Assembly (NCBI GenBank): GCA_938034975.1
Contig: CALHNI010000006.1
Location: forward strand, 7,790-71,789
Direction of reading: 5' to 3'
DNA from: Candidatus Goldiibacteriota bacterium
GTDB taxonomy: Bacteria; Oederibacteriota; PGYV01; DYJU01
Length of the DNA: 64,000 bases
Notes under the pieces: generated by a model
Seen by the model: only the letters and a program-made list of their open reading frames with translations
The model's database searches: none
Told to the model about the DNA's origin: nothing
Made by a program: the position numbers and the translations under genes
Shown: one piece after another, positions 1 through 64,000 of the stretch
Layout of the letters: each line of letters starts with the position of its first letter
Position numbering within the stretch: the first letter of the stretch is position 1

Positions 1-88
1 TTTAGGGGAAATATTTTATTTTTTTTTAATAATATTTTTCTTGTATTTTTTATACTGAAAATCTCAACCTTCTGATACGACTTTCAGA
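1..88 (+). repeat. Double-hairpin intergenic repeat, copy K (left part cut by window edge)
   Basis: Positions 30-88 align with the 3' part of copy I (aataatat..ctgaaaatc..N..gactttcaga). The imperfect hairpin at 55-88 contains the hydF stop codon (84-86). Confidence 0.6.
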
Positions 89-1289
89 ATTTTAAATACT
101 TTTTAAAAGGCAAAATAGCTCTTGGAATAAGATTATTTACATAAGCTAAAAATATTCCATAATTTATTACAGGTATATTTAATTCATTTAAAATTTTCAA
201 TCTGAACAAAATTTTATTTCTTGGCAGCATACAACCACCACACATTATCACCAAACTATATTTTTGTAATTCCTGTTTTGCTGGTAACTCTCTCGCAAAA
301 TCAAAAATTACATCTCTTAATATTTTGTTTTTAAATAATTCTGGTATCTGAACTGTTCCAATATCATTTTGTTGTCTATGGTGAGTGCATGATTCATTAA
401 TCAAAATTTTCGAGCCCGGCTTTATTTCCTTTAATCTGTTAATAGATTCAACAAATAAATTCAAATCTCCCTTTTTTCTCGCAAATAAAATAGAAAAAGA
501 TGTTAATGGCTGATCCTTGGGTAAATTCTTACTTGCTATGGAAAATGCCTGGCTGTCAGTAATAACCAGTTCTGGTCTTTTTTTTAAATTATAATATATA
601 TTCAACTGATTCTCTTTTGCTATTACAACAGAACAATTTTTATCAAGTGCATCGCGAATTGTTTCAACCTGAGGCAAAATCAATCTGCCTTTAGGAGCAG
701 CTGAATCAATAGGGACTATAAGAAATAATGTATCTCCTTCTTTAACTAAACCATCAAGCGGATTTATTTCTTTTTCTATATAATTGGATAATTTAATTAT
801 TTTTTCCCTTAATTTAACAATGTCATTTTTATCATTTATATTAACTGTGATATAATCATAATTTTGAAAAAATTTTATTTTATTATTATTGAATTCTTTG
901 TCTGCAAAGGATAAAACCACAATTAATTTTTTCCCTTTTTGTTTTAAAATATCTAAAAAATCTTTTTCAATTTGAGTTATTTCCTCATTTATTTTAGTAA
1001 CAAATATAATAATATCAGCAATCTCTAAATTACTTAATGTACTATTAATTCTTTTTTTCCCTAATTCTCCAATATCATCAAATCCAGCAGTATCTACAAA
1101 AACAACTGGTCCCAGATTACCTAATTCCATAGATTTCATTACAGGATCTGTTGTTGTGCCAGGAATATCAGAGACAATTGCAATATTATTTTCTATTATT
1201 GAGTTAAATAAACTTGATTTACCTGAATTTCTTAAACCGGTTATAACAATTCTAATTTGTTCCGCTGTAGGAGTATTAATTAATCCCAT
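84..1289 (-). CDS. hydF: [FeFe]-hydrogenase maturation GTPase HydF
   Basis: P-loop GLRNSGKSS, DTAG, and C-terminal Cys/His cluster motifs (SCTHH .. CGGC). Sits in a hydE/hydG/hydA cluster. Confidence 0.9.
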   Translation of the reverse strand: MGLINTPTAEQIRIVITGLRNSGKSSLFNSIIENNIAIVSDIPGTTTDPVMKSMELGNLGPVVFVDTAGFDDIGELGKKRINSTLSNLEIADIIIFVTKINEEITQIEKDFLDILKQKGKKLIVVLSFADKEFNNNKIKFFQNYDYITVNINDKNDIVKLREKIIKLSNYIEKEINPLDGLVKEGDTLFLIVPIDSAAPKGRLILPQVETIRDALDKNCSVVIAKENQLNIYYNLKKRPELVITDSQAFSIASKNLPKDQPLTSFSILFARKKGDLNLFVESINRLKEIKPGSKILINESCTHHRQQNDIGTVQIPELFKNKILRDVIFDFARELPAKQELQKYSLVIMCGGCMLPRNKILFRLKILNELNIPVINYGIFLAYVNNLIPRAILPFKKYLKF

Positions 1290-2310
1290 AATTTAATTCC
1301 AAATTATTATTTTTCATTGTAAAATTTATTGAAGAGCCTGTGTCAAATGATAATTCACGATTTATTTTTTTTAATTTTTGTTTCAGACATAAAATACAGG
1401 TATCAGCATTTTCATTTATGCATATCTTACCAGGATATAATAAATAATATTTTTTATATCTTGGAGGTGTTATATTTGGCATTAATACATTTGCACCAAC
1501 TTTTAATAATTTTTCTCTGCCATATGGTTCCAAAGTTCCGGAGGCGGTTGTTGCAGGAATATTAGAATAAGGCAATAAAATTCTCAATATAGCAGTTATT
1601 TTTAAAACTTTTTCAAAAGAAGGTTTATTTAAATAATTAAGCGGCGTATCCGGATGTGGAATAAAAGGTCCAATACCTATCATATCCAGATTAAGTTTAT
1701 AACATAATTCCAGATTTTTTATTAAAATTTCATCATTTTCTCCGGGCAAACCAATCATAAAACCAGAACCAGTTTCAAAATTTAATTCTTTTAAATTATA
1801 TAACATTTCAATTCTTTTCTTTAATGATAAGCCATTTTTTAAATAAGAATAAATTTTTTCATCAGCAACTTCAAATCTTATTAAATACCTGTCTACTCCG
1901 GATTCTTTTAACAATTTTAATTTTCTTTTTGTAAAATAACCACAACTTAATGTGATAGTTATATTTTTAAATTCTTTTTTCAATTTATATATAATATCGC
2001 ATAATTCATTAAACTTAAAATTTACAAATTCACCACTTTGCAAAACAAATGTTCTAAAACCTGACAAATAATTTTTTTTAATAATTTTTTTTATTTCCTG
2101 AACGCTCAAAAAATAACGCTTTATATTCCTGTTGTCCTTCCTTAAACCGCAATATAAACAATTCATTTTACATTCATTTGAAAATTCCAAAAGTGCACGA
2201 AGGAAAACTTTTTTCCCATAATTCTTTAAACAAATATATTCGGCTTCTTTTGCTAAAAAATTAAAATCACTATTATATAGTTCTTTTACATTTAAATTTA
2301 CTTTTATCAT
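1276..2310 (-). CDS. hydE: [FeFe]-hydrogenase maturase HydE (radical SAM)
   Basis: Radical SAM motif CKMNCLYC, biotin-synthase-like length, overlaps hydF and hydG. Confidence 0.88.
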   Translation of the reverse strand: MIKVNLNVKELYNSDFNFLAKEAEYICLKNYGKKVFLRALLEFSNECKMNCLYCGLRKDNRNIKRYFLSVQEIKKIIKKNYLSGFRTFVLQSGEFVNFKFNELCDIIYKLKKEFKNITITLSCGYFTKRKLKLLKESGVDRYLIRFEVADEKIYSYLKNGLSLKKRIEMLYNLKELNFETGSGFMIGLPGENDEILIKNLELCYKLNLDMIGIGPFIPHPDTPLNYLNKPSFEKVLKITAILRILLPYSNIPATTASGTLEPYGREKLLKVGANVLMPNITPPRYKKYYLLYPGKICINENADTCILCLKQKLKKINRELSFDTGSSINFTMKNNNLELNYGIN

Positions 2311-3704
2311 AAATATATATCTCTTTTACCATTATTAATTTCATCTATTATTAATTTTATTTTAATTGCCAAATTTTTTTGCATTTTAGATATTTTTTTA
2401 TAAATGAGATTTAAAGATTTTTCTTTTAATTTTACATCTGCAAAATCTTTTATATATTCATAAAAAGTAATTAATGCATTAGGTTCACAAAATTTTTGTA
2501 TTAAACCTGGTTTTGCTAAATCCATAAAATCCTTTCCTATTCTGTTTTTTCTGTAACAAGCAGTGCAAAAAGATGGTATATGTCCCATATCAACTATAGC
2601 AGATATTACCTCCTGTAAAGTTCTATGATCACCCAGAGAAAATTGTGCATCATTTGTATAATTATTATCTGCTTTTTTTGAATATGCTCCAGGATTTGTT
2701 CTGGAACCTGCTGAAATTTGCGAAACTCCGTATTTAAATAATTCATCCCGTAATTTTTCTGTCTCTCTTGTGCTCAATATAATACCAGTATATGGAACAG
2801 AAATACGTAATATAGCGACAATTTTCTTAAAATCAATATCACTAACAGGATCGGGGGGATTTACTGATAATAAAGAACCCTTAGCTGGCTCAATTCTTGG
2901 AATACTTATTGTATGTGGGCCACAGTCAAAATTTTGTTCTAAATATTTTGCATGTTGAATTAAAGCAAGAACTTCAAATTTATAATCATTAAGACCAAAT
3001 AAAGATCCTATTCCAACATCTTTAATACCTGCTCTCATTGCTCTGTCCATTACATATAATCTGTATAAATAATCTGATTTTTTCCCTTCGGGATGATAAA
3101 TTTTATATTTTTCTTCATCATATGTTTCCTGAAAGCAAATATAAGTCCCAATTTTTTCATTTTTTAATTTTTTAAAATCTTTTATTTCAAGTGGTGCAAT
3201 TTCAACATTAATTCTTCTTATATAGTTGTTATTAAAATTAATTTTATATATTAGGCGAATACTTTCTATTATATAATTTATATCTGTAACTTCTGATTCT
3301 CCCGTCAAAACAAGTAATCTTTTATGTCCTTGTTTTAATAATATTTTTACTTCATTTTCTATTTCTTCATTATTCAACTTTTTTCTGATTATTGATTTAT
3401 TATCTTTCCTAAATCCACAATAAAGACAATTATTGCTACAATGGTTTGACAAATATAATGGTGCAAATAATACCAGCCTGTTTCCATATATTTTTTCTTT
3501 AATTATTTTCGCTGTTTCTTGTATTTTTTCTACTTGTTTTTTCTGGTTAACAAGCAATAACTTTGCGACATCATATATATCTAAACCTTTAAGTTTTAAA
3601 GATCTATTTAAAATCTCATTTAATTCATTTGTTGTTGGAGATTTTTGTTTTAGTAAATTATATAGCTTTTCTTTTTCAATTATTTTATTTTTTGAATTAG
3701 CCAC
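2307..3704 (-). CDS. hydG: [FeFe]-hydrogenase maturase HydG (radical SAM, ThiH-like)
   Basis: CSNNCLYCGF radical SAM motif plus C-terminal CTACYRKNR.. cluster motif. 465 aa. Confidence 0.9.
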   Translation of the reverse strand: MANSKNKIIEKEKLYNLLKQKSPTTNELNEILNRSLKLKGLDIYDVAKLLLVNQKKQVEKIQETAKIIKEKIYGNRLVLFAPLYLSNHCSNNCLYCGFRKDNKSIIRKKLNNEEIENEVKILLKQGHKRLLVLTGESEVTDINYIIESIRLIYKINFNNNYIRRINVEIAPLEIKDFKKLKNEKIGTYICFQETYDEEKYKIYHPEGKKSDYLYRLYVMDRAMRAGIKDVGIGSLFGLNDYKFEVLALIQHAKYLEQNFDCGPHTISIPRIEPAKGSLLSVNPPDPVSDIDFKKIVAILRISVPYTGIILSTRETEKLRDELFKYGVSQISAGSRTNPGAYSKKADNNYTNDAQFSLGDHRTLQEVISAIVDMGHIPSFCTACYRKNRIGKDFMDLAKPGLIQKFCEPNALITFYEYIKDFADVKLKEKSLNLIYKKISKMQKNLAIKIKLIIDEINNGKRDIYL

Positions 3705-3735
3705 TAAATTAACTCCTTATCCTTAATACATAAAA

Positions 3736-3975
3736 TTAAAATATTATTGATTTAACTTTTAAACCTTTAATATTCCCTATTTTACCAGTTAATGCTCCTA
3801 ATTCATTTGTATTTAATTCAACAATAATATTAATAAAATTTATTTTTTTATCTTTTAAAGGTAGTCCCATCCTGCCCAGTATAATATTAGAATAATCAGA
3901 AAGCAATTTATTCAATTTGTCAATATTAGTTTTTTCATAAATAAATATGGCGATTACGCCTAATCTCCTCTCCAT
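3736..3975 (-). CDS. Small TM1266-type iron-only hydrogenase system regulator-like protein
   Basis: 79 aa, lies between hydA and hydG as in TM1266-type loci. The call rests on size, position and ACT-like sequence character. Confidence 0.6.
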   Translation of the reverse strand: MERRLGVIAIFIYEKTNIDKLNKLLSDYSNIILGRMGLPLKDKKINFINIIVELNTNELGALTGKIGNIKGLKVKSIIF

Positions 3976-4014
3976 CTGATTTACCTCCTTTGGATAAGAT
4001 TTTAGGAATACTTT

Positions 4015-5781
4015 TTATTTATAATAAATTGGCCTTGGTTTATATTTAGTGTGTAACAGTTGATGTGATTTTTTACTCAATGGTTTACCTAAAAATTCTT
4101 CATATAATTTTTTTACCATAGGATTTTCATGAGAAAATCTTACTTGTTGTTGTTTGTCATCGTTGTAAATTCCATTGCTTCTTTGAATACGTAATTTATC
4201 ACTTATCTGATAAGGTTGTCCACCTCCTGCCACACAACCTCCGGGACAGGCCATAACTTCTATAAAATCATATGGTGGTTTTACTTTTTTTGTCTTTGAC
4301 TCTTTTATTTCATCCAGCACTTTTTTAATATTTCCTATACCATGAGCAATACAAACCTTTATTTCCTTTGAATCAACTTTTATATTTGCTTTTTTTATAC
4401 CGTCAAGTCCACGGATCTCGTTTAATTCTATTTTTTCTAAATTTTTTCCTGTAAATAAATAATACGCTGTCCTTAATGCTGCTTCCATAACTCCGCCTGT
4501 TGTTCCAAAAATTGTTCCTGCACCTGAGTAATTACCTAATATCTCATCTGGTTCTTCTTCCTCTAACCTTTCAAAATCTATACCACCCGAATATGCCATT
4601 CTTACAAGTTCGCGGGTTGTCAAAGAAACATCCACATCCTGAAAACCACTTGCAAACATTTCATCTGTTCTTGATATTTCATATTTTTTTGCTGTGCAAG
4701 GCATTATTGAGACCATAAATATTTTTCCCGGATCTATATTATTTTTTTGTGCAAAATAAGTTTTTGTTAAAACACCTGTAATTTGATGTGGTGATTTAAC
4801 TGTTGAAAAATGTTCAATTAGTTCAGGATAGTATTTTTCAAGATAATCAACCCAGCTTGGACAACAAGATGTAATCAAAGGTAATTTATTCCTGTTTAAT
4901 TGATATCTTTCATAAAATTCCGTAGCTTCTTCCATTATTGTTACATCTGCGCCAAAATTTGTATCAAAAACAGCTTTAAAACCTAATTTTCTGAGCAAAG
5001 CATAGATTTTTTTCGTTGTTATAGTTCCAGGTAGCAATCCAAATGATTCGCCAAATGCTACCCTTACAGCGGGTGCAATTTGAACAACAGGATAAAGATT
5101 TTCATCTCTTAAAGCATTCCATACTTTATCTGTTTCTTCATATTCAATTAATGCTCCAACCGGACAATGAGCTGAACACTGTCCGCATTTTATACAAGGA
5201 CTATCACTTAATAATATATCACCCGCAGGAGCAATTCTCATATCAAAACCACGATTTATAAATTCAAGTGCCCATACTTCCTGGATTTTTTGACATACAT
5301 CTACACATCTCCCGCATTTAATACATTTTTTTGCATCTACGACTATTGCTTTTGTTGATAAATCTTTTGATTTTTCAACAATTAGCGGTTTAAAAAATTT
5401 CTCTCTAATCCCAAATTCCTCTGCAAATCTTTGTAATTCGCAACTTCCATTTCTTAAACAAGTTAAACATTCATTTGGATGGTTAGATAAAATAAGTTCT
5501 ATTACATTTTTTCTTACTTCATGTAATTCTGCATCATGGGTAATTATTGACATATTTTCTTGTATTGGAGTAGTGCAGGAACGAACTAATTTTTTCATAC
5601 CTTCTACCTTAACAACACATATTCCACACGCACCAGTTGCATGTAAATCTTCATGTTTACATAAAGTTGGTATTTTTATACGCGCATGTTTTGCAGCATC
5701 TAATATTGTCAAATTTTCATCTACTTCAATTTCTTTTTTATTTATCAATATTTTTATTTTATTCTTTTCTTTTTCCGTCAT
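4015..5781 (-). CDS. hydA: [FeFe] hydrogenase catalytic subunit (group A, HydA/HndD type)
   Basis: H-cluster motifs TSCCPSW, MPCTAKKYE and EVMACPGGCVAGGGQP, plus N-terminal 2Fe-2S and 4Fe-4S Cys motifs. Confidence 0.95.
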   Translation of the reverse strand: MTEKEKNKIKILINKKEIEVDENLTILDAAKHARIKIPTLCKHEDLHATGACGICVVKVEGMKKLVRSCTTPIQENMSIITHDAELHEVRKNVIELILSNHPNECLTCLRNGSCELQRFAEEFGIREKFFKPLIVEKSKDLSTKAIVVDAKKCIKCGRCVDVCQKIQEVWALEFINRGFDMRIAPAGDILLSDSPCIKCGQCSAHCPVGALIEYEETDKVWNALRDENLYPVVQIAPAVRVAFGESFGLLPGTITTKKIYALLRKLGFKAVFDTNFGADVTIMEEATEFYERYQLNRNKLPLITSCCPSWVDYLEKYYPELIEHFSTVKSPHQITGVLTKTYFAQKNNIDPGKIFMVSIMPCTAKKYEISRTDEMFASGFQDVDVSLTTRELVRMAYSGGIDFERLEEEEPDEILGNYSGAGTIFGTTGGVMEAALRTAYYLFTGKNLEKIELNEIRGLDGIKKANIKVDSKEIKVCIAHGIGNIKKVLDEIKESKTKKVKPPYDFIEVMACPGGCVAGGGQPYQISDKLRIQRSNGIYNDDKQQQVRFSHENPMVKKLYEEFLGKPLSKKSHQLLHTKYKPRPIYYK

Positions 5782-5793
5782 GAATTTCTCCTT

Positions 5794-7947
5794 TTAATTT
5801 TTATTTATTGCACCAAATTTACAGGTATTATAACATTCCCCGCATTTAACACATTTTAATTGATCTATGACATGTGGTTTTCTTTTTTCTCCTGATATTG
5901 CAGTCACCGGACATCTTAGAGCACAAGCACCACAGCCTATACATTTATCAGGATTTATTTCATATATTATTAACTCTTTACACTTACCTGTTTTACATTT
6001 TCTATCTCTTATGTGTTCTATATATTCATATTCAAAATATTTAAGTGTGGATATTACAGGATTAGGAGAACTTTGCCCTAAGCCACATAAAGATGCTTTA
6101 TTCATGGCCAAAGAAATTCTTTTTAATCTTTCTATGTCATTTTCTTCTGCTTTACCACTGCTTATTGATTTTAATATCTCTAATAATTGTTTACCACCAA
6201 TTCTACATGGAGCGCATTTTCCACATGATTCATCAACTGTAAATTGAAGATAAAACTTGGCAACATCAACCATGCAATCATCTTCATCCATGACAATCAA
6301 TCCTCCTGATCCCATCATTGAGCCAATTTTTTGCAAACTTTCATACTCTATCGGATAATCAATAAAATCTTCAGAAATTACTCCGCCAGATGGTCCGCCA
6401 CTCTGAGCAGCTTTGAATCTCTTATTATTAAATATACCACCGCCAATATTATAAATTATTTCTTTCAATGTAGTTCCCATCGCAACTTCAATTAATCCTG
6501 GATTTTTAACCTTACCAGTTAATGCAAAAACTTTTGTTCCTTTTGATTGTTCTGTTCCAATTGATGAAAACCATTCATAGCCTTTATTAATAATAATTGG
6601 TATGTTTGCCCAAGTTTCAACATTATTTATAACAGTAGGTTTTCCCCATAAGCCTTCTTTGGAAGGGAATGGAGGTCTTGGTTTTGGCATACCTCTTTTC
6701 CCTTCTATAGATGCAATTAATGCTGTTTCTTCGCCACATACAAATGCGCCAGCGCCAAGTCTAATTTCAATATCAAATGAAAAATTGGTCCCGAGAATAT
6801 TTTCACCTAATAATCCAAGTTCTTTAGCTTTATTGATTGCCATCTCTAATCTTTTTATTGCAAGTGGATATTCTGCTCTTACATATATATAACCGTTTCT
6901 AGCTCCAACTGCATATGCACATATAGTCATTCCTTCTATAACACTATATGGATCTCCTTCTAAAATACTTCTGTCCATATATGCCCCAGGATCTCCTTCA
7001 TCGGCATTACATACTATGTATTTAATATCAGAATCTGTATTTTTTGTTATCTCCCATTTAATTCCAGTAGGGAAACCCGCTCCTCCCCTTCCTCTTAAAC
7101 CTGATTTTTTTATTTCTTCTATTACGGCTTCAGGCGTCATATTAAGTAAAACTTTTTCTAATGCCATATAACCATCTCTATTTATATAATCGTTAACATT
7201 TTCAGGATCAATATAACCACTATTTTTTAAAACAACCCTTATTTGATTGTATTGTTTATTATGTTCTCTTATTTTTATATTTGGATTATCTGAAAATAAT
7301 AAAAATTCATTAATTATTGTTTTTTTTATAAAATGTGTCTCAATAATATTTTCAATCTGGTGTTCGGTAAAGTTTGAATAAATTATATTTTCGGGCAATA
7401 TTTTAATTATTGGATTTTTATTTGACATGCCTATATATTTTGTTGAGTATATTTTAATTTTTTCTTGTAAATTTTTATTTGTTATTTTTTTGATAAAAGT
7501 ATTATATATATTTTTTTTCTTATCTGGTTCCCATACAAAAATATATTTAATGTCATTTTCAAATTCATTTTTATTATTTTTAGCAAATAAATCAATTGTG
7601 GGTAAAAAAATTACATAATCATCAATTATTGTCTTTTTCATTATATGCTCTGTAATTATTTTATAAACTATATCTTCATTTAAGTAACCATATCCTACTT
7701 CTGGTAACCCTTGTATTTTGATTATAAGATTTGGTTCGCAAAAGCATAATCCAAGGCAACCTGTTTTTTTTACAGTTATTATATCTTCTAAATCTCTCTC
7801 TGAAATTTCTTTTTTCAAAATTTCATAGATTCTGTCACCACCTGCTGCAATTCCACAGGTTCCCATACTAACCAATATCTCATTCTTATTTGACTTTTTT
7901 ATCAAATCTCTCATATTTTTCAATTCTTCATATTTTAATTTAGTCAT
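5794..7947 (-). CDS. hydB: NuoF-like flavoprotein subunit HydB/HndC with N-terminal extension
   Basis: [13 protein letters not shown] site, [10 protein letters not shown], two C-terminal CxxCxxCxxxC motifs. The N-terminus has a thioredoxin-like 2Fe-2S module followed by a Cys-poor duplicate. Confidence 0.9.
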
Positions 7948-8446
7948 TTTTTATTTCCTTTCCTTCTATTTTGGTATATTCACTTAGTATTTCAATCAAT
8001 TGGTCTTTTTTTAAATTTCCGTAAACTTTATTATTTATCACAATTGCTGGAGCTATTCCGCAACAACCAATGCATCTTACAATTTCTATCGAAAATATTC
8101 CATCTTCTGTTGTTGAATTTACCCCAATCCCTAAAATATTTTCTATTTCACCCAAAATATCTTCTCCCCCTTTTAAATAACAAGCTGTTCCCATACATAC
8201 TGATATTCTGTATTTACCGGGTTTGTTCAATTTAAAAATATGATAAAAAGTTATAATGCCATAAATTTTGGCAAGAGGTATATTTAATTTTCTTGACAAC
8301 TCCATTGCTATTTTTCTTGGGACATATCCATAAATTTCTTGAATTTTATGTAGTATCATTATTTCAAATCCTTTTTTGTTGCTGTTCTTTTCTATATATT
8401 CAATAATTTCATTTGGTAATTTTATTTCTTCTTTTTGCATTGTCAT
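7940..8446 (-). CDS. hydC: NuoE-like 2Fe-2S subunit HydC/HndA
   Basis: CMGTAC .. CIGCCG motifs. The start is placed at ATG 8446, preceded by AAAGGAG. The ORF-track GTG at 8476 overlaps that SD. Confidence 0.85.
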
Positions 8447-8487
8447 AATTATAATCTCCTTTGTGATTTTTTTCACTTTTCTTTAGA

Positions 8488-8516
8488 TTTATAATATATT
8501 ATTTCAAAAATGTCAA
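8488..8516 (-). promoter_or_regulatory. sigma70-type promoter for hydCBA (TTGACA-N17-TATAAA)
   Basis: Minus-strand TTGACA at 8516-8511, 17-nt spacer, TATAAA at 8493-8488, about 35 nt upstream of the hydC ATG. Confidence 0.6.
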
Positions 8517-8529
8517 CTTAAAAATAATA

Positions 8530-8732
8530 CCGTAAAAATGCGTTTTTACAGAAAAACAAATTTTTTTTATTCATCTTATTTAATAATTTTTTATTTTTAT
8601 AATGCATTTATTTTATTCACCCGTTTTTAAAATTTAAAATAAAACTAAAGTGTTGTTTTGAATATGTTATTTTTTTAAATAATATATCATTTTTCCTCCT
8701 GAAAATCGCAATCTTTTAATGCGTTTTTCAGG
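8530..8732 (+). repeat. Double-hairpin intergenic repeat, copy A
   Basis: Collapsed 5' palindrome at 8530-8551, conserved core (ttatttaataattttttatttttataatgcat..attcaccc..), 3' hairpin at 8698-8732. Confidence 0.85.
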
Positions 8733-8746
8733 CAATTAAATTTTCA

Positions 8747-8775
8747 TTGACACAAATTATTTTTTTTTTTATAAT
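8747..8775 (+). promoter_or_regulatory. Consensus sigma70 promoter for rpmH operon (TTGACA-N17-TATAAT)
   Basis: TTGACA at 8747-8752, TATAAT at 8770-8775, 58 nt upstream of the rpmH ATG. Confidence 0.65.
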
Positions 8776-8833
8776 TTATTAAAATTTAAAATCTCAATAA
8801 CTAAAATTTCAATATTTTAAACCAGGAGAAAAA

Positions 8834-8974
8834 ATGCCAAAAAGAACTTATCAGCCACACAAAAGAAAAGCCAAAAGAAAACATGGTTTTTTAAAAAGAA
8901 TGCAAACAAAAAGCGGAAGAAAAATAATAAATAACCGCAGAAGAAAAGGAAGAAAACAATTAACCAGGGTTTAA
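8834..8974 (+). CDS. rpmH: 50S ribosomal protein L34 (not in ORF track, 46 aa)
   Basis: Translation is [54 protein letters not shown] lies upstream and rnpA follows. Confidence 0.93.
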
Positions 8975-8977
8975 TTT

Positions 8978-9319
8978 TTGATAATTAAAAAAAATTTATC
9001 CAAAAGAAAAAAAATTATAAATTTGATTAAAGAAGGAACTAAATTTGAGAATAACTTTTTTAAGATTTATATATTACATAATGAATATTTAAAAATGCCT
9101 GAATTATACGTTACCAATATAGCAAAAAAATCTATAAAAAAAAGTTATCTTAGAAATCTTAACAAAAGAAGGATAAAAGCCATATTCAATAAAATTAAAA
9201 AAGAATTTATTGGTAAAGAAGTATTGATAATGCCCAAATATAATATAAATTTATTAGACACTTATGAAAAAATTGAAAAAAATCTAATGGATTTATTAAA
9301 TTACTGTAAAACCAAATGA
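8978..9319 (+). CDS. rnpA: RNase P protein component
   Basis: Basic 113-aa protein directly after rpmH and before yidD/yidC. The call is mainly by synteny. Confidence 0.75.
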
Positions 9320-9522
9320 AAAATCTAATAATATCGGCAATAAATTTTTACCAGAAATTTATTTCACCGTTTTTTCCACAGAGTTGCAGGTTTTATCCCA
9401 CCTGCTCTCAGTATGCAAAAGAATCTATAATAAAATATGGAATTATAAAAGGTATTTTAAAATCAATAAAAAGAATTTTTAAATGTAATCCTTTTCACCC
9501 TGGCGGAATAGATAAGGTATAA
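9316..9522 (+). CDS. yidD: Membrane protein insertion efficiency factor YidD
   Basis: [18 protein letters not shown] motif. Confidence 0.9.
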
Positions 9523-9546
9523 ATTTTAAAAAGGAGTATAAGTGAT

Positions 9547-11214
9547 ATGCAAAATGACACACAAAGACTTATAGTTTTTCTTTTATTATCAGGAGCAATT
9601 TTATTTTTTTATAACCTGTGGTTTATGCCTAAACCGGTAAAACATGCTAAACCCGAAAACACATCTGCTTTAACACAATTGACACCTACTATTTCTTCAA
9701 TTGAAAATAAAAATTCTCAACAAGAAAATAAAAAAGAAAAATTCTTAACTGACATACGGCAGGAAAAAGAATATATAATTGAAAACGATCTGGTAAAAAT
9801 AACTTTTTCAACTATTGGGGCTGTTATAAAAAGTTATGTTTTAAAAAAATATTCTGACAAAATAGGCAACAATAAAGAAAACACAGTTGTTGAACTCATT
9901 CCAAATCCATATTCTTTTTCATATCTTTTATTACACCAGCCATCTTTATCTGATAATATAAATAATATTCCATGGGAATTAAAAGAAATACGAAAACAAG
10001 GAACTGAAAATAAAATAGTTTTTTCCCGGGAAATTGAAAAAGGTATATTTATATACAAAGAATTTTTATTACCAGAAAATTCTTATGAATTGAAAACAAC
10101 AATAATATTTAAAAATAAGAAAGACGTCCCCTATGCAATAAAAGACATACGCTTTTCCTGGGGACCCAATATACATTTTTTATCAAATGATATGGATAAA
10201 TACAAAGCAGGAATGGGGTATCAGTATCATAAAATATTGTATGAAACAACATCTAAAAATTTTAAAAATTTAAATTTAAATTTAAAATCAAAGGAAAGTA
10301 AAATTACTTTTATAGAAGAACCTTTACACTGGATTCTTCTTAAAGATATTTATTTTCTTGCTTCTTTTATTCCTGAAAAAACAGATGAAATAAAAAAATT
10401 TTTCTTTAAGGAAACCGCAGGTGGTTTTGTTGAATTCGGTATTGATTTTAAAGATATCCTTTTGGAAAAAAAATCAGAACACACAATTTCAATTAATTCT
10501 TTTATTGGTCCACAGGAATACAAAAGATTAAAAAAATTAAAAATGGAAAAAGCTGTTGACTTAGGTTGGAGCTGGTTAAGGCCAATAAGTGTTGCTGTTT
10601 TTTATTCAATAGATTTTTTATATAAAATTACAAAAAATTATGGTATTGCCATTATTTTACTCACTCTTATTATCCGCGGATTACTTTGGATTCCATCACA
10701 AAACAGTTACAAACATATGAAAGATATGCAAAAAAAAATGAATATAATAAAACCGCGTATGGAAACTTTAAAAAAAGTATATAAAGATGACCCGCAGAAA
10801 TTAAACGAAGAAACAATGAAATTATATCGCGAATATAAAATAAACCCTTTCGGTGGTTGCTTGCCCATGCTTTTACAATTGCCAATATTTTTTGCCTTAT
10901 ATACAACCCTTATTAATATGGTAGAGTTAAAAGGTGCTTATTTTATATTATGGCTAAAAGATTTATCTGCTCCTGATCCTTTCTTTGTTTTACCTATATT
11001 AATGGGTATAACTATGCTTATACAACAAAAAATGACAACAACTCCATCACCAAGTCCGGAAGCAGAAACACAACAGAAAATAATGACCTATGGAATTCCT
11101 GTTTTTCTTACTTTTCTTGCTTTCAGCTGGCCATCCGGACTTTTACTTTATTGGTCTATTTCCAATATATTTTCTATTTTTCAACAATTTTTTGTGAATA
11201 AATCAAAAATATAA
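9547..11214 (+). CDS. yidC: Membrane protein insertase YidC
   Basis: N-terminal TM segment, large periplasmic domain, C-terminal 60-kDa insertase core (..PFGGCLPMLLQLPIFFALY..). Confidence 0.9.
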   Translation: MQNDTQRLIVFLLLSGAILFFYNLWFMPKPVKHAKPENTSALTQLTPTISSIENKNSQQENKKEKFLTDIRQEKEYIIENDLVKITFSTIGAVIKSYVLKKYSDKIGNNKENTVVELIPNPYSFSYLLLHQPSLSDNINNIPWELKEIRKQGTENKIVFSREIEKGIFIYKEFLLPENSYELKTTIIFKNKKDVPYAIKDIRFSWGPNIHFLSNDMDKYKAGMGYQYHKILYETTSKNFKNLNLNLKSKESKITFIEEPLHWILLKDIYFLASFIPEKTDEIKKFFFKETAGGFVEFGIDFKDILLEKKSEHTISINSFIGPQEYKRLKKLKMEKAVDLGWSWLRPISVAVFYSIDFLYKITKNYGIAIILLTLIIRGLLWIPSQNSYKHMKDMQKKMNIIKPRMETLKKVYKDDPQKLNEETMKLYREYKINPFGGCLPMLLQLPIFFALYTTLINMVELKGAYFILWLKDLSAPDPFFVLPILMGITMLIQQKMTTTPSPSPEAETQQKIMTYGIPVFLTFLAFSWPSGLLLYWSISNIFSIFQQFFVNKSKI

Positions 11215-11217
11215 TTT

Positions 11218-11859
11218 ATGATAACCGCAAGAAAGACAAAAAATACAATATCGGAAGCAGTTTTAGATTTTTTAAAAGAACACAATGTATCTTTAAAGGA
11301 TATCAACATAAATCTTATAAGTGAAAAAATTTTCACCAATAAAAAACAATATACAGTTGAGATTATAAAAAGACAATCTATTAATAGCTTTTCTTCTCTT
11401 ACTGAAAATGACAAACAAACATTAAAAACTTTGACAGAAAAAATACTAACTGAAATGTATTTTAATAATTTTAACATAGATATCCATCAGGAGCATAATT
11501 ATGTCTTTTTAAAAATTAACACTAATGGAAAAGATGGTCTTTTAATAGGCAAAAATGGTCAAAACATATGTTCACTTCAATATCTTCTTTCAATTATTAT
11601 TGATAAAAAACTTAAAAAGCATATCCCACTTATAGTTAATATTGATTCATATTATGAAAAACACATTAACTATCTTAAAAATAGAATAAAAGAAATTGCC
11701 GAAAAGTTGATAAATGAAAAAGCAGAATATATAACCGAACTTTTACCTCCTAACGAACGAAAAATAATTCATGAAGAAATAGCCCAATATAATTCCTTAA
11801 AAACTTTCAGTGTTGGAAAAGGCACTTATAAAAAAGTTGTGATAACTTCCCTTTTGTAA
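11218..11859 (+). CDS. jag: Jag/KhpB-like RNA-binding protein (KH + R3H)
   Basis: Position after yidC, plus GKNGQN (KH-like) and C-terminal R3H-like segment (ERKIIHEE). Confidence 0.75.
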   Translation: MITARKTKNTISEAVLDFLKEHNVSLKDININLISEKIFTNKKQYTVEIIKRQSINSFSSLTENDKQTLKTLTEKILTEMYFNNFNIDIHQEHNYVFLKINTNGKDGLLIGKNGQNICSLQYLLSIIIDKKLKKHIPLIVNIDSYYEKHINYLKNRIKEIAEKLINEKAEYITELLPPNERKIIHEEIAQYNSLKTFSVGKGTYKKVVITSLL

Positions 11860-11862
11860 AAT

Positions 11863-13236
11863 ATGAATTCAACCATAGTTGCTCCTGCCACTTATCCTGC
11901 TGAAAGTGCAATTGGAGTTATAAGAATATCAGGTCCTGAAACTTTTCCAGTATTAAAAAAAATCTTTAAATTTAAATTCTTTAAAAATAATTTTGATAAT
12001 ATAAAATCACATTCCGCTCATCTTGGTTTTATTAAAGACAAAGAAAATATTATTGACGAAGTTTTACTAATTGTATTTAAATCTCCTAAATCCTATACAG
12101 GAGAAGATATGGCAGAAATAAGCTGTCATGGCAATCCATTTATAATTAATAAAATTTTAGAACTCCTTATCAAAAATGGTTGTAAAATGGCAGAACACGG
12201 CGAATTTACAAAAAGGGCATTCTTAAATGGCAAAATTTCACTGTCAGAAGCAGAAGCAGTTGCAGACATGGTATCTTCAAAAAATGATATTTCATTAAAT
12301 CTCGCCTTAAAACAACTTTTAGGCGAAGAAAAAAATTTAATTTTAAATTTAAGAGAAAAAATTATCAATGTAATTTCTCTGATTGAAACAGACCTTGATT
12401 TTTCGGACAGTGTTGAAAATATAGAAAAAAACAAAATTAAAAATCTTTTAAATGATATTTTGGAAACGATAAACAAATTAATCCATTCTGCCGATAAAGG
12501 GATAATGTTAAAACAAGGTATAAAACTTGTCATAACCGGAAAACCAAATGTTGGCAAATCAAGTTTATTAAATTCTTTATTAAAAAAGGAAAAGGCAATT
12601 GTTACACATATTCCTGGTACCACACGTGATATAATAGAAGATACGGTTAATATAGAAGGGCTTCCATTTAAAATTTATGATACAGCCGGCATAAGAAAAG
12701 CAAAGGGATTAATTGAAAAAAAAGGCATTGAGAAAACTATCAAAACAATAAAAACTTCAGACCTTGTTCTGTTTTTAATAGACGGTTCAAGAAAATTAGA
12801 TAAAAATGATTTTAATATTTTCTCAGAAGTAAAAAGAAAAAATTTTATTATTGTAATAAATAAAAATGACCTGAAATTAAAATATACAGAAGAAAAAATT
12901 TCCGATATATTTAAAACAGAGAAAAACAGAATAGTAACAATTTCTGCTTTAAAAAACAAAGGCATAAAAAACTTAACAAAAATGATAAAAAATATTATAA
13001 TAAATAAAGATAATTTTATTTTATCTGGTGATATTGTTATTTCAAATTTAAGACATAAACTAGCTTTAAAAAATGCAGCACAATCATTAAAAAAAGCAAT
13101 TAAAAATTTAAATGCGTTTGAAGTTGCAATAATTGATATAAAAAATGCTATTAATTTCATAGATGGTATAATTGGCAAAATAACTGATGAACATATTCTT
13201 GATAGTATTTTTAAAAATTTTTGCATAGGAAAATGA
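11863..13236 (+). CDS. mnmE: tRNA modification GTPase MnmE
   Basis: GKPNVGKSSLLN, DTAG, NKND, C-terminal FCIGK. Confidence 0.93.
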   Translation: MNSTIVAPATYPAESAIGVIRISGPETFPVLKKIFKFKFFKNNFDNIKSHSAHLGFIKDKENIIDEVLLIVFKSPKSYTGEDMAEISCHGNPFIINKILELLIKNGCKMAEHGEFTKRAFLNGKISLSEAEAVADMVSSKNDISLNLALKQLLGEEKNLILNLREKIINVISLIETDLDFSDSVENIEKNKIKNLLNDILETINKLIHSADKGIMLKQGIKLVITGKPNVGKSSLLNSLLKKEKAIVTHIPGTTRDIIEDTVNIEGLPFKIYDTAGIRKAKGLIEKKGIEKTIKTIKTSDLVLFLIDGSRKLDKNDFNIFSEVKRKNFIIVINKNDLKLKYTEEKISDIFKTEKNRIVTISALKNKGIKNLTKMIKNIIINKDNFILSGDIVISNLRHKLALKNAAQSLKKAIKNLNAFEVAIIDIKNAINFIDGIIGKITDEHILDSIFKNFCIGK

Positions 13237-13237
13237 T

Positions 13238-13759
13238 ATGAAAAAAACATTGATAACAACATCGTTTTTTTTAATTGTAATCATCTTAATAATAATATTT
13301 AAAAATGAAGTTTCAAATGTTAAAAAAAAATATTCACTAATAAAAGCAGGTGACCAGGCAATAAATTTTACATTAGGTATTTATGATTCAAAAAATATAA
13401 CTTTAAATGACTTTATAGGCAAAACAAACATTATCCTTGCTTTTTTAAACGAAACACCTTTTTCCCAAAAAACAGAACTGATGCTTGAAAAATTTTATGA
13501 TGATTATTTAAAAAAAAGAAAAGATATTTTGCTTTTTTTCCTGAAAAAATCAGGAAGTTTTATCATCATAGAAGAAAAAACTGATTATACCAATTTAAAA
13601 TATAGAACTCTTTTTAAGAAAATTCCAGATGTTTATCATTTTAAAACTTTACCATCTATTTTATTTATAGACAGATATGGAATTATTAAAATTTTATATA
13701 ATGGCTATTCTCCGACATTAATACAGGACCTTATTAATCAACTGGTATTTATAAAATGA
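13238..13759 (+). CDS. Membrane-anchored thioredoxin-fold (TlpA/redoxin-like) protein lacking the CxxC motif
   Basis: N-terminal TM segment. The pattern F.L..........L.DF.GK..IL.F matches redoxins, but the CxxC position reads ETPFS. Confidence 0.5.
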   Translation: MKKTLITTSFFLIVIILIIIFKNEVSNVKKKYSLIKAGDQAINFTLGIYDSKNITLNDFIGKTNIILAFLNETPFSQKTELMLEKFYDDYLKKRKDILLFFLKKSGSFIIIEEKTDYTNLKYRTLFKKIPDVYHFKTLPSILFIDRYGIIKILYNGYSPTLIQDLINQLVFIK

Positions 13760-14109
13760 ATCTTAATTGGAAATATTTTTTTCTTCTTTTTTTATCTTTT
13801 TTAATTAGTTTTTTGGGTTTGTATTTATTAAATAATGCTTACTATAAAAAATTAGGCACTATTTCTGTTATTTCCGAAATTAATTTTTTAAAAGAAATGC
13901 CATTTCTTCTTAACAAACAAAAAATAAATACTCTTCCTATAGGACATGAAAATTTGATATTAAAAAATAATCCGTTATTTAATCTTAAAGCATCTGTAAA
14001 AGATTTCAACAATAAAAGTTCTATTTATGATGTTGATTTTATTTTAAATTATCAAGGAAAAGAACTTTTAAAATTTTCCTGTCTGATAGATGCAAGGTTG
14101 CGTAAATGA
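13756..14109 (+). CDS. Hypothetical N-terminally anchored protein
   Basis: Translationally coupled (4-nt overlap), single N-terminal hydrophobic helix, no recognisable motif. Confidence 0.5.
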   Translation: MNLNWKYFFLLFLSFLISFLGLYLLNNAYYKKLGTISVISEINFLKEMPFLLNKQKINTLPIGHENLILKNNPLFNLKASVKDFNNKSSIYDVDFILNYQGKELLKFSCLIDARLRK

Positions 14110-14597
14110 AAAAAATCCAGGTTTTATTTTTTTTATTTTTTGTTTTATTATTTATTATTCAGTATTTTTTTCTTATAAAAACACTTAAACATTTAAATTC
14201 TTTTATGCAATTTTTTTCTGTTTTTCAAAAAATAGAAAAAATCACTTCTTTTTCCTGTTCATTTGATGAAAATTTTGCTGATTTAACCAAAAATTCAAAA
14301 TGTGCAATTTTCAAAATACCTTCATTAAATGAAAAATTTTTTATTTTAAAAGATTTTTTTGATTATGTAGTTATTCTTTATCATAACGATTATCTTTTCT
14401 TTAATTTACAACCATCCAATTTAAGTATAAGAATCCCTAAATCTTTTTATATTAAAAATATACATAACTTCAATTTTAAATATTTAAATAATACCCTGGA
14501 ATTTTCCGCTTTAATAAATAATATTTATTATTCATGTGACCTTTCCATTGATACTCAATTTATCAGACTTCCTTTTTATGATAAAAGGTTTTTTTAA
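14106..14597 (+). CDS. Hypothetical N-terminally anchored protein
   Basis: 4-nt overlap with the upstream ORF, N-terminal hydrophobic helix. Confidence 0.5.
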   Translation: MKKIQVLFFLFFVLLFIIQYFFLIKTLKHLNSFMQFFSVFQKIEKITSFSCSFDENFADLTKNSKCAIFKIPSLNEKFFILKDFFDYVVILYHNDYLFFNLQPSNLSIRIPKSFYIKNIHNFNFKYLNNTLEFSALINNIYYSCDLSIDTQFIRLPFYDKRFF

Positions 14598-14921
14598 ATG
14601 AAAAGACTTTATATTATTATCTTTTTAATTATAATATCTAATAATTTTTCTGTTTTTATATATGGGCTCTGGGAAAATTATAAAGCAGATAAATACATTG
14701 AAAAAACCAAAATTAAATTTCTTGAAATTTCGGCTCTTACACTTACCAAACATATCTTAGACGATATTACTTTTAATGATGTTTTGACACAGGAATTTTT
14801 TTATAAAGGAAATAAAATTATTTTAATTATAAAAAAAATAAAAAAGGATTTAATTGCAGTAGATGTCAGTATAATAAGCAATAAAAAAAATTACTTTTCA
14901 TCATTTATAAGCAAATATTAA
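14598..14921 (+). CDS. Hypothetical N-terminally anchored protein
   Basis: Starts immediately after the previous stop codon, N-terminal hydrophobic helix. Confidence 0.5.
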   Translation: MKRLYIIIFLIIISNNFSVFIYGLWENYKADKYIEKTKIKFLEISALTLTKHILDDITFNDVLTQEFFYKGNKIILIIKKIKKDLIAVDVSIISNKKNYFSSFISKY

Positions 14922-14984
14922 TTTAAATTTTAACTTGTGAATAATCCAAGCCTTAATTTTTTAAATATTAAAAATTTTGCTTAA

Positions 14985-16700
14985 TTATTTTTTTATCCAT
15001 TTTAAAAATTTTTCTAAATAATAAGTATTTAATATATCTTCTTTTTTAGCAAAACCACGGCGTGCGCACCCAATACCATAAAACATATAATCTAACTGAG
15101 ATAAATTATGTGCATCTGTTCCTATAAATAGTTTAACCCCTTTTTTTAATGCTTCCTTTATATAAATATCTGTTAAATCTAGCCTTTCTGGATTTGCATT
15201 TATCTCAATCGCTTTGTTATAATAAATAGCAGCATTAAATATTCTTTCATAATCAATTTCATAAGGTTCTCTGAAATTTATTAATCTGCCACTTATATGT
15301 CCTATTGCATGTAAATATTTATTTTCCAATGCTTTTATAATCCGATCAGTCATTTCCTTTTTTGACATTTTAAAATTTGTATGGACAGAGCCTATTACAA
15401 AATCTAATTTTTTAAGTATCTCATCTGGATAATCAAGTGAGCCGTCCTCAAGTATGTCAACTTCTATTCCTTTTAATAAATAAAAATCTTTTTCTTTTTC
15501 ATTTATTTCATCAATTTCTTTTATCTGTTTTAATAAATCATTAACAGTAAGACCCTTTGCCACTTTTAAACTTTTTGAATGATCCGTAATTGCTGCATAT
15601 TTATAACCACGTCTTTTTAATTCAGAAACTATATCCAGTATTTTGTCAGAACCATCAGAGTAAGAAGAATGTATATGTAAATCTGCTTTTATGTCTTTAT
15701 CTTCAACAAGTTTGGGAATTTTATTTTTCATGGCAAGTTCAATTTCATCACTTGCCTCTCTTAACTCAGGTGGAATAAATTGTAATCCAAGTTTTTCATA
15801 AATTTCTTTTTCATTTTCTCCTGCTATTTTTGTCCCTCCTTTAAAAAGACCATATTCATTAAGTTTATATCCTTTTTTAGAAGCGATTTCTCTTAATATG
15901 ACATTGTGCTCTTTGCACCCTGTAAAATACTGTAAAGCAGCACCGAAACTTTTTTCATCAACTAACCTTAAATCAATCTGGACATTATGGATGGTATAAA
16001 CAGATGCTTTTGTGTCACCTTTTGCATTTACAGTACTTACTATATCCAGCGAACAAAAACTATCAATAATTTTTTTATCAAATGAAGAAACAAGTATGTC
16101 TATATCGCCTACTGTTTCTTTCATACGCCTTAAACTGCCGGCTGCTGTAATTTCTATACCCTTATGTTTTTGCTTTAATTCATCAATTACTTTTTTGGCA
16201 ATAGGATAAACAAATCCGAGCAACTTTCTTTCCTGCCCATTTTTAAATAACTGAATACCTTTTAGAATTTTTTCTTCTGTTTTTTCCCCAAAACCTTTTA
16301 AATCTTTTAACTTGTGTTCCTTTAATAATTTTTCTAATTCTGAAATGGTATTAATATTAAATTTATCTGCGATTTTATAAGCTGTCTTTGGTCCGATACC
16401 GGGTATATTTAAGAAAACTTCCACTCCTTTGGGTAATCCTTTTTTAAGTTCATCAAGATAAGTCAACTTCCCTGTTTCAATTAATTCTGCTATTTTTTTG
16501 GCAATGCCTTCGCCAATATTGGGTATCTCCCGAAGTCCTGCTTTTCCCCTTTCAGAATAAATATCTTTTAATTCTTTATTAAACGAACTTAAGAATTGGG
16601 CAAGTTTTAAATATGCACGTATCTTAAATTTATTTTCTCCTTTTATTTCAAGAAGTTCTGCTATCTGATATAAAATTTCTATGATTTGTTTATTTGTCAC
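14985..16700 (-). CDS. polX: Family X DNA polymerase with C-terminal PHP domain
   Basis: HhH repeats, GSLRRMKETVGDIDILV nucleotidyltransferase motif, PHP motif DLHIHSSYSDG. Confidence 0.9.
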   Translation of the reverse strand: MTNKQIIEILYQIAELLEIKGENKFKIRAYLKLAQFLSSFNKELKDIYSERGKAGLREIPNIGEGIAKKIAELIETGKLTYLDELKKGLPKGVEVFLNIPGIGPKTAYKIADKFNINTISELEKLLKEHKLKDLKGFGEKTEEKILKGIQLFKNGQERKLLGFVYPIAKKVIDELKQKHKGIEITAAGSLRRMKETVGDIDILVSSFDKKIIDSFCSLDIVSTVNAKGDTKASVYTIHNVQIDLRLVDEKSFGAALQYFTGCKEHNVILREIASKKGYKLNEYGLFKGGTKIAGENEKEIYEKLGLQFIPPELREASDEIELAMKNKIPKLVEDKDIKADLHIHSSYSDGSDKILDIVSELKRRGYKYAAITDHSKSLKVAKGLTVNDLLKQIKEIDEINEKEKDFYLLKGIEVDILEDGSLDYPDEILKKLDFVIGSVHTNFKMSKKEMTDRIIKALENKYLHAIGHISGRLINFREPYEIDYERIFNAAIYYNKAIEINANPERLDLTDIYIKEALKKGVKLFIGTDAHNLSQLDYMFYGIGCARRGFAKKEDILNTYYLEKFLKWIKK

Positions 16701-17812
16701 AGATTCCCTTGTAATTTATTTATAAATAAATTGTCCCTATGAATGACTTCTTCATAAAAAGAATCAGCCATAATTTTTTTAATTTCTAAGTTTTTTTTCC
16801 CTTTTATAATTCTTAAATCATCAGATGAATAATTTACTATTCCCTTACCTATCTTATTCCCGTTTTTATCAATAATTTCAACTGCATCGCCAAAAGAAAA
16901 ATTACCTTCAATATCAATAATACCAACTGCGAGCAAACTTTTCCCTGCACCAAGCAATGCATTTTTTGCTCCATCATCTATTTTTATATTTCCTTTTGAT
17001 TTTAAATTTAAAAATATCCATCTTTTTTTTGCATTAATTTTTACATCTTTTTTTAAAATTATTGTGCCTTCTTTTTCTCCGGCAACAATTTTTTTTATTA
17101 CATCTTTTTTATTTCCATTTGCAATAACAAGTGGAATACCAATTTTATTTAAAGATGCTGCTGCTTTTAACTTTGAAAGCATCCCGCCTGTGCCAAATTC
17201 TGATTTCCCTTTTATCTCAATATCTGATATAATTTTATCTACATCATCTATTTCTGATATTAACTTTGCATCTTTTTCTTTTTCAGGATTTTTATCAAAG
17301 ACACCATCTACTTTTGTTAAAATAATAACAATGTCAACATTTAAAAGACTACCAACTATACCTGCAAGAGAATCATTATCTCCAAATTTTATCTCCTCTG
17401 TTGCCACTGTATCATTTTCATTTATTATAGGTATTATTCCCCATGAGAGTAAAGTGTTTATTGTGTTACGCGCATTTGTATTTCTTGTTTTATCCCTGAC
17501 ATCTTCATGGGTTAATAATATCTGGGCAATAGGAATTTTATGTTGCTTAAAAAAATTCTTATATTCCTGCATAAGAACAATCTGGCCAACAGCAGCAATT
17601 GCCTGCTTTTCTGATAAAGAAAAAACTTTTTTTTGTAAATTAAGGCGTTTTAACCCTGAACCTATGGCTCCCGAACTAACTAAAATTATCTGTTTGCCAG
17701 TTTTATATAAATCAACAATCTGGTTTACCAGATTTTCTAAAAAAATTTTTTTTATCCCTATATCCCCAACAATCAAATTAGATCCGACTTTAATAAGTAT
17801 TTTTTTATACAT
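16697..17812 (-). CDS. proB: Glutamate 5-kinase (with PUA domain)
   Basis: Amino-acid kinase fold motifs (KVGSN.., VSSGA..G, NENDT) and C-terminal PUA-like segment. Confidence 0.88.
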   Translation of the reverse strand: MYKKILIKVGSNLIVGDIGIKKIFLENLVNQIVDLYKTGKQIILVSSGAIGSGLKRLNLQKKVFSLSEKQAIAAVGQIVLMQEYKNFFKQHKIPIAQILLTHEDVRDKTRNTNARNTINTLLSWGIIPIINENDTVATEEIKFGDNDSLAGIVGSLLNVDIVIILTKVDGVFDKNPEKEKDAKLISEIDDVDKIISDIEIKGKSEFGTGGMLSKLKAAASLNKIGIPLVIANGNKKDVIKKIVAGEKEGTIILKKDVKINAKKRWIFLNLKSKGNIKIDDGAKNALLGAGKSLLAVGIIDIEGNFSFGDAVEIIDKNGNKIGKGIVNYSSDDLRIIKGKKNLEIKKIMADSFYEEVIHRDNLFINKLQGNL

Positions 17813-17814
17813 CT

Positions 17815-19071
17815 TTAACCTTCTTCATAATATGTAAAATTTTTATTCCCAATTATTATTAAATCTCCTTCTTTTACTCCATTGCTTTTAAAAAAATCTT
17901 CTATCCCTTCTTTTATCAGATACTTTTTAAAAACTTCCAATGTCTCTATATTATCAAAATCAAGCATTTCAACATATTTTTCTATTTTTTTACATTTTAA
18001 TTTATACACTCCTTTTTCCAAGGTAATCAGTTCTGGTTTTTCAGTTTCAATTATCTTTGTTTCTGTTATTTTTTCACTTTCTACTGGTAAATCTTTTAAA
18101 ATATTATAAACCTTTTTTACTATATTTTCTATGCCAATATTTTGTTTGGCAGAAATAAATTCCGGAACAACTTTTATTTTTTTAAAATTTTGTTTTATTT
18201 TATTTATTTCTTTTTGAGTCAACAGGTCAATCTTATTTACTGCAACAACCTGCGGTTTTTTCAAAAGTTTTTTATTATATTGGCTTAATTCTCTGTTAAT
18301 CATTTTAAAATTTTTTAAGGCATCTCCCTGGGTGGGATCAACCAAATGTATATAAACCCGCGTCCTTTCAATATGTTTTAAAAAATCAATTCCAAGTCCT
18401 TTGCCCTCTGAAGCACCTTCTATAAGTCCAGGAATGTCAGCAACAACAAAAGAAGCATCATCTCCGTATCTTACTATACCAAGGACAGGATTTAATGTTG
18501 TAAAAGGATAATCTGCAATTTTGGGATGAGCATTTGATATTTTTGAAAGCAAAGTTGATTTCCCTGCATTTGCCATTCCTATAATTCCAGCATCTGCAAG
18601 TATTTTTAATTCAAGAATTATTTCTTTTTCTTCTCCTGGTTCTCCCTTTTCATAAAATCGCGGCGTTTGCCTTGTGGATGATTTAAAATGTGCATTTCCT
18701 TTTCCACCCCTGCCACCTTTTGCTATTAAAACACATTCTTTGTTTTTAGTTATATCTTTTATTATAGCTTGGGTTTTAGCATCCTTTATTATAGTGCCAA
18801 GCGGCACTTTTATGAAAAGGTCTTCTCCATTTTTACCATGCATATTTTTACCACTACCGTTTTCTCCATCTTCTGCTTTATAATATTTTTTATAATAGTA
18901 ATCTACAAGGGTTGAAAGATTTTCATCCCCAACAATATAAATATTTCCCCCCCTGCCACCATCTCCTCCATCAGGTCCGCCTTTTGGCACATATTTTTCA
19001 CGTCTGAAAGAACAAACTCCATTTCCACCTTTACCTGATTTAACTTTTATTTTTGCAAAATCAATAAACAT
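17815..19071 (-). CDS. obg: GTPase Obg/CgtA
   Basis: Gly-rich Obg fold (GGDGGRGGN), G-domain GMANAGKST, C-terminal OCT-like extension. Confidence 0.93.
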   Translation of the reverse strand: MFIDFAKIKVKSGKGGNGVCSFRREKYVPKGGPDGGDGGRGGNIYIVGDENLSTLVDYYYKKYYKAEDGENGSGKNMHGKNGEDLFIKVPLGTIIKDAKTQAIIKDITKNKECVLIAKGGRGGKGNAHFKSSTRQTPRFYEKGEPGEEKEIILELKILADAGIIGMANAGKSTLLSKISNAHPKIADYPFTTLNPVLGIVRYGDDASFVVADIPGLIEGASEGKGLGIDFLKHIERTRVYIHLVDPTQGDALKNFKMINRELSQYNKKLLKKPQVVAVNKIDLLTQKEINKIKQNFKKIKVVPEFISAKQNIGIENIVKKVYNILKDLPVESEKITETKIIETEKPELITLEKGVYKLKCKKIEKYVEMLDFDNIETLEVFKKYLIKEGIEDFFKSNGVKEGDLIIIGNKNFTYYEEG

Positions 19072-19081
19072 AAATAATATA

Positions 19082-19209
19082 CCTCAGAAATATTTTATAA
19101 AAAAATATTATTCAAATAAATTTTTAAAATAACACTTGTGTTTTATTTTAAATTAAAATGATAAAAATATTTTATTCCGTAAAAATGCGTTTTCTAATAC
19201 ATTTTTACG
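19082..19209 (-). repeat. Double-hairpin intergenic repeat, copy B (truncated, inverted)
   Basis: Carries ccgtaaaaatgcg-ttttctaa-tacatttttacg at 19177-19209 and the core segment ttaaaataacacttgtgttttattttaaatt. It interrupts the usual rpmA-obg adjacency. Confidence 0.7.
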
Positions 19210-19340
19210 ATTTATTATAACAAAATTTCATTCCCTTAAAAATAAAAACGAATATTTTTGTTTTTAGTAGTATTTTCTTATATGGATTTGGTAAATATAA
19301 TTTTTTTAAAAAACCTGCTTGGGGATATTATCTTTTAAAT

Positions 19341-19601
19341 TTATTGTGTTACTAAAGGTAAAACATCTACAACTTTTTTATTTGCGGATGTTTTAAATTT
19401 AACAACACCGTTTATTTTGGCAAATAAAGTATGGTCACGTCCCATACCAACATTTTCTCCGGGATAAATCTTCGTCCCCCTTTGTCTTACTATTATACTT
19501 CCACCTGTAACTACACAGTTATCGTATCTTTTAACACCAAGTCGTTTGCCTGCGCTATCACGCCCGTTTCTTGATGAACCTTGAGCTTTTGTATGAGCCA
19601 T
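19341..19601 (-). CDS. rpmA: 50S ribosomal protein L27
   Basis: [20 protein letters not shown] motif. Confidence 0.95.
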
Positions 19602-19615
19602 ATTTTATCACCTCT

Positions 19616-19933
19616 TTAATTTAAAACTTCTATCTTTTTTATTTTAACTTTTGTAAATTTTTGTCTGTGACCTTTTTTGCGTCTAAAATTTTTTCTTCTT
19701 TTAAACTTAAAAACAATAATTTTGTCACCTTTTACTTCTTTATCTAAAATTTCAGCTGTTATTTTCACATTATTTAATACAGGTGTTCCAACCTTTATAT
19801 CATTATCTTTTACAAGCAAAAGGACCTTATCAAAAGTTGCTTCATTACCATCAATATTTAATTTGTCAACATTTAATATATCACCTTCTGAAAATTTATA
19901 TTGTTTCCCTGCTATTTCAACTATTGCATACAT
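19616..19933 (-). CDS. rplU: 50S ribosomal protein L21
   Basis: MYAIVEIAGKQYK.. N-terminus, adjacent to rpmA. Confidence 0.95.
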   Translation of the reverse strand: MYAIVEIAGKQYKFSEGDILNVDKLNIDGNEATFDKVLLLVKDNDIKVGTPVLNNVKITAEILDKEVKGDKIIVFKFKRRKNFRRKKGHRQKFTKVKIKKIEVLN

Positions 19934-19964
19934 TTTAAAATCCTCCTGATAAATATAATCTTTT

Positions 19965-20040
19965 TGGTGAGCCGTCCGAGATTCGAACTCGGGACACCTG
20001 CCTTAAAAGGGCAGTGCTCTACCAGCTGAGCTAACGGCCC
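19965..20040 (-). tRNA. tRNA-Lys (anticodon UUU)
   Basis: Minus-strand sequence GGGCCGTTAGCTCAGCTGGTAGAGCACTGCCCTTTTAAGGCAGGTGTCCCGAGTTCGAATCTCGGACGGCTCACCA forms a cloverleaf with a CTTTTAA anticodon loop and an encoded CCA. Confidence 0.93.
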
Positions 20041-20064
20041 ACCTTCTTAATACACAGATTTTTA

Positions 20065-20092
20065 ATTTTACATATTTTATAATATATGTCAA
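20065..20092 (-). promoter_or_regulatory. sigma70-type promoter for tRNA-Lys-rplU-rpmA (TTGACA-N16-TAAAAT)
   Basis: Minus-strand TTGACA at 20092-20087 and TAAAAT at 20070-20065, about 25 nt upstream of the tRNA 5' end. Confidence 0.6.
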
Positions 20093-20108
20093 TTATTTTT
20101 TTTATAAA

Positions 20109-20316
20109 CGTAAAAACACATTATAAAATGCGTTTTTACGGAAATATAAAATATTTTTGGCTTTTTTGTTTAATAATTTTTTATTTTTATAGCACATTAC
20201 TTTGATTCACCTGTTTTTTAACTTTAAAAGCAAGTATACTCTTAAAATTCTTATTTGTTTATAAACCTTTTTATATTTTCTCTTTTTCCCTTAAAAACGC
20301 TAATGCGTTTTTCAGG
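20109..20316 (+). repeat. Double-hairpin intergenic repeat, copy C (same subfamily as F)
   Basis: 5' hairpin at 20109-20141, 3' hairpin at 20289-20316. Core is nearly identical to copy F (..atagcacattactttgattcacctgtttttta..). Confidence 0.85.
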
Positions 20317-20346
20317 TTATAATATTTAATTTATATAAAAATAATT

Positions 20347-21141
20347 TCATATAATAATAAGACTTAAAGCCATTATAGACATTCCAGATATAACACCTAA
20401 TATTTCTGTATGCCCTTCTCCATATTCTCTTGCTGTTGGTAATAATTCGTCAAAAGATATATAAATCATAATTCCTGAAACAAAAGCCATTACAACACCA
20501 AATAAATTTTGGTTCAAAAAAGGATATAGAATTATAAAACCGAAAAGTGCACCTGCTGGTTCTGCAAGTCCGGATAAAGCAGAATATAAAAATGCCTTTT
20601 TTTTATCGCCTGTGGAATTATATATAGGAACTGAAACCGATATCCCTTCTGGAATATTATGAATTGCAACTGCCATTGCTATTGTTAAACCAAGTCTTAA
20701 ATCAGAAGATGCAAAAACAAATGTGGCAAAACCTTCAGGGAAATTATGAAGCGTTATTGCAAATGCCGTAAATATTCCTGTCCTTAATAATTTTTTATGT
20801 TTATCAATTTCAGTATTAAATTTTAATTTTAATATGTCTTCTTTTTTTCTTGCTTCATGTGGATTTTGTGCCTGTGGAATTAATTTATCAATTAATGCAG
20901 ATAATGCAATTCCTGCTAAAAAAGAAATAAATGTTGCTATTTTCCCTGACAATTGATTTGAGCGTGGTATTATTTCTACTAATGAAATATATATCATAAC
21001 ACCAGCAGAAAAACCCATGCCAAAAGAAAGAAATTTATTTCCCCTGCTACCAAAGAAAAAAGCAATAACACTGCCTAAGGCAGTCGCAAATCCTGCCAAT
21101 AAAGCCAAAAACAATCCCTGAATTATATTATCCAATGGCAA
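20347..21141 (-). CDS. zupT: ZIP-family zinc transporter ZupT
   Basis: 8-TM profile, HNFPEG and HNIPEG motifs. Confidence 0.88.
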   Translation of the reverse strand: MPLDNIIQGLFLALLAGFATALGSVIAFFFGSRGNKFLSFGMGFSAGVMIYISLVEIIPRSNQLSGKIATFISFLAGIALSALIDKLIPQAQNPHEARKKEDILKLKFNTEIDKHKKLLRTGIFTAFAITLHNFPEGFATFVFASSDLRLGLTIAMAVAIHNIPEGISVSVPIYNSTGDKKKAFLYSALSGLAEPAGALFGFIILYPFLNQNLFGVVMAFVSGIMIYISFDELLPTAREYGEGHTEILGVISGMSIMALSLIII

Positions 21142-22234
21142 TTTTTTCCCCTTTAAATTTATTCTTTACTATAGATAATAGTTCCTGTTTTCCATTTATT
21201 TTATCCTGCCCCAATGCCCATATTATTACCCCTTTATAATTATTTTTTATTACGTAATCACATTTTTTTGATATAGATAATTTGTTATCAAAAGTTATTA
21301 TAATTTGTTTTTTCCTGTTTATTTTATAAGGTACGTATCTTTTTTTATCAAAAATTTCTTGCCACCCGTTTTTATTGTAAAATTTTTTTATATCCCTGTA
21401 TGAAACTGCATTTTCTTTATCTGAAGGTGTATTTTTATCATACAATTTTTTTACTTTATCAAATCTTCTGCCATAAAAAGAAAGTCCGGATAAAAGTTTG
21501 CTTTTATCAACTCCTTTTTCTTTTTCCCAGTATTTCATTGACCAGTCAATATAATCTTTACTTAACCCATCAAACCCAAAAAACAATGGAGAGTTATGCC
21601 CAGCCAAATCAGAATAAAAACCATAATAATCATAAGTCATAATATGCAAATAATCAAGATATTGATACATTTTTTTTATATCAAACCATCTACCAAAAAA
21701 ATCTATTCCTGGACATGCAATACTTAAATAATATGGCTCATTAAATTTATTTTTCCCTTTTTTATTCAAAATACATCTTAATTCTCTTATTAATTTTACA
21801 TAATTTTCACTATCTTTTTTTGACTCTGGAAACTCCCAGTCAATATCAAGACCATCTATATTATTTTCAACCACATAATCAGAAAGCCATTTAATAAACT
21901 GTTGCCTGTTATTTTTATCTGATACAATGTTTCTTATATTTTGGGTTTCTTTTTTATTTCCGCCACCAACAGATGCAATTACTCTGACATTAGTTAAATA
22001 TGTTTTATCTATAATTTGCTTTATAATCTGGGAATATTTATTTAAATCCTTTCTATATGTAGAAATAAAAGCAACTGCAATATGTGTTAATGCTGAAAAA
22101 TCTATATCATCTACTTTTAATATATTGGGATAAAACCATACCGGATAATAACCAACAACTATATTTTTTAAAAAATAGGCATTTTTATTCATAAACACCT
22201 CTTTACACTTTAAAAAATATGAAATTTTATTCAA
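21128..22234 (-). CDS. Glycoside hydrolase family 18 (chitinase-like) protein
   Basis: Catalytic motif DGLDIDWEFP (DxxDxDxE). No obvious signal peptide. The start may be the internal Met at 22192. Confidence 0.8.
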   Translation of the reverse strand: MNKISYFLKCKEVFMNKNAYFLKNIVVGYYPVWFYPNILKVDDIDFSALTHIAVAFISTYRKDLNKYSQIIKQIIDKTYLTNVRVIASVGGGNKKETQNIRNIVSDKNNRQQFIKWLSDYVVENNIDGLDIDWEFPESKKDSENYVKLIRELRCILNKKGKNKFNEPYYLSIACPGIDFFGRWFDIKKMYQYLDYLHIMTYDYYGFYSDLAGHNSPLFFGFDGLSKDYIDWSMKYWEKEKGVDKSKLLSGLSFYGRRFDKVKKLYDKNTPSDKENAVSYRDIKKFYNKNGWQEIFDKKRYVPYKINRKKQIIITFDNKLSISKKCDYVIKNNYKGVIIWALGQDKINGKQELLSIVKNKFKGEKIAIG

Positions 22235-23357
22235 AAATAAATGATAAAATTGATTTTTTTATATCAATTGCTTTTTCAGGACAAATTTCATGACAAACAA
22301 AACATCTTATACAATTATCATAATTACATTTTACACCTTTATTTTTTTCATATTTTAATGTTTTTGCCGGACATGCTTTTATGCATTTCAAACATCCTAT
22401 GCATTTCTTTTTATTAAAAACAGGCTTATTAACACCTATATTTTTTGCCAATTTATATAAAAAAGCAGGTATATTTGATTTTAGATCAGTAGCAGGCTCT
22501 TTTATTTTTATATATACATTTTCTATATTTTCACCTTTTACTTCATATTTTATATTTTTATTTTTTAAAATAAACTTTTTATAAACATTATTCGTATATA
22601 ACAAATCCTGATTAAGCCCTGTTATTTTTGCTGCTATATCGTCAACTTCAAAACCATTTATGCCTATTAATATTACACCCAACTTAACAGGTATTCCACC
22701 TGTCCCGGGGCCATTCCCTTCAACACCTAAAATTCCATCAACGATATTAAGATCCGGTTCTCTTGCTGAATAAACATCAACGAGCATTTTGGCAAATAGT
22801 TCTTTGTCTCGCCCGGCTTTTAAATGAAATTCAGGTTTTCTCATACCAGGCAAAATACCAAACATATTTTTTACACATAATGTTAAATACATAAGAGTAT
22901 GTGTTTTTAATTTAGGTAAATTAATAATTTTATCTACCTGTTTTATAATAGAATCAACCTTAATTTTCCTTAAAATAAATTTTGTTTTGCTTTCTATTTC
23001 AATTTCCTCCTTAAATTCCACCAAATTTACTTTTTCTTCATTTATTACAGACAACATACCATTTTTAAAAGCTGCTGATTTAAAGCTATTTCCCGGTGCG
23101 GGACTGTCTCCAATATATATTTTATCTGTTACTTTTTTTATTAATTTTATAATTGCTCTTAAAAATTCCGGATGGGTATTAATGCCAGTCTCCGGCGCAG
23201 AAGAAGAAAGCGAATTAACTTTGATCAGAACTTTTTCATTTTTTTTAATAAATTTCTCTATTCCGCCGGATAAAGATAAACCATTTTCTATTACACTTTG
23301 AATTTTTTCACTTGAATATTCATCACACTTTTTTATGATAACAACATTTTTCATCAT
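22227..23357 (-). CDS. DUF362-type protein with C-terminal 2x[4Fe-4S] ferredoxin domain
   Basis: C-terminal CIGCLKCIKACP and CIRCFVCHEICP motifs. The N-terminal region looks DUF362-like (recollection of family architecture). Confidence 0.65.
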   Translation of the reverse strand: MMKNVVIIKKCDEYSSEKIQSVIENGLSLSGGIEKFIKKNEKVLIKVNSLSSSAPETGINTHPEFLRAIIKLIKKVTDKIYIGDSPAPGNSFKSAAFKNGMLSVINEEKVNLVEFKEEIEIESKTKFILRKIKVDSIIKQVDKIINLPKLKTHTLMYLTLCVKNMFGILPGMRKPEFHLKAGRDKELFAKMLVDVYSAREPDLNIVDGILGVEGNGPGTGGIPVKLGVILIGINGFEVDDIAAKITGLNQDLLYTNNVYKKFILKNKNIKYEVKGENIENVYIKIKEPATDLKSNIPAFLYKLAKNIGVNKPVFNKKKCIGCLKCIKACPAKTLKYEKNKGVKCNYDNCIRCFVCHEICPEKAIDIKKSILSFIFE

Positions 23358-23722
23358 GTATCATCCTGAAACGCATCTTTTATTATCTCTATTTTTTTTA
23401 TTTTACCATTATCAACAATTACACCAACAACATCAAACCTTATAAAAGAATTAAACAGATTTTTTTTAAAAAGAAAACTCTTTGCAGCATTTATAATTTT
23501 TTTTTGTTTATATATGTCAACAGCTTCAAATGGATTTATATTTGATTTTGCTTCTCTTGCTTTTACTTCAATAAAAGTAATTACTTCGCCATCTTTACCT
23601 ATTATATCAACTTCACCAGCTTTTGTAAAATAATTTCTCTTTAAAATCTTATATTTGTTTTTTTTTAAAAAATCAGTAACAGCGGCTTCATAAAAATTTC
23701 CTGTTTTTCTTCTATTTTGCAT
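23354..23722 (-). CDS. yraN: YraN-family (UPF0102) endonuclease-like protein
   Basis: GEVDIIG..ITFIEVKAR motif, and the usual position next to rnhB. Confidence 0.8.
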   Translation of the reverse strand: MQNRRKTGNFYEAAVTDFLKKNKYKILKRNYFTKAGEVDIIGKDGEVITFIEVKAREAKSNINPFEAVDIYKQKKIINAAKSFLFKKNLFNSFIRFDVVGVIVDNGKIKKIEIIKDAFQDDT

Positions 23723-24346
23723 TCACATACCTTTTTCAATTATTTTCTTTACAGGCTTATATGTTTTTCTATGTATGGGGCATATTCCAAATTTTAAAAG
23801 TGCTTGAACATGATCTTTTGTTCCATATCCTTTGTGTTTACCAAAATCATAGTGAGGATATATCTTATCATAAAACCGCATAAGTTTATCTCTGTGAACT
23901 TTTGCTATTATAGAAGCAGCTGCTATTGATAAACTCTTTGCATCGCCGTCTTTAATGCATTTTATAATTTTATCTTTAATATCAGGTTTATTTGTCCCAT
24001 CAATCAGAACAATATCAAATGGTTCTTTTAATTTTTCTATGCATTTTTTCATAGCAAGCATTGTTGCCTGCAATATATTAATTTCATCAATCAAATTATG
24101 TGAAACTTCGGCAATTGAATATGTATGACAGTTATTTATTATTACATCATATAATTTTTCTCTTTTTACTTCTGAAATTTTTTTTGAATCGCGAATATCT
24201 TTATATAAATCAACCTTTGAAAAATCTAAAATAACAGCTGCGGCAACAACTGGTCCTGCCCATGGTCCCCTGCCTGCTTCATCAACTCCGACAATTACAT
24301 TGCCGAATCTTTTATCAAATTCATAAAGAGAATAAAAATCATTCAT
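23723..24346 (-). CDS. rnhB: Ribonuclease HII
   Basis: VGVDEAGRGPWAGPVV active-site motif. Confidence 0.93.
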   Translation of the reverse strand: MNDFYSLYEFDKRFGNVIVGVDEAGRGPWAGPVVAAAVILDFSKVDLYKDIRDSKKISEVKREKLYDVIINNCHTYSIAEVSHNLIDEINILQATMLAMKKCIEKLKEPFDIVLIDGTNKPDIKDKIIKCIKDGDAKSLSIAAASIIAKVHRDKLMRFYDKIYPHYDFGKHKGYGTKDHVQALLKFGICPIHRKTYKPVKKIIEKGM

Positions 24347-24354
24347 AATTATTT

Positions 24355-24600
24355 TTAATGCTTAATTTTATCCTTTTTATCTGTATAATAATCTTCCATC
24401 AAATAGTTATTATCATACAATGAATCATTATCCGTAATTTCAAACTGATTCTTTGATTTAATACTTTTTTTAATCAATTCAATTTCAATTTTTTCTAAAA
24501 TTGTTTTTTCAACAAATTCATTTATCTCTATATTTTGTTCTTTACAAAATTTTTCAAGTTTTTTATAAGTTTCATTTCTTAGCATCATTTTTATTAGCAT
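24355..24600 (-). CDS. Small hypothetical protein, possible ribbon-helix-helix fold
   Basis: N-terminal LRNETYKKLEKFCKEQNIEINEFVEKTILEKIE resembles a CopG/RHH layout. Overlaps the rsfS 3' end. Confidence 0.4.
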   Translation of the reverse strand: MLIKMMLRNETYKKLEKFCKEQNIEINEFVEKTILEKIEIELIKKSIKSKNQFEITDNDSLYDNNYLMEDYYTDKKDKIKH

Positions 24601-24967
24601 TTTTTACTCCTTTTTTTGGCGTTAAAAATTTTTTTAATTTTTCTTCTTTTTCCCCCCATAATTTTTCTATGGAATAAAATAAACGCGTTTCCTTGTCAAA
24701 AATATGGACAAGAATCTCGCCAAAATCAAGAACAATCCAGTTCTTAAACTCTCCTGTATCTTTATAAAATATTTTAAAACCATACTTTGCCATTTCTTCA
24801 TCCATGTAATTATAAAGTGAACGCAAATGAGGTTCAGAAAGTGCAGTGGCTATGATAAAATAATCCCATATATCTGAATTTTCTTTCACATTAAAAATTT
24901 TTATATCATGTGCTTTTTTGTCTGATAAAACTTTAAGAATTTTTTGAACTTTTTTATTTACTTTCAT
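24572..24967 (-). CDS. rsfS: Ribosome silencing factor RsfS (Iojap)
   Basis: Size and motifs (..DYFIIATA.S..H...L.. W.V.DFG...VH.F) are typical of the RsfS family. Confidence 0.8.
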   Translation of the reverse strand: MKVNKKVQKILKVLSDKKAHDIKIFNVKENSDIWDYFIIATALSEPHLRSLYNYMDEEMAKYGFKIFYKDTGEFKNWIVLDFGEILVHIFDKETRLFYSIEKLWGEKEEKLKKFLTPKKGVKNANKNDAKK

Positions 24968-25668
24968 TTTGCCGCTCCAAATTTAAATAGTAAAATTCCT
25001 ATATTTTCCTTTTGTTCAGCATCAGGTGGCAATGCTTCAAATTGAAGACTTCTCGCCTGGGTTACCGCCATGTTATCAAGTTCAGGATAACCTGATGTTC
25101 TTACCAATTTTACATATTTAATAATACCATTTGGTAAAACAGAAATTTCAATTGCAAGTTCAGTTTCTTCCGGCAGTTTAGGCGGAAACTTCCACTGGAT
25201 TTTTTTATACTTTCTAGTTGCAAGATCACCTGAAATTGACGGCTGACTACCGGCAATTACCTCTCCACCTGTTTCTTCTGCAAAATCTTCAACTACTTCT
25301 TCTTTTTCTCCATCAGATAAATCCTTTAAATTTTCCCTTGTAATACCTAAATTTAACTTTAACTTTTCTCTTTCAATCTTTTCAAGTAAACTTTTTGTAT
25401 CAACTATCTGATTGTCAGATTTTTTTGCTCGTTCCTGTTTCTTTTTTACTGTTTCTGCAATTGTTTTTTGTTTTTTTTCAATGCCAATTGTTTTTTCTTC
25501 TTCGCCTTTTTGTCCTAAATATTCTTTTGCTTCAATTAAAGTTATATCTGTAATTAATGCAACTCTCTTTGGTTCAGTTTTAAAAACGCCAAGTGATAAA
25601 ATAAAGATCAATAAAGAATGAAATAAAACAGAAAATAAAAAAGAAGTTATATCTATTTTATCTGCCAT
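24964..25668 (-). CDS. TonB/TolA-like energy transducer
   Basis: N-terminal TM anchor with SHSL, charged linker, C-terminal TonB-like domain. Follows exbB-exbD. Confidence 0.7.
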   Translation of the reverse strand: MADKIDITSFLFSVLFHSLLIFILSLGVFKTEPKRVALITDITLIEAKEYLGQKGEEEKTIGIEKKQKTIAETVKKKQERAKKSDNQIVDTKSLLEKIEREKLKLNLGITRENLKDLSDGEKEEVVEDFAEETGGEVIAGSQPSISGDLATRKYKKIQWKFPPKLPEETELAIEISVLPNGIIKYVKLVRTSGYPELDNMAVTQARSLQFEALPPDAEQKENIGILLFKFGAAK

Positions 25669-25670
25669 AA

Positions 25671-26102
25671 TTATTTTTTAATTTCTTCTTTCATTTCTTC
25701 TGGAATTGTGCTTATTGCGAGTTTTTCAGCACCTGCATTTTTGGCTATACCCATGACTTTTACCACTGTCCCATGAAAAGTTGATTTGTCTGCTTCAATA
25801 ATAACTTTTTTTTCATTGGATAATAACAATAACTTTTTTAACTCTTCAGAAAGAACATTTTCATCAAAAATTTCTTTCCCATTTAAATATGTTTTTCCGT
25901 CAGCCGTTATTCCTATTATGATTAATTTCTCAGGATTCTGATCTGATGGAGCATTGGCAGATGGAAGATTTATTTTTATATTTCCCTGCATTATAAATGG
26001 GGTTGTTACCATAAAAATTATCAAAAGAACAAGCATAACATCAGTAAGTGGTGTTATATTTATGTCTGTTATTATCTTTTCTCTTTCCCTTTTTTTAATC
26101 AT
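25671..26102 (-). CDS. exbD: Biopolymer transport protein ExbD/TolR
   Basis: INITPLTDVMLVLLIIFM motif. Confidence 0.88.
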   Translation of the reverse strand: MIKKREREKIITDINITPLTDVMLVLLIIFMVTTPFIMQGNIKINLPSANAPSDQNPEKLIIIGITADGKTYLNGKEIFDENVLSEELKKLLLLSNEKKVIIEADKSTFHGTVVKVMGIAKNAGAEKLAISTIPEEMKEEIKK

Positions 26103-26108
26103 TATTTT

Positions 26109-26729
26109 TCAAACCTCATCCAAAATATCTATTAATTCTGATGCTGCATTTATTGCTTCTGTTTCTATGTTGTCAATTGTCCTTACAAAAAAGTTATATG
26201 CAATAACAGCTGGCACTGCTACAAAAAGCCCAACCGCTGTTGCAACAAGCGCCTCTGCAATACCATTTGCAACAACAGAAGGACCACCACCTGATGATAA
26301 AGCAAGATCTTTAAATGCCCTTATTATACCCAAAACAGTTCCAAATAAACCTATAAATGGAGACACATTTCCTATTGAGCCTAAAACACCCAGATATCTT
26401 TGCATTCTTTCTGATTCATAATTTAATGCCCGCTGCATAGCATTTTCTATTTTTTCTTTTTCTTTGCTTTCACATATTAATCCTTCTCTTATAACAGAAC
26501 TAACAGGACCTGGAGTTAACTGACATAAACTTAAAGCACCTTCCTTGTCTTTTTTAAGCAGCAATTTTCTTATCTTGTTCATAAACTCTTTAGTATCAAT
26601 GCGTATTTTGGAAAATCTTATTGCCCTTTCTATTATTATCCACCAGGAAATTATTGATATTATTAAAAGCACTATTACTGTTATTCCTCCTTTTAATAAC
26701 ATCTGCCAGAAATTCAATTCTGAAAACAT
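26109..26729 (-). CDS. exbB: MotA/TolQ/ExbB proton channel protein
   Basis: 3 TM segments and the motif ..PFIGLFGTVLGI..AF... Confidence 0.88.
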   Translation of the reverse strand: MFSELNFWQMLLKGGITVIVLLIISIISWWIIIERAIRFSKIRIDTKEFMNKIRKLLLKKDKEGALSLCQLTPGPVSSVIREGLICESKEKEKIENAMQRALNYESERMQRYLGVLGSIGNVSPFIGLFGTVLGIIRAFKDLALSSGGGPSVVANGIAEALVATAVGLFVAVPAVIAYNFFVRTIDNIETEAINAASELIDILDEV

Positions 26730-26743
26730 TTAAAATTACCTCC

Positions 26744-28438
26744 TTAAAATTTTATTATAGAACCTATACCTAAATTTAAATTTTTTTCCTTGTAATAATA
26801 TAACAGATAATTTGTATTATTCAATAAATTATTTATATAACCAAATAAAGAAAAATTTTTATTTATATTTTTGGTAAGGAGTAAATCTGTTTTTAAATAA
26901 GGTAAAATTAAATTATCCGTTGTTCCGTATTGAACCGTTGCTCCATAAGTATGTATATCAAATTCCCAGTCAGATAATTTTAAATTAAGTGAAAATTTAA
27001 GTGAACTTTTCGGCAAATAAGTTATACAGGCACCTTTTTTAATTATATCATTAAATTCATAAATTGTAAAAAAATTAATGTATGGGTTGCTTATAGTTTC
27101 AATCTTTATACCTGAAAACCAGAAAGCAACATCCCTGTTATAAAAAGAAAATATATGAGTTTTTTCAATTTCATCAAGAACTATAAAATCCCTGATATTT
27201 TTATATCCATAATATATTTTGCTATTTAAGTTTAAAATATTTAAGTTTATACCTGTTTCAATATTTACACTGTCAAATGATGGTTTTAAATTTTCATCAG
27301 GAACCAGAAATGGTTTATTAGCATTTTTTATATAATCCGGAACATCCATCTGTGGTTTAAAAATACCATATATTGAAAAAACTGGAAAAATATCATAATT
27401 TATACTAAAAAAAGGACTTGCTCTGAAGTAGTTTGTTTTAAAATTAAAATTTTGCAATCTTATTCCGCCATGAAAAACTATTTTTTCAAAACAAAAAATT
27501 CCCTTTAATAAAACATCTATATTATAACTACCTATAATTTCTTTATCAAAAAGGAAAATATTTGATATAAAATAAAAAATTTCAGATACGAATTTAACTT
27601 TATTTCCTTCTTTAAATAAAAAATCTTTTGAAAAATCTATATTGTTTGTAAACCTGTTTTCTTTATATATATATGTGTTATCCCCTTTGCTTTGTGAAAA
27701 ATAATTATATTTTAATTTAAAAGATAACACATAATCCATTATTTCTGTTGAAAAATCGGCATTTGCATTAATATCATCTAATAAATATAAATTTTTAAAA
27801 AAGTTATCCGGATATGGATTCTCAAACCTTAAAAAATTAATTTTTAACCCATAAATAGCATTTAAAAAATCATATTTGGTTTTAAACAAAGTAAAAATTT
27901 CGTTTGTATTTACTGCCGTTATTCTGTCATTTATTATTTCGTTTTTATAACTATTATGTAAAACATCAAGAACTATATCTGAATTTTCATCAAGTATACT
28001 GCCTAAAATTCCTTCTGCAAAAATATTTCCATAAGTGCCTATTGCTATTTTTAATTTACCGCTTAAAGACTTTTCTATATTTATTTCTTTTTTATGTGGC
28101 ATAATTTTTTCTTCTTTTACATATTGTTCTGGTAAAAATATTTTTTCTTTTTCATATAGTATATTTTTTACCTCCTGAAGGTTCTCTAAAAGCCGCATTT
28201 CCCGGTTTAACATAATTTTAGTATCTATCTGTCCCTTTATAACAATTTCCGGAACTTTAAAATCAAATCCTTCGCCTTTTTTTATTTCAAGAGTATTTCC
28301 CTCTTTATCCGTTACAAATTTCCCTTTTTCATAATGCTTTGTCTCTAAAATATCTGAAATACCTTCATCTTCTTCCCTGGAAAAAACTGGTAAAATTATT
28401 AACACAAAAACAATTATAAAAAAAATTATCCTCTTCAT
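26744..28438 (-). CDS. Hypothetical outer-membrane beta-barrel protein
   Basis: Signal peptide, alternating aromatic/polar pattern, C-terminal ..GIGSIIKF (terminal Phe). Confidence 0.55.
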   Translation of the reverse strand: MKRIIFFIIVFVLIILPVFSREEDEGISDILETKHYEKGKFVTDKEGNTLEIKKGEGFDFKVPEIVIKGQIDTKIMLNREMRLLENLQEVKNILYEKEKIFLPEQYVKEEKIMPHKKEINIEKSLSGKLKIAIGTYGNIFAEGILGSILDENSDIVLDVLHNSYKNEIINDRITAVNTNEIFTLFKTKYDFLNAIYGLKINFLRFENPYPDNFFKNLYLLDDINANADFSTEIMDYVLSFKLKYNYFSQSKGDNTYIYKENRFTNNIDFSKDFLFKEGNKVKFVSEIFYFISNIFLFDKEIIGSYNIDVLLKGIFCFEKIVFHGGIRLQNFNFKTNYFRASPFFSINYDIFPVFSIYGIFKPQMDVPDYIKNANKPFLVPDENLKPSFDSVNIETGINLNILNLNSKIYYGYKNIRDFIVLDEIEKTHIFSFYNRDVAFWFSGIKIETISNPYINFFTIYEFNDIIKKGACITYLPKSSLKFSLNLKLSDWEFDIHTYGATVQYGTTDNLILPYLKTDLLLTKNINKNFSLFGYINNLLNNTNYLLYYYKEKNLNLGIGSIIKF

Positions 28439-31400
28439 TTTTCTTTACCTTTGCTTTTCTCTTTGCTTTTTACTTTTCCTTGTTCCTTTACTGGATTTAA
28501 AATTTTATGTTGCTCCTGTAATAATTCAATCTTTTTCTTTGCATAATCAATATACTTTTTATTTTTTGTAATTTCCGGAATTTTTTTATAGGTTGATATT
28601 GCCTTTGTTAAATTACCCTGTGCTTCATAAATTTTTCCTGCCGAATCAAGGGCTGTTATAACCCACATTTCCTCATTTTTAAAATTTTTATAAAGAGTTA
28701 AATACTCATCTGCCGCTTTATCAGACTCTCCTTTCAAATAATAAGAATCTCCTATCCAGAATTGGGCTTCAGCGGCTTTTGCCATTTTCATTGCAACCAC
28801 TTTTCTGAAATATTTGATTGCTTCATCATAATTTTTTTCATCCTGAAAAATATAACCCAGATTCATAAGACTCCGCTCAACAAGTTTTAAATTCTTTCCT
28901 TTTTCAATGAGTTTATTATACCAGTTTTTTGCTTCATCAATATTTCCTAATCTTTTATTGGAAATCGCAATATTAAAATATGCATCATCTATATATTTGG
29001 AATCGTTAAACTTTTCTACTATAACTTTAAAATTTTCAATGGCTGCATTATACTCTCTTAATTTATAATAAGCAGTTCCGAGTTTAAAAACAGTTTTATC
29101 ATAAAAATCAGTATTCTGATATTTTTTTAATAACTCTTTCCAGATATTTACTGCTTCATAATATTTTGATAAATTATAATATGATATTCCAAGCCAATAA
29201 TATGCATTAGCGCTTAAATTATTCTCAGGGTATTTTTCAATGAATTCCGTAAATTCCTTTATTGCTGTATCATATTTTCCGACATTATAATAATGCTCTG
29301 CAATTCTGTATTTTATTTCTGGAGCAAAACTACTTCCCTTATATTTTTCAATAAATTCCCTGGAAAGTTCCACCGCTTTATCAAATTCCCCAAGTTGATA
29401 ATAACTCCATTGCACTCCATATAAAGCATCAGAGACAGCGTAATGGTCAGGATATTTTTCTACTAAATTTTTATATTGTGTAATTGCATTTTCATATTCC
29501 CCTGAATTATAATAACAATCCCCGGTTTTTAATAAAGCTTCCTGATAATAATGAGTATCTTTATAATCTCTGATTATTCTGTCAAATGCGTCTTTCGCCT
29601 GAGAAAACCGATTCATTCTAAAATATGCCCAGCCAATTCTGAATAAACTTTCTGCTTTTCTTACCCTATCCTTTGCTTTAATCTCAAATTCTTTCCATAG
29701 TTTTATTGCGTTTTCAAACTCTTCTTTCCTGTAATAACAAAGGGCAGAATAAAAAATTGATTCAAGTTTTATTTTTTCATCTATATTACTTTCTGTCAGG
29801 ATATTTTGATATATATTCAAAGCATCATTAAATTTGTAATCGCAATAAAGCATATTGGCAATCATGAATTTTGAATTTAATTTCATATCATTTTGTGTTG
29901 CAATCTGTCTTGCGTATTCAAACATGTTGATAGCATTTTTATAATCTTCTTTTTTATAAAAAATCCACCCCTTTGCATAATATGCTTCTGCTGTAATATC
30001 AGGATAATTTTTCTTTTCTTTAATAATTTCATTATAAATATTATCTGCTTCATCCAACATATTTAACTCATAATAATTATCAGCAATTTTTAATTTGGTT
30101 TTTAATTTAAACTCATAGGAAACATCTTTGGTAAGCAAATCACTATAAATATCTATTGCTTTTTTATATTCACCTTCTTTTGATAGACACCAGGCAATTA
30201 AATACTGCGCATTATATTCTTCTGATAAAAATTTATTTTTTATTTCTTCATAAATTTCCCTTGCTGCTATATAACGTTGCATTTTAATATTTATTTCTCC
30301 AAGCATATAATACGCTGCCTTTTTTAAATCTTCTATTTCATATTTTTCAATAATTTCCTTAAGCATATTTATACTTTCCGAATATTCTCCGATTTTAAAA
30401 TAATAAAAGGCAAGGGCATATTCAGAATATGCAGCCGGAATTGTATCCGGATTTTCATTTAATACATTTTTAAATTGCTCTACTGCTTTATCATTTTTAT
30501 TTAATGCTTCAAAACATAGCCCCTTTTTATATTTTGACCATATCCCAAGAATTTCATCTGTAAAATCCTTTATAATTTCATCATAAATCTGCATGGATTT
30601 ATTATAATCTTCCATCATAAAATAATTCCATGCAAGATAATACTTGAGAATATTTTTTATTTTTATATTATTTTCTGTTTTTAATAAATTATTTATTAAA
30701 AAAATTGCCTTGTTGTAATCTTCCAGCGCATAATAAACATTTGCTTCTCTGAAATATACATAATTTAAAATCCTACTCTGTGGAAATTCTTTTTTTATTT
30801 TATTAAAATAAGAAATACTTTTTTCAGCAAGGTCTTTCCTGTCTTTTTTTTCTGTTGTAAAAATTTTTTCATAATATATTCTGCCTGAAAGATAATATAC
30901 ATAATCAAGAAATTCATAATTATCCACCTGTTCCAATTTATTAAGCATATTAAGCGCATCATCAAATTTATCAAGAAGAAAAAGATTTTCTGCCTTTAAA
31001 AGATAAGCATTTTTTATCAAATAACCATTTGGAAATTGTTCTATCATATTATCCAGATACCTTAAACTCTCAGTATAATTTTTTAATTGAAAATAATTAT
31101 CTGCAAGCATGTAATAAATCTTTTCTTTGTATTTGGTTTTTGTATCAGGATATTGTTCAAGAATTGAAAGATAAAGGTTGATTGATTTTTTGTATTCACC
31201 AAGATTATTTTTATTTTCCGCATTAAAAAAAATTGCTTCATTATTAAATAAATATTTTTTTTCCTCGTTTATATAATTTTCCAATAATGTCTCTGAAAAT
31301 TTATACTTTTCATCTTCATAAAATTCTTTTCCAATATCATAAATTCTGATTTGGTTTTCCTGTCTTTTATCAAAAAATCCGATTAAATTATTATTCTGAA

Positions 31401-31491
31401 AAAATGTTAAAATTATTAATGATATTAAAAAAAAATTTTTTTTATATCTTAAAAAAATAGCCCCTATCTTTTTTTTAAAAGACAGGGTCAT
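28435..31491 (-). CDS. Large tetratricopeptide-repeat (YbgF/CpoB-like repeats) protein
   Basis: More than 20 TPR-like units (..A.Y..G..YY..G.Y..A...F..). The start is placed at Met37 (31491), because the longer ORF overlaps the upstream LysM gene. Confidence 0.8.
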   Translation of the reverse strand: MTLSFKKKIGAIFLRYKKNFFLISLIILTFFQNNNLIGFFDKRQENQIRIYDIGKEFYEDEKYKFSETLLENYINEEKKYLFNNEAIFFNAENKNNLGEYKKSINLYLSILEQYPDTKTKYKEKIYYMLADNYFQLKNYTESLRYLDNMIEQFPNGYLIKNAYLLKAENLFLLDKFDDALNMLNKLEQVDNYEFLDYVYYLSGRIYYEKIFTTEKKDRKDLAEKSISYFNKIKKEFPQSRILNYVYFREANVYYALEDYNKAIFLINNLLKTENNIKIKNILKYYLAWNYFMMEDYNKSMQIYDEIIKDFTDEILGIWSKYKKGLCFEALNKNDKAVEQFKNVLNENPDTIPAAYSEYALAFYYFKIGEYSESINMLKEIIEKYEIEDLKKAAYYMLGEINIKMQRYIAAREIYEEIKNKFLSEEYNAQYLIAWCLSKEGEYKKAIDIYSDLLTKDVSYEFKLKTKLKIADNYYELNMLDEADNIYNEIIKEKKNYPDITAEAYYAKGWIFYKKEDYKNAINMFEYARQIATQNDMKLNSKFMIANMLYCDYKFNDALNIYQNILTESNIDEKIKLESIFYSALCYYRKEEFENAIKLWKEFEIKAKDRVRKAESLFRIGWAYFRMNRFSQAKDAFDRIIRDYKDTHYYQEALLKTGDCYYNSGEYENAITQYKNLVEKYPDHYAVSDALYGVQWSYYQLGEFDKAVELSREFIEKYKGSSFAPEIKYRIAEHYYNVGKYDTAIKEFTEFIEKYPENNLSANAYYWLGISYYNLSKYYEAVNIWKELLKKYQNTDFYDKTVFKLGTAYYKLREYNAAIENFKVIVEKFNDSKYIDDAYFNIAISNKRLGNIDEAKNWYNKLIEKGKNLKLVERSLMNLGYIFQDEKNYDEAIKYFRKVVAMKMAKAAEAQFWIGDSYYLKGESDKAADEYLTLYKNFKNEEMWVITALDSAGKIYEAQGNLTKAISTYKKIPEITKNKKYIDYAKKKIELLQEQHKILNPVKEQGKVKSKEKSKGKEK

Positions 31492-31504
31492 TTTATTTAT
31501 CTTT

Positions 31505-32113
31505 TTAATATTTAATTGGTAATTTTTTACGTGGGGTTGAATGTGGTTCATAAGGCGGTGTTTCTTTTGCCTTTCGAATTGCATCCTCAACTTCATCACG
31601 TGAAAAATCTTTTTTTATCTTTAAATTTTGTCTTGGATAAATTAAATCAGGATCTTCTATAATTGCTTTATTTGCTTTATATATCAATGGCCATTTAAAA
31701 CTATTAGCGTATATATTTTTTTTGCCGGATATTTTCCACAAACTGTCTCCTTTAACAACTTTATATTTAGATACTGCTGTTTTAGGTGCTTCTTCTTCCT
31801 CTTCAACAGGCGGTGGAGGAGCAGATTCTTCGGCTAATTCCTCAACCGGCGGTGGCAATTCTGATGCACTCTCTTCTTCTGGTGGAGGCGGTAATTCTGA
31901 TGAACTTTCTTCTGAAGGCGGTGGTGGTAATTCTGATACTCCTTCTTCTGCTGGCGGTGGCGGTAATTCACCAATATCATCTGGTGCGCCAAAAGATTCG
32001 TCAGCATCTGGTGGTGGTGGTAAAGCAAAATCATCCTGAGCAATAACTAAATTTGCACCAAAAGTAAATAAAAATACAACTACCGATAACACCAAGCATA
32101 TATTTTTTTTCAT
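31505..32113 (-). CDS. Secreted Pro-rich protein with C-terminal LysM domain
   Basis: Signal peptide, (S/E)ELPPPP repeats, LysM segment YKVVKGDSLWKISG..PDLIYPRQNLKI. SD GGAGG lies upstream. Confidence 0.85.
   Translation of the reverse strand: MKKNICLVLSVVVFLFTFGANLVIAQDDFALPPPPDADESFGAPDDIGELPPPPAEEGVSELPPPPSEESSSELPPPPEEESASELPPPVEELAEESAPPPPVEEEEEAPKTAVSKYKVVKGDSLWKISGKKNIYANSFKWPLIYKANKAIIEDPDLIYPRQNLKIKKDFSRDEVEDAIRKAKETPPYEPHSTPRKKLPIKY
31808..31975. repeat. ~36-bp tandem repeat encoding ELPPPPxEExxS units
   Basis: About 3.5 copies of ggcggtgg(n)gg taattctgat(n)a(c)t(n)tcttcttct read on the plus strand. Boundaries are approximate. Confidence 0.7.
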
Positions 32114-32206
32114 TTATACCTCCTTTTTAAAATATTAGTATTGTGAAAAGTTTTTTATCCTTTTCACTTAAAAATCCTTTTATTCATATACTTTGGTTGC
32201 CTTTTG

Positions 32207-32318
32207 TTCCCTTTTTGTCAAAGTGGGATTTAGGGGGATTTACATACATCCATTTTCTTTTTCTCGCTTTCTTTTAATTTAAAATCTCCCCTAACCCCTC
32301 TTTATTAAAGATGGGGAA
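32207..32318. repeat. G/C-rich imperfect inverted repeat element
   Basis: Left arm at 32207-32241 (ttccctttttgtcaaagtgggatttagggggattt), right arm at 32281-32318 (aaaatctcccctaacccctctttattaaagatggggaa). The arms are roughly 70% complementary by eye. Confidence 0.6.
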
Positions 32319-32431
32319 ATGTATATTATTTTCAATACTTTTAGTATATATTTTAATCTCTGCCTTCTTTCTTTTTCATAGAACTTTTACATTATCAAAA
32401 TATTTTTATTCTAAAATTTAAAACCTAATTT

Positions 32432-32506
32432 TGGAGCGGGAAACGGGACTTGAACCCGCGACTTTCTCCTTGGCAAGGAGACGCTCTACCACTGAGCTAT
32501 TCCCGC
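32432..32506 (-). tRNA. tRNA-Gly (anticodon GCC)
   Basis: Minus-strand sequence GCGGGAATAGCTCAGTGGTAGAGCGTCTCCTTGCCAAGGAGAAAGTCGCGGGTTCAAGTCCCGTTTCCCGCTCCA forms a cloverleaf with a TTGCCAA anticodon loop. Confidence 0.93.
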
Positions 32507-32532
32507 TTTATACTTTATAATAAAGTATTTAA

Positions 32533-32561
32533 ATTATAATAACTTTATTTAATATTGTCAA
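32533..32561 (-). promoter_or_regulatory. Consensus sigma70 promoter for tRNA-Gly (TTGACA-N17-TATAAT)
   Basis: Minus-strand TTGACA at 32561-32556 and TATAAT at 32538-32533, about 27 nt upstream of the tRNA 5' end. Confidence 0.65.
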
Positions 32562-32646
32562 TTTAAAATTAAATAATTTTTTATCTAATATTAATTGATT
32601 TATTATCTTTAATCGCATTTCAAAATATATAAATATATATATAATA

Positions 32647-32831
32647 CCTGAGAATCTCGTTATTAGAAAATTGTGATCTTCAGGATAAAAAAATAATTAA
32701 AATATTATTAAAAACTTATAAATTTTTAAAACAACACTTTTTTTTTATCAAAAAAAATTGTGAATAAAAATAACGCATTATAAATTCAAAAATTATTAAA
32801 TAAAAATGCTTTTTCTAACACGTTTTTACGG
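32647..32831 (-). repeat. Double-hairpin intergenic repeat, copy D (inverted orientation)
   Basis: cctgagaatctcg..gtgatcttcagg hairpin at 32647-32684. Core tgtgaataaaaataacgcattataaa. Ends ..ttagaaaa(rc)..cgtttttacgg at 32831. Confidence 0.8.
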
Positions 32832-32838
32832 AATATCT

Positions 32839-33606
32839 TTAAATATTAAAACTTAAAGTAAATCCCAATCTATAAGCAGGAATAACCGGAAATTGCGCAT
32901 GATAAGTCCAGTTTTGCCATATCCAGTTTGTAATTTCTGTTCCTGGTTCTGTTGCAGAGCCACCAAATTCTAAAAATAAACCAATGGTTAAAATCTTTTT
33001 ATTATCTGCTATTAAATTAAAATCTGACCCAAAAATCAAAGCATAAGTAACTGCAATTTCATTTATAATATCGCTATATGCACGGCTACCGTCCTGATTA
33101 CCAAAACCAATTTCAAAAGGCACAAGTCCTGCTGCTAATCCGATATATGGCTCAACAATATCATTTATGGGATAAATAAATCTTCCTCCAACCCTTCCCA
33201 TAGTTGCTTTTGATATATAGTAAATATCATTATCTAGTATTGGTGAAATTGAAGAACTATGATTGGGATTTGCATCCCAGACAGCAATACCTTTTAAATA
33301 ACTCCCTGCTTTGCCCATTAAAAGATTTGATCTTAAAATTGTTATATCCATAAATAATTCTAAATTTTCTGAAAAACGTAAAGCCATAATCATACCAAAC
33401 ATATAACCACCAAAATATTGTTTTTCAGCATTTTCGTCAACAAAACCCCAGAATCCGGCATCCTTATTATTTGTAAAAGAAACATCATTTGATAATGCGG
33501 CAATCACTTTCATTTTGAAACTCTCTTCTTTTTTTTCTTCATCTGCCATTATGTTTACACTAAAAGTTAAAACAACAATAAAAAACAAAATGAAAAATTT
33601 TTTCAT
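32839..33606 (-). CDS. Hypothetical small outer-membrane beta-barrel protein
   Basis: Signal peptide (..VNIMADEE), alternating hydrophobic pattern, 255 aa. Confidence 0.5.
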   Translation of the reverse strand: MKKFFILFFIVVLTFSVNIMADEEKKEESFKMKVIAALSNDVSFTNNKDAGFWGFVDENAEKQYFGGYMFGMIMALRFSENLELFMDITILRSNLLMGKAGSYLKGIAVWDANPNHSSSISPILDNDIYYISKATMGRVGGRFIYPINDIVEPYIGLAAGLVPFEIGFGNQDGSRAYSDIINEIAVTYALIFGSDFNLIADNKKILTIGLFLEFGGSATEPGTEITNWIWQNWTYHAQFPVIPAYRLGFTLSFNI

Positions 33607-33633
33607 AACTTGCCTCCAATTTAATTTTTAAAA

Positions 33634-34446
33634 TTATTTTGTAAAAAACTCTTTAATTTTTCCAGCAATTGATGTTTTTTCATTTATTTTATCAACAATC
33701 AACTTAATTTTTTCTTCAGCAGCTTCTTCGCCTTTTTTTATAATTTCTATTTTTTTAGAAAGATCAAAAGGATTATATTTTCCTATATCCGGTTGTATTA
33801 CTACCAATTTTTTTTCTATATTTTCTAATTTGGTATTTCTTTGAATCATAAGCTGCAAACTTTTCCATACTATACTAAAAATATCAACATGGTGAATATT
33901 TAACCCAAATGCCTTTGCTATTAAATCAACTCCTATTACAAAATCAGCACCTAAATCAAAAGCGGTTTTAACAGGTAAATTATTTAAAATTCCACCATCA
34001 ACATAAATGTGTTCTCCCTGCCTGAAAGGGCTGAAAATTCCAGGCAAACTACAACTCGCTCTGACAGCATCTGCAACAGAACCTGAAAGAAATACTTTTT
34101 CACTTCCATCACATAGATCAGTTGCTAAAACAGCAAATTTTATTACAGAATCTTCAATATTTTTTATTTTAACATTATTATTTAAAATTTCATAAATTCC
34201 ATCAATTGATAGTAAACCTTCTTTTGGTAAAGTAAACTTTAAGATTTTATTCCAATCAATCTTTAATGCAATATTTTCTATTTCTTCTGCTTTTTTGCCA
34301 TCAGCTAAAAATGCTCCAATAAGACTCCCAACGCTTGTTCCGACAATTATATCCGGTATTATATTATTTTTTTCCAGAACTTTAAGTACTCCAATATGTG
34401 CATATCCATATCCTACACCTCCGCTAAGCGCATAACCTATCCTCAT
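33634..34446 (-). CDS. Patatin-like phospholipase
   Basis: Oxyanion Gly-rich motif LSGGVGYGYAHIG, nucleophile elbow GTSVG, catalytic DGG. Confidence 0.88.
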   Translation of the reverse strand: MRIGYALSGGVGYGYAHIGVLKVLEKNNIIPDIIVGTSVGSLIGAFLADGKKAEEIENIALKIDWNKILKFTLPKEGLLSIDGIYEILNNNVKIKNIEDSVIKFAVLATDLCDGSEKVFLSGSVADAVRASCSLPGIFSPFRQGEHIYVDGGILNNLPVKTAFDLGADFVIGVDLIAKAFGLNIHHVDIFSIVWKSLQLMIQRNTKLENIEKKLVVIQPDIGKYNPFDLSKKIEIIKKGEEAAEEKIKLIVDKINEKTSIAGKIKEFFTK

Positions 34447-34465
34447 TTTTTTTTCTCCTTTAAAT

Positions 34466-35284
34466 TTACTTTTTTAAACCCAAATCTGATACAACATTAT
34501 CAATAATTTCAATATCAACTTTGGATTTTTTCATAAGAAACGCTTCTAAAAGTGCATTATCACAAATTGTATTTATCAATCGGGGTGTGCCACCGGAATA
34601 TTTATAAATTGCATCAATTGCCATTTCAGAAAAAATTTCTCCTACCCCTCCTGCCACTTTTAATCTATGATTTATATAATTTATAGTAGATTGCCTGTCT
34701 AACTTTTTCAATTTAAATTTAACTGCTATTCTTTGTTCTAAAGGTGGATCAAGTTTAATATTTTCTTCAAGTTCTGGCATACCTATTAAAATCATAGTTA
34801 ACAATTTTTGTCCTGGAACTTCCAGGTTTAAAAGCCCTCTGAATTCTTCAAAAATCTCTTTTGACTTTAACATATTTGCCTCATCAATAAGAATTATTGC
34901 CTTTTTCCCCTGTTCGTATAATTGCATCAATTTTTCATAAAATTGCGGTAATAGTTTTTGTTTTTCATCTGCCGGATTTTCAATACCTATTTGCACAGCT
35001 ATCCTTTTTAATAACCATGATGCTGTTATCTCAGAGTGCACCATAACAAGTAAAGATTCAACATATTGTTCATCTTCTTCCAATTTTTCTAATACTTTTC
35101 TTGCCAGGAGTGTCTTTCCTGTGCCAATATCACCAAGCATTACAACAAGTCCTTTCATTGTCTCTGCTGCGTGCAAAATACGCATCATTGCTTCTTTATG
35201 CTGTTCGCTATCATAATAAAATCTAGAATCCGGAGCATTGGAAAATGGTTGTTCCTGTAAATTAAAATACTGCTCGTAGCTCAT
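34466..35284 (-). CDS. ExeA/MshM-like AAA ATPase
   Basis: Walker A GDIGTGKT, Walker B ILIDEA, about 270 aa with the typical N-terminus YEQYFNLQEQPF. Confidence 0.8.
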   Translation of the reverse strand: MSYEQYFNLQEQPFSNAPDSRFYYDSEQHKEAMMRILHAAETMKGLVVMLGDIGTGKTLLARKVLEKLEEDEQYVESLLVMVHSEITASWLLKRIAVQIGIENPADEKQKLLPQFYEKLMQLYEQGKKAIILIDEANMLKSKEIFEEFRGLLNLEVPGQKLLTMILIGMPELEENIKLDPPLEQRIAVKFKLKKLDRQSTINYINHRLKVAGGVGEIFSEMAIDAIYKYSGGTPRLINTICDNALLEAFLMKKSKVDIEIIDNVVSDLGLKK

Positions 35285-35333
35285 AATTCTACCTTTTATC
35301 TTTTGTTAAAAAAATTTCTGTTATTACAATTAT

Positions 35334-35526
35334 CCGTAAAAACGCGTAAAAAAACGAGTTTTTATGGAAAAATAAAATATCTTTATCCTTTTTATTTAAT
35401 ATATTTTTATAATGCATTCTTTTTATTCACCAGTTTTTCTATTTAAATAAAATATAAGTATTATTTTAATTTGTTTAATAATATTTTTTTTCTGAAAAGT
35501 AAATATTTTCTATTGCACTTTTCAGG
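35334..35526 (+). repeat. Double-hairpin intergenic repeat, copy E
   Basis: 5' hairpin ccgtaaaaacgcg-taaaaaaa-cgagtttttatgg starts at 35334. The 3' hairpin ends at 35526, 1 nt from the stop codon of the upstream TPR gene. Confidence 0.85.
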
Positions 35527-35527
35527 A

Positions 35528-37714
35528 TTATATATAAGAAACCCTGTCAGTTGTTTTCTTTTTATCTTCTTTAATTTCTTCTTTTCCGTTGCCTTTTAAT
35601 TTTTTAAGTTCATCTAATTTAGCTTTTGCTTCTATATTATCTGCATCTTCAGAAATTATCTTATTAAGTATTTGTTCGGCTTCATAAAATAATCCCTGTT
35701 TCATAAATATTTCTGCTGATATAACAGTTGAAAAAATTACTTTTATATTTTTTTCTTCTGATTTTACTTCCTGTTTTTTCCTTTCTTCTTCCTGCTTTTT
35801 CTTTTCCTCTTCCTGTTTTTTCTTTTCCTCTTCCTGCTTTTTCCTTTCCTCTTCCTGCTTTTTCTTTTCTTCTTCCTGTTTTTTCCTTTCCTCTTCCTGT
35901 TTTTTCTTTTCTTCTTCCTGCTTTTTTCTTTCCTCTTCCTGTTTTTTCTTTTCCTCTTCCTGTTGTTTCTTTACCTGAGAATCCACAGATGAAATCCCTG
36001 CATATTGAGAATAAACTTTATTAAGTTTTGTTTTTATTGATTCATTTAAAGGTTCTATTGCAAGGGCTTTTTGATACATTTCTATTGCCTGTTCAAAATC
36101 TCCTGTTTTTACAAAACCCTCTGCCATAGCAATTAATGCAGGAACATCTTCCTGAACATCTGATTGAGAAACAGGAGCAGATGATATTACTGTTTCTTTT
36201 ATTTCAACTGGGCTTTCCAATATTATTTTGTCATGTGGTAAATCAGGTAATTTGAATTCTTCTGTTTTAAAAGGTTCATCTTTTATAGTTTGATGTTTTT
36301 TAGCATCAAAAATATTATCCTGAATTTGTGGTAATTTTACTGATTCAATTTTTTCTGGTTTTATTTTAATATCTTTTTTTAATTCAAAAACTTGCTTTTC
36401 TTTTACTGGTTCTGCTTTTGATTCTATAGTAAGTTTTTTAGCCCTTTCTACTATCTTGGGATGAGCGGGTTCCAATTCTTCTGCCATTTTTAAAAATTCG
36501 CGTTCTTTATTTTCCATCTTTTCTTTACTATAAATTTCTGATATTTTTATATAAACATCCGCTGCCTGTCTTTTTTTATTTTGCAAAGCCAAAACCTCTG
36601 CAAGTTTTTGTAAAATATCAATATTTTCCGGTTCTTTGCTTAAAATTTTATTTAAAATGTATTCTGCTTTGTCAAATTCTTTCTTTTTTGAATAAATATT
36701 TACAGCAACCATAAATTTGGCATTTGCTTCTTTTATTAATCCTTTTTGAAGATATATATCACCTAAAAGTTCCTGGGCTTCAGTATTCTCTTCATCTAAT
36801 TTAACGACTTTTGTTAAAATAGATATTGCCTGGTCTAACTGTCCTTTTTCTTTATTTATTTTGGCGGATAAGAGCAAACCCTCTGTATGATTTGCTTTAA
36901 ATTTTATTAAAACATCCAATTCTTTTTTGGCTTCATCAAATTCCTTTTTTACAAAAAGCACAGCTCCTTTAAAAAAATGAGCCTCTATACTTTTGGCTTC
37001 AATTGCTTTCTGGGCAAAAAAATCTACCTTTTCTATGTTTTTTTTAGCCCAGTAATACTCACATAAAAAAATATATTCCCGTTTTGTATCAGATTCACGT
37101 CCTTCTCTTTCATAAACTTCTGCGATTTTTTCTCTCATTTCAATATTGTCTGGTTGCAGTTCAATAATCTTCTGATAAACAGGAAGTGCTTTTTTATAAA
37201 TTCTGTTTTTATGATATATTTCTGCAACCTTATATAAAAACTTTAATGCCTCTTCTTTCATTCCTTTTTCCGCATATAATTCACCAATTTTCTGATACGT
37301 ATCAAAACTATCCGGATTTATTTGCAATATTTCTTTATATACATCAATTGCTTTATCAATTTCACCGTTTTCTATGAATTTTTCAGCTTCTGCATTTTTC
37401 TTTATCAGTATCTGCTTTTTTCTGTCTGCTTCAGGTAATTTATTAGAATCCAGTTTTGCAATTTTTTTGTAAATGATATTTGCTTTATCAGAAAGTCCCT
37501 GTTTGATATATGCTTCTGCTGTTAAAATATATGACTGATATGCAAGTGCATCTTCTCCTTTTTTGGCATATACATCACCAAGCATATTATGTATGTTATA
37601 ATCAGTAGGGTCCAGTATTATTAATTTTTTGTATTCCATAATTGCTTTATCCCATTTCCCTTCCTGCGTATAAATCATTGCCATTTTAAGAATGTCTTTT
37701 TTATTTTCAGCCAT
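35528..37714 (-). CDS. TPR protein with internal charged heptad (KKKQEEE)n tract
   Basis: N-terminal and C-terminal TPR units, about 10 heptads of [KR]KKQEEE. Sits upstream of the ExeA-like ATPase (MshN/MshM-like pairing). Confidence 0.8.
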   Translation of the reverse strand: MAENKKDILKMAMIYTQEGKWDKAIMEYKKLIILDPTDYNIHNMLGDVYAKKGEDALAYQSYILTAEAYIKQGLSDKANIIYKKIAKLDSNKLPEADRKKQILIKKNAEAEKFIENGEIDKAIDVYKEILQINPDSFDTYQKIGELYAEKGMKEEALKFLYKVAEIYHKNRIYKKALPVYQKIIELQPDNIEMREKIAEVYEREGRESDTKREYIFLCEYYWAKKNIEKVDFFAQKAIEAKSIEAHFFKGAVLFVKKEFDEAKKELDVLIKFKANHTEGLLLSAKINKEKGQLDQAISILTKVVKLDEENTEAQELLGDIYLQKGLIKEANAKFMVAVNIYSKKKEFDKAEYILNKILSKEPENIDILQKLAEVLALQNKKRQAADVYIKISEIYSKEKMENKEREFLKMAEELEPAHPKIVERAKKLTIESKAEPVKEKQVFELKKDIKIKPEKIESVKLPQIQDNIFDAKKHQTIKDEPFKTEEFKLPDLPHDKIILESPVEIKETVISSAPVSQSDVQEDVPALIAMAEGFVKTGDFEQAIEMYQKALAIEPLNESIKTKLNKVYSQYAGISSVDSQVKKQQEEEKKKQEEERKKQEEEKKKQEEERKKQEEEKKKQEEERKKQEEEKKKQEEEKKKQEEERKKQEVKSEEKNIKVIFSTVISAEIFMKQGLFYEAEQILNKIISEDADNIEAKAKLDELKKLKGNGKEEIKEDKKKTTDRVSYI
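35768..35971. repeat. 21-bp tandem repeat (~10 units) encoding [KR]KKQEEE heptads
   Basis: Plus-strand unit cttcctg(c/t)tttttc(c/t)tttc(c/t)t is repeated head to tail. Confidence 0.85.
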
Positions 37715-37797
37715 AATTCAAAATACCTTTCAAAATATTTACATATTTTAAATTAATTATAATATACATCCCTGAAAATCGCAATAGTGAATTACAT

Positions 37798-38029
37798 CCA
37801 TAAAAACGCGTTAGAAAATTCGTTTTTACTGGAATATAAAATATTTTTATCTTTTTTTTGTTTAATAATTTTTTATTTTTATAGCACATTACTTTAATTC
37901 ACCTGTTTTTTAATTTTAAAAACAAGGACACTCTTAAAATTCTTATTTGTTTTATTTGTTTATAAACCTTTTTTATATTTTCTCTTTTCTTCTGGAAATC
38001 GCATTTATTGAAAGATTGCGATTTTCAGA
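37798..38029 (+). repeat. Double-hairpin intergenic repeat, copy F (preceded by an extra half hairpin at 37771-37785)
   Basis: 5' hairpin at 37798-37832, core nearly identical to copy C, 3' hairpin tctggaaatcgca..tgcgattttcaga at 37991-38029. Confidence 0.85.
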
Positions 38030-38170
38030 AGAAAAAATACAAAAATAATATATTATTTAAAAAAATAAAATATTTAAAACAATACTTGAACTTTATTTTA
38101 AATTAAAAAACAGGTGAATAAAAGAATACATTATAAAAATAAAAATTTATTAAATAAAAATATTTTTAGT
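38030..38170 (-). repeat. Double-hairpin repeat, partial inverted copy F2
   Basis: The core is in reverse orientation (..aaaacaatacttgaactttattttaaattaaaaaacaggtgaataaaagaatacattataaaaataaaaatttattaaataa) and shares the 37991-38029 hairpin with F. It lacks the CCGTAAAAACGC hairpin. Confidence 0.7.
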
Positions 38171-38184
38171 TTTATAAATTTTTG

Positions 38185-39177
38185 TTATATTTTAATAAAT
38201 ATCCCAATTAATAATCCTGTTATAAACAATCCGCCTGCCAATTTGTTAAACCAGAAAGCCCAAACAACATACCATAAAGGCCAAATATCAGGAAAAGAAT
38301 CCGGCTTTTTTTCCGGTTTCTGTGTATCTAAAATATTTAAAAAAGTTTTAAATCTTTTAATTGAAAAAAAACATAAAAGTGTAAAAGGAGTTATTATTTT
38401 AAAAAAAACCAGTATAATTGTAATTATATAAAACATAGCAGCGTTAATTTTTGTAAATTTTATTGCGTTTTCAAAACCAAGTAAAACTGGCAGAGTTTTT
38501 ACACCCTTTTCCTCGTCGTTTTTATATTTATCAAGATGCTTACCTAAAAGAACATTCATAACAACAAGCCCATAAGGTATTGATGCCAAAATTATATTTA
38601 GATTAATACTTTTTGACATAACATAATATGTCCCGGCTGTAATTAAAGGGCCCCATATTAAAAAAATGGCAAATTCTCCAAGTCCTTTATATTTTAATTT
38701 TAACGGCGGAGCAACATAAAAAACACTCAGCAAAAAACCAATAACTGCCAGAACAATGACATAGATACCAATTTTCAATGTTAGATAAATAGCAATCATA
38801 AGTTCTATAAAACCAAAAATTAAAAAGGCTGACAATAATTCTTTTTCGCTGATTAAACCTGATACCAGTGGATGTGGTGAATATTGAACCCGTGGATAAT
38901 CTTTTGTATCAAGCCCTGATTTATAATCAAAAAAATCATTTATTAAATTATTTGAAGCATGCGCTAAAATCAGAGCAATACAAATTAAAAAAAGATAAAA
39001 TAAATTAAAATGGTTATTGGTAGCAGCGATCAAAGCACCTATTAATATAGAAGTTAAAGTCATAGAAAACACACAAGCCCTCGTAGCAATAAGCCATTTA
39101 CTTACAAAATCAATATTTTCTCCACTGGGGATATTGCCTGTATCTATGATAAATTTCCATTTTTTTAATAATTTCAT
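38185..39177 (-). CDS. UbiA-family prenyltransferase (MenA-like)
   Basis: Polytopic membrane protein with NNLINDFFDYKSGLD (NxxxDxxxD) and a second Asp-rich region. Confidence 0.8.
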   Translation of the reverse strand: MKLLKKWKFIIDTGNIPSGENIDFVSKWLIATRACVFSMTLTSILIGALIAATNNHFNLFYLFLICIALILAHASNNLINDFFDYKSGLDTKDYPRVQYSPHPLVSGLISEKELLSAFLIFGFIELMIAIYLTLKIGIYVIVLAVIGFLLSVFYVAPPLKLKYKGLGEFAIFLIWGPLITAGTYYVMSKSINLNIILASIPYGLVVMNVLLGKHLDKYKNDEEKGVKTLPVLLGFENAIKFTKINAAMFYIITIILVFFKIITPFTLLCFFSIKRFKTFLNILDTQKPEKKPDSFPDIWPLWYVVWAFWFNKLAGGLFITGLLIGIFIKI

Positions 39178-39200
39178 ATTTTTTTCCTTTTTTGTCTCAA

Positions 39201-39229
39201 ATTTTAATATATATTTAATAAAAGTTCAA
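39201..39229 (-). promoter_or_regulatory. sigma70-type promoter (TTGAAC-N17-TAAAAT) for the prenyltransferase gene
   Basis: Minus-strand TTGAAC at 39229-39224 and TAAAAT at 39206-39201, 7 nt from repeat G. Confidence 0.5.
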
Positions 39230-39236
39230 TTATTTT

Positions 39237-39387
39237 CTGAAAATTGCAACAGGGTATTGCAATCTTCAGGATAAAAAAATATTTAAAACAACACTTGTGA
39301 TTTTATCTTAAATAAAAAATGGTGAATAAAAATAATAAAAACATTTTACTTTTCCGTAAAAACGCGTTTCTTATGCGTTTTTACCGG
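39237..39387 (-). repeat. Double-hairpin intergenic repeat, copy G (short, inverted)
   Basis: ctgaaaattgcaa..ttgcaatcttcagg at 39237-39270, core ..acacttgtgattttatcttaaataaaaaatggtgaataaaa, and ccgtaaaaacgcg-tttcttat-gcgtttttaccgg at 39354-39387. Confidence 0.8.
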
Positions 39388-39401
39388 AGTATTTTTTAAA
39401 G

Positions 39402-39430
39402 TTTACTTAAATTTTATTAGATGATAAAAT
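39402..39430 (+). promoter_or_regulatory. sigma70-type promoter (TTTACT-N17-TAAAAT) for the O-antigen-ligase-like gene
   Basis: TTTACT at 39402-39407 and TAAAAT at 39425-39430, 15 nt from repeat G. Confidence 0.45.
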
Positions 39431-39464
39431 ATAAAATTAATTAAATTAAAAGGTGTCTGGTTAA

Positions 39465-41456
39465 ATGCAGCAAAAATTCATAGATAAATTTTTAAATTTA
39501 ATAATATGCTGTATTATTTTTTTAATTCCACTTGCATTTTTTTTACCCTGTCATGAAAGTTTTGAAATGCCTAAAAGTACGGTTTTTTATGTATTTACTT
39601 TCTTTTTTTTAACTTTTTTTATTATAAAAATTTTAATATCAAAAAAATTTTTTGTTTCTGCATCTTTTTCAATTCCTGTTTTTGCTCTACTTTTTATATT
39701 TTCACTTTCTTTTATTAAAAGTATTATTATAAATAAATATGCATCTTCTATTAACTGGCAATTTTTAAAACTTATTTTATTTAATATTATTTTATATTTA
39801 ATAATAATAAATATTTTTAACCGTAAAGATATAATTAAATTTATTTGTTTTTTAATTTTTTCACATTTTATTGTTGTTTTTTATGGAATTTTACAATATT
39901 TTGGAATTGATTTTATAAGATGGATCTCCTTTGGCGAAGGAAGAGTTTATTCCACAATGGGAAATCCTGATTATATGGCAGCCCAATTCAGTATTTTAAT
40001 ACCACTGATAATCACCCTTATTTTATCTCCTTTAAAAAATAAATACAGATATATGCTTTTTGCTTTCCTTATTTTAATGCTTTTTTTAATAATTGTATCT
40101 CATGGCCGGGGTGCCTGGCTTGGATTTTTAGGTTCGCTTTTTTATATGTTTATCATGTATGCTTTTCTTTACGGTAAACAATTTTTTATAAGATATAAAC
40201 TGTTCTTTGTTTTGATCTTTGCTTTTATTGTTTTTCTTATTTTAATTTTTTCATTTCCTAATCCGCTTAATAAAAATCCAATAACAAACAGAATAAAAGA
40301 TGGTTTAAAATTAACAAGCGATTCTGTTGTTATTAGGCTTTTTTACTGGGAATCAGCATTACAAATGGCAAAAGATAATCCTCTTTCAGGAGTCGGAGTT
40401 GGCGGATTTTCACTTAATACTCCTTTTTATCAAAAAAAAGTATATGATAGGTGGCTTAAAAAATATCCTTCCCTTGCCCAAAGGGTTGCACCACATGTTG
40501 AATTATATACACACAACGACTTTTTACAAACTCTTGCTGAAACTGGCTTTTCAGGATTAGGGATTTATCTATGGTTGTTTTTTACAATCCTGATAATATC
40601 AATTTATAAAGCAATAAAAGAAGAATATTTTTTATATAAAAGTATATTGCTCGGAATAACCGGTGCAGTTATTGCCTTTTTGATAAATGGTTTTTTGAAT
40701 TTTCCATGGAGAGTTGTTCCAACACTGATTTTACTCTGGATTTTATTTTCAATTTTTTCTATTTTTGAAAATAAGAAAATAATAAATTTAAAAATTAATT
40801 TTAATCCCAAACCAATAATACTTTTATTATTTGCCATGTGTCTTGTATTTTCTGTATCACAGTTAAATTCTTTTTTTGCCAATATATGTATAAAAACAGG
40901 GCAATCTCTTTTTGCAAATGGCAGATATGAAGAAGCAAGGCAATATTTTGAAAAAGCTTTATCAGCAAATCCACGTGGGACTGATAAAATTGAACTTGTG
41001 CTTTATGCAGGCAATGCATACAATTCCTTAAATCAGATTGACAAAGCGATTTTTTATTATAATGAAGGGTTAAAAATGTTTCCAAATTTTATAGAAGCGC
41101 ATTATAATATAGGTAATGTCTATATGAATAACAATATGATAGAAAAGGCAGTTGAAGAATATGAAAAAGTCCTTGCCTTAAACCCAAAATTCATAAACGC
41201 AATGAATAACCTGGCAAATATTTATTTTGCCAAAAATGAGTTTGAAAAAGCAATGTTGATGTATAAAAAAGCACTTGAAATAAAACCGGATAACCCGGAT
41301 ACAAGATTTAATTTAAGTGCAAGTTATTTTCGCTTAAAACAATATGACAGGGCTTACCTTGAATTAAAAAAAATTTTAGAATATGCACCTGATTACCAGC
41401 TGGCAAAAGAATGGATTGAAAAAATGAATGCACTTGGACTTGTAAAGTTAAAATAA
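39465..41456 (+). CDS. O-antigen ligase/polymerase family (Wzy_C-type) membrane protein with C-terminal TPR domain
   Basis: More than 10 TM segments, loop with SHGRGAWLG, four or more C-terminal TPR units. Confidence 0.75.
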   Translation: MQQKFIDKFLNLIICCIIFLIPLAFFLPCHESFEMPKSTVFYVFTFFFLTFFIIKILISKKFFVSASFSIPVFALLFIFSLSFIKSIIINKYASSINWQFLKLILFNIILYLIIINIFNRKDIIKFICFLIFSHFIVVFYGILQYFGIDFIRWISFGEGRVYSTMGNPDYMAAQFSILIPLIITLILSPLKNKYRYMLFAFLILMLFLIIVSHGRGAWLGFLGSLFYMFIMYAFLYGKQFFIRYKLFFVLIFAFIVFLILIFSFPNPLNKNPITNRIKDGLKLTSDSVVIRLFYWESALQMAKDNPLSGVGVGGFSLNTPFYQKKVYDRWLKKYPSLAQRVAPHVELYTHNDFLQTLAETGFSGLGIYLWLFFTILIISIYKAIKEEYFLYKSILLGITGAVIAFLINGFLNFPWRVVPTLILLWILFSIFSIFENKKIINLKINFNPKPIILLLFAMCLVFSVSQLNSFFANICIKTGQSLFANGRYEEARQYFEKALSANPRGTDKIELVLYAGNAYNSLNQIDKAIFYYNEGLKMFPNFIEAHYNIGNVYMNNNMIEKAVEEYEKVLALNPKFINAMNNLANIYFAKNEFEKAMLMYKKALEIKPDNPDTRFNLSASYFRLKQYDRAYLELKKILEYAPDYQLAKEWIEKMNALGLVKLK

Positions 41457-41462
41457 AACCTT

Positions 41463-42362
41463 TTAATTATTTTTTACTATCCTTTTTAACCCTGCTTTTT
41501 TTGAGAATTCAATTATTTCCTCATACTTATAAATGTTGATTTGCTTATTCAATTCAGGATAGTTTTTTGCTTTATATTCAGGTCTATATTGATACATTAT
41601 ATTTAAATAAACATTTTTAGAAATATTTTCTGCAATAAATTTAATTACCCTTTCACTTTGGGCAATATTTTCTGGTAAAACAAGATGTCTTATAATCAAC
41701 CCTTTTTTAGCAATCCCTTTTTCTATAATAAGATCTCCCACCTGTCTATACATCTCTTTAATTGCTGATGCTGCAATTTCAAAATAATTTTTTATACCAG
41801 AATATTTTTCTGCTATTTTATTATCTCCATATTTAAAATCAGGCATATAAATATCAATCATTCCTTCCAATAATTTTAATATTTCAACATTGTCATAACC
41901 ATTTGAATTATAAACAAGTGGTATTTTAAGTCCTTTATTAATTGCACATGGTAATGCTTCAATAATTTGTGGAACAACATGCGTTGGTGATACTAAATTT
42001 ATATTATGACAACCCATATTTTGTAATTCAATCATCATTTGTGATAATTCCTCTGGTTTTACAACTTTTCCATAACCCAAATGAGAAATATCATAATTCT
42101 GACAAAATACACATTTTAAATTACAATTAGAAAAAAATATGGTTCCCGAACCATAAATACCAACCAAAGGTTTTTCTTCCCCAAAATGTGGTGAAAAACT
42201 TGCAACAACTGCTAATCTTCCTGTTTTGCATAACCCCTTTTCATTTTTTAATCTGTTTACTTTGCATTTATTAGGGCAGATTTCGCATGATTCAAGATAA
42301 TGTATTGCTTTTTTAACTCTTTCATTTAATTCAGATAAATTAAACAATTCAAGATAATTCAT
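41463..42362 (-). CDS. PflX-like (COG1313-type) radical SAM protein
   Basis: CNLKCVFCQN radical SAM motif plus N-terminal CEICPNKCKVNR..GLCKTG motif. Confidence 0.75.
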   Translation of the reverse strand: MNYLELFNLSELNERVKKAIHYLESCEICPNKCKVNRLKNEKGLCKTGRLAVVASFSPHFGEEKPLVGIYGSGTIFFSNCNLKCVFCQNYDISHLGYGKVVKPEELSQMMIELQNMGCHNINLVSPTHVVPQIIEALPCAINKGLKIPLVYNSNGYDNVEILKLLEGMIDIYMPDFKYGDNKIAEKYSGIKNYFEIAASAIKEMYRQVGDLIIEKGIAKKGLIIRHLVLPENIAQSERVIKFIAENISKNVYLNIMYQYRPEYKAKNYPELNKQINIYKYEEIIEFSKKAGLKRIVKNN

Positions 42363-42823
42363 ATTTCATTTAACTTCTTTTGCATTTCTATAAAATGAGT
42401 TCCTTTCCAATATAATCTTTTACATTGTTCACATTCATAAAAATCATTAAAATTTTTAAAAACATATTCTGGTATTTTGTCTTTAACTTTTTCCTTATTT
42501 ATGCTTTTTAACGGATAATTACATTCCATGCATATTGTAAATGCATTATCAAATGACAGATGAAATTTTTCTTTTAAAATTTTAAACTGTAGAAATATAT
42601 TTTCTTCTGTTAAATAAAAAATTTTGATATCCATTTTTAAAATTTTTGAATCAGATGTTATAAAAATCTGATTTTTCCGCAAATTAAAATTTTTTAAAAA
42701 TTTTTGTCTCTCACTATTTTTTATATAAATTGCCGAATACCCAGCCATTCTTATCCATCTTGCAAGTTTTCCAAACATTGTATCGCATATAAATTCTGTT
42801 TTTTGTTTATTATTAAATTCCAT
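42359..42823 (-). CDS. Mut7-C (DUF82) PIN-like RNase domain protein with zinc ribbon
   Basis: DTMFGKLARWIRMAGY signature, plus C-terminal CMECN .. CEQCKRLYWKGTH. Confidence 0.75.
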   Translation of the reverse strand: MEFNNKQKTEFICDTMFGKLARWIRMAGYSAIYIKNSERQKFLKNFNLRKNQIFITSDSKILKMDIKIFYLTEENIFLQFKILKEKFHLSFDNAFTICMECNYPLKSINKEKVKDKIPEYVFKNFNDFYECEQCKRLYWKGTHFIEMQKKLNEI

Positions 42824-44093
42824 TTTCCAAAGTTTCTAAAATAATTTCACCATAAGACGGATGTAAAAAAATTGTATTTTTTATACTTTTTGTACTTATC
42901 TCATTTTTTATTATTATTGATAATGCATTTAATATTTCTGCTATTTCATCTCCGATAATACACGCTCCTTTTATTATGTTTTTTTTCTTATCAACAAATA
43001 TTTTTAAAAATCCGGCATCATTACCTTCTATAAATGCCTTTCCATTGGCTTTAAAAAAATATTTATATGTTTTTGTATTTTCATCTGTGATAATTTCGCC
43101 TACACTTCCTGCCTGTGGGGTTGAAAAAACTATTTTTGGAATTTTATCATACTCTATTTTATTTTTTTCTCCTGTTAAAATATATTGCATCGCAATTTCG
43201 CCTTCTTTTGATGCAATATAAGCAAGCATAGGTGTATTTATGCAATCTCCAACAGCATAAATATTTTCAGCGGCTGTTTGATAATTTTCATTAACTATTA
43301 TAAATCCTTTTTCATCAGTTTTTATCCCTGCATTTTTTAAAAAAAGTTTTTCTGTTTCCGGTTTTCTTCCTGCTGCTTCAATTATAACGTCAAATTTTTC
43401 TTTTATTTTGTTTTCTCCGGTTGTAATCAAAACTTCTTTATCTTTTGAAATTTTTTCAATTTTACTTTCTAAAAGTAATTTAATATTCTTTTCTTTTAAT
43501 TTACGCACATAATAATTCACACTTTCTTTATCCATCCAAGGTAAAACAAATGGCATAATTTCAATTAATGTTACATCTTTATTTAAATTATTAAAAAAAC
43601 TGGCGAATTCTAGTCCTGCGGGTCCTGCTCCTATAATAAGAATTCTTTTAAAATCGTCTTGTAGATTATATAATTTTTCAAAGGAAAAAACATTTTCATC
43701 ATTAAAAACTCTTTTTATATCTGAACCGGTTGCAATAATTATATTTTTTGCTTTAAATATTTTGCCATCTGCTGCCACTTCGTTTGCGGAAATAAATTTA
43801 GCTTCCGCGTTTATTATTTGAATTCCATAATTTAAAAGACGCGATTTTAAACCATCCCTTAAAATTTTTATTTTATTGAAAATTTTTTCTTTAATTAAAC
43901 TATAATCCTTTTCAAATTTTGAATAATAAATAAAACCCTTTAATGGAATACAACCCGCATTTAAACAAACTCCGCCTAAATTATCAGGTTTTTTTTCAAT
44001 AAGAAGTGTTTTTACATTATTTTTTGCTGCTAAAAAAGCAGCACTTATACCAGCTGGGCCTGAACCAATAATAATCAGGTCATAATAAAACAT
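42813..44093 (-). CDS. lpd: Dihydrolipoyl dehydrogenase-type flavoprotein disulfide reductase (short form)
   Basis: GSGPAG FAD motif, redox-active GGVCLNAGCIP, NAD motif GAGPAGLE. Sits in the gcv/lip operon. Confidence 0.85.
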   Translation of the reverse strand: MFYYDLIIIGSGPAGISAAFLAAKNNVKTLLIEKKPDNLGGVCLNAGCIPLKGFIYYSKFEKDYSLIKEKIFNKIKILRDGLKSRLLNYGIQIINAEAKFISANEVAADGKIFKAKNIIIATGSDIKRVFNDENVFSFEKLYNLQDDFKRILIIGAGPAGLEFASFFNNLNKDVTLIEIMPFVLPWMDKESVNYYVRKLKEKNIKLLLESKIEKISKDKEVLITTGENKIKEKFDVIIEAAGRKPETEKLFLKNAGIKTDEKGFIIVNENYQTAAENIYAVGDCINTPMLAYIASKEGEIAMQYILTGEKNKIEYDKIPKIVFSTPQAGSVGEIITDENTKTYKYFFKANGKAFIEGNDAGFLKIFVDKKKNIIKGACIIGDEIAEILNALSIIIKNEISTKSIKNTIFLHPSYGEIILETLENGI

Positions 44094-44102
44094 AATTTTA
44101 TA

Positions 44103-45071
44103 TTACCTGAAAATCTCTTTTATCATCTGTATTTCACTGCTGTTTAAAGGCATATCACTTCCGCTTAAATTTATTTCAACCTGTTTTTTATTTCTGAATC
44201 CGGGTATAACACAGCTTACAACATCCGAAAAAAGCACATATTGCAAAGCAATTCTTGCAAGGTCTTTTATATCACTACCAAATTTTTGTTTTAACATTTC
44301 TATTTTAGGTTCAATTTTTTCCAGCTCTTCTTTTGTAAATCTTTTATCGTTTTGTCTGTGGTCTCCTGGTTCAAATTTAGGTGGATTTTTAGAAGAAAAT
44401 TTTCCGAGCAAAATACCCTGGGCAAGCGGAGAAAATGCAATAAATGTTATATTATATTCTTTCATAATTTTATAAACAGGGGAATTTTCTGTGATAAACT
44501 TATCATCAATTATATTTGCCCAACTCTGAATACAATCTGGTTGTATTTTGGGTATAAGCCGTAAAAAATCACTTTCAGAATATGCTGACAAGCCAATTGC
44601 CCTTATTTTTCCTTCTTGTTTTAATTTTGTAAATACTGAAATTGCATCAGATAAATATTTATCGTTTTGTCCAAAATCACCATGATGAAAATAATAAATA
44701 TCAATATAATCCCTTTTTAAATTAATCAAGGATTGTTCGCATTGGTGTTTTATATGGGCAGGTTCATAAGCATGTTCTGCTGTTCCAGGGAACCAGCCAA
44801 CCTTGCTTGAAATAATAACTTTGTTGCTTTTATTACCCAATGCCTTTGCAAGCAATCTTTCTGCCCTACCATTACCATAAACATCAGCATTATCAAAATG
44901 ATTTACTCCTTTATCTATAGCGTAATTTATTGCATCTATTACTTCTTTTTCATCAACATCCGGCCAGCCATTTGGAATTCCATTTACCCAGTTTAAACCA
45001 CCTAAAGTCCAGCAACCTAATGATATCTCAGAAACTTCTAAATCTGTTTTTCCTATTTTGCGATATTTCAT
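44103..45071 (-). CDS. Aldo/keto reductase
   Basis: GCW.LGG.., FDNADVYG, and typical AKR length. Confidence 0.85.
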   Translation of the reverse strand: MKYRKIGKTDLEVSEISLGCWTLGGLNWVNGIPNGWPDVDEKEVIDAINYAIDKGVNHFDNADVYGNGRAERLLAKALGNKSNKVIISSKVGWFPGTAEHAYEPAHIKHQCEQSLINLKRDYIDIYYFHHGDFGQNDKYLSDAISVFTKLKQEGKIRAIGLSAYSESDFLRLIPKIQPDCIQSWANIIDDKFITENSPVYKIMKEYNITFIAFSPLAQGILLGKFSSKNPPKFEPGDHRQNDKRFTKEELEKIEPKIEMLKQKFGSDIKDLARIALQYVLFSDVVSCVIPGFRNKKQVEINLSGSDMPLNSSEIQMIKEIFR

Positions 45072-45090
45072 ATTTAATTTAATCTCCTGT

Positions 45091-45930
45091 TTAACTCAAA
45101 TATTTATCTGCCATATATGAACTTCTCACATAAGATCCGCTTTCAACATGTAAAAACCCCATAGCAAACGCTATTTTTTTATAAAATTCAAATTCTTCTG
45201 GTTTAACATATCTTTTTACTGGTAATAAATTTTTATTTGGTTGTAAATACTGGCCTATACTTAAAAAATCACAATTTACTTCTCTTAAATCTCTGAAAAC
45301 ATTTAAAACCTGCTTTTTCTTTTCCCCCATTCCCAAAAGTAAAGCGGTCTTTGTCATTACCCCGTTTTTCTTTGCAAATTCAAGAACTTTCAGACTCCTT
45401 TTATAATCAGCACCTTTCCTTATATTATATAATTCAGGAACTGTTTCAATATTATGCCCAAAAATATCAGGTTCCTCCTTTATAACTTTTAAAATGGATT
45501 TTTCATCTCCTTTAAAATCCGGCACAAGTACTTCTACTTTTATTTTATTGTTGTATTTTTTTATTTTGCTTATGCAATCTGCAAATATAAATGCACCACC
45601 ATCATCCAAATCATCTCTTGTTACCGATGTTATAACAACATATTTTAACTTTAATAGCTTTAACGCCTTTAAAATTTTTTCACTTTCTTTTATTTCAATT
45701 TTACGTGGAACGCCTTTTTTCACATTACAGAATCTGCATCCACGCGTACAAATATCGCCAAGTATCATAAAAGTCGCCGTATTATTTGAAAAACACTCTG
45801 ATATATTAGGGCATCTTGCACTTTCGCATACAGTATTTATATCAAACTTATTTAATATTTTCTGAACACTGTTTAATTTTTTAAAATCTATTTTTTTCCT
45901 CAGCCATACGGGTTTAACTTTTATTTTCAT
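45091..45930 (-). CDS. lipA: Lipoyl synthase
   Basis: CESARCPNISEC and CTRGCRFCNV cluster motifs. Confidence 0.93.
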   Translation of the reverse strand: MKIKVKPVWLRKKIDFKKLNSVQKILNKFDINTVCESARCPNISECFSNNTATFMILGDICTRGCRFCNVKKGVPRKIEIKESEKILKALKLLKLKYVVITSVTRDDLDDGGAFIFADCISKIKKYNNKIKVEVLVPDFKGDEKSILKVIKEEPDIFGHNIETVPELYNIRKGADYKRSLKVLEFAKKNGVMTKTALLLGMGEKKKQVLNVFRDLREVNCDFLSIGQYLQPNKNLLPVKRYVKPEEFEFYKKIAFAMGFLHVESGSYVRSSYMADKYLS

Positions 45931-46735
45931 TTATTTCGCCTTTTAAATTCCATTCATCCGAACCATATTTTTTTAAAATTAACTTTTCAATTTTATCTTT
46001 TTCAGCGTAAGTAATGGCTTCTTCTTTTAAATTTGCTTTTAAAATCTTTTTAAAAGCTTTTATAAAAATTTTTTCTGCTTCTTTTATTTCAATTTGTCTT
46101 TTCAATAATCTATTAAGACAGGTAAAGTTATCAAAATTGACTTTATAATAAAAATACTTTTTTATTTTTTCTTCACTTATATCAAATGGGATAGAACCAT
46201 GTTGGAATATTATATTTTTTTTTCTAAACTGTGCATTTCCACCTATTTTTTTATTTTTAATTACAATATCATATTCTTCATTATCGGCAAAACAGAAAGA
46301 AGAACGACAACCAAATTTTTTCTGTTTAAAAACGTTTTTTGCAAAATTAGGTTTCAAATTAAAAGCCTTATAAAATTCAAGTAAAAACTCATTTATTTTT
46401 TCAAAAATTTCTTTTACCGATAATTTATTTGCATTTATATCCTTTTCAGAACAAACAAATGAATAGGTAAGTTCGTTATTGTGTAAAATAGCACCTCCAC
46501 CTGTTATTCTTCTTACAATATACACATCTTCTTCTGAACAGAATTCTATATTTATATCATTCATTACATTCTGGTATTTACCAACAGAGATAGACGGGCA
46601 GTCCCATGTATATAATCTTAAAACTGGTATTTTATATTTTTCATAATAATAGATCATAAACTCATCAATTGCCATGTTTTCAATACCAGAAAGTTTTTGA
46701 AATGGTATTAAACGCCAATCTTTTAAATATCGCAT
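45914..46735 (-). CDS. Lipoate-protein ligase A / octanoyltransferase (BPL_LplA_LipB domain)
   Basis: RRITGGGAILH motif and KIGGNAQ lysine motif. Whether it is LplA or LipM cannot be decided from sequence alone. Confidence 0.8.
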   Translation of the reverse strand: MRYLKDWRLIPFQKLSGIENMAIDEFMIYYYEKYKIPVLRLYTWDCPSISVGKYQNVMNDINIEFCSEEDVYIVRRITGGGAILHNNELTYSFVCSEKDINANKLSVKEIFEKINEFLLEFYKAFNLKPNFAKNVFKQKKFGCRSSFCFADNEEYDIVIKNKKIGGNAQFRKKNIIFQHGSIPFDISEEKIKKYFYYKVNFDNFTCLNRLLKRQIEIKEAEKIFIKAFKKILKANLKEEAITYAEKDKIEKLILKKYGSDEWNLKGEINENKS

Positions 46736-48162
46736 TTTAATTTTAACTCCCTTGCTGCTTTAGTTTCATCCGGTCTTAAAATTGGTGTTTTTTCCGGAGC
46801 TTGTTTTATTTTATCAGGATCTTTTTCTGAAAGTTCCGCTATTTTTACCATAATTTCTATGAATTCATCAAGAGTTTGTTTGGATTCAGTTTCAGTTGGT
46901 TCTATCATAATTGCTTCTTCAACAACCAATGGGAAATATATCGTTGGCGGATGTATTTTATTATCAATAAGATATTTTGCAATATCAATTGCACGAATGT
47001 CATTTTTTAATTGTTTTTTAGCGGATATAACAAATTCATGCATACATTTTCTGTTATACGGTAGGTCATAAAAATTTTTAAGTTTTGCTAAAATATAATT
47101 TGCGTTTAAAACTGCAATTTCGGATACAGCAATTAATCCCTCTTTCCCAAGCAAAATTATGTAAATAAATGCCTTTAACAATACCTGAAAATTTCCAAAA
47201 AATGAAGCAACTGAGCCAATAGTGTTTTTTACATTAAAATCTAATTTGAATTTTTCATTTTCTTTTATAACTATGGGGACTGGTAAAAAATCAACTAACT
47301 TTTTAGAAACACCAATAACACCGGAACCGGGTCCACCACCACCGTGCGGAGTTGAAAATGTCTTGTGTAAATTTATATGAATAATATCAAATCCTATTTC
47401 TCCTGGTTTTAATTTACCTAAAATCGCATTTAAATTTGCTCCATCATAATACATTAAAGCATCATATTTATGAGCAATTTCTATTATTTCTTTTATATTG
47501 TTTTCAAAAAGTCCCAAGGTACTCGGAACTGTCATCATTATACCTGCAACTTCATCATTTATTTTTTCTTTTAAAATATTTATATCCATATTACCGTCTT
47601 TATCAACAGGTATTGAAATTATTGAATATCCAGCCATTGCAGCGGATGCAGGATTTGTTCCATGCGCAGAATCTGGAATTATTACAAATTTTTTATTATT
47701 CCCTTTATTTTTATGATAAGCAGCCATTAATAAAACGCCTGTTAATTCACCATGTGCACCTGCATATGGTTGTGTGGTTATTTTTTCCATACCTGTTATT
47801 TCACAGAGTAAATCAGATATTTCGTATATAATTTCTAATGCGCCCTGGACAGTATTTTCATCAATATAAGAAAGAAAAGGATGTAAATTTAAAAATTCTT
47901 TTTGCATTGCCAATTTTTCACATATTTTAGGATTATATTTCATAGTGCAAGAACCAAGCGGATAAAACTCTGTATCAACAGAAAAATTAAGTTTTGAAAG
48001 ATTTATGTAATGTCTGATAATATCTAATTCAGAAACTTCCGGTAATTTAATTTCAGTTTTTCTTAAAAATTTTTCATCTATTTTTTTAATTATTTTATTA
48101 TTTATTTTTCCAAATTGAACTGCTCTTTTACCCTGTATGCTTTTTTCAAATATTGTTTTCAT
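46723..48162 (-). CDS. gcvPB: Glycine dehydrogenase (decarboxylating) subunit 2
   Basis: PLP-lysine region NLHKTFSTPHGGGGPG. Confidence 0.93.
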   Translation of the reverse strand: MKTIFEKSIQGKRAVQFGKINNKIIKKIDEKFLRKTEIKLPEVSELDIIRHYINLSKLNFSVDTEFYPLGSCTMKYNPKICEKLAMQKEFLNLHPFLSYIDENTVQGALEIIYEISDLLCEITGMEKITTQPYAGAHGELTGVLLMAAYHKNKGNNKKFVIIPDSAHGTNPASAAMAGYSIISIPVDKDGNMDINILKEKINDEVAGIMMTVPSTLGLFENNIKEIIEIAHKYDALMYYDGANLNAILGKLKPGEIGFDIIHINLHKTFSTPHGGGGPGSGVIGVSKKLVDFLPVPIVIKENEKFKLDFNVKNTIGSVASFFGNFQVLLKAFIYIILLGKEGLIAVSEIAVLNANYILAKLKNFYDLPYNRKCMHEFVISAKKQLKNDIRAIDIAKYLIDNKIHPPTIYFPLVVEEAIMIEPTETESKQTLDEFIEIMVKIAELSEKDPDKIKQAPEKTPILRPDETKAARELKLKCDI

Positions 48163-48171
48163 TATTTAACC

Positions 48172-49503
48172 TTATAAAATCTCTTTTAAAATATCACAAA
48201 AAGCATCTATTTCTTCTTTTGTTCGTTTTTCTGTTACAGAAATTATCAGATAATTTTTTTTATCCTCATAAAAAAAGCCAGCAGGTAATCCACCTGAAAA
48301 ACCTCTGTTTATTGTTTCTTTAACTAAAGCAAAAGCGTCTTTTTTGACTTCTGCTGTAAATTCATTAAAGGTATCACCTTCTTTTATTTTTAAATTATTA
48401 ATTTTTGATAATTTTTCTTTCAGATATTCTGTTTTTTCCAGATTTAATAATGCAAGTTCTTCAAAACCTTTTTTACCTAAAAGTGAAAGAAAAACTGTTG
48501 CTCTTAAAGCGCATAATGCCTGATTTGAGCAAATATTTGACATTGCCTTTTCTCTTCTTATATGCTGTTCTCTTGCCTGCAATGTTAAAACATATGCCTT
48601 TTTACCTTCTTTATCTTTCGTTTCACCAACTATTCTACCAGGCATTTTTCTTAAATATTTTTTATCAACTGCAATAATGCCTAAATAAGGTCCGCCAAAA
48701 CAAAGCGGAAGCCCAAGGGATTGTCCTTCTGCAACTGCAATATCCGCTTTCATCTCTTTCGGGGTTTTTAATATACCCAATGAAACAGGATAAAACACCA
48801 AAATTGCAGAAATTCCTTTTTCCCGGGCATATGAAAACAAATCCTCATAATCTTCAATAACACCGAAAAAATTTGGATTTTGTGTAACTATTGCTGCTGT
48901 TTCATCATCCAGTAGTTTTTTAATTTTATCTTTATCGGTATAAATATCTTTTAATTCAACCTCTGTAATTTTAATTGGTAAATTTATTGAATAAGTTTTT
49001 ACAATTTTCCTGAATAACGGATTAACCCCTTTATCAATTATAATTTTTTCTTTATTATTTGTTCTTACAGCAATCGCAATTGCTTCATAAAGCGCGGTTC
49101 CACCATCATAAAGTGATGCATTTGAGTAATCAAGTCCGGTGAGTTGTGTTATCATTGTCTGGTATTCAAAAATTGCCTGTAAAGTTCCCTGGGACGCTTC
49201 TGGCTGATAAGGGGTATATGCCGTATAAAACTCAGACCTTGCACTTATTGTATCAACTGCCGCAGGAATAAAATGGTCATAATAACCCCCGCCGGTAAAA
49301 CAAATTAAATCTGATTTGTTTTTGTTTGCTAATTTTGTTATTTTTCTTTCTACTTCTATTTCATTTAAACCCTCTGGAATATTAAATTTTTTTGTTCTTA
49401 AATTTTGCGGTATATCAGAAAATAAATCGTCAATACTATTTACCCCAATTATTTTTAACATCTGATTTATTTCTTCTTTTGTATGTGGTATAAAATCAGA
49501 CAT
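48172..49503 (-). CDS. gcvPA: Glycine dehydrogenase (decarboxylating) subunit 1
   Basis: YTPYQPE.SQG.LQ motif and position in the operon. Confidence 0.93.
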   Translation of the reverse strand: MSDFIPHTKEEINQMLKIIGVNSIDDLFSDIPQNLRTKKFNIPEGLNEIEVERKITKLANKNKSDLICFTGGGYYDHFIPAAVDTISARSEFYTAYTPYQPEASQGTLQAIFEYQTMITQLTGLDYSNASLYDGGTALYEAIAIAVRTNNKEKIIIDKGVNPLFRKIVKTYSINLPIKITEVELKDIYTDKDKIKKLLDDETAAIVTQNPNFFGVIEDYEDLFSYAREKGISAILVFYPVSLGILKTPKEMKADIAVAEGQSLGLPLCFGGPYLGIIAVDKKYLRKMPGRIVGETKDKEGKKAYVLTLQAREQHIRREKAMSNICSNQALCALRATVFLSLLGKKGFEELALLNLEKTEYLKEKLSKINNLKIKEGDTFNEFTAEVKKDAFALVKETINRGFSGGLPAGFFYEDKKNYLIISVTEKRTKEEIDAFCDILKEIL

Positions 49504-49505
49504 TA

Positions 49506-49892
49506 TTATTTACTTTCGCCTAAAAATTTTATATATTCATCCGCTGTCATTAAATTTTTAATTTCATTTTCATCTGCTATTTCTATCTCTGCAATCCAGC
49601 CGTCATCATAGGGTGATTTATTAATAAGTCCCGGTTCATTTTCAAGCTGGGTATTTATTTTTATCACCCTGCCTGATAGCGGAGCATAAACATCTGATGC
49701 TGCTTTTACAGATTCTAACCCGTTTAAAACTTCTCCCTGCTTAACGATCTTCCCGATTTTTGGCAATTCAACATATGTTAAATCTCCCAATTTATGCTGT
49801 GCATAATCGGTTATTCCTATTTTCCCTGTCATTGCATCTATTTTTACCCATTCATGATCTTTTGTATAAAAATATCCCTGTTTAACATTCAT
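49506..49892 (-). CDS. gcvH: Glycine cleavage system H protein
   Basis: Lipoyl-lysine motif LESVKAASDVYAP. Confidence 0.95.
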   Translation of the reverse strand: MNVKQGYFYTKDHEWVKIDAMTGKIGITDYAQHKLGDLTYVELPKIGKIVKQGEVLNGLESVKAASDVYAPLSGRVIKINTQLENEPGLINKSPYDDGWIAEIEIADENEIKNLMTADEYIKFLGESK

Positions 49893-49904
49893 TTTTTTCC
49901 CTCC

Positions 49905-50984
49905 TTAATTTTTTAGTGATGTGTTTTTTATAAAAGGTGGTTTTACAATCCTGCCTATTATTTCTGGTTTTTCTTTTCCTAAAAAAATTTCATTATTTTC
50001 TTTTGCATATTTTTTTAAAACATAAGCCATTCCGATTCCACAATTTAAATGTGGAGAAAAAACACCACTCGTTACATATCCTACTTCTTTTTCATCAATA
50101 AATACTTTGCTATTATGTCTCATAGTTTTTCTTCCATTAACTACAAAACCGCATAATAGGTAATTTACTTTATGATTGAGTAATTTTTCTTTGCCTGCAA
50201 ATTCTTTTTCAAAATCAATAAATCTTTCCAGACCAGCATCAAGAGGAGTTATTTCTTCTGTTAATTCGTCGCCATACAACGGATAACCCATTTCTAAACG
50301 CAAAACATCTCTTGCTCCCAAACCAGCTGGTTTTACATCAGCAAAATCCAATAAAAGATTCCATATTTCTTCTGATTTTTTGGAATCAATATAAATTTCA
50401 TACCCAAGTTCTCCTGTGTATCCTGTCCTGCTTATGATATATGAACCGTTTAAAAAGTTAAATTCATCAAAGGTATAATACTTTAAATTATTAATTTTTT
50501 CACCTGCAATTTTTTTTACTATATTCCTTGAAAGCGGTCCCTGAACATCTATTTTCATTGTTTTTTCTGAAATATTTTCAAAAAAAGTTTCTTTTGAAAT
50601 TCTTTTTTTTATAATCTCTTCATCTCTTTTTTCATTAGAAGCATTTACAACAATCATCCATTCATCTTTTTTTATTTTATAAACTATAAGGTCATCAATA
50701 ATTCCACCGTTCTCATTTAAGAGAAACCCGTATTTACATGTTTTTTCTTTCATTTTAATAACAGGAACTGTTGTTACTTTATCAAATGAAGAATTTTCAG
50801 GATTTTCTTTTATTAAAAATTCGCCCATATGAAAAATATCAAAGATGGAAACTTTTTCTCTTGTATGTTTTGTTTCTGCTAAAATACTCCCATAATGAAC
50901 TGGCATATCCCATCCAGCAAATTCTATCATCTCCGCATTAAGTTTTAGATGCAAATTATATAAAGGAGTTCTTTTATTTTCCAA
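49905..50984 (-). CDS. gcvT: Aminomethyltransferase (glycine cleavage T protein)
   Basis: RTPLY..H...A.M..FAGW.MP..Y N-terminus. TTG start preceded by AGGAGA. Confidence 0.93.
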   Translation of the reverse strand: MENKRTPLYNLHLKLNAEMIEFAGWDMPVHYGSILAETKHTREKVSIFDIFHMGEFLIKENPENSSFDKVTTVPVIKMKEKTCKYGFLLNENGGIIDDLIVYKIKKDEWMIVVNASNEKRDEEIIKKRISKETFFENISEKTMKIDVQGPLSRNIVKKIAGEKINNLKYYTFDEFNFLNGSYIISRTGYTGELGYEIYIDSKKSEEIWNLLLDFADVKPAGLGARDVLRLEMGYPLYGDELTEEITPLDAGLERFIDFEKEFAGKEKLLNHKVNYLLCGFVVNGRKTMRHNSKVFIDEKEVGYVTSGVFSPHLNCGIGMAYVLKKYAKENNEIFLGKEKPEIIGRIVKPPFIKNTSLKN

Positions 50985-51010
50985 AATTTTTCTCCTAAAA
51001 AATTTGCATT

Positions 51011-51039
51011 ATTTTATAATAGCATAAATTTAAGGTCAA
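51011..51039 (-). promoter_or_regulatory. sigma70-type promoter for the gcv operon (TTGACC-N17-TAAAAT)
   Basis: Minus-strand TTGACC at 51039-51034 and TAAAAT at 51016-51011, 13 nt from repeat H. Confidence 0.6.
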
Positions 51040-51052
51040 GGAAAAATTACTA

Positions 51053-51228
51053 CCCTAAAAACGCGTTTTTACGGAAAAACAAAATTTTTTTATTATTTTT
51101 ATTTAATTTTAAAATGCATTACTTTTATTCACTAGTTTTTTTAATTTAAAATAAAACATGTGGGTTGTTTTAAATTTTTTTGTTTAATATTATTTTAAAT
51201 TACAATTTTCAATTGCACAGTTTTCAGG
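51053..51228 (+). repeat. Double-hairpin intergenic repeat, copy H
   Basis: Collapsed 22-bp palindrome ccctaaaaacgcgtttttacgg at 51053-51074, conserved core, degenerate 3' hairpin ending ..gttttcagg at 51228. Confidence 0.8.
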
Positions 51229-51307
51229 TATAATTTTAATTTTAAAAAATGTATAATAGATTTTTAAAATTCAATTATACTACAAAGAAGTGCCAATATT
51301 ATAATAA

Positions 51308-51393
51308 GTGTCGCCGCCATATTTTTTAGGCGTGAGCCATTTTCATGGCAAATGATATAAGGGGGTATATCTAAGAAAAGTAGGCGGCGACAT
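51308..51393 (-). ncRNA. Candidate structured small RNA (unclassified)
   Basis: 11-bp GC-rich closing stem (GTGTCGCCGCC / GGCGGCGACAT) encloses two hairpins. On the minus strand these are GAUAUA-[CCCCCU]-UAUAUC and GCCAU-[GAAA]-AUGGC (a GNRA loop). It is a GC island in AT-rich DNA. Confidence 0.35.
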
Positions 51394-51444
51394 CTATGTC
51401 ATTTTTTTTGTCAATTATCATATATTTTTTTAAATATCATTTTA

Positions 51445-51473
51445 ATTTTAAAATATAATTTAAATTTTGTCAA
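51445..51473 (-). promoter_or_regulatory. Orphan near-consensus sigma70 promoter (TTGACA-N17-TAAAAT) pointing at the structured element
   Basis: Minus-strand TTGACA at 51473-51468 and TAAAAT at 51450-51445. The predicted start lies about 45 nt upstream of the stem at 51393. Confidence 0.45.
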
Positions 51474-51757
51474 ATGTTTTTTAATATGAAAATATTTTCC
51501 ATAAATTGGGTTTTATTTTGCCTTTATTTAGTAAAATAAAATTGAACATTTATTGTCATAATTGTTTTTACGTAAAAATTTACTATGTGTCATTTGAATG
51601 GTAATTTATTTATTTTATGGATTTTTATTAGTATTAGTTTTTATAAAAATATAAAAAACTATTTAGAAAATGCGTTTTTATGGATAAAACATAAGTATTT
51701 TTTTAAAATTTTAATTTGTATAATTAATATATTTCATTCTTAATTTTTCAAAAAAAT

Positions 51758-52099
51758 TGGTGGAGGCGGTGGGAGTTGAACCCACGTCCGAACCTGCTTT
51801 AGCAAAGGCTCTACATGCTTATTCTGGATTTTGATTTCGTATTATAAACTCCTCCAGACAGGATTTTATAATACTACTCTCTGTAAATCTTTTCGGATTA
51901 GTCCAGAGTAAAACTAAATCCGAGCAACCTGCTTTTGGTCCCCTTTGCTTCCTCGCAGGTTAAGAAAACAAAGAGGTGCTGCTTTTAAGCAGCGATTGCG
52001 TAATTTTCAGCGATTAATTTAACCCGACTTTTTACAGGGAATCGGAACCTGGCATGCACCTTTTGCCTACACGAGACCCGTCGAATCCAAAACGCCCCC
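51758..52099 (-). ncRNA. ssrA: tmRNA
   Basis: 5' end GGGGGCGTTTTGGATTCGACGGG. Tag ORF GCT GAA AAT TAC GCA ATC GCT GCT TAA encodes AENYAIAA. 3' tRNA-like end ..GGGTTCAACTCCCACCGCCTCCACCA. Adjacent to smpB. Confidence 0.92.
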
Positions 52100-52147
52100 T
52101 TCTTTTTTTTTAAAACTTATTTTACTTTTAAAGACCTTTTTTATCAT

Positions 52148-52597
52148 TTACATATCTATTTTATATTTCTTTTCTTCTCTTTGCAAGTCCCTTTTTTTTA
52201 TGTCTTCGCGCCTGTCATATAATTTTTTACCCTTTACCAGTGCTAATTCTACTTTTACTAAATTTTTTTTAAAATATAAAGATAGTGGTATTAAAGTCAA
52301 TCCTTTCTGGCTTAATTTACCTATTAATTTTGCTATTTCTTTTTTATGCATAAGTAATTTTCTATCACGTAATGGCTCATGGTTATATATATTACCATGG
52401 GAATAATGTCCTATATGCATATTTATTAAATAAACTTCTCCTTTAATAATTCTTGCAAAACTTTCTTTTATATTTACTTTACCCTGCCTTATTGCTTTTA
52501 TTTCTGTGCCTTTTAAAGCAATACCTGCCTCGTATTTTTCTAAAATAAAATAATCATGCAATGCTTTTCTGTTTGTTGTTATTATATTACCAGCCAT
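52148..52597 (-). CDS. smpB: SsrA-binding protein SmpB
   Basis: NRKA.HDY.I...YEAGI.L.GTE.K motif, next to ssrA. Confidence 0.95.
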
Positions 52598-52600
52598 ATT

Positions 52601-55357
52601 TTATTTTATCACAACTATTTTTGTAAAATATTTTTCATCATCTACTTTCAATAATCCGTAATATACACCGCTTAAAACTTCTCTGCCCGAATCATTTTTT
52701 CCATCCCACATATACTTATATAACATTCCGCCTGTTTGATCTTCTCTGCGTAATATTTCTTTTACTTTTCTTCCTATAATATCGTAAATAATAAGAGACA
52801 CTTTAGAATTTTCTGGCAAATAATATTGAATTGTTGTTCCACCAGAATATGGCGAAAAAGGATTCGGAAAATTATAAAAACTTGATTTTATATCTCTTTT
52901 TACAATATTTATAATATCTGAAACATAAGGAAACTTATTATCTTTTGATTCAATATATACAATTGCACCATTTAATTTTTGTAAAACTATATCAAGTGAT
53001 TTTTCTATTGATATATTAAAAGTTCCTTCCTGGGCATTATCTCTTATGTCAATATAAAATTTAAAAGTTTTTTCTTCATTAAAATTAATAATACTGTTTA
53101 TCGGGCAATAAATTGTTTTTGAATTATTCCATTGTGTTTCACTTAATATATTTGGCCCTTCTCTGATAATAACTTTTTCAATTTTCAAATTATAATCATC
53201 ACTTATAGTTAATGTTACTCCTTCTGCATTATAAAGTGGTCCACCGCCATTTGGATTTTCTATTTTAAGGTCAATGACATTTATATTTTTTGCACCGGCA
53301 CTGATTGTATCAAAATCGTATTTAATATAATCTGTTTTGGCTGAGTTTCCATAAGCAGTAACTGTTACAGGAACCACAACCGAAGCAGTTGAAAGAATAT
53401 TATACCTGTCAATTGCATTTAATTCATATACTCCTGGTCTTAATATTCTTATATAAAAAATCTGTGTCCCTGATATCAAATTTTTATCTAAATCATAAAT
53501 AACATCTATTGACGGTGTTGCTTCTATGCCAATTTTATTTGTTGCAGGTGTATAATCCTGCCAGGTTATTTCATCAACACAACGAACATAAAGTGGTATT
53601 ATCTGCCCTGCTTCCTGTGGAACAGGTGTCCCTATAAAGCCAGGATACGCATAAATTGGGGTTTGCCCTGGCGCTAATAAAATTAAACTTATCAATGGTG
53701 TGTTTGTAGGGGTTATTGTCTGGGTTACTGTCTGGGTTATTGTTGGCGTTATTGTTGATGTTATTGTAAAAGTAATTGATGGTGTAATAGTTGCAGTTAT
53801 TGTCAGAGTTGATGTTTGCGTTATTGTTGCTGTTATTGTATTAGTTGCTGTCTGTGTGATTGTCTGGGTTATTGTATTTGTTACCGTATTTGTAACTGTC
53901 TGGGTAATTGTCGGTGTTATTGTCTGCGTTATTGTCCGGGTTATGGTTTGCGTTGTTGTTTCTGTTGCTGTTTGCGTCACGGTTTGCGTAATTGTCTGTG
54001 TTTTGGTTAGAGTTATTGTTTGTGTTATCGTTACAGTTATAGTTTCAGTTATCGTCTTTGTTACTGTCTCAGTTATTGTTTGTGTTGCTGTCTGTGTTAT
54101 CGTTTGTGTTATTGTATTGGTTATTGTCGGTGTTACCGTTGCAGTTATTGTTTCTGTTATTGTCTGTGTTACTGTTTGCGTTATTGTTTCTGTTATTGTC
54201 TGCGTTGCTGTCTGCGTTATGGTTTGCGTTGCTGTTTGAGTTATCGTCTGTGTTATCGTTGCAGTTATAGTTTCAGTTATTGTTGTAGTTGTTGTTTGCG
54301 TTATTGTTAATGTAATTGATGATGTTATTGTTGCTGTTATGCTTGGAGTAACTGTCGGTGTTATTATTATAACTATCTGTGTATATCCATTTGGTGTTGT
54401 TATCTTTGCATCTGTTAAATCATTTAAATAACTTCTATAATGCTTCTCTCCTATATCTCCTATTGCATTAAATTTTATTATGTCAAAATTTGTCCCTGAA
54501 AATACATTCCATGGATTATAAATAACTTCTATCCTATCGCTAACCTGGTTTATTCCTGTCCCTAAATTTGTGCTTAATCCACCGGTTATTACTACCCCTG
54601 ATGGTATATTTATTATTACCTTTGTTATGTCTCCTATCCCTGCTGCTGTTACTCTATATGTATATTGCTTTTCTTCTCCACTTACAGCACTTACAGGCTC
54701 TATATACCCATTTGCTGCTGGCGTATATGTATTTGTTACTGTTATCGTTGCTGTTATGGTCTGTGTTATTGTTTCTGTTATTGTTTGCGTTATTGTTTGA
54801 GTTATTGTTTGCGTTGCTGTCTGCGTTATGGTTTGTGTTATTGTATTGGTTATTGTCAGTGTTACCGTTGTAGTTATTGTTTCTGTTATAGTCTGTGTTA
54901 CTGTCTCAGTTATTGTTTGCGTTGCTGTCTGCGTCACGGTCTGAGTAATTGTCTGTGTTACTGTCAGCGTTACTGTTTGCGTTATAGTTGCAGTTATGGT
55001 ATCAGTCATCGTCTTAGTTGCTGTCTGCGTTGCTGTTTCTGTTATAGTTTGTGTTATTGTCTCTGTTATTGTATTAGTTATAGTGCCTGTAAATGTCTCA
55101 GAAATAGTTTCTGTTATTGTTGTGGTAATGGTCGGAGTTATTGTCTGCGTTATCGTTTCTGTTTCTGTTTCTGTCTCTGTTATTGTTTGCGTTGCCGTGT
55201 CAGTTATTGCATACAAATTTTCTATGGCTATAAATCCTAAAAAAAATAAAAAAACACTTATTTTTATCCGTAAAAATGCATTAGAAAACGCGTTTTTAGG
55301 GAAAAACAAAATTTTTTTATTGTTTTTATTTAATAAATTTTTATTTTTATAAAGCAT
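52601..55357 (-). CDS. Secreted Thr-rich (T-x-T-Q/E)n repeat protein with Ig-like domains and a C-terminal FlgD-Ig/T9SS-type sorting-like domain
   Basis: Signal-peptide h-region ISVFLFFLGFIAI. Two TxTx tracts at aa 51-211 and 332-553. C-terminus ..FYNFPNPFSP..GVYYGLLKVDD..KIVVIK. Start uncertain: ATG 55357 or in-frame TTG 55309, both inside repeat I. Confidence 0.8.
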   Translation of the reverse strand: MLYKNKNLLNKNNKKILFFPKNAFSNAFLRIKISVFLFFLGFIAIENLYAITDTATQTITETETETETITQTITPTITTTITETISETFTGTITNTITETITQTITETATQTATKTMTDTITATITQTVTLTVTQTITQTVTQTATQTITETVTQTITETITTTVTLTITNTITQTITQTATQTITQTITQTITETITQTITATITVTNTYTPAANGYIEPVSAVSGEEKQYTYRVTAAGIGDITKVIINIPSGVVITGGLSTNLGTGINQVSDRIEVIYNPWNVFSGTNFDIIKFNAIGDIGEKHYRSYLNDLTDAKITTPNGYTQIVIIITPTVTPSITATITSSITLTITQTTTTTITETITATITQTITQTATQTITQTATQTITETITQTVTQTITETITATVTPTITNTITQTITQTATQTITETVTKTITETITVTITQTITLTKTQTITQTVTQTATETTTQTITRTITQTITPTITQTVTNTVTNTITQTITQTATNTITATITQTSTLTITATITPSITFTITSTITPTITQTVTQTITPTNTPLISLILLAPGQTPIYAYPGFIGTPVPQEAGQIIPLYVRCVDEITWQDYTPATNKIGIEATPSIDVIYDLDKNLISGTQIFYIRILRPGVYELNAIDRYNILSTASVVVPVTVTAYGNSAKTDYIKYDFDTISAGAKNINVIDLKIENPNGGGPLYNAEGVTLTISDDYNLKIEKVIIREGPNILSETQWNNSKTIYCPINSIINFNEEKTFKFYIDIRDNAQEGTFNISIEKSLDIVLQKLNGAIVYIESKDNKFPYVSDIINIVKRDIKSSFYNFPNPFSPYSGGTTIQYYLPENSKVSLIIYDIIGRKVKEILRREDQTGGMLYKYMWDGKNDSGREVLSGVYYGLLKVDDEKYFTKIVVIK
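53699..54364. repeat. 12-nt-periodic coding repeat tract 2 ((ACN ATN ACN CAR)n type)
   Basis: Encodes aa 332-553 of the Thr-rich protein and generates long spurious ORFs in other frames. Confidence 0.85.
54725..55207. repeat. 12-nt-periodic coding repeat tract 1
   Basis: Encodes aa 51-211 of the Thr-rich protein. Confidence 0.85.
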
Positions 55358-55489
55358 TACTTTTATTCACCCGTTTTTTTTATTTAAAATAAAGAACAAG
55401 TATTGTTTTAAATATTTATTGTTTTCAATAATATATTTTTTGTTTTTTTCACCTGAAAATCGCAATCTTTAAATAATACGATTTTCAGA
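55268..55489 (+). repeat. Double-hairpin intergenic repeat, copy I
   Basis: 5' hairpin ccgtaaaaatgca-ttagaaaa-cgcgtttttaggg at 55268-55301, conserved core, 3' hairpin cctgaaaatcgcaat..acgattttcaga at 55452-55489. Confidence 0.85.
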
Positions 55490-55655
55490 TTTATTATTTT
55501 TCTTTTTTTTAATATAATTTTTCAACCCTGCAAACATACATAATTACCAACATTTTTCCTTTCTAAAACTTTTAAGATATAAATTACTAATATCCCTCTT
55601 TATTATTTATTATATTATATTTGTATTAATTTTCAAAATGAAAAGATAAAAAAAT

Positions 55656-56552
55656 TTACCTGTTTTTTGCTCTTGGATGTGCCTTTTCATACTCTTTTTT
55701 TAATTTTTGTATTGAAAGATGTGTATAAATTTGTGTGGTTGATAAATTAGAATGACCTAATAGTTCCTGAACTGACCTTAAATCCGCTCCTCTGTCAAGT
55801 AAATGTGTTGCAAATGAATGCCTCAAAGTATGCGGAGTTACCTTTTTTAAAATCCCGGCTTTTTGTGCATATTTTTTTATGATCATTTCTATACTGCGGG
55901 CTGTTAATCTCTTTTTATTTTTATTTATGAATAGTATCTTATCCTGGGATATTTTTTTTAATTCCTTTAAATATTTACTAAGCCAGTTTATTGCAACAGA
56001 ACCTATTGGAACTATTCTTTCTTTATTTCCTTTTCCCAAAATTTTTATTTCTTCGTTTATAAAATCTATATTGTTAATATTCATGTTTACAAGTTCGTTT
56101 ACCCTTATTCCACTTGAATAAAGCAACTCTAAAATCACCCTGTCTCTTAAATTAAAAAAATTATTACAATCAATACTTTCAAGTATTGATTCAACTTCTT
56201 TTTCAGTTAAAACGCCTGGTATTTTTTTTTCTTTTTTTGGTGTTAAAATATATTCAAAAGGGTTTTGCCTTATTTTTTTTATTTTAACAAGATAACGATA
56301 AAAATTCCTTAAAGCAATTATTTTTCTTGTTATTGAATTTTTATTGTATTTTTTTTTGAACATAAATTCCAGATAATTCCCAACTATTTTTTCATTAACT
56401 TCAACCGAATTTTTAGTATATAAAATAAACTGTTTTATATCCCTTTCATAATTTGATATTGTATGGGGTGAATAATTTTTTTCAAATGCGAGGTGTTTTT
56501 TATATTGTTCTAAAATTTCTATATCTTCATTTTTCATTTTGTTTATTATCAT
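55656..56552 (-). CDS. Tyrosine recombinase XerC/XerD family
   Basis: HTLRHSFATHLL and LGHSNLSTTQIYTH catalytic motifs. Confidence 0.9.
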   Translation of the reverse strand: MIINKMKNEDIEILEQYKKHLAFEKNYSPHTISNYERDIKQFILYTKNSVEVNEKIVGNYLEFMFKKKYNKNSITRKIIALRNFYRYLVKIKKIRQNPFEYILTPKKEKKIPGVLTEKEVESILESIDCNNFFNLRDRVILELLYSSGIRVNELVNMNINNIDFINEEIKILGKGNKERIVPIGSVAINWLSKYLKELKKISQDKILFINKNKKRLTARSIEMIIKKYAQKAGILKKVTPHTLRHSFATHLLDRGADLRSVQELLGHSNLSTTQIYTHLSIQKLKKEYEKAHPRAKNR

Positions 56553-58809
56553 CCACCTGCTTTTTATAATTACATTTATTGCAATAAATTATAACCGAGT
56601 CTTTTTTCCTTTTTTCAAAAAGTAAAGCGGCTCCACATTCAGGACACTTTTCATTAACAGGTTTATCCCATACCATAAATTTACATTTTGGATAATTGCT
56701 GCAACCATAAAATTTCCTTCTTTTTTTGGTTGTTCTTTCTATAATATCACCACCGCATTCCGGACATTGTATCCCTATTTTATTTATCACGTTTTTTGTA
56801 TATTTACATTCTGGATATTTTGAACAGGCAATAAATTTTCCAAAAGGTCCGAACTTAACTACAAGATCACTTCCACACTTTGGACATTTTTCATCTATTT
56901 TTTCTTCTTCCCTTTTTTCCGGATTTAATGATTTGGCATTTTTACATTTTGGATAATTTTCACAGGATATAAATTTACCATGCCTTCCCCATTTTACTAT
57001 CATTTTTCCCCCACATAATTCACACTTTTCTCCTGTTTCACCTTCTAAATTTTTCTTTATATCTTCCATAAACGGTTTTGCCTTTTCAAGTGTTTTTTCA
57101 AATTCTGTATAAAAATCTTTAAGCAATTGATGCCATTCAACCATTCCTTCTTCAACAGCATCAAGATTATCCTCCATCTTTGCTGTAAACTCAACATTTA
57201 TTATTTCCGGAAAATGTTTTTCCAGTATATCATTTACCAAAATACCAAGTTCGGTTGGAATAAATTTACCGTTTTCCCTTATAACATATTTTCTGTAAAT
57301 CAAAGTTGCTATTATAGGAGCGTATGTGCTTGGCCGCCCTATATCTTTTTCTTCAAGAATTTTTACTAACGAAGCATCTGTATAAAAAGGCGGTGGCTGG
57401 GTAAAATGCTGGGTGTTTATAAGTTCAAGCAAAATTAATTTTTCGCCCTTATAAAGTTCCGGTAAATTTTTTTGTTTTCCGTTTTCTTTTTTTTCAATAT
57501 CACTGTCTTCTTTATTTTCTTCATTTTCAACTATAATATCATAAACTTTTAAAAATCCATCAAACTTTAAAATAGAACCTGTAGCTGAAAATCCATAAAT
57601 ACCAGCTGCTATTTTAACCTTTGTATCATCATAAATAGCCGGAGTCATCTGTGACGCCAAAAATCTCTTATATATTAAAGAATATATCTTATATTGTTCA
57701 GGAGTTAAACTATCCTTTATTTTTTCCGGTTCGCGGTTGATTGATGTTGGTCGTATTGCTTCATGAGCATCCTGTGCTGATTTTTTACTTTTATAAAAAT
57801 TAGGAGTATCAGGCACATATTTTTCCCCATACTTTGTTCTGATAAATTCCAATGTGCTTTTTTGAGCATCAGATGAAACCCTCAACGAATCAGTTCGCAT
57901 ATAAGTTATTAAACCAATCTGCCCTTCTCCTTTTATATCTATACCTTCATATAATTGCTGGGCAATCATCATTGTTTTTTGTGCTGTATATTTAAATTTT
58001 CTTGATGCTTCCTGCTGCAATGTGCTTGTAATAAATGGCGGCAAGGCTTTTCTTATTCTTTCCTTTTTAATAACTTCCGTAACTATAAAATCCTGTGTTT
58101 TTAATTCGTTGATTATATTTTCTGATTCTTCCTTTGTTTTAATTTTGATTTTTTCATTATTTTTTTCTGTAAGCATTGCTTCAAATTCAGAATCAGAACT
58201 CCCTTTGAGGCGTGCTTTTATCTGCCAGTATTCTTCTGGTTTAAAATTATCTATTTCCCTTTGCCTTTCAACTATGAGTTTTAAAGCAACTGATTGCACC
58301 CTTCCTGCTGACAAACCACGCCTTATTACTTTCCATAGCATAGGACTTATTTTATATCCCACTAACCTGTCTAAAATACGCCTTGCCTGCTGGGCATAAA
58401 CAAGATTTTTGTTTATCTCCTTGGGAGATTTAATGGCATTTAATACCGCATTCTGTGTTATCTCATTAAAAAGAACCCTGTAAACTTTTTTTTCTTCTTT
58501 TTTACATATCTCATCTGCAATATGATATCCAATTGCTTCCCCTTCCCTGTCCGGGTCTGTCCCTATATAAATTGCTTCTGCTTTTTCTGCTTCTTTTTTT
58601 ATTTCAGATAAAATTTTTTTCTTATCCTTCATTACAATATAAGTTGGGGTAAAATTATTTTCTATATCAACACCAAGTTTACTTTTGGGAAGGTCTTTAA
58701 TATGCCCTTTTGTTGCCATTACTTTAAAATTATTATCTAAAAATTTTTTTATTGTATTTACTTTTGTTGGCGATTCAACAAGTAATATTTTCTTTTTTTT
58801 ATCACTCAT
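56527..58809 (-). CDS. topA: DNA topoisomerase I (type IA) with C-terminal zinc ribbons
   Basis: TOPRIM motifs (VESPTK, DPDREGE), active-site YMRTDS, four C4 zinc-ribbon motifs. Confidence 0.95.
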   Translation of the reverse strand: MSDKKKKILLVESPTKVNTIKKFLDNNFKVMATKGHIKDLPKSKLGVDIENNFTPTYIVMKDKKKILSEIKKEAEKAEAIYIGTDPDREGEAIGYHIADEICKKEEKKVYRVLFNEITQNAVLNAIKSPKEINKNLVYAQQARRILDRLVGYKISPMLWKVIRRGLSAGRVQSVALKLIVERQREIDNFKPEEYWQIKARLKGSSDSEFEAMLTEKNNEKIKIKTKEESENIINELKTQDFIVTEVIKKERIRKALPPFITSTLQQEASRKFKYTAQKTMMIAQQLYEGIDIKGEGQIGLITYMRTDSLRVSSDAQKSTLEFIRTKYGEKYVPDTPNFYKSKKSAQDAHEAIRPTSINREPEKIKDSLTPEQYKIYSLIYKRFLASQMTPAIYDDTKVKIAAGIYGFSATGSILKFDGFLKVYDIIVENEENKEDSDIEKKENGKQKNLPELYKGEKLILLELINTQHFTQPPPFYTDASLVKILEEKDIGRPSTYAPIIATLIYRKYVIRENGKFIPTELGILVNDILEKHFPEIINVEFTAKMEDNLDAVEEGMVEWHQLLKDFYTEFEKTLEKAKPFMEDIKKNLEGETGEKCELCGGKMIVKWGRHGKFISCENYPKCKNAKSLNPEKREEEKIDEKCPKCGSDLVVKFGPFGKFIACSKYPECKYTKNVINKIGIQCPECGGDIIERTTKKRRKFYGCSNYPKCKFMVWDKPVNEKCPECGAALLFEKRKKDSVIIYCNKCNYKKQVDDNKQNEK

Positions 58810-58827
58810 TTTGTCTCCAGGATAATC

Positions 58828-59916
58828 TCAAATTTTAATAAAATTTTTTCCACTTAACTGTTTTATAAGCCCTTTCATTTCAAGAACTGTTAAAATACTG
58901 TTTAGTTTGGTTATATCAATATTACTTTCAATTAAGATATTGTCAATATGTTTTTTATCATAGCTTAGCAAATTAAAAATTATTTTTTCGTCATCTGTTA
59001 ATGAGACTTCTTTTTTATTATCAACTACATCTGCCATTTCATATTTTATCTCATATTCTTCTAAAATATCATAAAAAGAATCAACAAGTTTTGCTCCCTG
59101 TTTTATAAGGTTATTTGTTCCTTTTGATTTTTCAGAAAAAATACTGCCTGGCACTGCAAAAACATCTCTGCCCTGCTCTAAAGCATAATCCGCTGTAATT
59201 AATGCACCGCTTTTTTCTCCTGCTTCAACTATAAGCACACAATTTGAAAGCCCGCTTATCACCCTGTTTCTTCTCGGAAAATTTTGTTTTGTAGCAATTG
59301 CATTTAAAGGGAACTCCGAAATCAAAGCACCATTTAAAAAAATTTCATAAGCAAGCGGGTTTTTTTTAAAAGGAAATATTGTGTTCAGTCCATATCCCAA
59401 AACTGCAACTGTGAAAATATTATTTTTGATAGCATTTATATGTGCAATTGCATCAACACCACGCGCCATTCCGCTTATTATTGCCATGTTTATTCCTGAT
59501 TTTGCTGCTTCATCAATTATTTTTTCTAAAGTTTTCTGGGCATAATCATCGGCTGCCCGTGTTCCAACTATACCGAGATTCAAATCGGTATTTATTAATT
59601 CCTTCCCAGCCACATATAAAACAGGTGGCGGGTCATAGATGTTTTTTAATATTTTTGGATATTCATTATCAAAAATTGTAAGAATTTTTATATTTTTTTG
59701 TTCTGCATCTTTTAATTCATTTTCAAGATTTTCAAAATTAAACTTTTTTATCTGAATAGCGATATTTTCTCCGATGCCATCTATATCCAATAATTCATCC
59801 ATAGATGCCAAAAAAATATTTACAGCAGATTTAAAATGTCCCGTTAACCTGTTTATTTTAACGCTCCCTAAACCGTCTATCATATTTAAAGCAATTATTG
59901 CTTCTCTATCTGTCAA
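58828..59916 (-). CDS. dprA: DNA processing protein DprA
   Basis: GMARGVDAIAH Rossmann-like motif. TTG start after AGGAG. Confidence 0.9.
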   Translation of the reverse strand: MTDREAIIALNMIDGLGSVKINRLTGHFKSAVNIFLASMDELLDIDGIGENIAIQIKKFNFENLENELKDAEQKNIKILTIFDNEYPKILKNIYDPPPVLYVAGKELINTDLNLGIVGTRAADDYAQKTLEKIIDEAAKSGINMAIISGMARGVDAIAHINAIKNNIFTVAVLGYGLNTIFPFKKNPLAYEIFLNGALISEFPLNAIATKQNFPRRNRVISGLSNCVLIVEAGEKSGALITADYALEQGRDVFAVPGSIFSEKSKGTNNLIKQGAKLVDSFYDILEEYEIKYEMADVVDNKKEVSLTDDEKIIFNLLSYDKKHIDNILIESNIDITKLNSILTVLEMKGLIKQLSGKNFIKI

Positions 59917-59958
59917 AATAAAACTCCTTTTTAACTTTACTTTTTATGGATTTTTACG

Positions 59959-59987
59959 ATTTTACAATCTGATATTTTTCTTGTCAA
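59959..59987 (-). promoter_or_regulatory. sigma70-type promoter for dprA-topA-xerC (TTGACA-N17-TAAAAT)
   Basis: Minus-strand TTGACA at 59987-59982 and TAAAAT at 59964-59959. Confidence 0.55.
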
Positions 59988-60028
59988 ATGATTTTAATTT
60001 TCTTTTATAAAAAATTTTATATGTTTTA

Positions 60029-62143
60029 TTAAATAAATTTTATTTCAATTTCCGAACCTTCTTTGATCGGTGTTGTATAACCCGCCTTTTGCCCATCAAC
60101 ATAAAATTCAATTATTTTTCCTCTTAACTGCTGAAAATCAACTGGATAAATCTTAAAAATATTTGAAAGTATTAAATTTGTTTCAGTTGATTTAATTTCT
60201 ATATTCGCACCATTTATTAAAAATTCATCCTCGCTTACCCTTTTCCCATTCATATAAATTTCATAATTTTCTTTTTCAATATCATAACTTTTACCATTTA
60301 TTTTAACTTTTATTTTATCTTTTTGTGGAGATTTTAAAATATCCTTTATTCTGTAATATGAAGGAATTTCTCTGAAAGAAATTTTATCAAAATTTTTTAC
60401 TTTATAATCTCCTGATACTTCTCTGCCATTAACCTTTAACTGGTAATTTCTTTGTTTTAAAATAACAGGCTCGCCATTTAATGTTATTATAATATCTCTT
60501 TCATTGGTGTTGTCAGGGTTAATGCCATGCTGAGCAAGAATTTCTGTCAATGTATTTACCGCATAATAAGTTATATCTGCCCTGTCTTTTAATGGCTCAT
60601 CTACTGATATTTCTTTTCCATTACAAAAAACCCGCGGAGATATATTTAAAACATTTCCATTAAGTTCAACAGTTAAAAACAAATCCTGTGGTAAAATATC
60701 TTTTATCAAAGCTTTTGCATCTTTACCATCAATTGCTTCTGTTATGAATATTTTATCTCCGCTTTTTACATAATCATCAAGATTTTTCTGAATTCCGTTT
60801 ATATAAATTTTTGCATGTTCTGCTCTACCGCCTCTTAAAATTTTCAATTCTCCATTTAAATTATATGTTAATGCATTTCCGGGTTTTCCATATAACTTTT
60901 TCAGTTCATAACCTTTTGCAAGTAATACATCAATAAGTTTGATATCCTGTTCAAGATTTAATATATACTCTTTTTCACCATTTATACTTATTTCTATAAA
61001 CCCAAGCCCTCTTTTATAAATGGCTGTTTCTAATATACCAATCGGAGTTATACCTTCTGGTCCTTGTAAAATTTCTGGTATATTTTCAATATTTACTATA
61101 TCCTTAGGCAAACGATTACCTACCCTTGTAACTGAAATTCCAAGTTTTGTAGCAATTTTTTCTTTTATTATTTTTAAACTGCTTCCTCCCCCGACTAAAA
61201 CAACTGCCTGGGGTTGCTTAAAATTAAGGTCTAAAATTTTATCCGCTATATCAGTTGCTATTTCTTCTGTTTTGTCAATTATTGCCTTTATAAATTCTTC
61301 ATAATTTATTTTAATATATTCTCCAAAAATATTTTTTACTTCAACTTCTTTTTCTGTTTCTATCTGTCTTTTTAATTTTTCTGCTTCATTAAAATCAATA
61401 ATAAAACTTTTGCAAATTTCCTCGGTTATTTCATCACCTGCTTTAGGGATCATACCATAAGCAATTATTTTTCCCTTATCGGTTATTGCTATATCTGATG
61501 TCCCTGCTCCAATATCAACGAGGGCAAGATTCAAAAGACGCATATCTTCTGGTATTGTAACCTGTAAAGCAGCAATTGGTTCTAAAGTTATACTGTCTAT
61601 TGATATGCCGCAATTTTTAAAAACCGATACAATGCTGTTAAACACAATTTTAGGTAAAAAAGTCACAATTGATTGTATTTCCAAAGTATCCCTGCAAAAT
61701 TGCTGTAATGGATTTTTTATTTCTTCACCATCTATTTTAAATAAAACCGGACTGAAACCAACGCAGTAGTATTCTTTATTATTTTTATTTAAAATTATCT
61801 CATAAGCTTTTTTGACACTTTCCATTTCCATCTGGACAATATCTTCTTTTAGAATTTCCCCCTTTTTTTCTTTTTTTATATCAACTTTTTCTGTGATTAA
61901 ATTTCTGCCTGCAAGTGCTGTTGTTGCTTTTTCTATTTTTATATTGTTCTTTTTTTCTATTTCTTCTACAACTTCTTTTACTATCTCAGTTACATATTCT
62001 ATATTATGTATCTGACCATCAAGCATTGCTCTTTTTTTATGTTCTTTTAAAACCGCATCTTTGATTATAATTTTATTAAAGATAAGTTCTCCTAGAATTC
62101 CTGCTACTTTTCTTGTCCCTATATCTATTGAAAATACCTGCAT
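60029..62143 (-). CDS. FtsA/PilM/EutJ-type actin-fold ATPase with C-terminal tandem ~40-aa repeats
   Basis: IDIGTRKVAG, VDIGAGTSDIAI and VLVGGGSS phosphate/adenosine motifs (aa 1-380), then 4-5 units of x-[LI]NG-x12-14-[VIM]NG-x12-13-D-x-I. Confidence 0.8.
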   Translation of the reverse strand: MQVFSIDIGTRKVAGILGELIFNKIIIKDAVLKEHKKRAMLDGQIHNIEYVTEIVKEVVEEIEKKNNIKIEKATTALAGRNLITEKVDIKKEKKGEILKEDIVQMEMESVKKAYEIILNKNNKEYYCVGFSPVLFKIDGEEIKNPLQQFCRDTLEIQSIVTFLPKIVFNSIVSVFKNCGISIDSITLEPIAALQVTIPEDMRLLNLALVDIGAGTSDIAITDKGKIIAYGMIPKAGDEITEEICKSFIIDFNEAEKLKRQIETEKEVEVKNIFGEYIKINYEEFIKAIIDKTEEIATDIADKILDLNFKQPQAVVLVGGGSSLKIIKEKIATKLGISVTRVGNRLPKDIVNIENIPEILQGPEGITPIGILETAIYKRGLGFIEISINGEKEYILNLEQDIKLIDVLLAKGYELKKLYGKPGNALTYNLNGELKILRGGRAEHAKIYINGIQKNLDDYVKSGDKIFITEAIDGKDAKALIKDILPQDLFLTVELNGNVLNISPRVFCNGKEISVDEPLKDRADITYYAVNTLTEILAQHGINPDNTNERDIIITLNGEPVILKQRNYQLKVNGREVSGDYKVKNFDKISFREIPSYYRIKDILKSPQKDKIKVKINGKSYDIEKENYEIYMNGKRVSEDEFLINGANIEIKSTETNLILSNIFKIYPVDFQQLRGKIIEFYVDGQKAGYTTPIKEGSEIEIKFI

Positions 62144-62145
62144 TT

Positions 62146-62766
62146 TTATGATACCTTTATTGTATCCAATATTACTTTCACAGAAGGAATATCAGGTATT
62201 AAAAGCATATACCCTTTTATAACTTTTTCATTTGCTTCTAAAAATTCTGTCTCAATGGACAAAATATGAGTTGACATTTTTTCAAAACCCTCAGATACTG
62301 TTATTAAAATTGCACTTGCTATATCAAAAACCAAATTGGGAACAGAAGGCAAAAGCATAAGCCCTAAAAATTCATTTAATGCATTCATATACGCACCTGA
62401 TAAAATATTGCCTGTTTCTTTAATTGCTGAATTTCCAAATTCCGAAAGAACTTTTGTCGTGCCTCGGGGTTTTTGTAAAAGCATATCAACTAACGACAGG
62501 GCACTGTCTCTTGTGAGTAAAAATAATATTTTAGCTGTAATATCACCTAAAATATTCATGATTATACCGGCAACCAGACTATTTGAATCTCCGATCAAAG
62601 TTGCAACATCATCAGTTTTTATCACTTTTACTTCAGGAACGGTTATCATTATCTTTTTTTTAATAAGCTGTGAAAGTGCAGTGGCTGCATGCCCGGCACC
62701 AATATTGCCTACTTCTTTTAAAGCATCAAGTTGTGCTTCAGACAAACTTAACAACGAAGATTCCAT
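62146..62766 (-). CDS. cheC: CheC-family CheY-P phosphatase
   Basis: Two E-x2-N-x22-P active-site motifs (EVGN..x22..P and ETGN..x22..P). Confidence 0.88.
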   Translation of the reverse strand: MESSLLSLSEAQLDALKEVGNIGAGHAATALSQLIKKKIMITVPEVKVIKTDDVATLIGDSNSLVAGIIMNILGDITAKILFLLTRDSALSLVDMLLQKPRGTTKVLSEFGNSAIKETGNILSGAYMNALNEFLGLMLLPSVPNLVFDIASAILITVSEGFEKMSTHILSIETEFLEANEKVIKGYMLLIPDIPSVKVILDTIKVS

Positions 62767-62783
62767 ATTTTCTCCTTTTAATT

Positions 62784-64000
62784 TTAAAATTTATTCTGCT
62801 CATCTAAAAGCGCCTGTAAGTCAAGTATTAAACTTATTTTGCCATCTCCTAATATTGTAACACCGGAAAATCCTTTTGCATATTTTAAAAATTCTCCTAA
62901 ACTTTTAATTGCTATCTCCTGCTGCCCAATAACTTCATCAACTTCCAATGCTATTTTTTTGTCTCTTACCTCTACAATAACTATTTGTATTATATCTTTT
63001 TCCTCTCTCTTTTTTTTAAGAAGTTCAGATAAGGAAAAAACAGCAATAACTTCATCTCTTAAAACAATAACTTTTTTCCCCTGAATTAATTTTATTGATT
63101 TAATATTTATTTCAAGAGTCTCAAGTGTATGAATAACAGGCAATGCATAAATATTACCGGATGCTTTTACAAGCAATGCCTGAATAATAGCCAGAGTTAA
63201 AGGTAATTTTAAAATAAACTTTACTCCTTCGCCAGGATAATTCTCTATTTTAAAAATACCACCTAAAGCTTCAATTTTTGTTTTTACAACATCAACCCCA
63301 ACTCCTCTTCCTGCAATTTTATCTGCCTTATCCATTGTAGAAAACCCTGGCAATGCAATAATATTAACAATTTCCTCATCTGTCATATTTTTTATTTTTT
63401 CTTCACTTAATATTTTCATTTCCAATGCCTTTTTTCTGACCTTTAAAACATCAATCCCTTTTCCGTCATCAGATACTTCAATAATTATCGAATTTCTCTC
63501 TCTTTTAGCTGAAAGTTTTATTATCCCTTTTTTCCCTTTGCCTTTTGAAATTCTTTCTTCCGGCTTTTCTATACCATGTGCAACAGAATTCCTTATAAGG
63601 TGTAAAAGCGGCTCATTTATTTCTTCTAATACAGTTCTATCTATTTCAATGTCACCGCCTATTATTTCTGTTTCTACTTCTTTTCCTTCTTCAACTGCAA
63701 GGTCCCTTGCAATCCGTGGAAATCTTTCAAATATATTATTAACCGGTAACATCCTGACCTGTGTTACTTCTGCTTGAAGTTCATTTATTATTCTGTCAAA
63801 TTCATTTACAGTATCTTTTAATATTTCAAATTGTTTATCTTTGGAAATCTGATCAAGCCGTATCTTTGTTATCACAAGTTCGCCAACCAGATTAAGTAAA
63901 ATATCCAATTTTTCAATATTCACCCTTACACTCTGGCTTAATATTTTTTGCTTTTCTAAATTTAAATTAAGAGTATCAATCTGTTTTTCTTCTGTTTTAT
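62784..64000 (-). CDS. cheA: Chemotaxis histidine kinase CheA (C-terminal part; continues past the window end)
   Basis: VRVNIEKLDILLNLVGELVI dimerisation-domain start, HATPase motifs (HLIRNSVAHGIE, DDGKGID, GRGVGVD), C-terminal CheW-like domain. The reading frame stays open to position 64000. Confidence 0.9.
   Translation of the reverse strand, partial: KTEEKQIDTLNLNLEKQKILSQSVRVNIEKLDILLNLVGELVITKIRLDQISKDKQFEILKDTVNEFDRIINELQAEVTQVRMLPVNNIFERFPRIARDLAVEEGKEVETEIIGGDIEIDRTVLEEINEPLLHLIRNSVAHGIEKPEERISKGKGKKGIIKLSAKRERNSIIIEVSDDGKGIDVLKVRKKALEMKILSEEKIKNMTDEEIVNIIALPGFSTMDKADKIAGRGVGVDVVKTKIEALGGIFKIENYPGEGVKFILKLPLTLAIIQALLVKASGNIYALPVIHTLETLEINIKSIKLIQGKKVIVLRDEVIAVFSLSELLKKKREEKDIIQIVIVEVRDKKIALEVDEVIGQQEIAIKSLGEFLKYAKGFSGVTILGDGKISLILDLQALLDEQNKF

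Follow-up and report, generated by a model that had tools for sequence, protein, structure and literature searches.

The 64,000-nucleotide stretch of DNA analysed here (the window) comes from the very AT-rich genome of an uncultured bacterium and carries many copies of a repeat family that is confirmed as real, interspersed and non-coding. The arm of its first hairpin, CCGTAAAAACGC, occurs 15 times in the window with at most one mismatch (0.13 expected), and an arm of the second, CCTGAAAATCGCAAT, nine times with at most two mismatches (0.18 expected). An nhmmer profile made from the copies and run against the window returns exactly the 11 places listed as copies or fragments in the earlier note and none besides; beyond that list, the end of a twelfth copy (A0) lies at the window start (Table 1), as indicated by a contig of the same genome (L120) that runs 52 nt past this point and reads ...TATAAACCTTTTTTATATTTTCTTTTTTCCCATGAAAAACGCTAATGCGTTTTTTAGGGG. 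Together the copies make up 3% of the window (about 1.9 kb), and they do occupy nearly all long spacers, being present in nine of the 11 true spacers of at least 225 bp; two apparent gaps with small genes (3705-4014 and 9320-9546) are outside this count. Copy B, for example, lies in the divergent spacer between a nuoE-like gene and rpmH.

Table 1. Copies, fragments and relics of the repeat in the window, with their flanking direct repeats.
Feature	Position	Strand	Extent	Flanking repeat	nhmmer E
A0	1-9	+	last HP2 bases of a further copy, D/G subfamily, mostly left of the window
A	10-88	+	3' fragment, model positions 146-224; HP2 55-88		6e-8
B	8530-8732	+	full length; short loop-less HP1 8530-8551, HP2 8698-8732		4e-44
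C	19099-19210	-	HP1 and partial core; core centre and HP2 missing (nhmmer)
D	20108-20316	+	full length, D/G subfamily	TTATAA, 20102-20107 and 20317-20322	2e-42
E	32647-32831	-	HP1 right arm and adjoining spacer partly deleted	TATT, 32832-32835 and 32643-32646 (element orientation)	3e-29
F	35334-35526	+	full length	ATTAT, 35329-35333 and 35527-35531	1e-34
G	37798-38029	+	full length, D/G subfamily; HP1 37798-37832, HP2 37989-38031		8e-40
H	38030-38170	-	core only, without HP1; shares HP2 of G, tail to tail
I	39237-39389	-	both hairpins kept	TATTTT, 39231-39236 and 39390-39395	1e-26
J	51053-51228	+	short HP1, 11-nt core deletion, HP2 left arm gone		2e-30
K	55268-55489	+	nearest to consensus	TTTAT, 55263-55267 and 55490-55494	7e-51
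Solo HP2 left arm	37771-37785	+	CCTGAAAATCGCAAT, 12 nt ahead of copy G
HP1 relic	51653-51683	+	degenerate left arm, loop TTAGAAAA, intact right arm GCGTTTTTATGG

Some of the boundaries differ from those first proposed. The repeat is indeed present at 1-88, where a single copy had been assigned, but this segment joins the tail of one copy to a 3' fragment of another. Copy C also exists, with a span other than the original 19082-19209; the motif ttctgagg, considered as its HP2 remnant, is the native ribosome-binding region of obg, and a relative has it in its empty site. The nhmmer match of copy H (38170-37989) overlaps HP2 of copy G, and H has no hairpin of its own. Copy K is found also in a second assembly (L124).

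The three-part layout described previously is visible in the alignments: a terminal hairpin HP1 (CCGTAAAAACGC/GCGTTTTTACGG), a conserved AT-rich core of about 140 bp that could not encode a transposase by itself, and a terminal hairpin HP2 (CCTGAAAATCGC/GCGATTTTCAGG). The complete element is about 190-230 bp long, begins with CC and finishes with GG, and its outer arms, 5' CCGTAAAAACGC ... GCGATTTTCAGG 3', form imperfect terminal inverted repeats that match at nine of 12 positions in the consensus and at only six of 12 in copy K. The hairpins had been called subterminal, but with the junctions set by empty sites they lie 0-2 nt from the element ends. Besides the relic at 51663, the HP1 loop TTAGAAAA is seen in four copies (those listed earlier at 19082, 32647, 37798 and 55268), and the copies at 8530 and 51053 have a short loop-less HP1; the loop assignments made earlier by copy letter (loop in D, F and I, none in A and H) do not match these observed loops.

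Compared with shuffled sequence, every hairpin has a more stable fold (z from -2.6 to -7.3), and in the fold of the entire element HP1 and HP2 stand on either side of a closed central domain (z=-5.1). The hairpins are also the best-conserved parts, with a column identity of 87-90% compared to about 75% pairwise overall. Their self-complementarity (92% of paired cells in HP1, 86.5% in HP2) exceeds the match between the two ends, and three pairs distinguish the HP1 consensus from that of HP2, with both arms changed each time. On compensatory changes in the arms, a check that the earlier note had called for, the outcome is divided: HP2 shows two-sided, pairing-keeping changes in five cells, a number reached by nine of 500 shuffles, and its covariation score is reached by three of 500 shuffles, with the warning of the tool that kin sequences can outdo shuffles without any structure, whereas the covariation test of HP1 is not significant. 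Because the arms are self-complementary beyond the end match and HP2 shows two-sided changes, the hairpin structure may have a role; the inner arms would provide extra binding sites or structural features.

Copy-specific direct repeats of 4, 5, 5, 6 and 6 bp flank five of the seven complete copies, and none is recognisable at the other two full copies, B and J. An exact repeat of at least 4 bp is found in five of the seven true flank pairs against three of the 42 mismatched left/right pairs, and none of the approximately 7000 valid random re-pairings (those out of 20000 shuffles with no flank on its own partner) reaches five. Relative to the element, the repeats can face either way (TTTAT at K, AAAATA at I), which is expected of target duplications and not of a fixed cleavage motif. 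There is no conserved flanking tetranucleotide among the left flanks (AATA, ATAA, TTAT, ACAT, TTAT, ACTA, TATT), and the copies are oriented 7:4, with no strand bias.

Empty orthologous sites for I, G/H and C were identified in one relative (sample SRR27730023; UbiA 88% and Obg 86% identical), on contigs L108 (I and G) and L111 (C), an outcome of the empty-site check that points to a repeat of the mobile type. At site I, one of the two 6-bp repeats has to be taken out before the flanks agree in length with the empty site (23/23 nt, 21 identical). Site C shows no duplication when its joined flanks are aligned with the empty counterpart, although copy C has lost its right end. At site K, a relative (L119) already reads ATAAAATAAAA, with a tandem ATAAA-ATAAA, and the TTTAT pair of this copy could be native sequence instead of a duplication. 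The relatives yielded one weak match to the element in 64.8 kb, whereas the window has 12 copies in 64 kb, in agreement with the genus-specificity of prokaryotic MITEs, 97.4% of which are restricted in this way (PMC11602168). A relative with a 79% identical UbiA retains a related hairpin motif, CTGAAAATCGC...GCGATTTTCAG, and in a difference between strains of a relative (L105 and L107) the break falls within a related hairpin.

The copies are old because the identity between them is only about 64-85%. The pair that had been considered nearly identical (20109 and 37798) is 84% identical over 216 nt, and the recent amplification suggested on that basis finds no support in a family where all pairs fall within this range. 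Short HP1, core deletions, solo arms, and tail-to-tail and tandem fragments are all seen, and copy I has lost 35 nt of the core between short TTTTATT repeats; this decay series matches the decayed forms described for QMITE and Chunjie (PMC10969869).

Judging from the sequence, several copies affect neighbouring genes. The right arm of HP2 in copy A contains the hydF stop codon (84-86, minus strand), which this copy supplies. Copy C is inserted between the promoter and the ribosome-binding site of obg and so lies in the obg leader. Copy K had been thought only to overlap a gene end, but it sits in what was originally the 5' coding region of a 918-aa gene, where it separates the ancestral start codon (55553) from the signal-peptide region. 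The antisense strand of the copy now provides the start of the long ORF of this gene, at ATG 55357, and the same ATG is the start chosen for the gene in an independent assembly. Copy K interrupts the 5' coding region of this secreted repeat protein gene and supplies a new ribosome-binding site and ATG, so that the first approximately 32 codons (ATG 55357 to the element end at 55268) belong to the element. Rickettsia palindromic elements (RPEs) are small palindromic repeats in an AT-rich genome that can sit in coding regions and join the protein, typically in frame. The contribution of copy K resembles them, but 10 of the 11 copies here lie between genes, and K takes the place of the gene start instead of adding to the interior.

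In size class, non-coding AT-rich intergenic nature, terminal inverted repeats and flanking repeats, the family resembles bacterial MITEs such as Coxiella QMITE1/2, Geobacter Chunjie and Neisseria Correia, which are shorter than 500 bp, non-coding, AT-rich and mostly intergenic and have terminal inverted repeats (PMC10969869, PMC11602168). Young MITE copies are flanked by short direct repeats, which become less recognisable as the copies grow older, MITE transcripts can fold into stem-loops, and the families are lineage-specific, with many truncated or internally deleted members and clustered or nested copies (PMC10969869, PMC11602168). The fold of the entire element is likewise the usual one for MITE transcripts. 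In contrast, each end here is a local palindrome (12-15 bp stem) that pairs more tightly than the two ends match; no sequence similarity to described MITE families was found, and no parent insertion sequence is known here. The statement that the sequence belongs to no described family holds for Rfam, plasmids, phages and the literature, none of which gave a match.

The mechanism favoured in the earlier note, namely hairpin-recognised single-strand transposition of HUH/Y1 substrates (PATEs of IS200/IS605 TnpA or REPIN-like elements of RAYT), now seems improbable. Like PATEs and REP/REPIN elements, the copies are non-coding, dense and extragenic and have stable palindromic hairpins of related sequence at both ends; the tight pairing within the hairpins, the three doubly changed pairs, the two-sided changes and covariation of HP2, the solo half-hairpin at 37771-37785, the strain break and the hairpin motif retained in the more distant relative would all fit such substrates. 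Single-strand transposition is nevertheless disfavoured because most copies carry short flanking duplications, and IS200/IS605 and REP/RAYT systems are not known to make flanking direct repeats. Left-end hairpins of IS200/IS605 elements are set back from the end by about 20 nt, as in IS608, compared to 0-2 nt here. The unconserved left flanks with no cleavage or target tetranucleotide, the mixed orientation, the missing GTAG-type head and the long conserved core, unlike REPs, also argue against it, as does the window itself, where Pfam scans found no Y1 gene and, in line with the original claim, no transposase of any kind; the covariation of HP1 lacks significance, and shuffles of HP2 can be beaten by kinship alone.

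Similarly improbable is an insertion resembling site-specific recombination at an AT-rich TTTAT/ATAAA-like motif, with repeats that partly pre-existed, as suggested for bcr1. The bcr1-bcr3 elements of the Bacillus cereus group are interspersed, mostly chromosomal repeats of about 100-400 bp with predicted secondary structure, whose mobility is tied to a flanking TTTAT motif (PMC6199540, PMC6542083). Compared by description, the present elements are likewise small and structured, and words similar to TTTAT or to its complement flank K (TTTAT), F (ATTAT), D (TTATAA) and C (ATAAA); the tandem ATAAA at K in the relative and the duplication-free join at C fit as well. However, the bcr elements are restricted to their group, in another phylum, the flank words vary here, with different ones at E and I and none at B and J, a true 6-bp duplication is required at site I, and TTTAT-like words are common in DNA with about 85% A+T. 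The sole recombinase candidate is a housekeeping-type xerC beside topA, an arrangement kept in a relative without the element. Less probable still is that the copies are kept for a cellular function, with spread by transposition being ancient or irrelevant, as stabilising 5' or 3' hairpins, protein-binding palindromes, portable ribosome-binding sites with an ATG, or carriers of a DnaA-box-like TTATTCACC. The superior conservation of the hairpins, the position of copy C in the obg leader and the start codon from copy K might suggest this, as might the best-conserved core block, which reads GGTGA, 8-9 nt and ATG on the antisense strand, followed by an open frame that exits through HP1 in B, D, F, G and K. 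Yet the ATG or frame is gone in three of the eight core-bearing copies, copies stand in both orientations on either side of genes, share no promoter-like or terminator-like signal and are missing from three orthologous sites in a relative, and TTATNCACA is not enriched.

We consider it probable, on balance, that the repeats are a lineage-specific, non-autonomous MITE-like family inserted by staggered cuts, with the enzyme provided in trans. The terminal inverted repeats are weak for such a family, its flanking repeats vary in length and are absent at B and J, the repeat at K is perhaps native and the flanks at C join without one, and no autonomous parent element was found within the window; the self-complementarity of the hairpins and the two-sided changes in HP2 would not be predicted from simple protein-binding repeats. 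CC termini and 4-6 bp duplications characterise IS1380, and also ISH3 and IS1634 (ISfinder family table). The CC start, GG end and 4-6 bp AT-rich flanks observed here resemble these families, a lead that comes from comparison by family description. The transposase, presumably of the DDE type, would be encoded in another part of the genome and bind the repeated end motifs, and the element would enter AT-rich intergenic DNA via staggered cuts, leaving 4-6 bp duplications. This spread would postdate the split from the nearest sampled relative; point mutation and internal deletions between short repeats would then have eroded the copies, and newer ones probably landed beside or inside older ones. 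The element of about 200 bp with a hairpin at each end is a MITE-like mobile element, whose family is new but whose kind is common.

The interspersed repeat that the earlier note had proposed for 11 places in the window is confirmed here, with details corrected. The arm of the left hairpin (HP1), CCGTAAAAACGC, is matched 15 times in the window with up to one mismatch, against 0.13 matches expected, and the arm of the right hairpin (HP2), CCTGAAAATCGCAAT, is matched nine times with up to two mismatches, against 0.18 expected; a direct-repeat finder groups the identical places. A profile derived from the alignment of the 11 intervals, which shows one layout common to the copies, recovered all of these places and no others in the window, with E values from 7e-51 to 6e-8. 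With A0, an additional copy lying immediately beyond the left edge of the window and visible in a contig of the same genome (L120), 12 copies or fragments are present in 64 kb; the copies take up ~1.9 kb, which is 3% of the window. The complete copies are 176-232 bp long and contain no transposase-sized ORF. As had been claimed, nearly every long spacer is occupied by the repeat: it is present in 9 of 11 true spacers of at least 225 bp, a count that leaves out apparent gaps in which rpmH, yidD or a small ORF (3705-4014) is encoded. The window has ~27% G+C, a uniform negative GC skew and genes mainly on the minus strand; seven copies lie on the plus strand and four on the minus strand, which are small numbers for judging the orientation bias relative to replication that PATEs show.

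Pairwise identity among the copies is 64-85%, which indicates that the copies are old. The most similar pairs are K-H (85%) and D-G (84%), so that the nearly identical subfamily described previously is not borne out, and a recent burst of amplification is ruled out by the same values. A variant right half is common to D, G and A0, and several copies are decayed or reduced to solo arms (see the table).

Copies of the repeat and further sequence features; positions refer to the window (start only for copies B to K) unless a contig is named
Feature	Position	Strand	Flanking repeat	Antisense GGTGA/ATG block	Remarks
A0	ends at 1-9
Copy A	10-88	+			3' fragment immediately behind A0
Copy B	8530	+	none	8610-8625
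Copy C	19099	-			core centre and HP2 missing
Copy D	20108	+	TTATAA	20195-20215
Copy E	32647	-	TATT		HP1 right arm gone
Copy F	35334	+	ATTAT	35415-35432
Copy G	37798	+		37895-37915
Copy H	38030	-			core, tail to tail with HP2 of G
Copy I	39237	-	TATTTT		35 nt gone between TTTTATT repeats
Copy J	51053	+	none		HP2 left arm gone
Copy K	55268	+	TTTAT	55355-55375
Solo arms	37771-37785; 51653-51683
hydF stop codon TGA	84-86	-			in right arm of HP2 of copy A
Interruption of 918-aa protein gene by copy K	55268-55553; L119 10879-11200	- (window)
12-nt periodic repeat	53671-54400				in the 918-aa protein gene
21-nt repeat	35720-36013				in the TPR protein gene
Four ORFs after mnmE	13238-14921	+
Candidate small RNA	51247-51410	+			between copy J and the tmRNA gene
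C-/G-rich palindromic words	32150-32330; L107 45-95; L105 20480-20560, 20940-20993
Weak profile match	L105 7451-7515				E=3e-4
Strain difference upstream of enolase gene	L105 7370-7680; L107 1-300
Long rpmA-obg spacer	L112 8250-8700; L113 1110-1560
Exact TTATTCACA	32759-32767				in copy E

In the orientation of the element, HP1 is a 12-bp stem, CCGTAAAAACGC/GCGTTTTTACGG, with a loop of ~10 nt (RTTAGAAAAY) that seems to repeat part of the arm; a loop-less 22-nt form is found in copies B and J. An A-rich stretch links HP1 to the core (...TTTAATAATTTTTTATTTTTATAATGCATTACTTTTATTCACCNGTTTTTT...AAGTGTTGTTTTAAAT...), and a T-rich stretch leads from the core to HP2, CCTGAAAATCGC(AAT)/(ATT)GCGATTTTCAGG, the loop of which is variable; in the alignments, a conserved core of ~140 bp joins the two hairpins. 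The consensus outer arms, CCGTAAAAACGC and the reverse complement of GCGATTTTCAGG, match in 9 of 12 positions, and within single copies this terminal inverted repeat is weak (6 of 12 in K). Within the core, the word TTATTCACC differs by a single base from the consensus of the DnaA box, TTATNCACA; an exact TTATTCACA is found in copy E. A reading of this word as a DnaA box was rejected because the window has no excess of the canonical TTATNCACA (5 matches against 4.0 expected).

Every hairpin folds better than shuffled sequence, and the whole of copy K folds into HP1 and HP2 with a closed central domain between them (z=-5.1). Across the copies, standard pairs occupy 92% of the stem cells in HP1 and 86.5% in HP2. 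Compensatory changes in the arms are suggested for HP2 and not for HP1, in which covariation does not rise above shuffles. In HP2, two-sided changes are seen in five cells, a number reached by 9 of 500 shuffles, and the covariation score is reached by 3 of 500, values to be read with the tool's warning that kinship among sequences alone can beat shuffles without structure. In particular, pair 9 is T-A, A-T or G-C, and pairs 1 and 10 are each C-G or T-A. The consensus hairpins HP1 and HP2 differ in three pairs, in each of which both arms are changed, so that each end pairs with itself better than it resembles the other end.

The closest named homologues of UbiA, Obg and XerC come from Candidatus Goldbacteria/Goldiibacteriota MAGs (61-71% identity). 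Contigs of relatives were available from SRR27730023 (L108, L111 and L118; UbiA 88%, Obg 86% and XerC 86% identical), from GCA_020722985.1 and GCA_973628015.1 (L112, L113 and L119; Obg and XerC 82%), and from JGI 3300005573 and related samples (L105-L107; UbiA 79%). Three samples yielded short contigs of the same organism, which match the window at 99.6-100% identity and carry copies I, K and A; no presence/absence differences were seen among same-species contigs, and a look-up of the TPR protein flanked by copies F and G for population polymorphism gave no record. Empty orthologous sites, which the earlier note had named as a check, were found for I, G/H and C in the SRR27730023 relative (L108, L111). 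At site I, the relative reads ...ttcaatCATTTTtaaagtttac..., and the window reads ...ttcaatTATTTT, followed by the element (CTGAAAATTGC...ACCGGAG) and TATTTTttaaagtttac...; the length of the empty site fits only after removal of one copy of the flanking repeat. At site G/H, a block of ~420 bp between the TPR gene and ubiA corresponds to an unrelated spacer of ~45 bp in the relative. At site C, the rpmA-obg spacer of the relative consists of a terminator, a TGgTATAAT promoter and GAGG ahead of the ATG, and in the window copy C lies between the promoter and GAGG, within the obg leader. Since the two genomes share only 86-88% identity in conserved proteins, copies with 15-35% divergence from each other can postdate the split. 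In one of the relatives with 82% identical Obg (L112, also L113), the rpmA-obg spacer is 518 bp long, GC-richer and structured-looking, with no Rfam match at the gathering threshold; in another relative the spacer is 106 bp.

A profile search of 64.8 kb of sequence from the relatives gave a single weak match, in L105, at a spot that bears the related hairpins CTCTGAAAATCGCGATAGCGATTTTCAGAG and CCCCAAAATCGC...GCGATTTTGGGG as well as the TTATTCACC word; the hairpin motif accordingly predates the element family. In a separate observation, the sequence ahead of the enolase gene differs between L105 and L107, which come from two strains sharing an identical UbiA, and the divergence point lies exactly inside an HP2-related hairpin (CCCCAAAATCGC.../CGATTTTGGGG, the slash marking this point), with L107 retaining the right arm only.

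With element ends placed by alignment to the consensus, exact direct repeats of 4-6 bp abut both ends in five of the seven complete copies. Repeats of at least 4 bp occur in 3 of 42 mismatched pairs of left and right flanks, and none of ~7000 valid random re-pairings (from 20000 shuffles, with own partners barred) reached five; a stricter companion test used a fixed 5-mer. The repeats are copy-specific and are seen both in the orientation of the element and in the opposite one, and thus behave as target duplications and not as a fixed cleavage or target motif. Their length varies, and they are lacking in copies B and J; in the relative with 82% identity, site K already reads ATAAAATAAAA, and at site C, where the copy has lost its right end, the flanks join without duplication, with the flank ATAAA resembling the complement of TTTAT. 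The junction evidence overall favours integration through a staggered cut, for example by a putative DDE transposase supplied in trans. Termini of the CC...GG type combined with 4-6 bp repeats recall IS1380-type elements, and we take this likeness as a lead only.

The earlier note had instead proposed hairpin-recognised single-strand transposition, with PATEs derived from IS200/IS605 and REP/RAYT elements as models. Imperfect palindromes, which are subterminal in PATEs, are indeed present at both ends, but they lie 0-2 nt from the junctions set by the empty sites and so appear terminal. PATEs also lack target-site duplications, whereas here the flanking repeats are copy-specific, and PATEs have a conserved target of 4-5 nt 5' of the left end, whereas no conserved motif of this length precedes the left end here. 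The left flanks differ among the copies, with TTAT in two or three of nine, and the conserved flanking tetranucleotide that such a mechanism had led one to look for is not seen. REP/REPIN units are palindromes of 20-40 nt with a GTAG/GTGG-type head and no long conserved core, in contrast to the present element, the units of which begin with CCG or CCT, have no GTAG-type head and are joined by the ~140-bp core. As already noticed from the sequence, no transposase is encoded in the window: none, including Y1/RAYT, was detected among 56 ORFs compared with Pfam, no Y1 TnpA is found among the window ORFs of at least 100 aa, and neither a RAYT gene flanked by repeats nor an autonomous partner element with the same ends is present within the window. 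The sole recombinase is a XerC-type gene adjoining topA, in an arrangement that is retained in the relative L119. A hairpin-guided single-strand mechanism is accordingly not supported by the junction evidence. The self-complementarity of the ends is the sole feature that speaks for folded hairpins and keeps a small door open; quasi-palindrome correction during replication, or a role of the inner arms as second binding sites, would also explain this feature. We consider it rather improbable that it is the fold and not the sequence of the ends that matters, the ends being either recognised by an undescribed staggered-cutting enzyme or maintained by selection, once inserted, as structural modules of RNA or DNA, with the antisense strand of the core as a portable ribosome-binding site and ATG that would read out through HP1 and could give new N-termini, as at K.

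We conclude that the element, best explained by staggered-cut integration, is a lineage-specific MITE-like family, a further member of a very common kind. According to a recent review, MITEs are shorter than 500 bp and AT-rich, have terminal inverted repeats of 4-30 bp and direct repeats that fade with age, target AT-rich intergenic regions, give stem-loop transcripts and include many truncated members and clusters (PMC10969869). All of these defining features are shown by the element, which is short, non-coding and multicopy, with terminal inverted repeats, flanking repeats and empty orthologous sites. MITEs are present in 56.5% of prokaryotic genomes, and 97.4% of them are genus-specific (PMC11602168). 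The bcr1-3 repeats of Bacillus cereus, from another phylum, have TTTAT-type flanks that resemble those of several copies here (PMC6199540, PMC6542083). These elements are reportedly confined to the B. cereus group, and the comparison is one of descriptions only; bcr1 has TTTAT at both ends, whereas here only K has exactly this repeat; F, D and C show ATTAT, TTATAA and ATAAA, E and I show TATT and TATTTT, and B and J have no repeat.

The assertion that no described family is involved agrees with searches of Rfam, plasmids, phages and the literature. At the gathering threshold, Rfam recognises only the tmRNA and two tRNAs in the window, and copies K and B have no Rfam match at E up to 1; searches of PLSDB plasmids and GenBank phages with blastn gave no match, and in the literature the element motifs occur only in unrelated primers. 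The core pattern ATTCACCNGTTTTTN{2,5}TTTAAA, which is too loose, gave single chance matches in unrelated genomes of the genome collection, none with a hairpin; a 29-nt core pattern had one chance match in metagenomes, and the HP2 pattern had none in viral contigs. An RNA gene or riboswitch was rejected given the lack of an Rfam match and the presence of copies in both orientations relative to their neighbours. HP1 matches in four high-GC phage contigs (L114-L117, IMG/VR) were set aside as unrelated; each is an exact CGTAAAAACGC-N12-GCGTTTTTACG palindrome, operator-like, upstream of a regulator-like gene.

Judged from sequence, several neighbouring genes are affected by the copies. In L119, the gene after xerC begins 216 bp downstream with MLNKIFIDLKKNKIKIFILS..., and in the window, site K retains the same promoter (TTGAAA-16-TATAAT), ribosome-binding site and ATG 55553. 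The frame from this ATG now ends after 14 codons and copy K comes next, and the 918-aa ORF starts from ATG 55357 on the antisense strand of K, 9 nt after GGGTGA, running on into the signal-peptide region ...IKISVFLFFLGFIAIENLYA; gene calling in an independent assembly chooses ATG 55357 as well. On comparison of these sequences, copy K interrupts the ancestral 5' coding region of this predicted secreted protein with Thr/Glu/Ile repeats. The antisense strand of the core has GGTGA, 8-9 nt, ATG and an open frame out through HP1 in B, D, F, G and K, in what is the best-conserved block of the core, and encodes M[HCL]YKNKKLLNK...FFRKNAF..FLR in these five copies; the block is frameshifted in J and has no ATG in E and H. 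We regard this start signal as an accident of an A-rich strand that was used once, with no designed function. The hydF stop codon lies inside HP2 of copy A, so that the insertion fixed the present C-terminus. A built-in promoter or terminator was rejected, because the copies share no promoter-like or terminator-like site and the native promoters are outside the copies.

Other features of the spacers and genes were noticed in passing. The stretch between copy J and the tmRNA gene is GC-richer and shows a long-range stem, GTCGCCGCC...GGCGGCGAC, followed by a small hairpin and a T-run, with TGTATAAT ahead and no Rfam match at the gathering threshold; it may encode a small RNA. Palindromic C-/G-rich words (ctcccctaacccctc...gatggggaaa; ccctctcccc...gggcgagggg) recur in spacers of the lineage and may represent a second small repeat family. 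The 12-nt periodic repeat of the 918-aa protein gene has ~60 units and encodes TETITQTI-like repeats, and the 21-nt repeat of the TPR protein gene has ~10 units. Finally, comparison of the four consecutive ORFs after mnmE (173, 117, 163 and 107 aa) with Pfam gave nothing at E up to 0.01 except for one weak match to AhpC/TSA.

For annotation, these results mean that repeat copies, and not regulatory DNA, make up ~3% of the window and most of its long spacers, and that the start of the 918-aa protein, the hydF stop codon and the obg leader have been shaped by the copies. It is uncommon enough for an element to have both self-complementary end hairpins and target duplications that a search for the partner enzyme is warranted, even if the element as it stands is one among very many lineage-specific MITE families. 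The copies can be used as lineage-specific markers, and the family records that transposons have been active in a lineage that is akin to Candidatus Goldbacteria and has hardly been studied.

Follow-up and report, generated by a model that had tools for sequence, protein, structure and literature searches.

We analyzed a 64,000-nucleotide stretch of DNA (the window; 27.7% G+C) from a Candidatus Goldiibacteriota genome; among its named relatives, MAGs labelled Candidatus Goldbacteria/Goldiibacteriota come closest (HydC 80%). The window encodes a hydGEF-hydABC-type hydrogenase, rpmH-rnpA-yidD-yidC-jag-mnmE, rplU-rpmA-obg, a gcvT operon, tmRNA/smpB and xerC/topA, among other genes. Downstream of mnmE, four consecutive plus-strand ORFs (13238-14921; 173, 117, 163 and 107 aa) have no Pfam match, and a TTAACA-17-TATAAT site lies within the end of mnmE itself (12973-13001). 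Scattered between these genes is a short intergenic repeat. The same strain is present in Logan sample ERR9287890, in which contigs L001 and L194 end inside the repeat.

Using nhmmer with one copy (copy A) as the query together with a repeat finder, we defined the repeat unit as 150-230 nt with a hairpin at each end, H1 and H2. The nhmmer query identified nine places in the window, and our catalogue holds 11 (K, A, B, C, D, E, F1/F2, G, H, a solo hairpin and J), giving a density of ~1 copy per 6 kb and occupying roughly 3% of the window. H1 reads CCGTAAAAACGC, a loop of 0-12 nt, then GCGTTTTTACGG. Its long form carries a ATTAGAAAA-type loop, copies A and H have a 22-nt short form, and the 12-nt difference between the forms is in frame. 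H2, at the other end, is related to H1 and reads CCTGAAAATCGCA, a loop, then TGCGATTTTCAGG. Both stems are built on A5/T5 runs, H1 starting with CCGT and H2 with CCTG, and loops range from 0 to 16 nt across copies. The outer arms CCGTAAAAACGC and GCGATTTTCAGG are inverse complements of one another at 9/12 positions, and each also pairs locally with its own partner. Between the hairpins lies an AT-rich body with a conserved stretch of ~130 nt, in which TATAATGCATTACTTTTATTCACCnGTTTTT is the best conserved block. Allowing up to two mismatches, we counted 24 occurrences of arm GCGTTTTTACGG (2.5 expected) and 14 of arm TGCGATTTTCAGG (1.2 expected), and all of the genuine occurrences are intergenic.

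The hairpins fold better than shuffled sequences in 12 of 16 cases (z about -3.5 to -6.7); those that do not stand out are the short-form H1 of copies A (z -2.9) and H (z -0.06) and both hairpins of copy D. H2 shows compensatory changes at three pairs (UA/AU/GC at one position, CG/UA at another), paired cells make up 88%, and the covariation score, 0.234 vs 0.147, was reached by 0/500 shuffles. The body has no conserved structure, and Rfam, at both gathering and permissive thresholds, has no family for the repeat. We dropped a reading of the hairpins as terminators: T-runs precede them and A-runs come after, not the reverse, and because a T-run follows neither hairpin they are not intrinsic terminators. 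One "H2-like" hairpin at 19236-19268 was removed from the family as the rpmA terminator, homologous to terminators in two relatives (L200 and L201).

The full-length copy A (8530-8732, plus strand) is wedged between two divergent promoters. Its H1 (8530-8551) is the short form CCGTAAAAATGCGTTTTTACAG, its core TTATTCACC lies at 8613-8621, and its H2 spans 8698-8732. On the H1 side, 13 nt separate the hairpin foot from the -35 of the hydC promoter (8516-8488, minus strand; TTGACA at 8516-8511, a 17-nt spacer and TATAAA at 8493-8488), which serves the gene for a NuoE-like hydrogenase subunit. On the H2 side, 14 nt separate it from the rpmH promoter (8747-8775, plus strand; TTGACA at 8747-8752, 17 nt and TATAAT at 8770-8775), which matches at 12/12 positions and ranks first in our scan. 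The original prediction described exactly these hexamers, about 14 bp from each side of the copy. It also placed copies C and H 16 and 13 bp from the -35 boxes of tRNA-Lys and gcvT, and this holds with a one-nucleotide correction for C. Copy C (20108-20316, plus strand) turns H1 toward the tRNA-Lys promoter (TTGACA-16-TAAAAT, 20092-20065, minus strand) across a gap of 15 nt, and its H2 end is 30 nt from the zupT stop codon. Copy H (51053-51228, plus strand), whose H1 is the 22-nt palindrome CCCTAAAAACGCGTTTTTACGG, is 13 nt from the gcvT promoter (TTGACC-17-TAAAAT, 51039-51011, minus strand).

Two further copies lie beside candidate promoters. Composite F (37771-38180) consists of a stray half-H2 (37771-37786) followed by F1 (37797-38031, plus strand) and F2 (37989-38180, minus strand), which share one H2. 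The TPR-gene promoter at this locus (TTGCGA-17-TATAAT, 10/12, 37784-37756, minus strand) is 13 nt from F1, and its -35 TTGCGA falls within the half-H2. Copy G (39237-39387, minus strand) carries an internal deletion and lies between divergent genes. It had been described as bracketed, like copy A, by near-consensus -35 boxes; hexamers are indeed found there, at 39229-39224 (TTGAAC, minus strand, 7-nt gap) and 39402-39407 (TTTACT, plus strand, followed by TGaTAAAAT, 14-nt gap), but each matches the consensus at just 4/6 positions. They are the sole plausible promoters in the available 59 and 77 nt.

The remaining copies occupy other kinds of site. Copy K (1-88, plus strand) is cut by the window start, and its H2 (55-87) overlaps the hydF stop codon (84-86). 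Copy B (19095-19213, minus strand) is partial, retaining H1 and part of the body without H2; it starts 4 nt downstream of the conserved extended -10 of obg (TGTTATAAT, 19222-19214, minus strand), and thus lies in the obg leader (5' UTR). Copy D (32647-32831, minus strand) has degenerate hairpins, with H1 7 nt from the stop codon of a 255-aa gene and H2 85 nt from the tRNA-Gly promoter (32561-32533, a 12/12 match). Copy E (35334-35526, plus strand) lies between cistrons, with 1-2 nt between its H2 end and the TPR-gene stop codon and 49 nt between its H1 and the ATG of an ATPase gene. K, E and D all touch or almost touch stop codons. The full-length copy J (55268-55489, plus strand) overlies the start of a 918-aa ORF, which its antisense SD and ATG (55357) appear to open, and a TTGAAA-16-TATAAT promoter lies upstream of the whole copy (55636-55609, minus strand). 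A solo H1-like hairpin remnant is found at 51650-51684 (plus strand). A placement 7-15 bp upstream of a -35 is not general, with B in a 5' UTR, E between cistrons, J over an ORF start and D at a distance of 85 nt. By our own criteria the window contains 11 promoter sites matching at least 11/12 positions, and three of them (hydC, rpmH and tRNA-Lys) adjoin a copy. Separately, the 728-aa TPR gene contains ten tandem 21-nt units (35720-36013).

We compared these loci with their counterparts in related genomes. In the window as in relative L195, the hydC TTGACA precedes the ATG by 70 nt; it is present also in L197, and a GTGA-N-TCAC palindrome near the hydC SD is common to the window and L197; where the window has the repeat, L195 and L197 have a TetR gene and an operator. 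L200, L201 and L202 have nearly the same tRNA-Lys promoter as the window, (A-tract)TTGACA-16-TAAAAT, A-tract included. The gcvT promoter, AATTTTTCCTTGACC...TAAAAT, is kept in L205, L206 and L207 together with ~10 nt upstream, and the homology reaches to within a few bases of the H1 of copy H. The obg promoter, TTTTTAAGGGA...TGnTATAAT, is common to L200, L201, L202 and the window. Upstream of hydC, tRNA-Lys, obg and gcvT the repeat is absent from the relatives, whose orthologous proteins are 78-95% identical. An nhmmer search of their hydC, tRNA-Lys and gcvT loci detected no repeat, and the H1, H2 and core motifs occur 0 times in 118 kb of relatives vs 15, 6 and 8 times in the window. A candidate diverged copy upstream of gcvT in L205, which BLAST aligned opposite copy H, was dropped when its score proved no better than shuffles. 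Kept in repeat-free relatives, the hydC, tRNA-Lys and gcvT promoters are ancestral host DNA; the repeat is an insertion beside them, and one that they do not need.

Several other features emerged from the same comparison. The operator that accompanies the TetR gene upstream of hydC in L195 and L197 reads TTATCTAACA..TGTTAGATAA, and the window has neither. Between the hydC -10 and the SD, the window (8461-8476), L195 (9966-9985) and L197 (about 820-835) share a Rex-box-like palindrome, TTGTGATTTTTTTCAC. Near the gcvT locus, a ~95-nt sequence (51309-51400, minus strand) is about 98% identical in L205 (856-945) and L206 (3835-3924), with diverging flanks. It has a promoter (TTGACA-17-TAAAAT, 51473-51445, minus strand) and folds into a 10-bp closing stem with two hairpins (z -5.6); in L205 one pair of the closing stem is G-C instead of C-G, a compensatory exchange. 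Rfam has no family for this sequence, which resembles a small RNA or leader not described before. The palindrome ATTTTTACGTAAAAAC (51564-51579), kept in L205 and L206, lies about 90 nt upstream of the promoter of this candidate RNA; it has the H1 half-sites in the opposite order and may be an operator.

The comparison bears directly on the suggestion, made in the original prediction, of a cis function at promoters, in which the A5/T5 hairpin arms would act as an UP-like element, insulator, terminator or regulator docking site. The T5/A5 tract of the H1 arm does lie at about -54 to -58 of several promoters, compensatory changes preserve the hairpins, and both divergent promoter pairs of the window contain a copy. 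Against this, orthologous promoters are free of the element in at least five related genomes, its orientation is mixed, and its position ranges from about -50 (5-7 element ends) to +5, +120 and -120. The hairpins, lacking a following T-run, do not suit termination, and their 0-16 nt loops fit a hairpin better than a dimeric operator. Because other copies are placed elsewhere relative to promoters, in a leader, between cistrons or far off, a fixed cis role at promoters is not supported, and we regard an accessory function of this kind as very improbable.

The placement of these insertions has to be judged against the space available. The window has ~14 intergenic gaps of at least 40 nt, and a copy is present in 9/14. 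With the repeat removed, 51-184 nt of host DNA remain in eight of the nine occupied gaps and 562 nt in the ninth (50985-51757). The free DNA between constrained features, again with the repeat removed, is 21-46 nt at A, G and C, 93 nt at H and 92 nt at D; with just 21-46 nt free, any tolerated insertion at A, G or C ends near a -35. Both divergent gene pairs in the window hold a copy (A and G), and there the gaps are forced, because the -35 hexamers would be just 27 and 21 nt apart without the repeat. The gap sequence is the conserved A/T tract by the -35, probably at the position of a proximal UP subsite, and selection to keep this tract next to the -35 would set a lower bound on the gap.

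The original prediction had proposed a comparison of these distances with random placement, which we ran within the window by simulating uniform insertion into free host DNA. A gap of 15 nt or less was found at six of seven promoter-facing ends, vs 3.3 expected (P=0.013), but the unforced loci C, H and D alone gave P=0.13. For the four best-supported gaps to span 2 nt or less (13-15 nt), P=2e-4, rising to 1e-3 when any insertion within 10 nt of the -35 is taken to be lethal, in a post hoc test with n=4. These numbers speak for targeted insertion, in which the machinery would prefer a site ~13-15 nt upstream of the -35 (around -50), either at the upstream edge of RNA polymerase at strong promoters or at the boundary of a bent A/T tract. 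Such targeting would provide a safe haven, as for retrotransposons aimed at Pol III genes; Ty3 and TRE elements follow this strategy. The gaps of 13, 14, 15 and 13 nt at the four best-supported promoters are joined by those of F1 (13 nt) and G (14 nt), three of the 11 strongest promoter-like sites adjoin a copy, and copy H lies close to its -35 despite ~80 nt of further space that seemed free. Yet the statistic was picked after seeing the data, with n of 4-7, the distances at A and G are forced, and the flanks of the copies share no common target motif. Copies B, D, E, J and K lie elsewhere (+5 from a -10, 85 nt off, between cistrons or at stop codons). We consider targeting unlikely to be the explanation. 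The clustering at 13-15 nt is the single feature that compaction alone does not account for, and leaves room for a targeting model. A strong preference for DNA upstream of promoters was half right: the repeat is an addition beside ancestral promoters, but with so few free gaps the strength of the preference does not follow, and from 64 kb of one genome insertion preference and survivorship cannot be separated.

The repeat also carries coding potential on its antisense strand. There, the core comprises AGGTGA, 9 nt and an ATG, from which a frame runs through H1 (MHYKNK.LLNK..K.ILFF.KNAF(SNAF)LR). In copy A this open frame (8518-8607, minus strand) is preceded by an SD-like GGGTGA, encodes MHYKNKKLLNKMNKKNLFFCKNAFLRYYF followed by a stop codon, and passes through H1 to end in host DNA. 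A profile of the peptide matched four further called ORFs on other public contigs (E 1e-8 to 2.5e-6), so the family extends beyond the window. The tails after FLR differ because the frame runs out into host DNA, and therefore there is no conserved protein. Two of the public proteins outside the window, P0363 and P0365, are called ORFs of 169-173 aa in which the repeat-derived peptide makes up residues 1-29 and the C-terminus may be part of a PiT-type phosphate transporter; each probably arose where a repeat landed within or beside a gene fragment.

These frames raise the possibility that the repeat is a portable leader or small-ORF cassette, in which the SD AGGTGA and ATG would provide a small basic peptide, or an N-terminal extension and the start of the next gene. 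Copies A, C, E, J and G keep the frame unbroken, the 12-nt difference between H1 forms preserves it, and within the body conservation is highest at the SD core. In copy E the frame stops 7 nt before the ATPase gene ATG, and at copy J the 918-aa ORF has a single canonical in-frame start before its signal-peptide-like KISVFLFFLGFIAIENLYA, the element ATG. The antisense strand is directed at the start of the adjacent gene in 7/10 copies. A hairpin facing the gene start had been reported for 8 of 11 copies; a majority remains after this recount, but among tandem contexts the split is 5 vs 3 and not significant. Five of 10 copies, on the other hand, are frameshifted or without the ATG (indels of 2, 11 and 32 nt), the C-terminal tails vary, and the conservation of the peptide coincides with DNA conservation of the palindrome. 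A conserved promoter upstream of the frame is also absent: scanning the ORF strand of the copies, we found no promoter-like site of at least 9/12 at a conserved position, and with that scan empty we dropped an internal-promoter reading. We think a cassette function quite improbable. A small protein gene as the main reading was likewise dropped, on the frameshifts and missing ATGs in half of the copies and the variable tails. The 918-aa ORF itself (52601-55357, minus strand) contains ~60 tandem 12-nt units (53671-54400, Thr/Glu-rich) and has a weak T9SS-type C-terminal match.

As to how the repeat spread, no transposase domain was found among the 40 ORFs scanned, which included all of the copy-flanking ORFs, and no RAYT or TnpA gene was seen among the window ORFs scanned. 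The two flanks of a copy have on average 5.4 nt in common, vs 4.6 nt for mismatched pairs. Copy H compared with L206 is compatible with a TA duplication, in DNA that is very AT-rich. Because no target-site duplication is demonstrable and no cognate transposase was seen, we infer mobility from the distribution of the repeat only. The flanks have A/T richness in common, without a shared target motif or conserved target tetranucleotide. One relative, L202 (GCA_020722985.1), carries a different, GC-richer intergenic repeat family of ~330 nt, with at least four copies in 18 kb (3993-4280, 6954-7242, 8328-8540 and 13202-13490). Its sites include the rpmA-obg gap and the DNA upstream of the tRNA-Lys promoter, the intergenic regions of copies B and C, which suggests that these regions tolerate insertions. 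Comparing window spans 8447-8833 and 20041-20346 with L195, L197 and L200-L202, we also observed that gene order differs exactly at copies A (rpmH next to hydC) and C (zupT next to tRNA-Lys), and the repeats may be recombination breakpoints.

Broader DNA scans recovered no further copies among the matches listed. A genome-collection scan with the loose pattern GTTTTTABRGAAAWNYAAAWT returned at least 115 loci, all of them noise among the matches listed, and a metagenome scan with CATTNNTTTNATTCACNNGTTTTT returned 77 loci, none a family member. The 14 loci from a viral scan matched the pattern alone, plasmid and phage BLAST gave nothing for the repeat, and a literature search for its motifs found unrelated papers only, with one arm sequence there by chance.

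We compared the repeat with known classes of bacterial intergenic repeats. Correia elements of Neisseria are bacterial MITEs (Delihas 2011, PMC3184786). Like them, our repeat is short, non-coding and dispersed between genes, often 5' of them, its ends may count as mutually inverted, and one end can donate promoter parts, as where an H2 arm supplies the -35 of the TPR-gene promoter. Correia elements also reach a similar density. The differences are that each terminus of our repeat is a self-contained hairpin, unlike the plain 26-bp terminal inverted repeat of Correia elements, and that neither strong outward promoters nor an IHF site were found in the repeat in this analysis. In keeping with MITEs generally, it is shorter than ~400 bp, carries no transposase gene and is absent at orthologous sites in relatives.

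The hairpins recall REP/BIME sequences and the PATEs of IS200/IS605, in that they are imperfect palindromes able to form single-strand hairpins, show compensatory changes, and occur at both ends or sometimes alone (51650-51684); the repeat is likewise extragenic and coincides with assembly breakpoints. A REP/BIME palindrome forms a stem-loop of 20-40 nt, as H1 and H2 do in most copies. PATEs are recognized by two subterminal hairpins, one near each end of the same strand, together with a conserved target of 4-5 nt lying 5' of the left end; our repeat has hairpins at both ends, and its flanks share just A/T richness. It differs from both groups in the conserved ~130-nt body between the hairpins. 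RAYT-associated REPs have a GTAG or CGTC tag and a G+C-rich stem (PMC3733652), and, by that criterion, our AT-rich stems without either tag differ from REP/BIME.

The Neisseria REP2 and Borrelia IR-A/IR-B repeats are intergenic sequences of 120-180 nt with two stem-loops and an RBS and ATG fused to downstream ORFs, and REP2 has its own promoter and no terminal inverted repeats (Delihas 2011, PMC3184786). Like REP2 and IR-A, our repeat lies directly upstream of genes, and gene callers annotate ORFs derived from it. In contrast to REP2, it has no conserved promoter, its hairpins are terminal, its frame is broken in half of the copies, and most genes beside it retain their own promoter and RBS. 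Insertion sequences can generate hybrid promoters with the -35 in the IS end. The 10/12 promoter at F, with TTGCGA from the element arm, resembles these at one locus only; at A (hydC), C and H the -35 is instead host DNA, by conservation in relatives. We conclude that the repeat is a new family within a known type of bacterial intergenic repeat, MITE/REP-like with hairpin termini.

We think it probable, though well short of certain, that the repeat is a lineage-specific, non-autonomous, (formerly) mobile MITE/REP-like element, most of whose placement is explained by a compact host genome and survivorship. A trans-acting enzyme recognizing the hairpin ends, presumably encoded outside the window, would have spread it. 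In a genome this compact, free intergenic DNA is found almost solely at operon starts, and nearly all of it is promoter-proximal for that reason. Insertions would survive only where they leave intact the -35 with the A/T tract on its upstream side, as well as the leader and the end of the neighboring gene. The expected outcome is copies a few to ~15 nt upstream of a pre-existing -35, or wedged between divergent promoters (A and G), with B, E and J tolerated within leaders or between cistrons. Secondary effects may have followed: an H2 arm would supply the -35 of the TPR-gene promoter, the SD and ATG of the element appear to start the 918-aa ORF, and copies would come to coincide with gene-order breaks relative to other genomes. 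We give a small chance to a more specific model in which the element, or its enzyme, recognizes the upstream edge of an occupied strong sigma-70 promoter and integrates ~13-15 nt upstream of the -35, and in which its SD and ATG can seize the translation start of a neighbor.

If the MITE/REP-like reading holds, a high-copy repeat explains assembly breaks in this lineage, as in L001 and L194, and also spurious small ORFs, extended start sites and gene-order differences at repeat sites. The comparison that underlies it yields comparatively validated promoters, those of hydC, tRNA-Lys, gcvT and obg, for an uncultured phylum. If the 13-15 nt spacing holds generally, it would make this one of the few bacterial mobile elements that target promoter edges.

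Follow-up and report, generated by a model that had tools for sequence, protein, structure and literature searches.

A conserved family of three-way-junction RNAs beside the glycine-cleavage operon in a single order of a candidate phylum without cultured members

What occupies the spacer between the tmRNA gene and the glycine-cleavage operon in this Candidatus Goldiibacteriota genome, and how is it related to the operon downstream? In the window, i.e., the whole 64,000-nucleotide stretch of DNA analysed here, ssrA (51758 to 52099, minus strand; tmRNA, 200.8 bits) lies upstream of gcvT (49905 to 50984, minus strand; aminomethyltransferase), which heads the operon gcvT-gcvH-gcvPA, and smpB is among the confirmed flanking genes. 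An earlier note on this DNA had pointed to a GC-rich three-stem element in between, upstream of ssrA's neighbor gcvT where many bacteria carry a glycine riboswitch, and had read it as a structured minus-strand RNA with its own promoter. We confirmed that the three-stem element is real, and a comparison across genomes backs the reading as a structured RNA. It is a new, well-conserved family of small structured RNAs, which we encountered in no more than a single order of a candidate phylum without cultured members. Most likely, only the family is new and the kind is a known one, a small regulatory RNA with C-rich seeds, with a minority chance that it forms a new class of cis-regulatory element.

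A three-way junction in the spacer between ssrA and gcvT

The element folds as a three-way junction at 51309 to 51392 on the minus strand, with a folding energy of -31.2 kcal/mol compared to -14.3 ± 2.6 kcal/mol in shuffled sequences (z = -6.6; none of 200 shuffles equalled it), and the plus-strand fold of the same 101-nt stretch reaches z = -5.3. In plus-strand letters, positions 51308 to 51393 run from GTGTCGCCGCC to GGCGGCGACAT and enclose gccat-tttc-atggc (51336 to 51349) and gatata-aggggg-tatatc (51354 to 51371), which are the two hairpins that had been described with a GAAA and a CCCCCU loop, respectively, both as read on the minus strand. The closing stem had been given as 11 base pairs (51308 to 51318 with 51383 to 51393), of which the 10 Watson-Crick pairs stand and make up helix P1 of the window copy (51309 to 51318 with 51383 to 51392), while the G-U end pair exists on the plus strand only and the pair 51308/51393 reads C.A on the minus strand. 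No open reading frame of at least 30 amino acids overlaps 51000 to 51500, in agreement with the earlier view that the element is not coding.

Read 5' to 3' along the minus strand, the locus begins with a predicted sigma-70-type promoter (51445 to 51473) composed of the -35 element TTGACA (51473 to 51468), a 17-nt spacer and the -10 element TAAAAT (51450 to 51445). This is the best promoter-like site of the region with 11 of 12 consensus matches, as had been proposed, and would start transcription around 51438. An A/U-rich 5' leader of ca. 45 nt (51394 to 51437), whose sequence differs between families, leads into the 5' arm of P1, UGUCGCCGCC (51383 to 51392), with the A at 51393 facing an unpaired C at 51308 in the window copy. 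It is followed by the pyrimidine tract J1/2 (51372 to 51382), which reads UACUUUUCUUA in the window and is unpaired in the minimum free energy structure, and by the P2 hairpin GAUAUA-CCCCCU-UAUAUC (51354 to 51371; loop 51365 to 51360), which is nearly invariant in the RNA family. The short strand J2/3 (AUUU; 51350 to 51353), as delimited by the alignment, connects P2 to the P3 hairpin GCCAU-GAAA-AUGGC (51336 to 51349), which is variable in length and sequence across the family and usually carries a GNRA loop. The last junction strand, J3/1 (51319 to 51335), consists of UCACGCCU and then an A-rich stretch, AAAAAAUAU, before the 3' arm of P1, GGCGGCGACA (51309 to 51318), closes the junction. Beyond P1, the U/A-rich tail UUAUUAUAAUAUU (51295 to 51307) looks like a degenerate terminator tract at the place where relatives carry five to seven U residues (U5-U7) or a separate terminator hairpin, and a signal scan of the region found no canonical terminator after P1 of the window. 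The RNA is flanked by AT-rich spacers (51040 to 51300 and 51480 to 51757) that carry repeat relics, e.g., TTTTTACGTAAAAA and "repeat copy H", and place ca. 270 nt between the RNA and the gcvT promoter, which is more than in most relatives.

The earlier note had matched the element to none of the consensus features of glycine, purine, c-di-GMP, fluoride, ZTP or hammerhead RNAs, and indeed a cmscan search of 50950 to 51800 against Rfam 15 returned nothing over the element at E ≤ 10. Searching 16 homologous loci at E ≤ 1 gave tmRNA and noise only, and both gathering and permissive thresholds applied to the window and 19 related loci retrieved only tmRNA, tRNAs and noise. The glycine riboswitch (RF00504) had no match in the window's own genome and none in any of the 24 genomes of its order, though it scores above cut-off in three genomes of the sister family f12. 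Since the latter carry canonical tandem glycine riboswitches before gcvH-gcvPA, the window's order lacks the usual regulator of this pathway. The three f12 loci (L076, L077 and L078 in genomes G053, G060 and G065) each have tandem RF00504 matches of 46 to 49 bits. A divergent SRP RNA or 6S RNA was ruled out because both are found elsewhere in the genome, and a hammerhead ribozyme was rejected given that there is no Rfam match and that the junction is formed by UCACUCCUCUA, AUUU and UCACGCCUA(A)n as opposed to the CUGAUGA...GAAA core.

Distribution, covariation and strand of the RNA family

A BLAST search with 121 nt against 60 relatives matched most families of the window's order at 77% to 92% identity, and several genomes have two copies ca. 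165 nt apart. The window's order is represented by 24 genomes, in 17 of which covariance model R1 detected the RNA, compared to none of 75 genomes elsewhere in the phylum, and the broader model R2 added no further members within the order; E-values of such home-built models are rough, and the genomes are metagenome-assembled (MAGs). Scanning 185,579 species genomes for exact 18-mers gave the window's lineage and chance matches only, with true matches in MAGs labelled as candidate division FCPU426, Candidatus Goldiibacteriota, "uncultured Spirochaetia" and, in one case, "Ca. Methylomirabilis". The same kind of scan in metagenomes contributed five new variants and otherwise yielded this lineage and chance matches. 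We note that a MAG of the same genus with 92% identity at the locus (L032; DYJU01000053.1) is labelled "Candidatus Methylomirabilis sp." and that the labels of relatives differ and look inconsistent.

Genomes with the RNA have one to four copies, and its locus is fixed and syntenic across 10 families. This synteny and the single copy in the window's own genome speak against a DNA-level element, i.e., a mobile-element remnant or an integration site beside ssrA, as could be suspected from the location among repeat relics downstream of tmRNA, a common integration hotspot. Given also that substitutions obey the pairing rules of RNA, including G-U pairs on one strand, we find this explanation scarcely credible.

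The structure is borne out by covariation. Using a model-fitted alignment of 33 copies (31 of them distinct), in which the fitting itself favours the structure, we found that 96.6% of cells pair across the 31 distinct copies and that double compensatory changes occur at 13 of the 22 pairs. The covariation score of 0.320 compares to 0.115 ± 0.010 for shuffled alignments, none of which reached 0.320 in 500 trials, and pairing drops to 24% to 54% when the 3' partners are slid by one to three columns. An independent MAFFT alignment has 92.4% of cells paired and 10 pairs with double changes, and RNAalifold independently predicted the same three helices. The search for homologues with compensatory changes that the earlier note had recommended therefore turned out in favour of the element, with strong covariation in P1 (double compensatory changes at eight of 11 pairs) and in P3 (four of five pairs, alongside variable length). 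P2, an 18-nt hairpin, is essentially invariant in stem and loop across the 31 copies and 10 families. The paralogues of genome G004 (see below) have a wholly different P1, GGGCUCCG/CGGAGCCC (also as AAAGGGCUCCG/CGGAGCCCUUU). Of the junction strands, J1/2 and J3/1 are both conserved, the former (UCACUCCUCU or CUUUUCUU) as UCACUCCUCUA in most A units and as UUUCUUUUCUU in B units and the window copy, and the latter as CAC(G/A)CCU followed by an A-rich run, with the CAC(G/A)CCU motif kept in all copies including paralogues.

Several features tell the two strands apart. Counting G-U cells gives 19 for the modelled minus strand versus nine for the opposite one, and nine versus zero in P3 alone; one position of P1 shows the series U-A (16 copies), U-G (seven) and C-G (six). 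P3 loops on the minus strand read GAAA (10 copies), aGAAAu (three) or cGCAAg (three). Based on these wobble pairs and GNRA loops, together with the near-consensus sigma-70 promoters that precede the RNA and the terminators that follow it, the minus strand of the window is, by its sequence signals, the RNA strand. A plus-strand reading had some appeal because, on that strand, the stem is followed by ACUAUUUUUUU in most copies and because the U-rich and purine-rich junctions could then pair via G-U. We rejected it since the G-U wobbles in P1 and P3 and the GNRA loops favour the minus strand, where the consensus promoters and canonical terminators are also located, and since there is no conserved plus-strand promoter.

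We further observed that an A tract before P1, AAAAAAAUAG, is conserved in most A and B units (e.g., L003 1590 to 1600; window 51394 to 51415). On the opposite strand, this amounts to P1 followed by U7 and thus to a good intrinsic terminator for antisense transcription. In addition, many units have an RCGGC motif 25 to 35 nt upstream.

Transcription signals and the relation to gcvT

Promoters are found upstream of the RNA in other genomes as well, and in every lineage examined the site is near-consensus, TTGACA-N16/17-TATAAT or a close variant. The distance from promoter to P1 is 10 to 95 nt across homologous loci and 45 to 95 nt for gcvT-linked copies. Six loci (L008, L009, L011, L012, L014 and L016) are organized in tandem with an A unit, a gap of ca. 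70 nt and a B unit, and at L013 the two units lie on either side of ssrA, ca. 1.2 kb apart. A clean intrinsic terminator follows the B unit at L012, L014 and L016, L015 and L106 have a separate one behind their single A unit, and at L002, L093, L017, L073 and L074 a run of U5-U7 comes directly after P1 so that P1 itself forms the terminator. The window (UUAUUAUAAUAUU) and the copies of family f10 have this arrangement of a G+C-rich stem and a U tract in degenerate form. By its promoter and terminator signals, the RNA thus appears to be a transcription unit of its own.

G004 has four copies, including three extra stand-alone paralogues (L073, L074 and L075) away from gcvT. All three have a different P1, a U6-U7 tail and the C-rich motifs of the family, with P2 loops that are altered (CCCUC, CCCUUC) and still C-rich, and L074 and L075 are devoid of P3. 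A promoter lies ca. 15 nt before P1 at L074 and L075, and we identified none at L073, which is preceded by the terminator-like hairpin of the upstream gene. L073 and L075 adjoin paralogous lipoprotein genes (N-termini MNKQKVLMV...CKSHNPSAI..., DNDFTFxLY motif; serpin-like by eye), which suggests that the sRNA gene was copied along in a segmental duplication.

Could the element then be nothing but a large, bidirectional intrinsic terminator that isolates ssrA, gcvT and antisense transcription from each other? The strong G+C pairing of P1 with an A tract upstream and often a U-rich tract downstream would indeed provide such signals in both directions. For this role, however, an invariant 18-nt hairpin, conserved junctions, a covarying GNRA-capped P3, a separate promoter and tandem duplication would all be superfluous, and we regard it as very unlikely.

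The relation to gcvT is close in position. The gcvT gene is present throughout the order (24 of 24 genomes), and in genomes with the RNA the main copy is always located upstream of it on the same strand at a distance of 0.1 to 3 kb. Between the two, nearly all loci have a conserved promoter, CTTGAC-N17-TATAAAAT, for which the consensus across the order is CTTGAC-N17-T(G)TTATAAAAT and thus extended -10-like. In the window, it reads TTGACC-N17-TAAAAT (51011 to 51039, minus strand). The same promoter is found directly after a coding gene in five genomes without the RNA (G005, G009, G014, G022 and G023) and is kept at L112, L115 and L117 to L120. In family f3 (L006, L010 and L085), the RNA and gcvT have a convergent Xan_ur_permease gene between them, though the RNA still scores 95 to 96 bits there and is among the best-scoring copies. 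Where genes other than gcvT lie downstream, they are unrelated in function (a PMT_2 glycosyltransferase, an SBF symporter). Based on this gcvT promoter, the genomes without the RNA, the convergent permease gene, the stand-alone paralogues and the unrelated neighbours, the comparison of loci shows that the RNA would not be needed in cis for gcvT. The link between the two may be functional or merely reflect inherited gene order.

These results also bear on the hint, given by the position upstream of gcvT, that the element might work like a glycine riboswitch, which the data do not bear out as a mechanism in cis considering that gcvT has its own conserved promoter and that the RNA also stands alone. 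More generally, the RNA could be an attenuator or riboswitch-like leader, with the junction binding a metabolite (glycine, a folate or other one-carbon compound, or something else) or a protein and thereby gating termination at P1 and the U tract, and could in this way be the functional stand-in for the canonical tandem glycine riboswitch in this order. The constant place of the main copy, the highly conserved junction nucleotides, the tandem three-way-junction units reminiscent of the tandem glycine riboswitch and the distribution of RF00504 (absent from the order's 24 genomes, tandem in sister family f12) would all suit such a leader. So would two loci where the RNA sits in a 5' UTR and which both fit a cis attenuator: at L093, P1 and U7 lie 47 nt before the Shine-Dalgarno (SD) sequence of gcvT with only a degenerate promoter remnant in between, and at L017/L064, P1 and U5 lie 45 nt before the PMT_2 gene with no clear promoter in between. 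In most loci, however, the gcvT promoter is downstream of the RNA, as are separate terminators, and the orphan paralogues have no associated gene, two of them with the junction pocket lost together with P3. Furthermore, 10 to 11 G+C-rich pairs make P1 too stable for a ligand-gated helix, and no antiterminator pairing is conserved across families. We had considered RCGGC pairing with the 5' arm of P1 as an antiterminator and rejected it, given that it comprises only five to six pairs and is absent from family f1 and the paralogues. Overall, a cis-acting leader seems rather unlikely to us. Its most specific form is unlikely, namely that the junction would be the sensor of a new cis attenuator, be it a riboswitch or a protein- or RNA-gated terminator, in the glycine riboswitch's place, with the terminated product also serving as an sRNA and the paralogues derived from a riboswitch.

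Other elements were seen around gcvT in individual genomes. At L008 and L009, a terminator-like hairpin, CGCGGGUUUCAGCCGCGGGUUUUU, is located ca. 60 to 30 nt before gcvT in the short 5' UTR after the gcvT promoter and might in families f7 and f8 act as an attenuator of its own. At L117 (G020), the region 90 to 300 nt upstream of gcvT has a different putative small RNA without Rfam match that comprises a promoter (TTATTGACA), a segment rich in G (AGAGGGGCAGAACGGGCACGGGGAAGG) and, as a clean terminator, GCGCCGCAAC...GUUGCGGCGUUUUU. In G021 (C121:24261-25272), gcvT matches in two pieces (residues 3 to 205 and 222 to 358) and may be frameshifted or split, and toxin-antitoxin-like small open reading frames lie between the RNA and gcvT.

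Candidate sibling small RNAs and their known counterparts

The explanation to which we give a somewhat better than even chance is that 51309 to 51392 on the minus strand is one gene copy of a trans-acting, base-pairing "sibling" sRNA with C/U-rich seeds resembling anti-SD sequences. The RNA would be transcribed from its own near-consensus sigma-70 promoter and fold as a three-way junction in which P1, the long G+C-rich closing stem, together with the U tract would double as intrinsic terminator in several members. Its C/U-rich motifs, with J1/2, P2 and J3/1 proposed as seeds 1, 2 (or recognition hairpin) and 3, respectively, would then pair with purine-rich ribosome-binding regions of mRNAs and block translation initiation. 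J1/2 is the part in which tandem siblings (A and B) and extra paralogues mainly differ, and they might in this way widen the range of targets. From these sequence features we infer expression, action in trans, SD pairing and the identity of targets.

At least two C-rich, SD-complementary motifs are unpaired in the consensus structure, with the C-rich parts being the P2 loop CCCCCU, J1/2 as CACUCCUCU and J3/1 as CAC(G/A)CCU, and paralogous copies share these seeds as would be expected for siblings, though the window's genome itself has one copy. SD usage in this genome is canonical, with GGAGG enriched 65-fold and AGGAG 37-fold upstream of start codons, and the J1/2 strand of A units (CUCCUC) would consequently be complementary to ordinary ribosome-binding sites. 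We calculated duplex energies of the three unpaired segments against 1564 crude initiation regions of the same genome, among which gcvT ranked 259th, and the scan singled out no target. The top match was an internal site in a chorismate-synthase-like open reading frame, and the top matches altogether look like generic SD matches or false starts arising from crude gene calls. Genes with the rare SD variants GGGGG or AGGGG in this genome have no obvious common function.

Against the sRNA reading stand the modest rank of gcvT in the duplex scan, the failure to find Hfq or CsrA in the window's own genome, the two 5' UTR loci described above and the P2 stem, whose invariance exceeds what a seed in its loop alone would need. 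A stem and loop that are invariant in 31 copies while P1 and P3 covary are typical of a sequence-specific recognition site, and the RNA might thus be a stable non-coding RNA that does not act by pairing, with P2 and the junctions as platform for a protein, e.g., as decoy or sponge of a regulator or for a ribosome-associated factor. The near-consensus, constitutive-looking promoters and the multiple or tandem copies, as in decoys of the CsrB type, would be in line with this idea. On the other hand, neither CsrA nor Hfq was found in the window's own genome (84% complete), GGA motifs are absent, and the changes in paralogue P2 loops that leave them C-rich are a better fit to pairing seeds. We give a protein-binding platform a minor though appreciable chance.

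How does the proposed sibling sRNA compare to known systems? The tandem glycine riboswitch (RF00504) shares with the new RNA the niche upstream of glycine-cleavage genes and the units built as three-way junctions, often in tandem. It differs in that its model has no match and its conserved core is not recognisable in the new RNA, that its units are joined by a short linker while those of the new RNA are ca. 70 nt apart, and that a promoter and terminators lie between the new RNA and gcvT (with L093 as exception), with a P1 that is long, stable and terminator-like. Enterobacterial GcvB (RF00022) is likewise an sRNA gene tied to the glycine-cleavage regulon. It is encoded beside gcvA, depends on Hfq and uses a G/U-rich seed against C/A-rich sites, in contrast to the C/U-rich seeds, the gcvT neighbour and the lack of any detected Hfq or model match for the new RNA. 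Streptococcal csRNAs, which depend on cia, comprise several paralogues of ca. 90 to 100 nt with consensus promoters and an anti-SD-like CCUCC between stems. The csRNAs differ by their two-hairpin fold and lineage, with the new RNA having no Rfam 15 match at E ≤ 10.

To the best of our knowledge, hardly any regulatory RNAs have been described from candidate phyla without cultured members. The family described here has unusually clean comparative support, with 31 distinct copies, two covarying helices, a defined strand, promoters and terminators, and can enter RNA-family databases. It is fixed in position beside the glycine-cleavage operon of a lineage without glycine riboswitch and offers a starting point for testing post-transcriptional control in these organisms, both by metatranscriptomics and in heterologous systems.

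Counterparts in proposed mode of action are found in two other groups of bacteria. RsaE/RoxS has C-rich motifs in duplicate that it directs against SD regions, and in Staphylococcus aureus it lowers the mRNAs of gcvT-gcvPA-gcvPB, of folate metabolism and of the TCA cycle (PMC6158497). Like the new RNA, RsaE/RoxS (RF01820, Bacillales) is a stand-alone RNA of ca. 100 nt with C-rich motifs in a loop and in single strands and with a terminator that ends in a U tail. However, they show no similarity in sequence or model (no RF01820 match over the element at E ≤ 10), belong to unrelated phyla, and only the new RNA is wholly enclosed by the P1 of a three-way junction. In Neisseria, the tandem siblings NgncR_162 and NgncR_163, both sRNAs, target ribosome-binding sites and repress gcvT, gcvP and gcvH (PMC13104608). 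We detected no homology to these sRNAs, whose genes are located away from gcvT and which act together with a canonical glycine riboswitch that the window's order lacks, and pairing to gcvT is unsupported by the duplex scan for the new RNA. Taken by analogy, the RNA family of this order could nevertheless be a convergent case of C-rich, anti-SD sibling sRNAs tied to one-carbon metabolism, as are RsaE in Bacillota and NgncR_162/163 in Neisseria.
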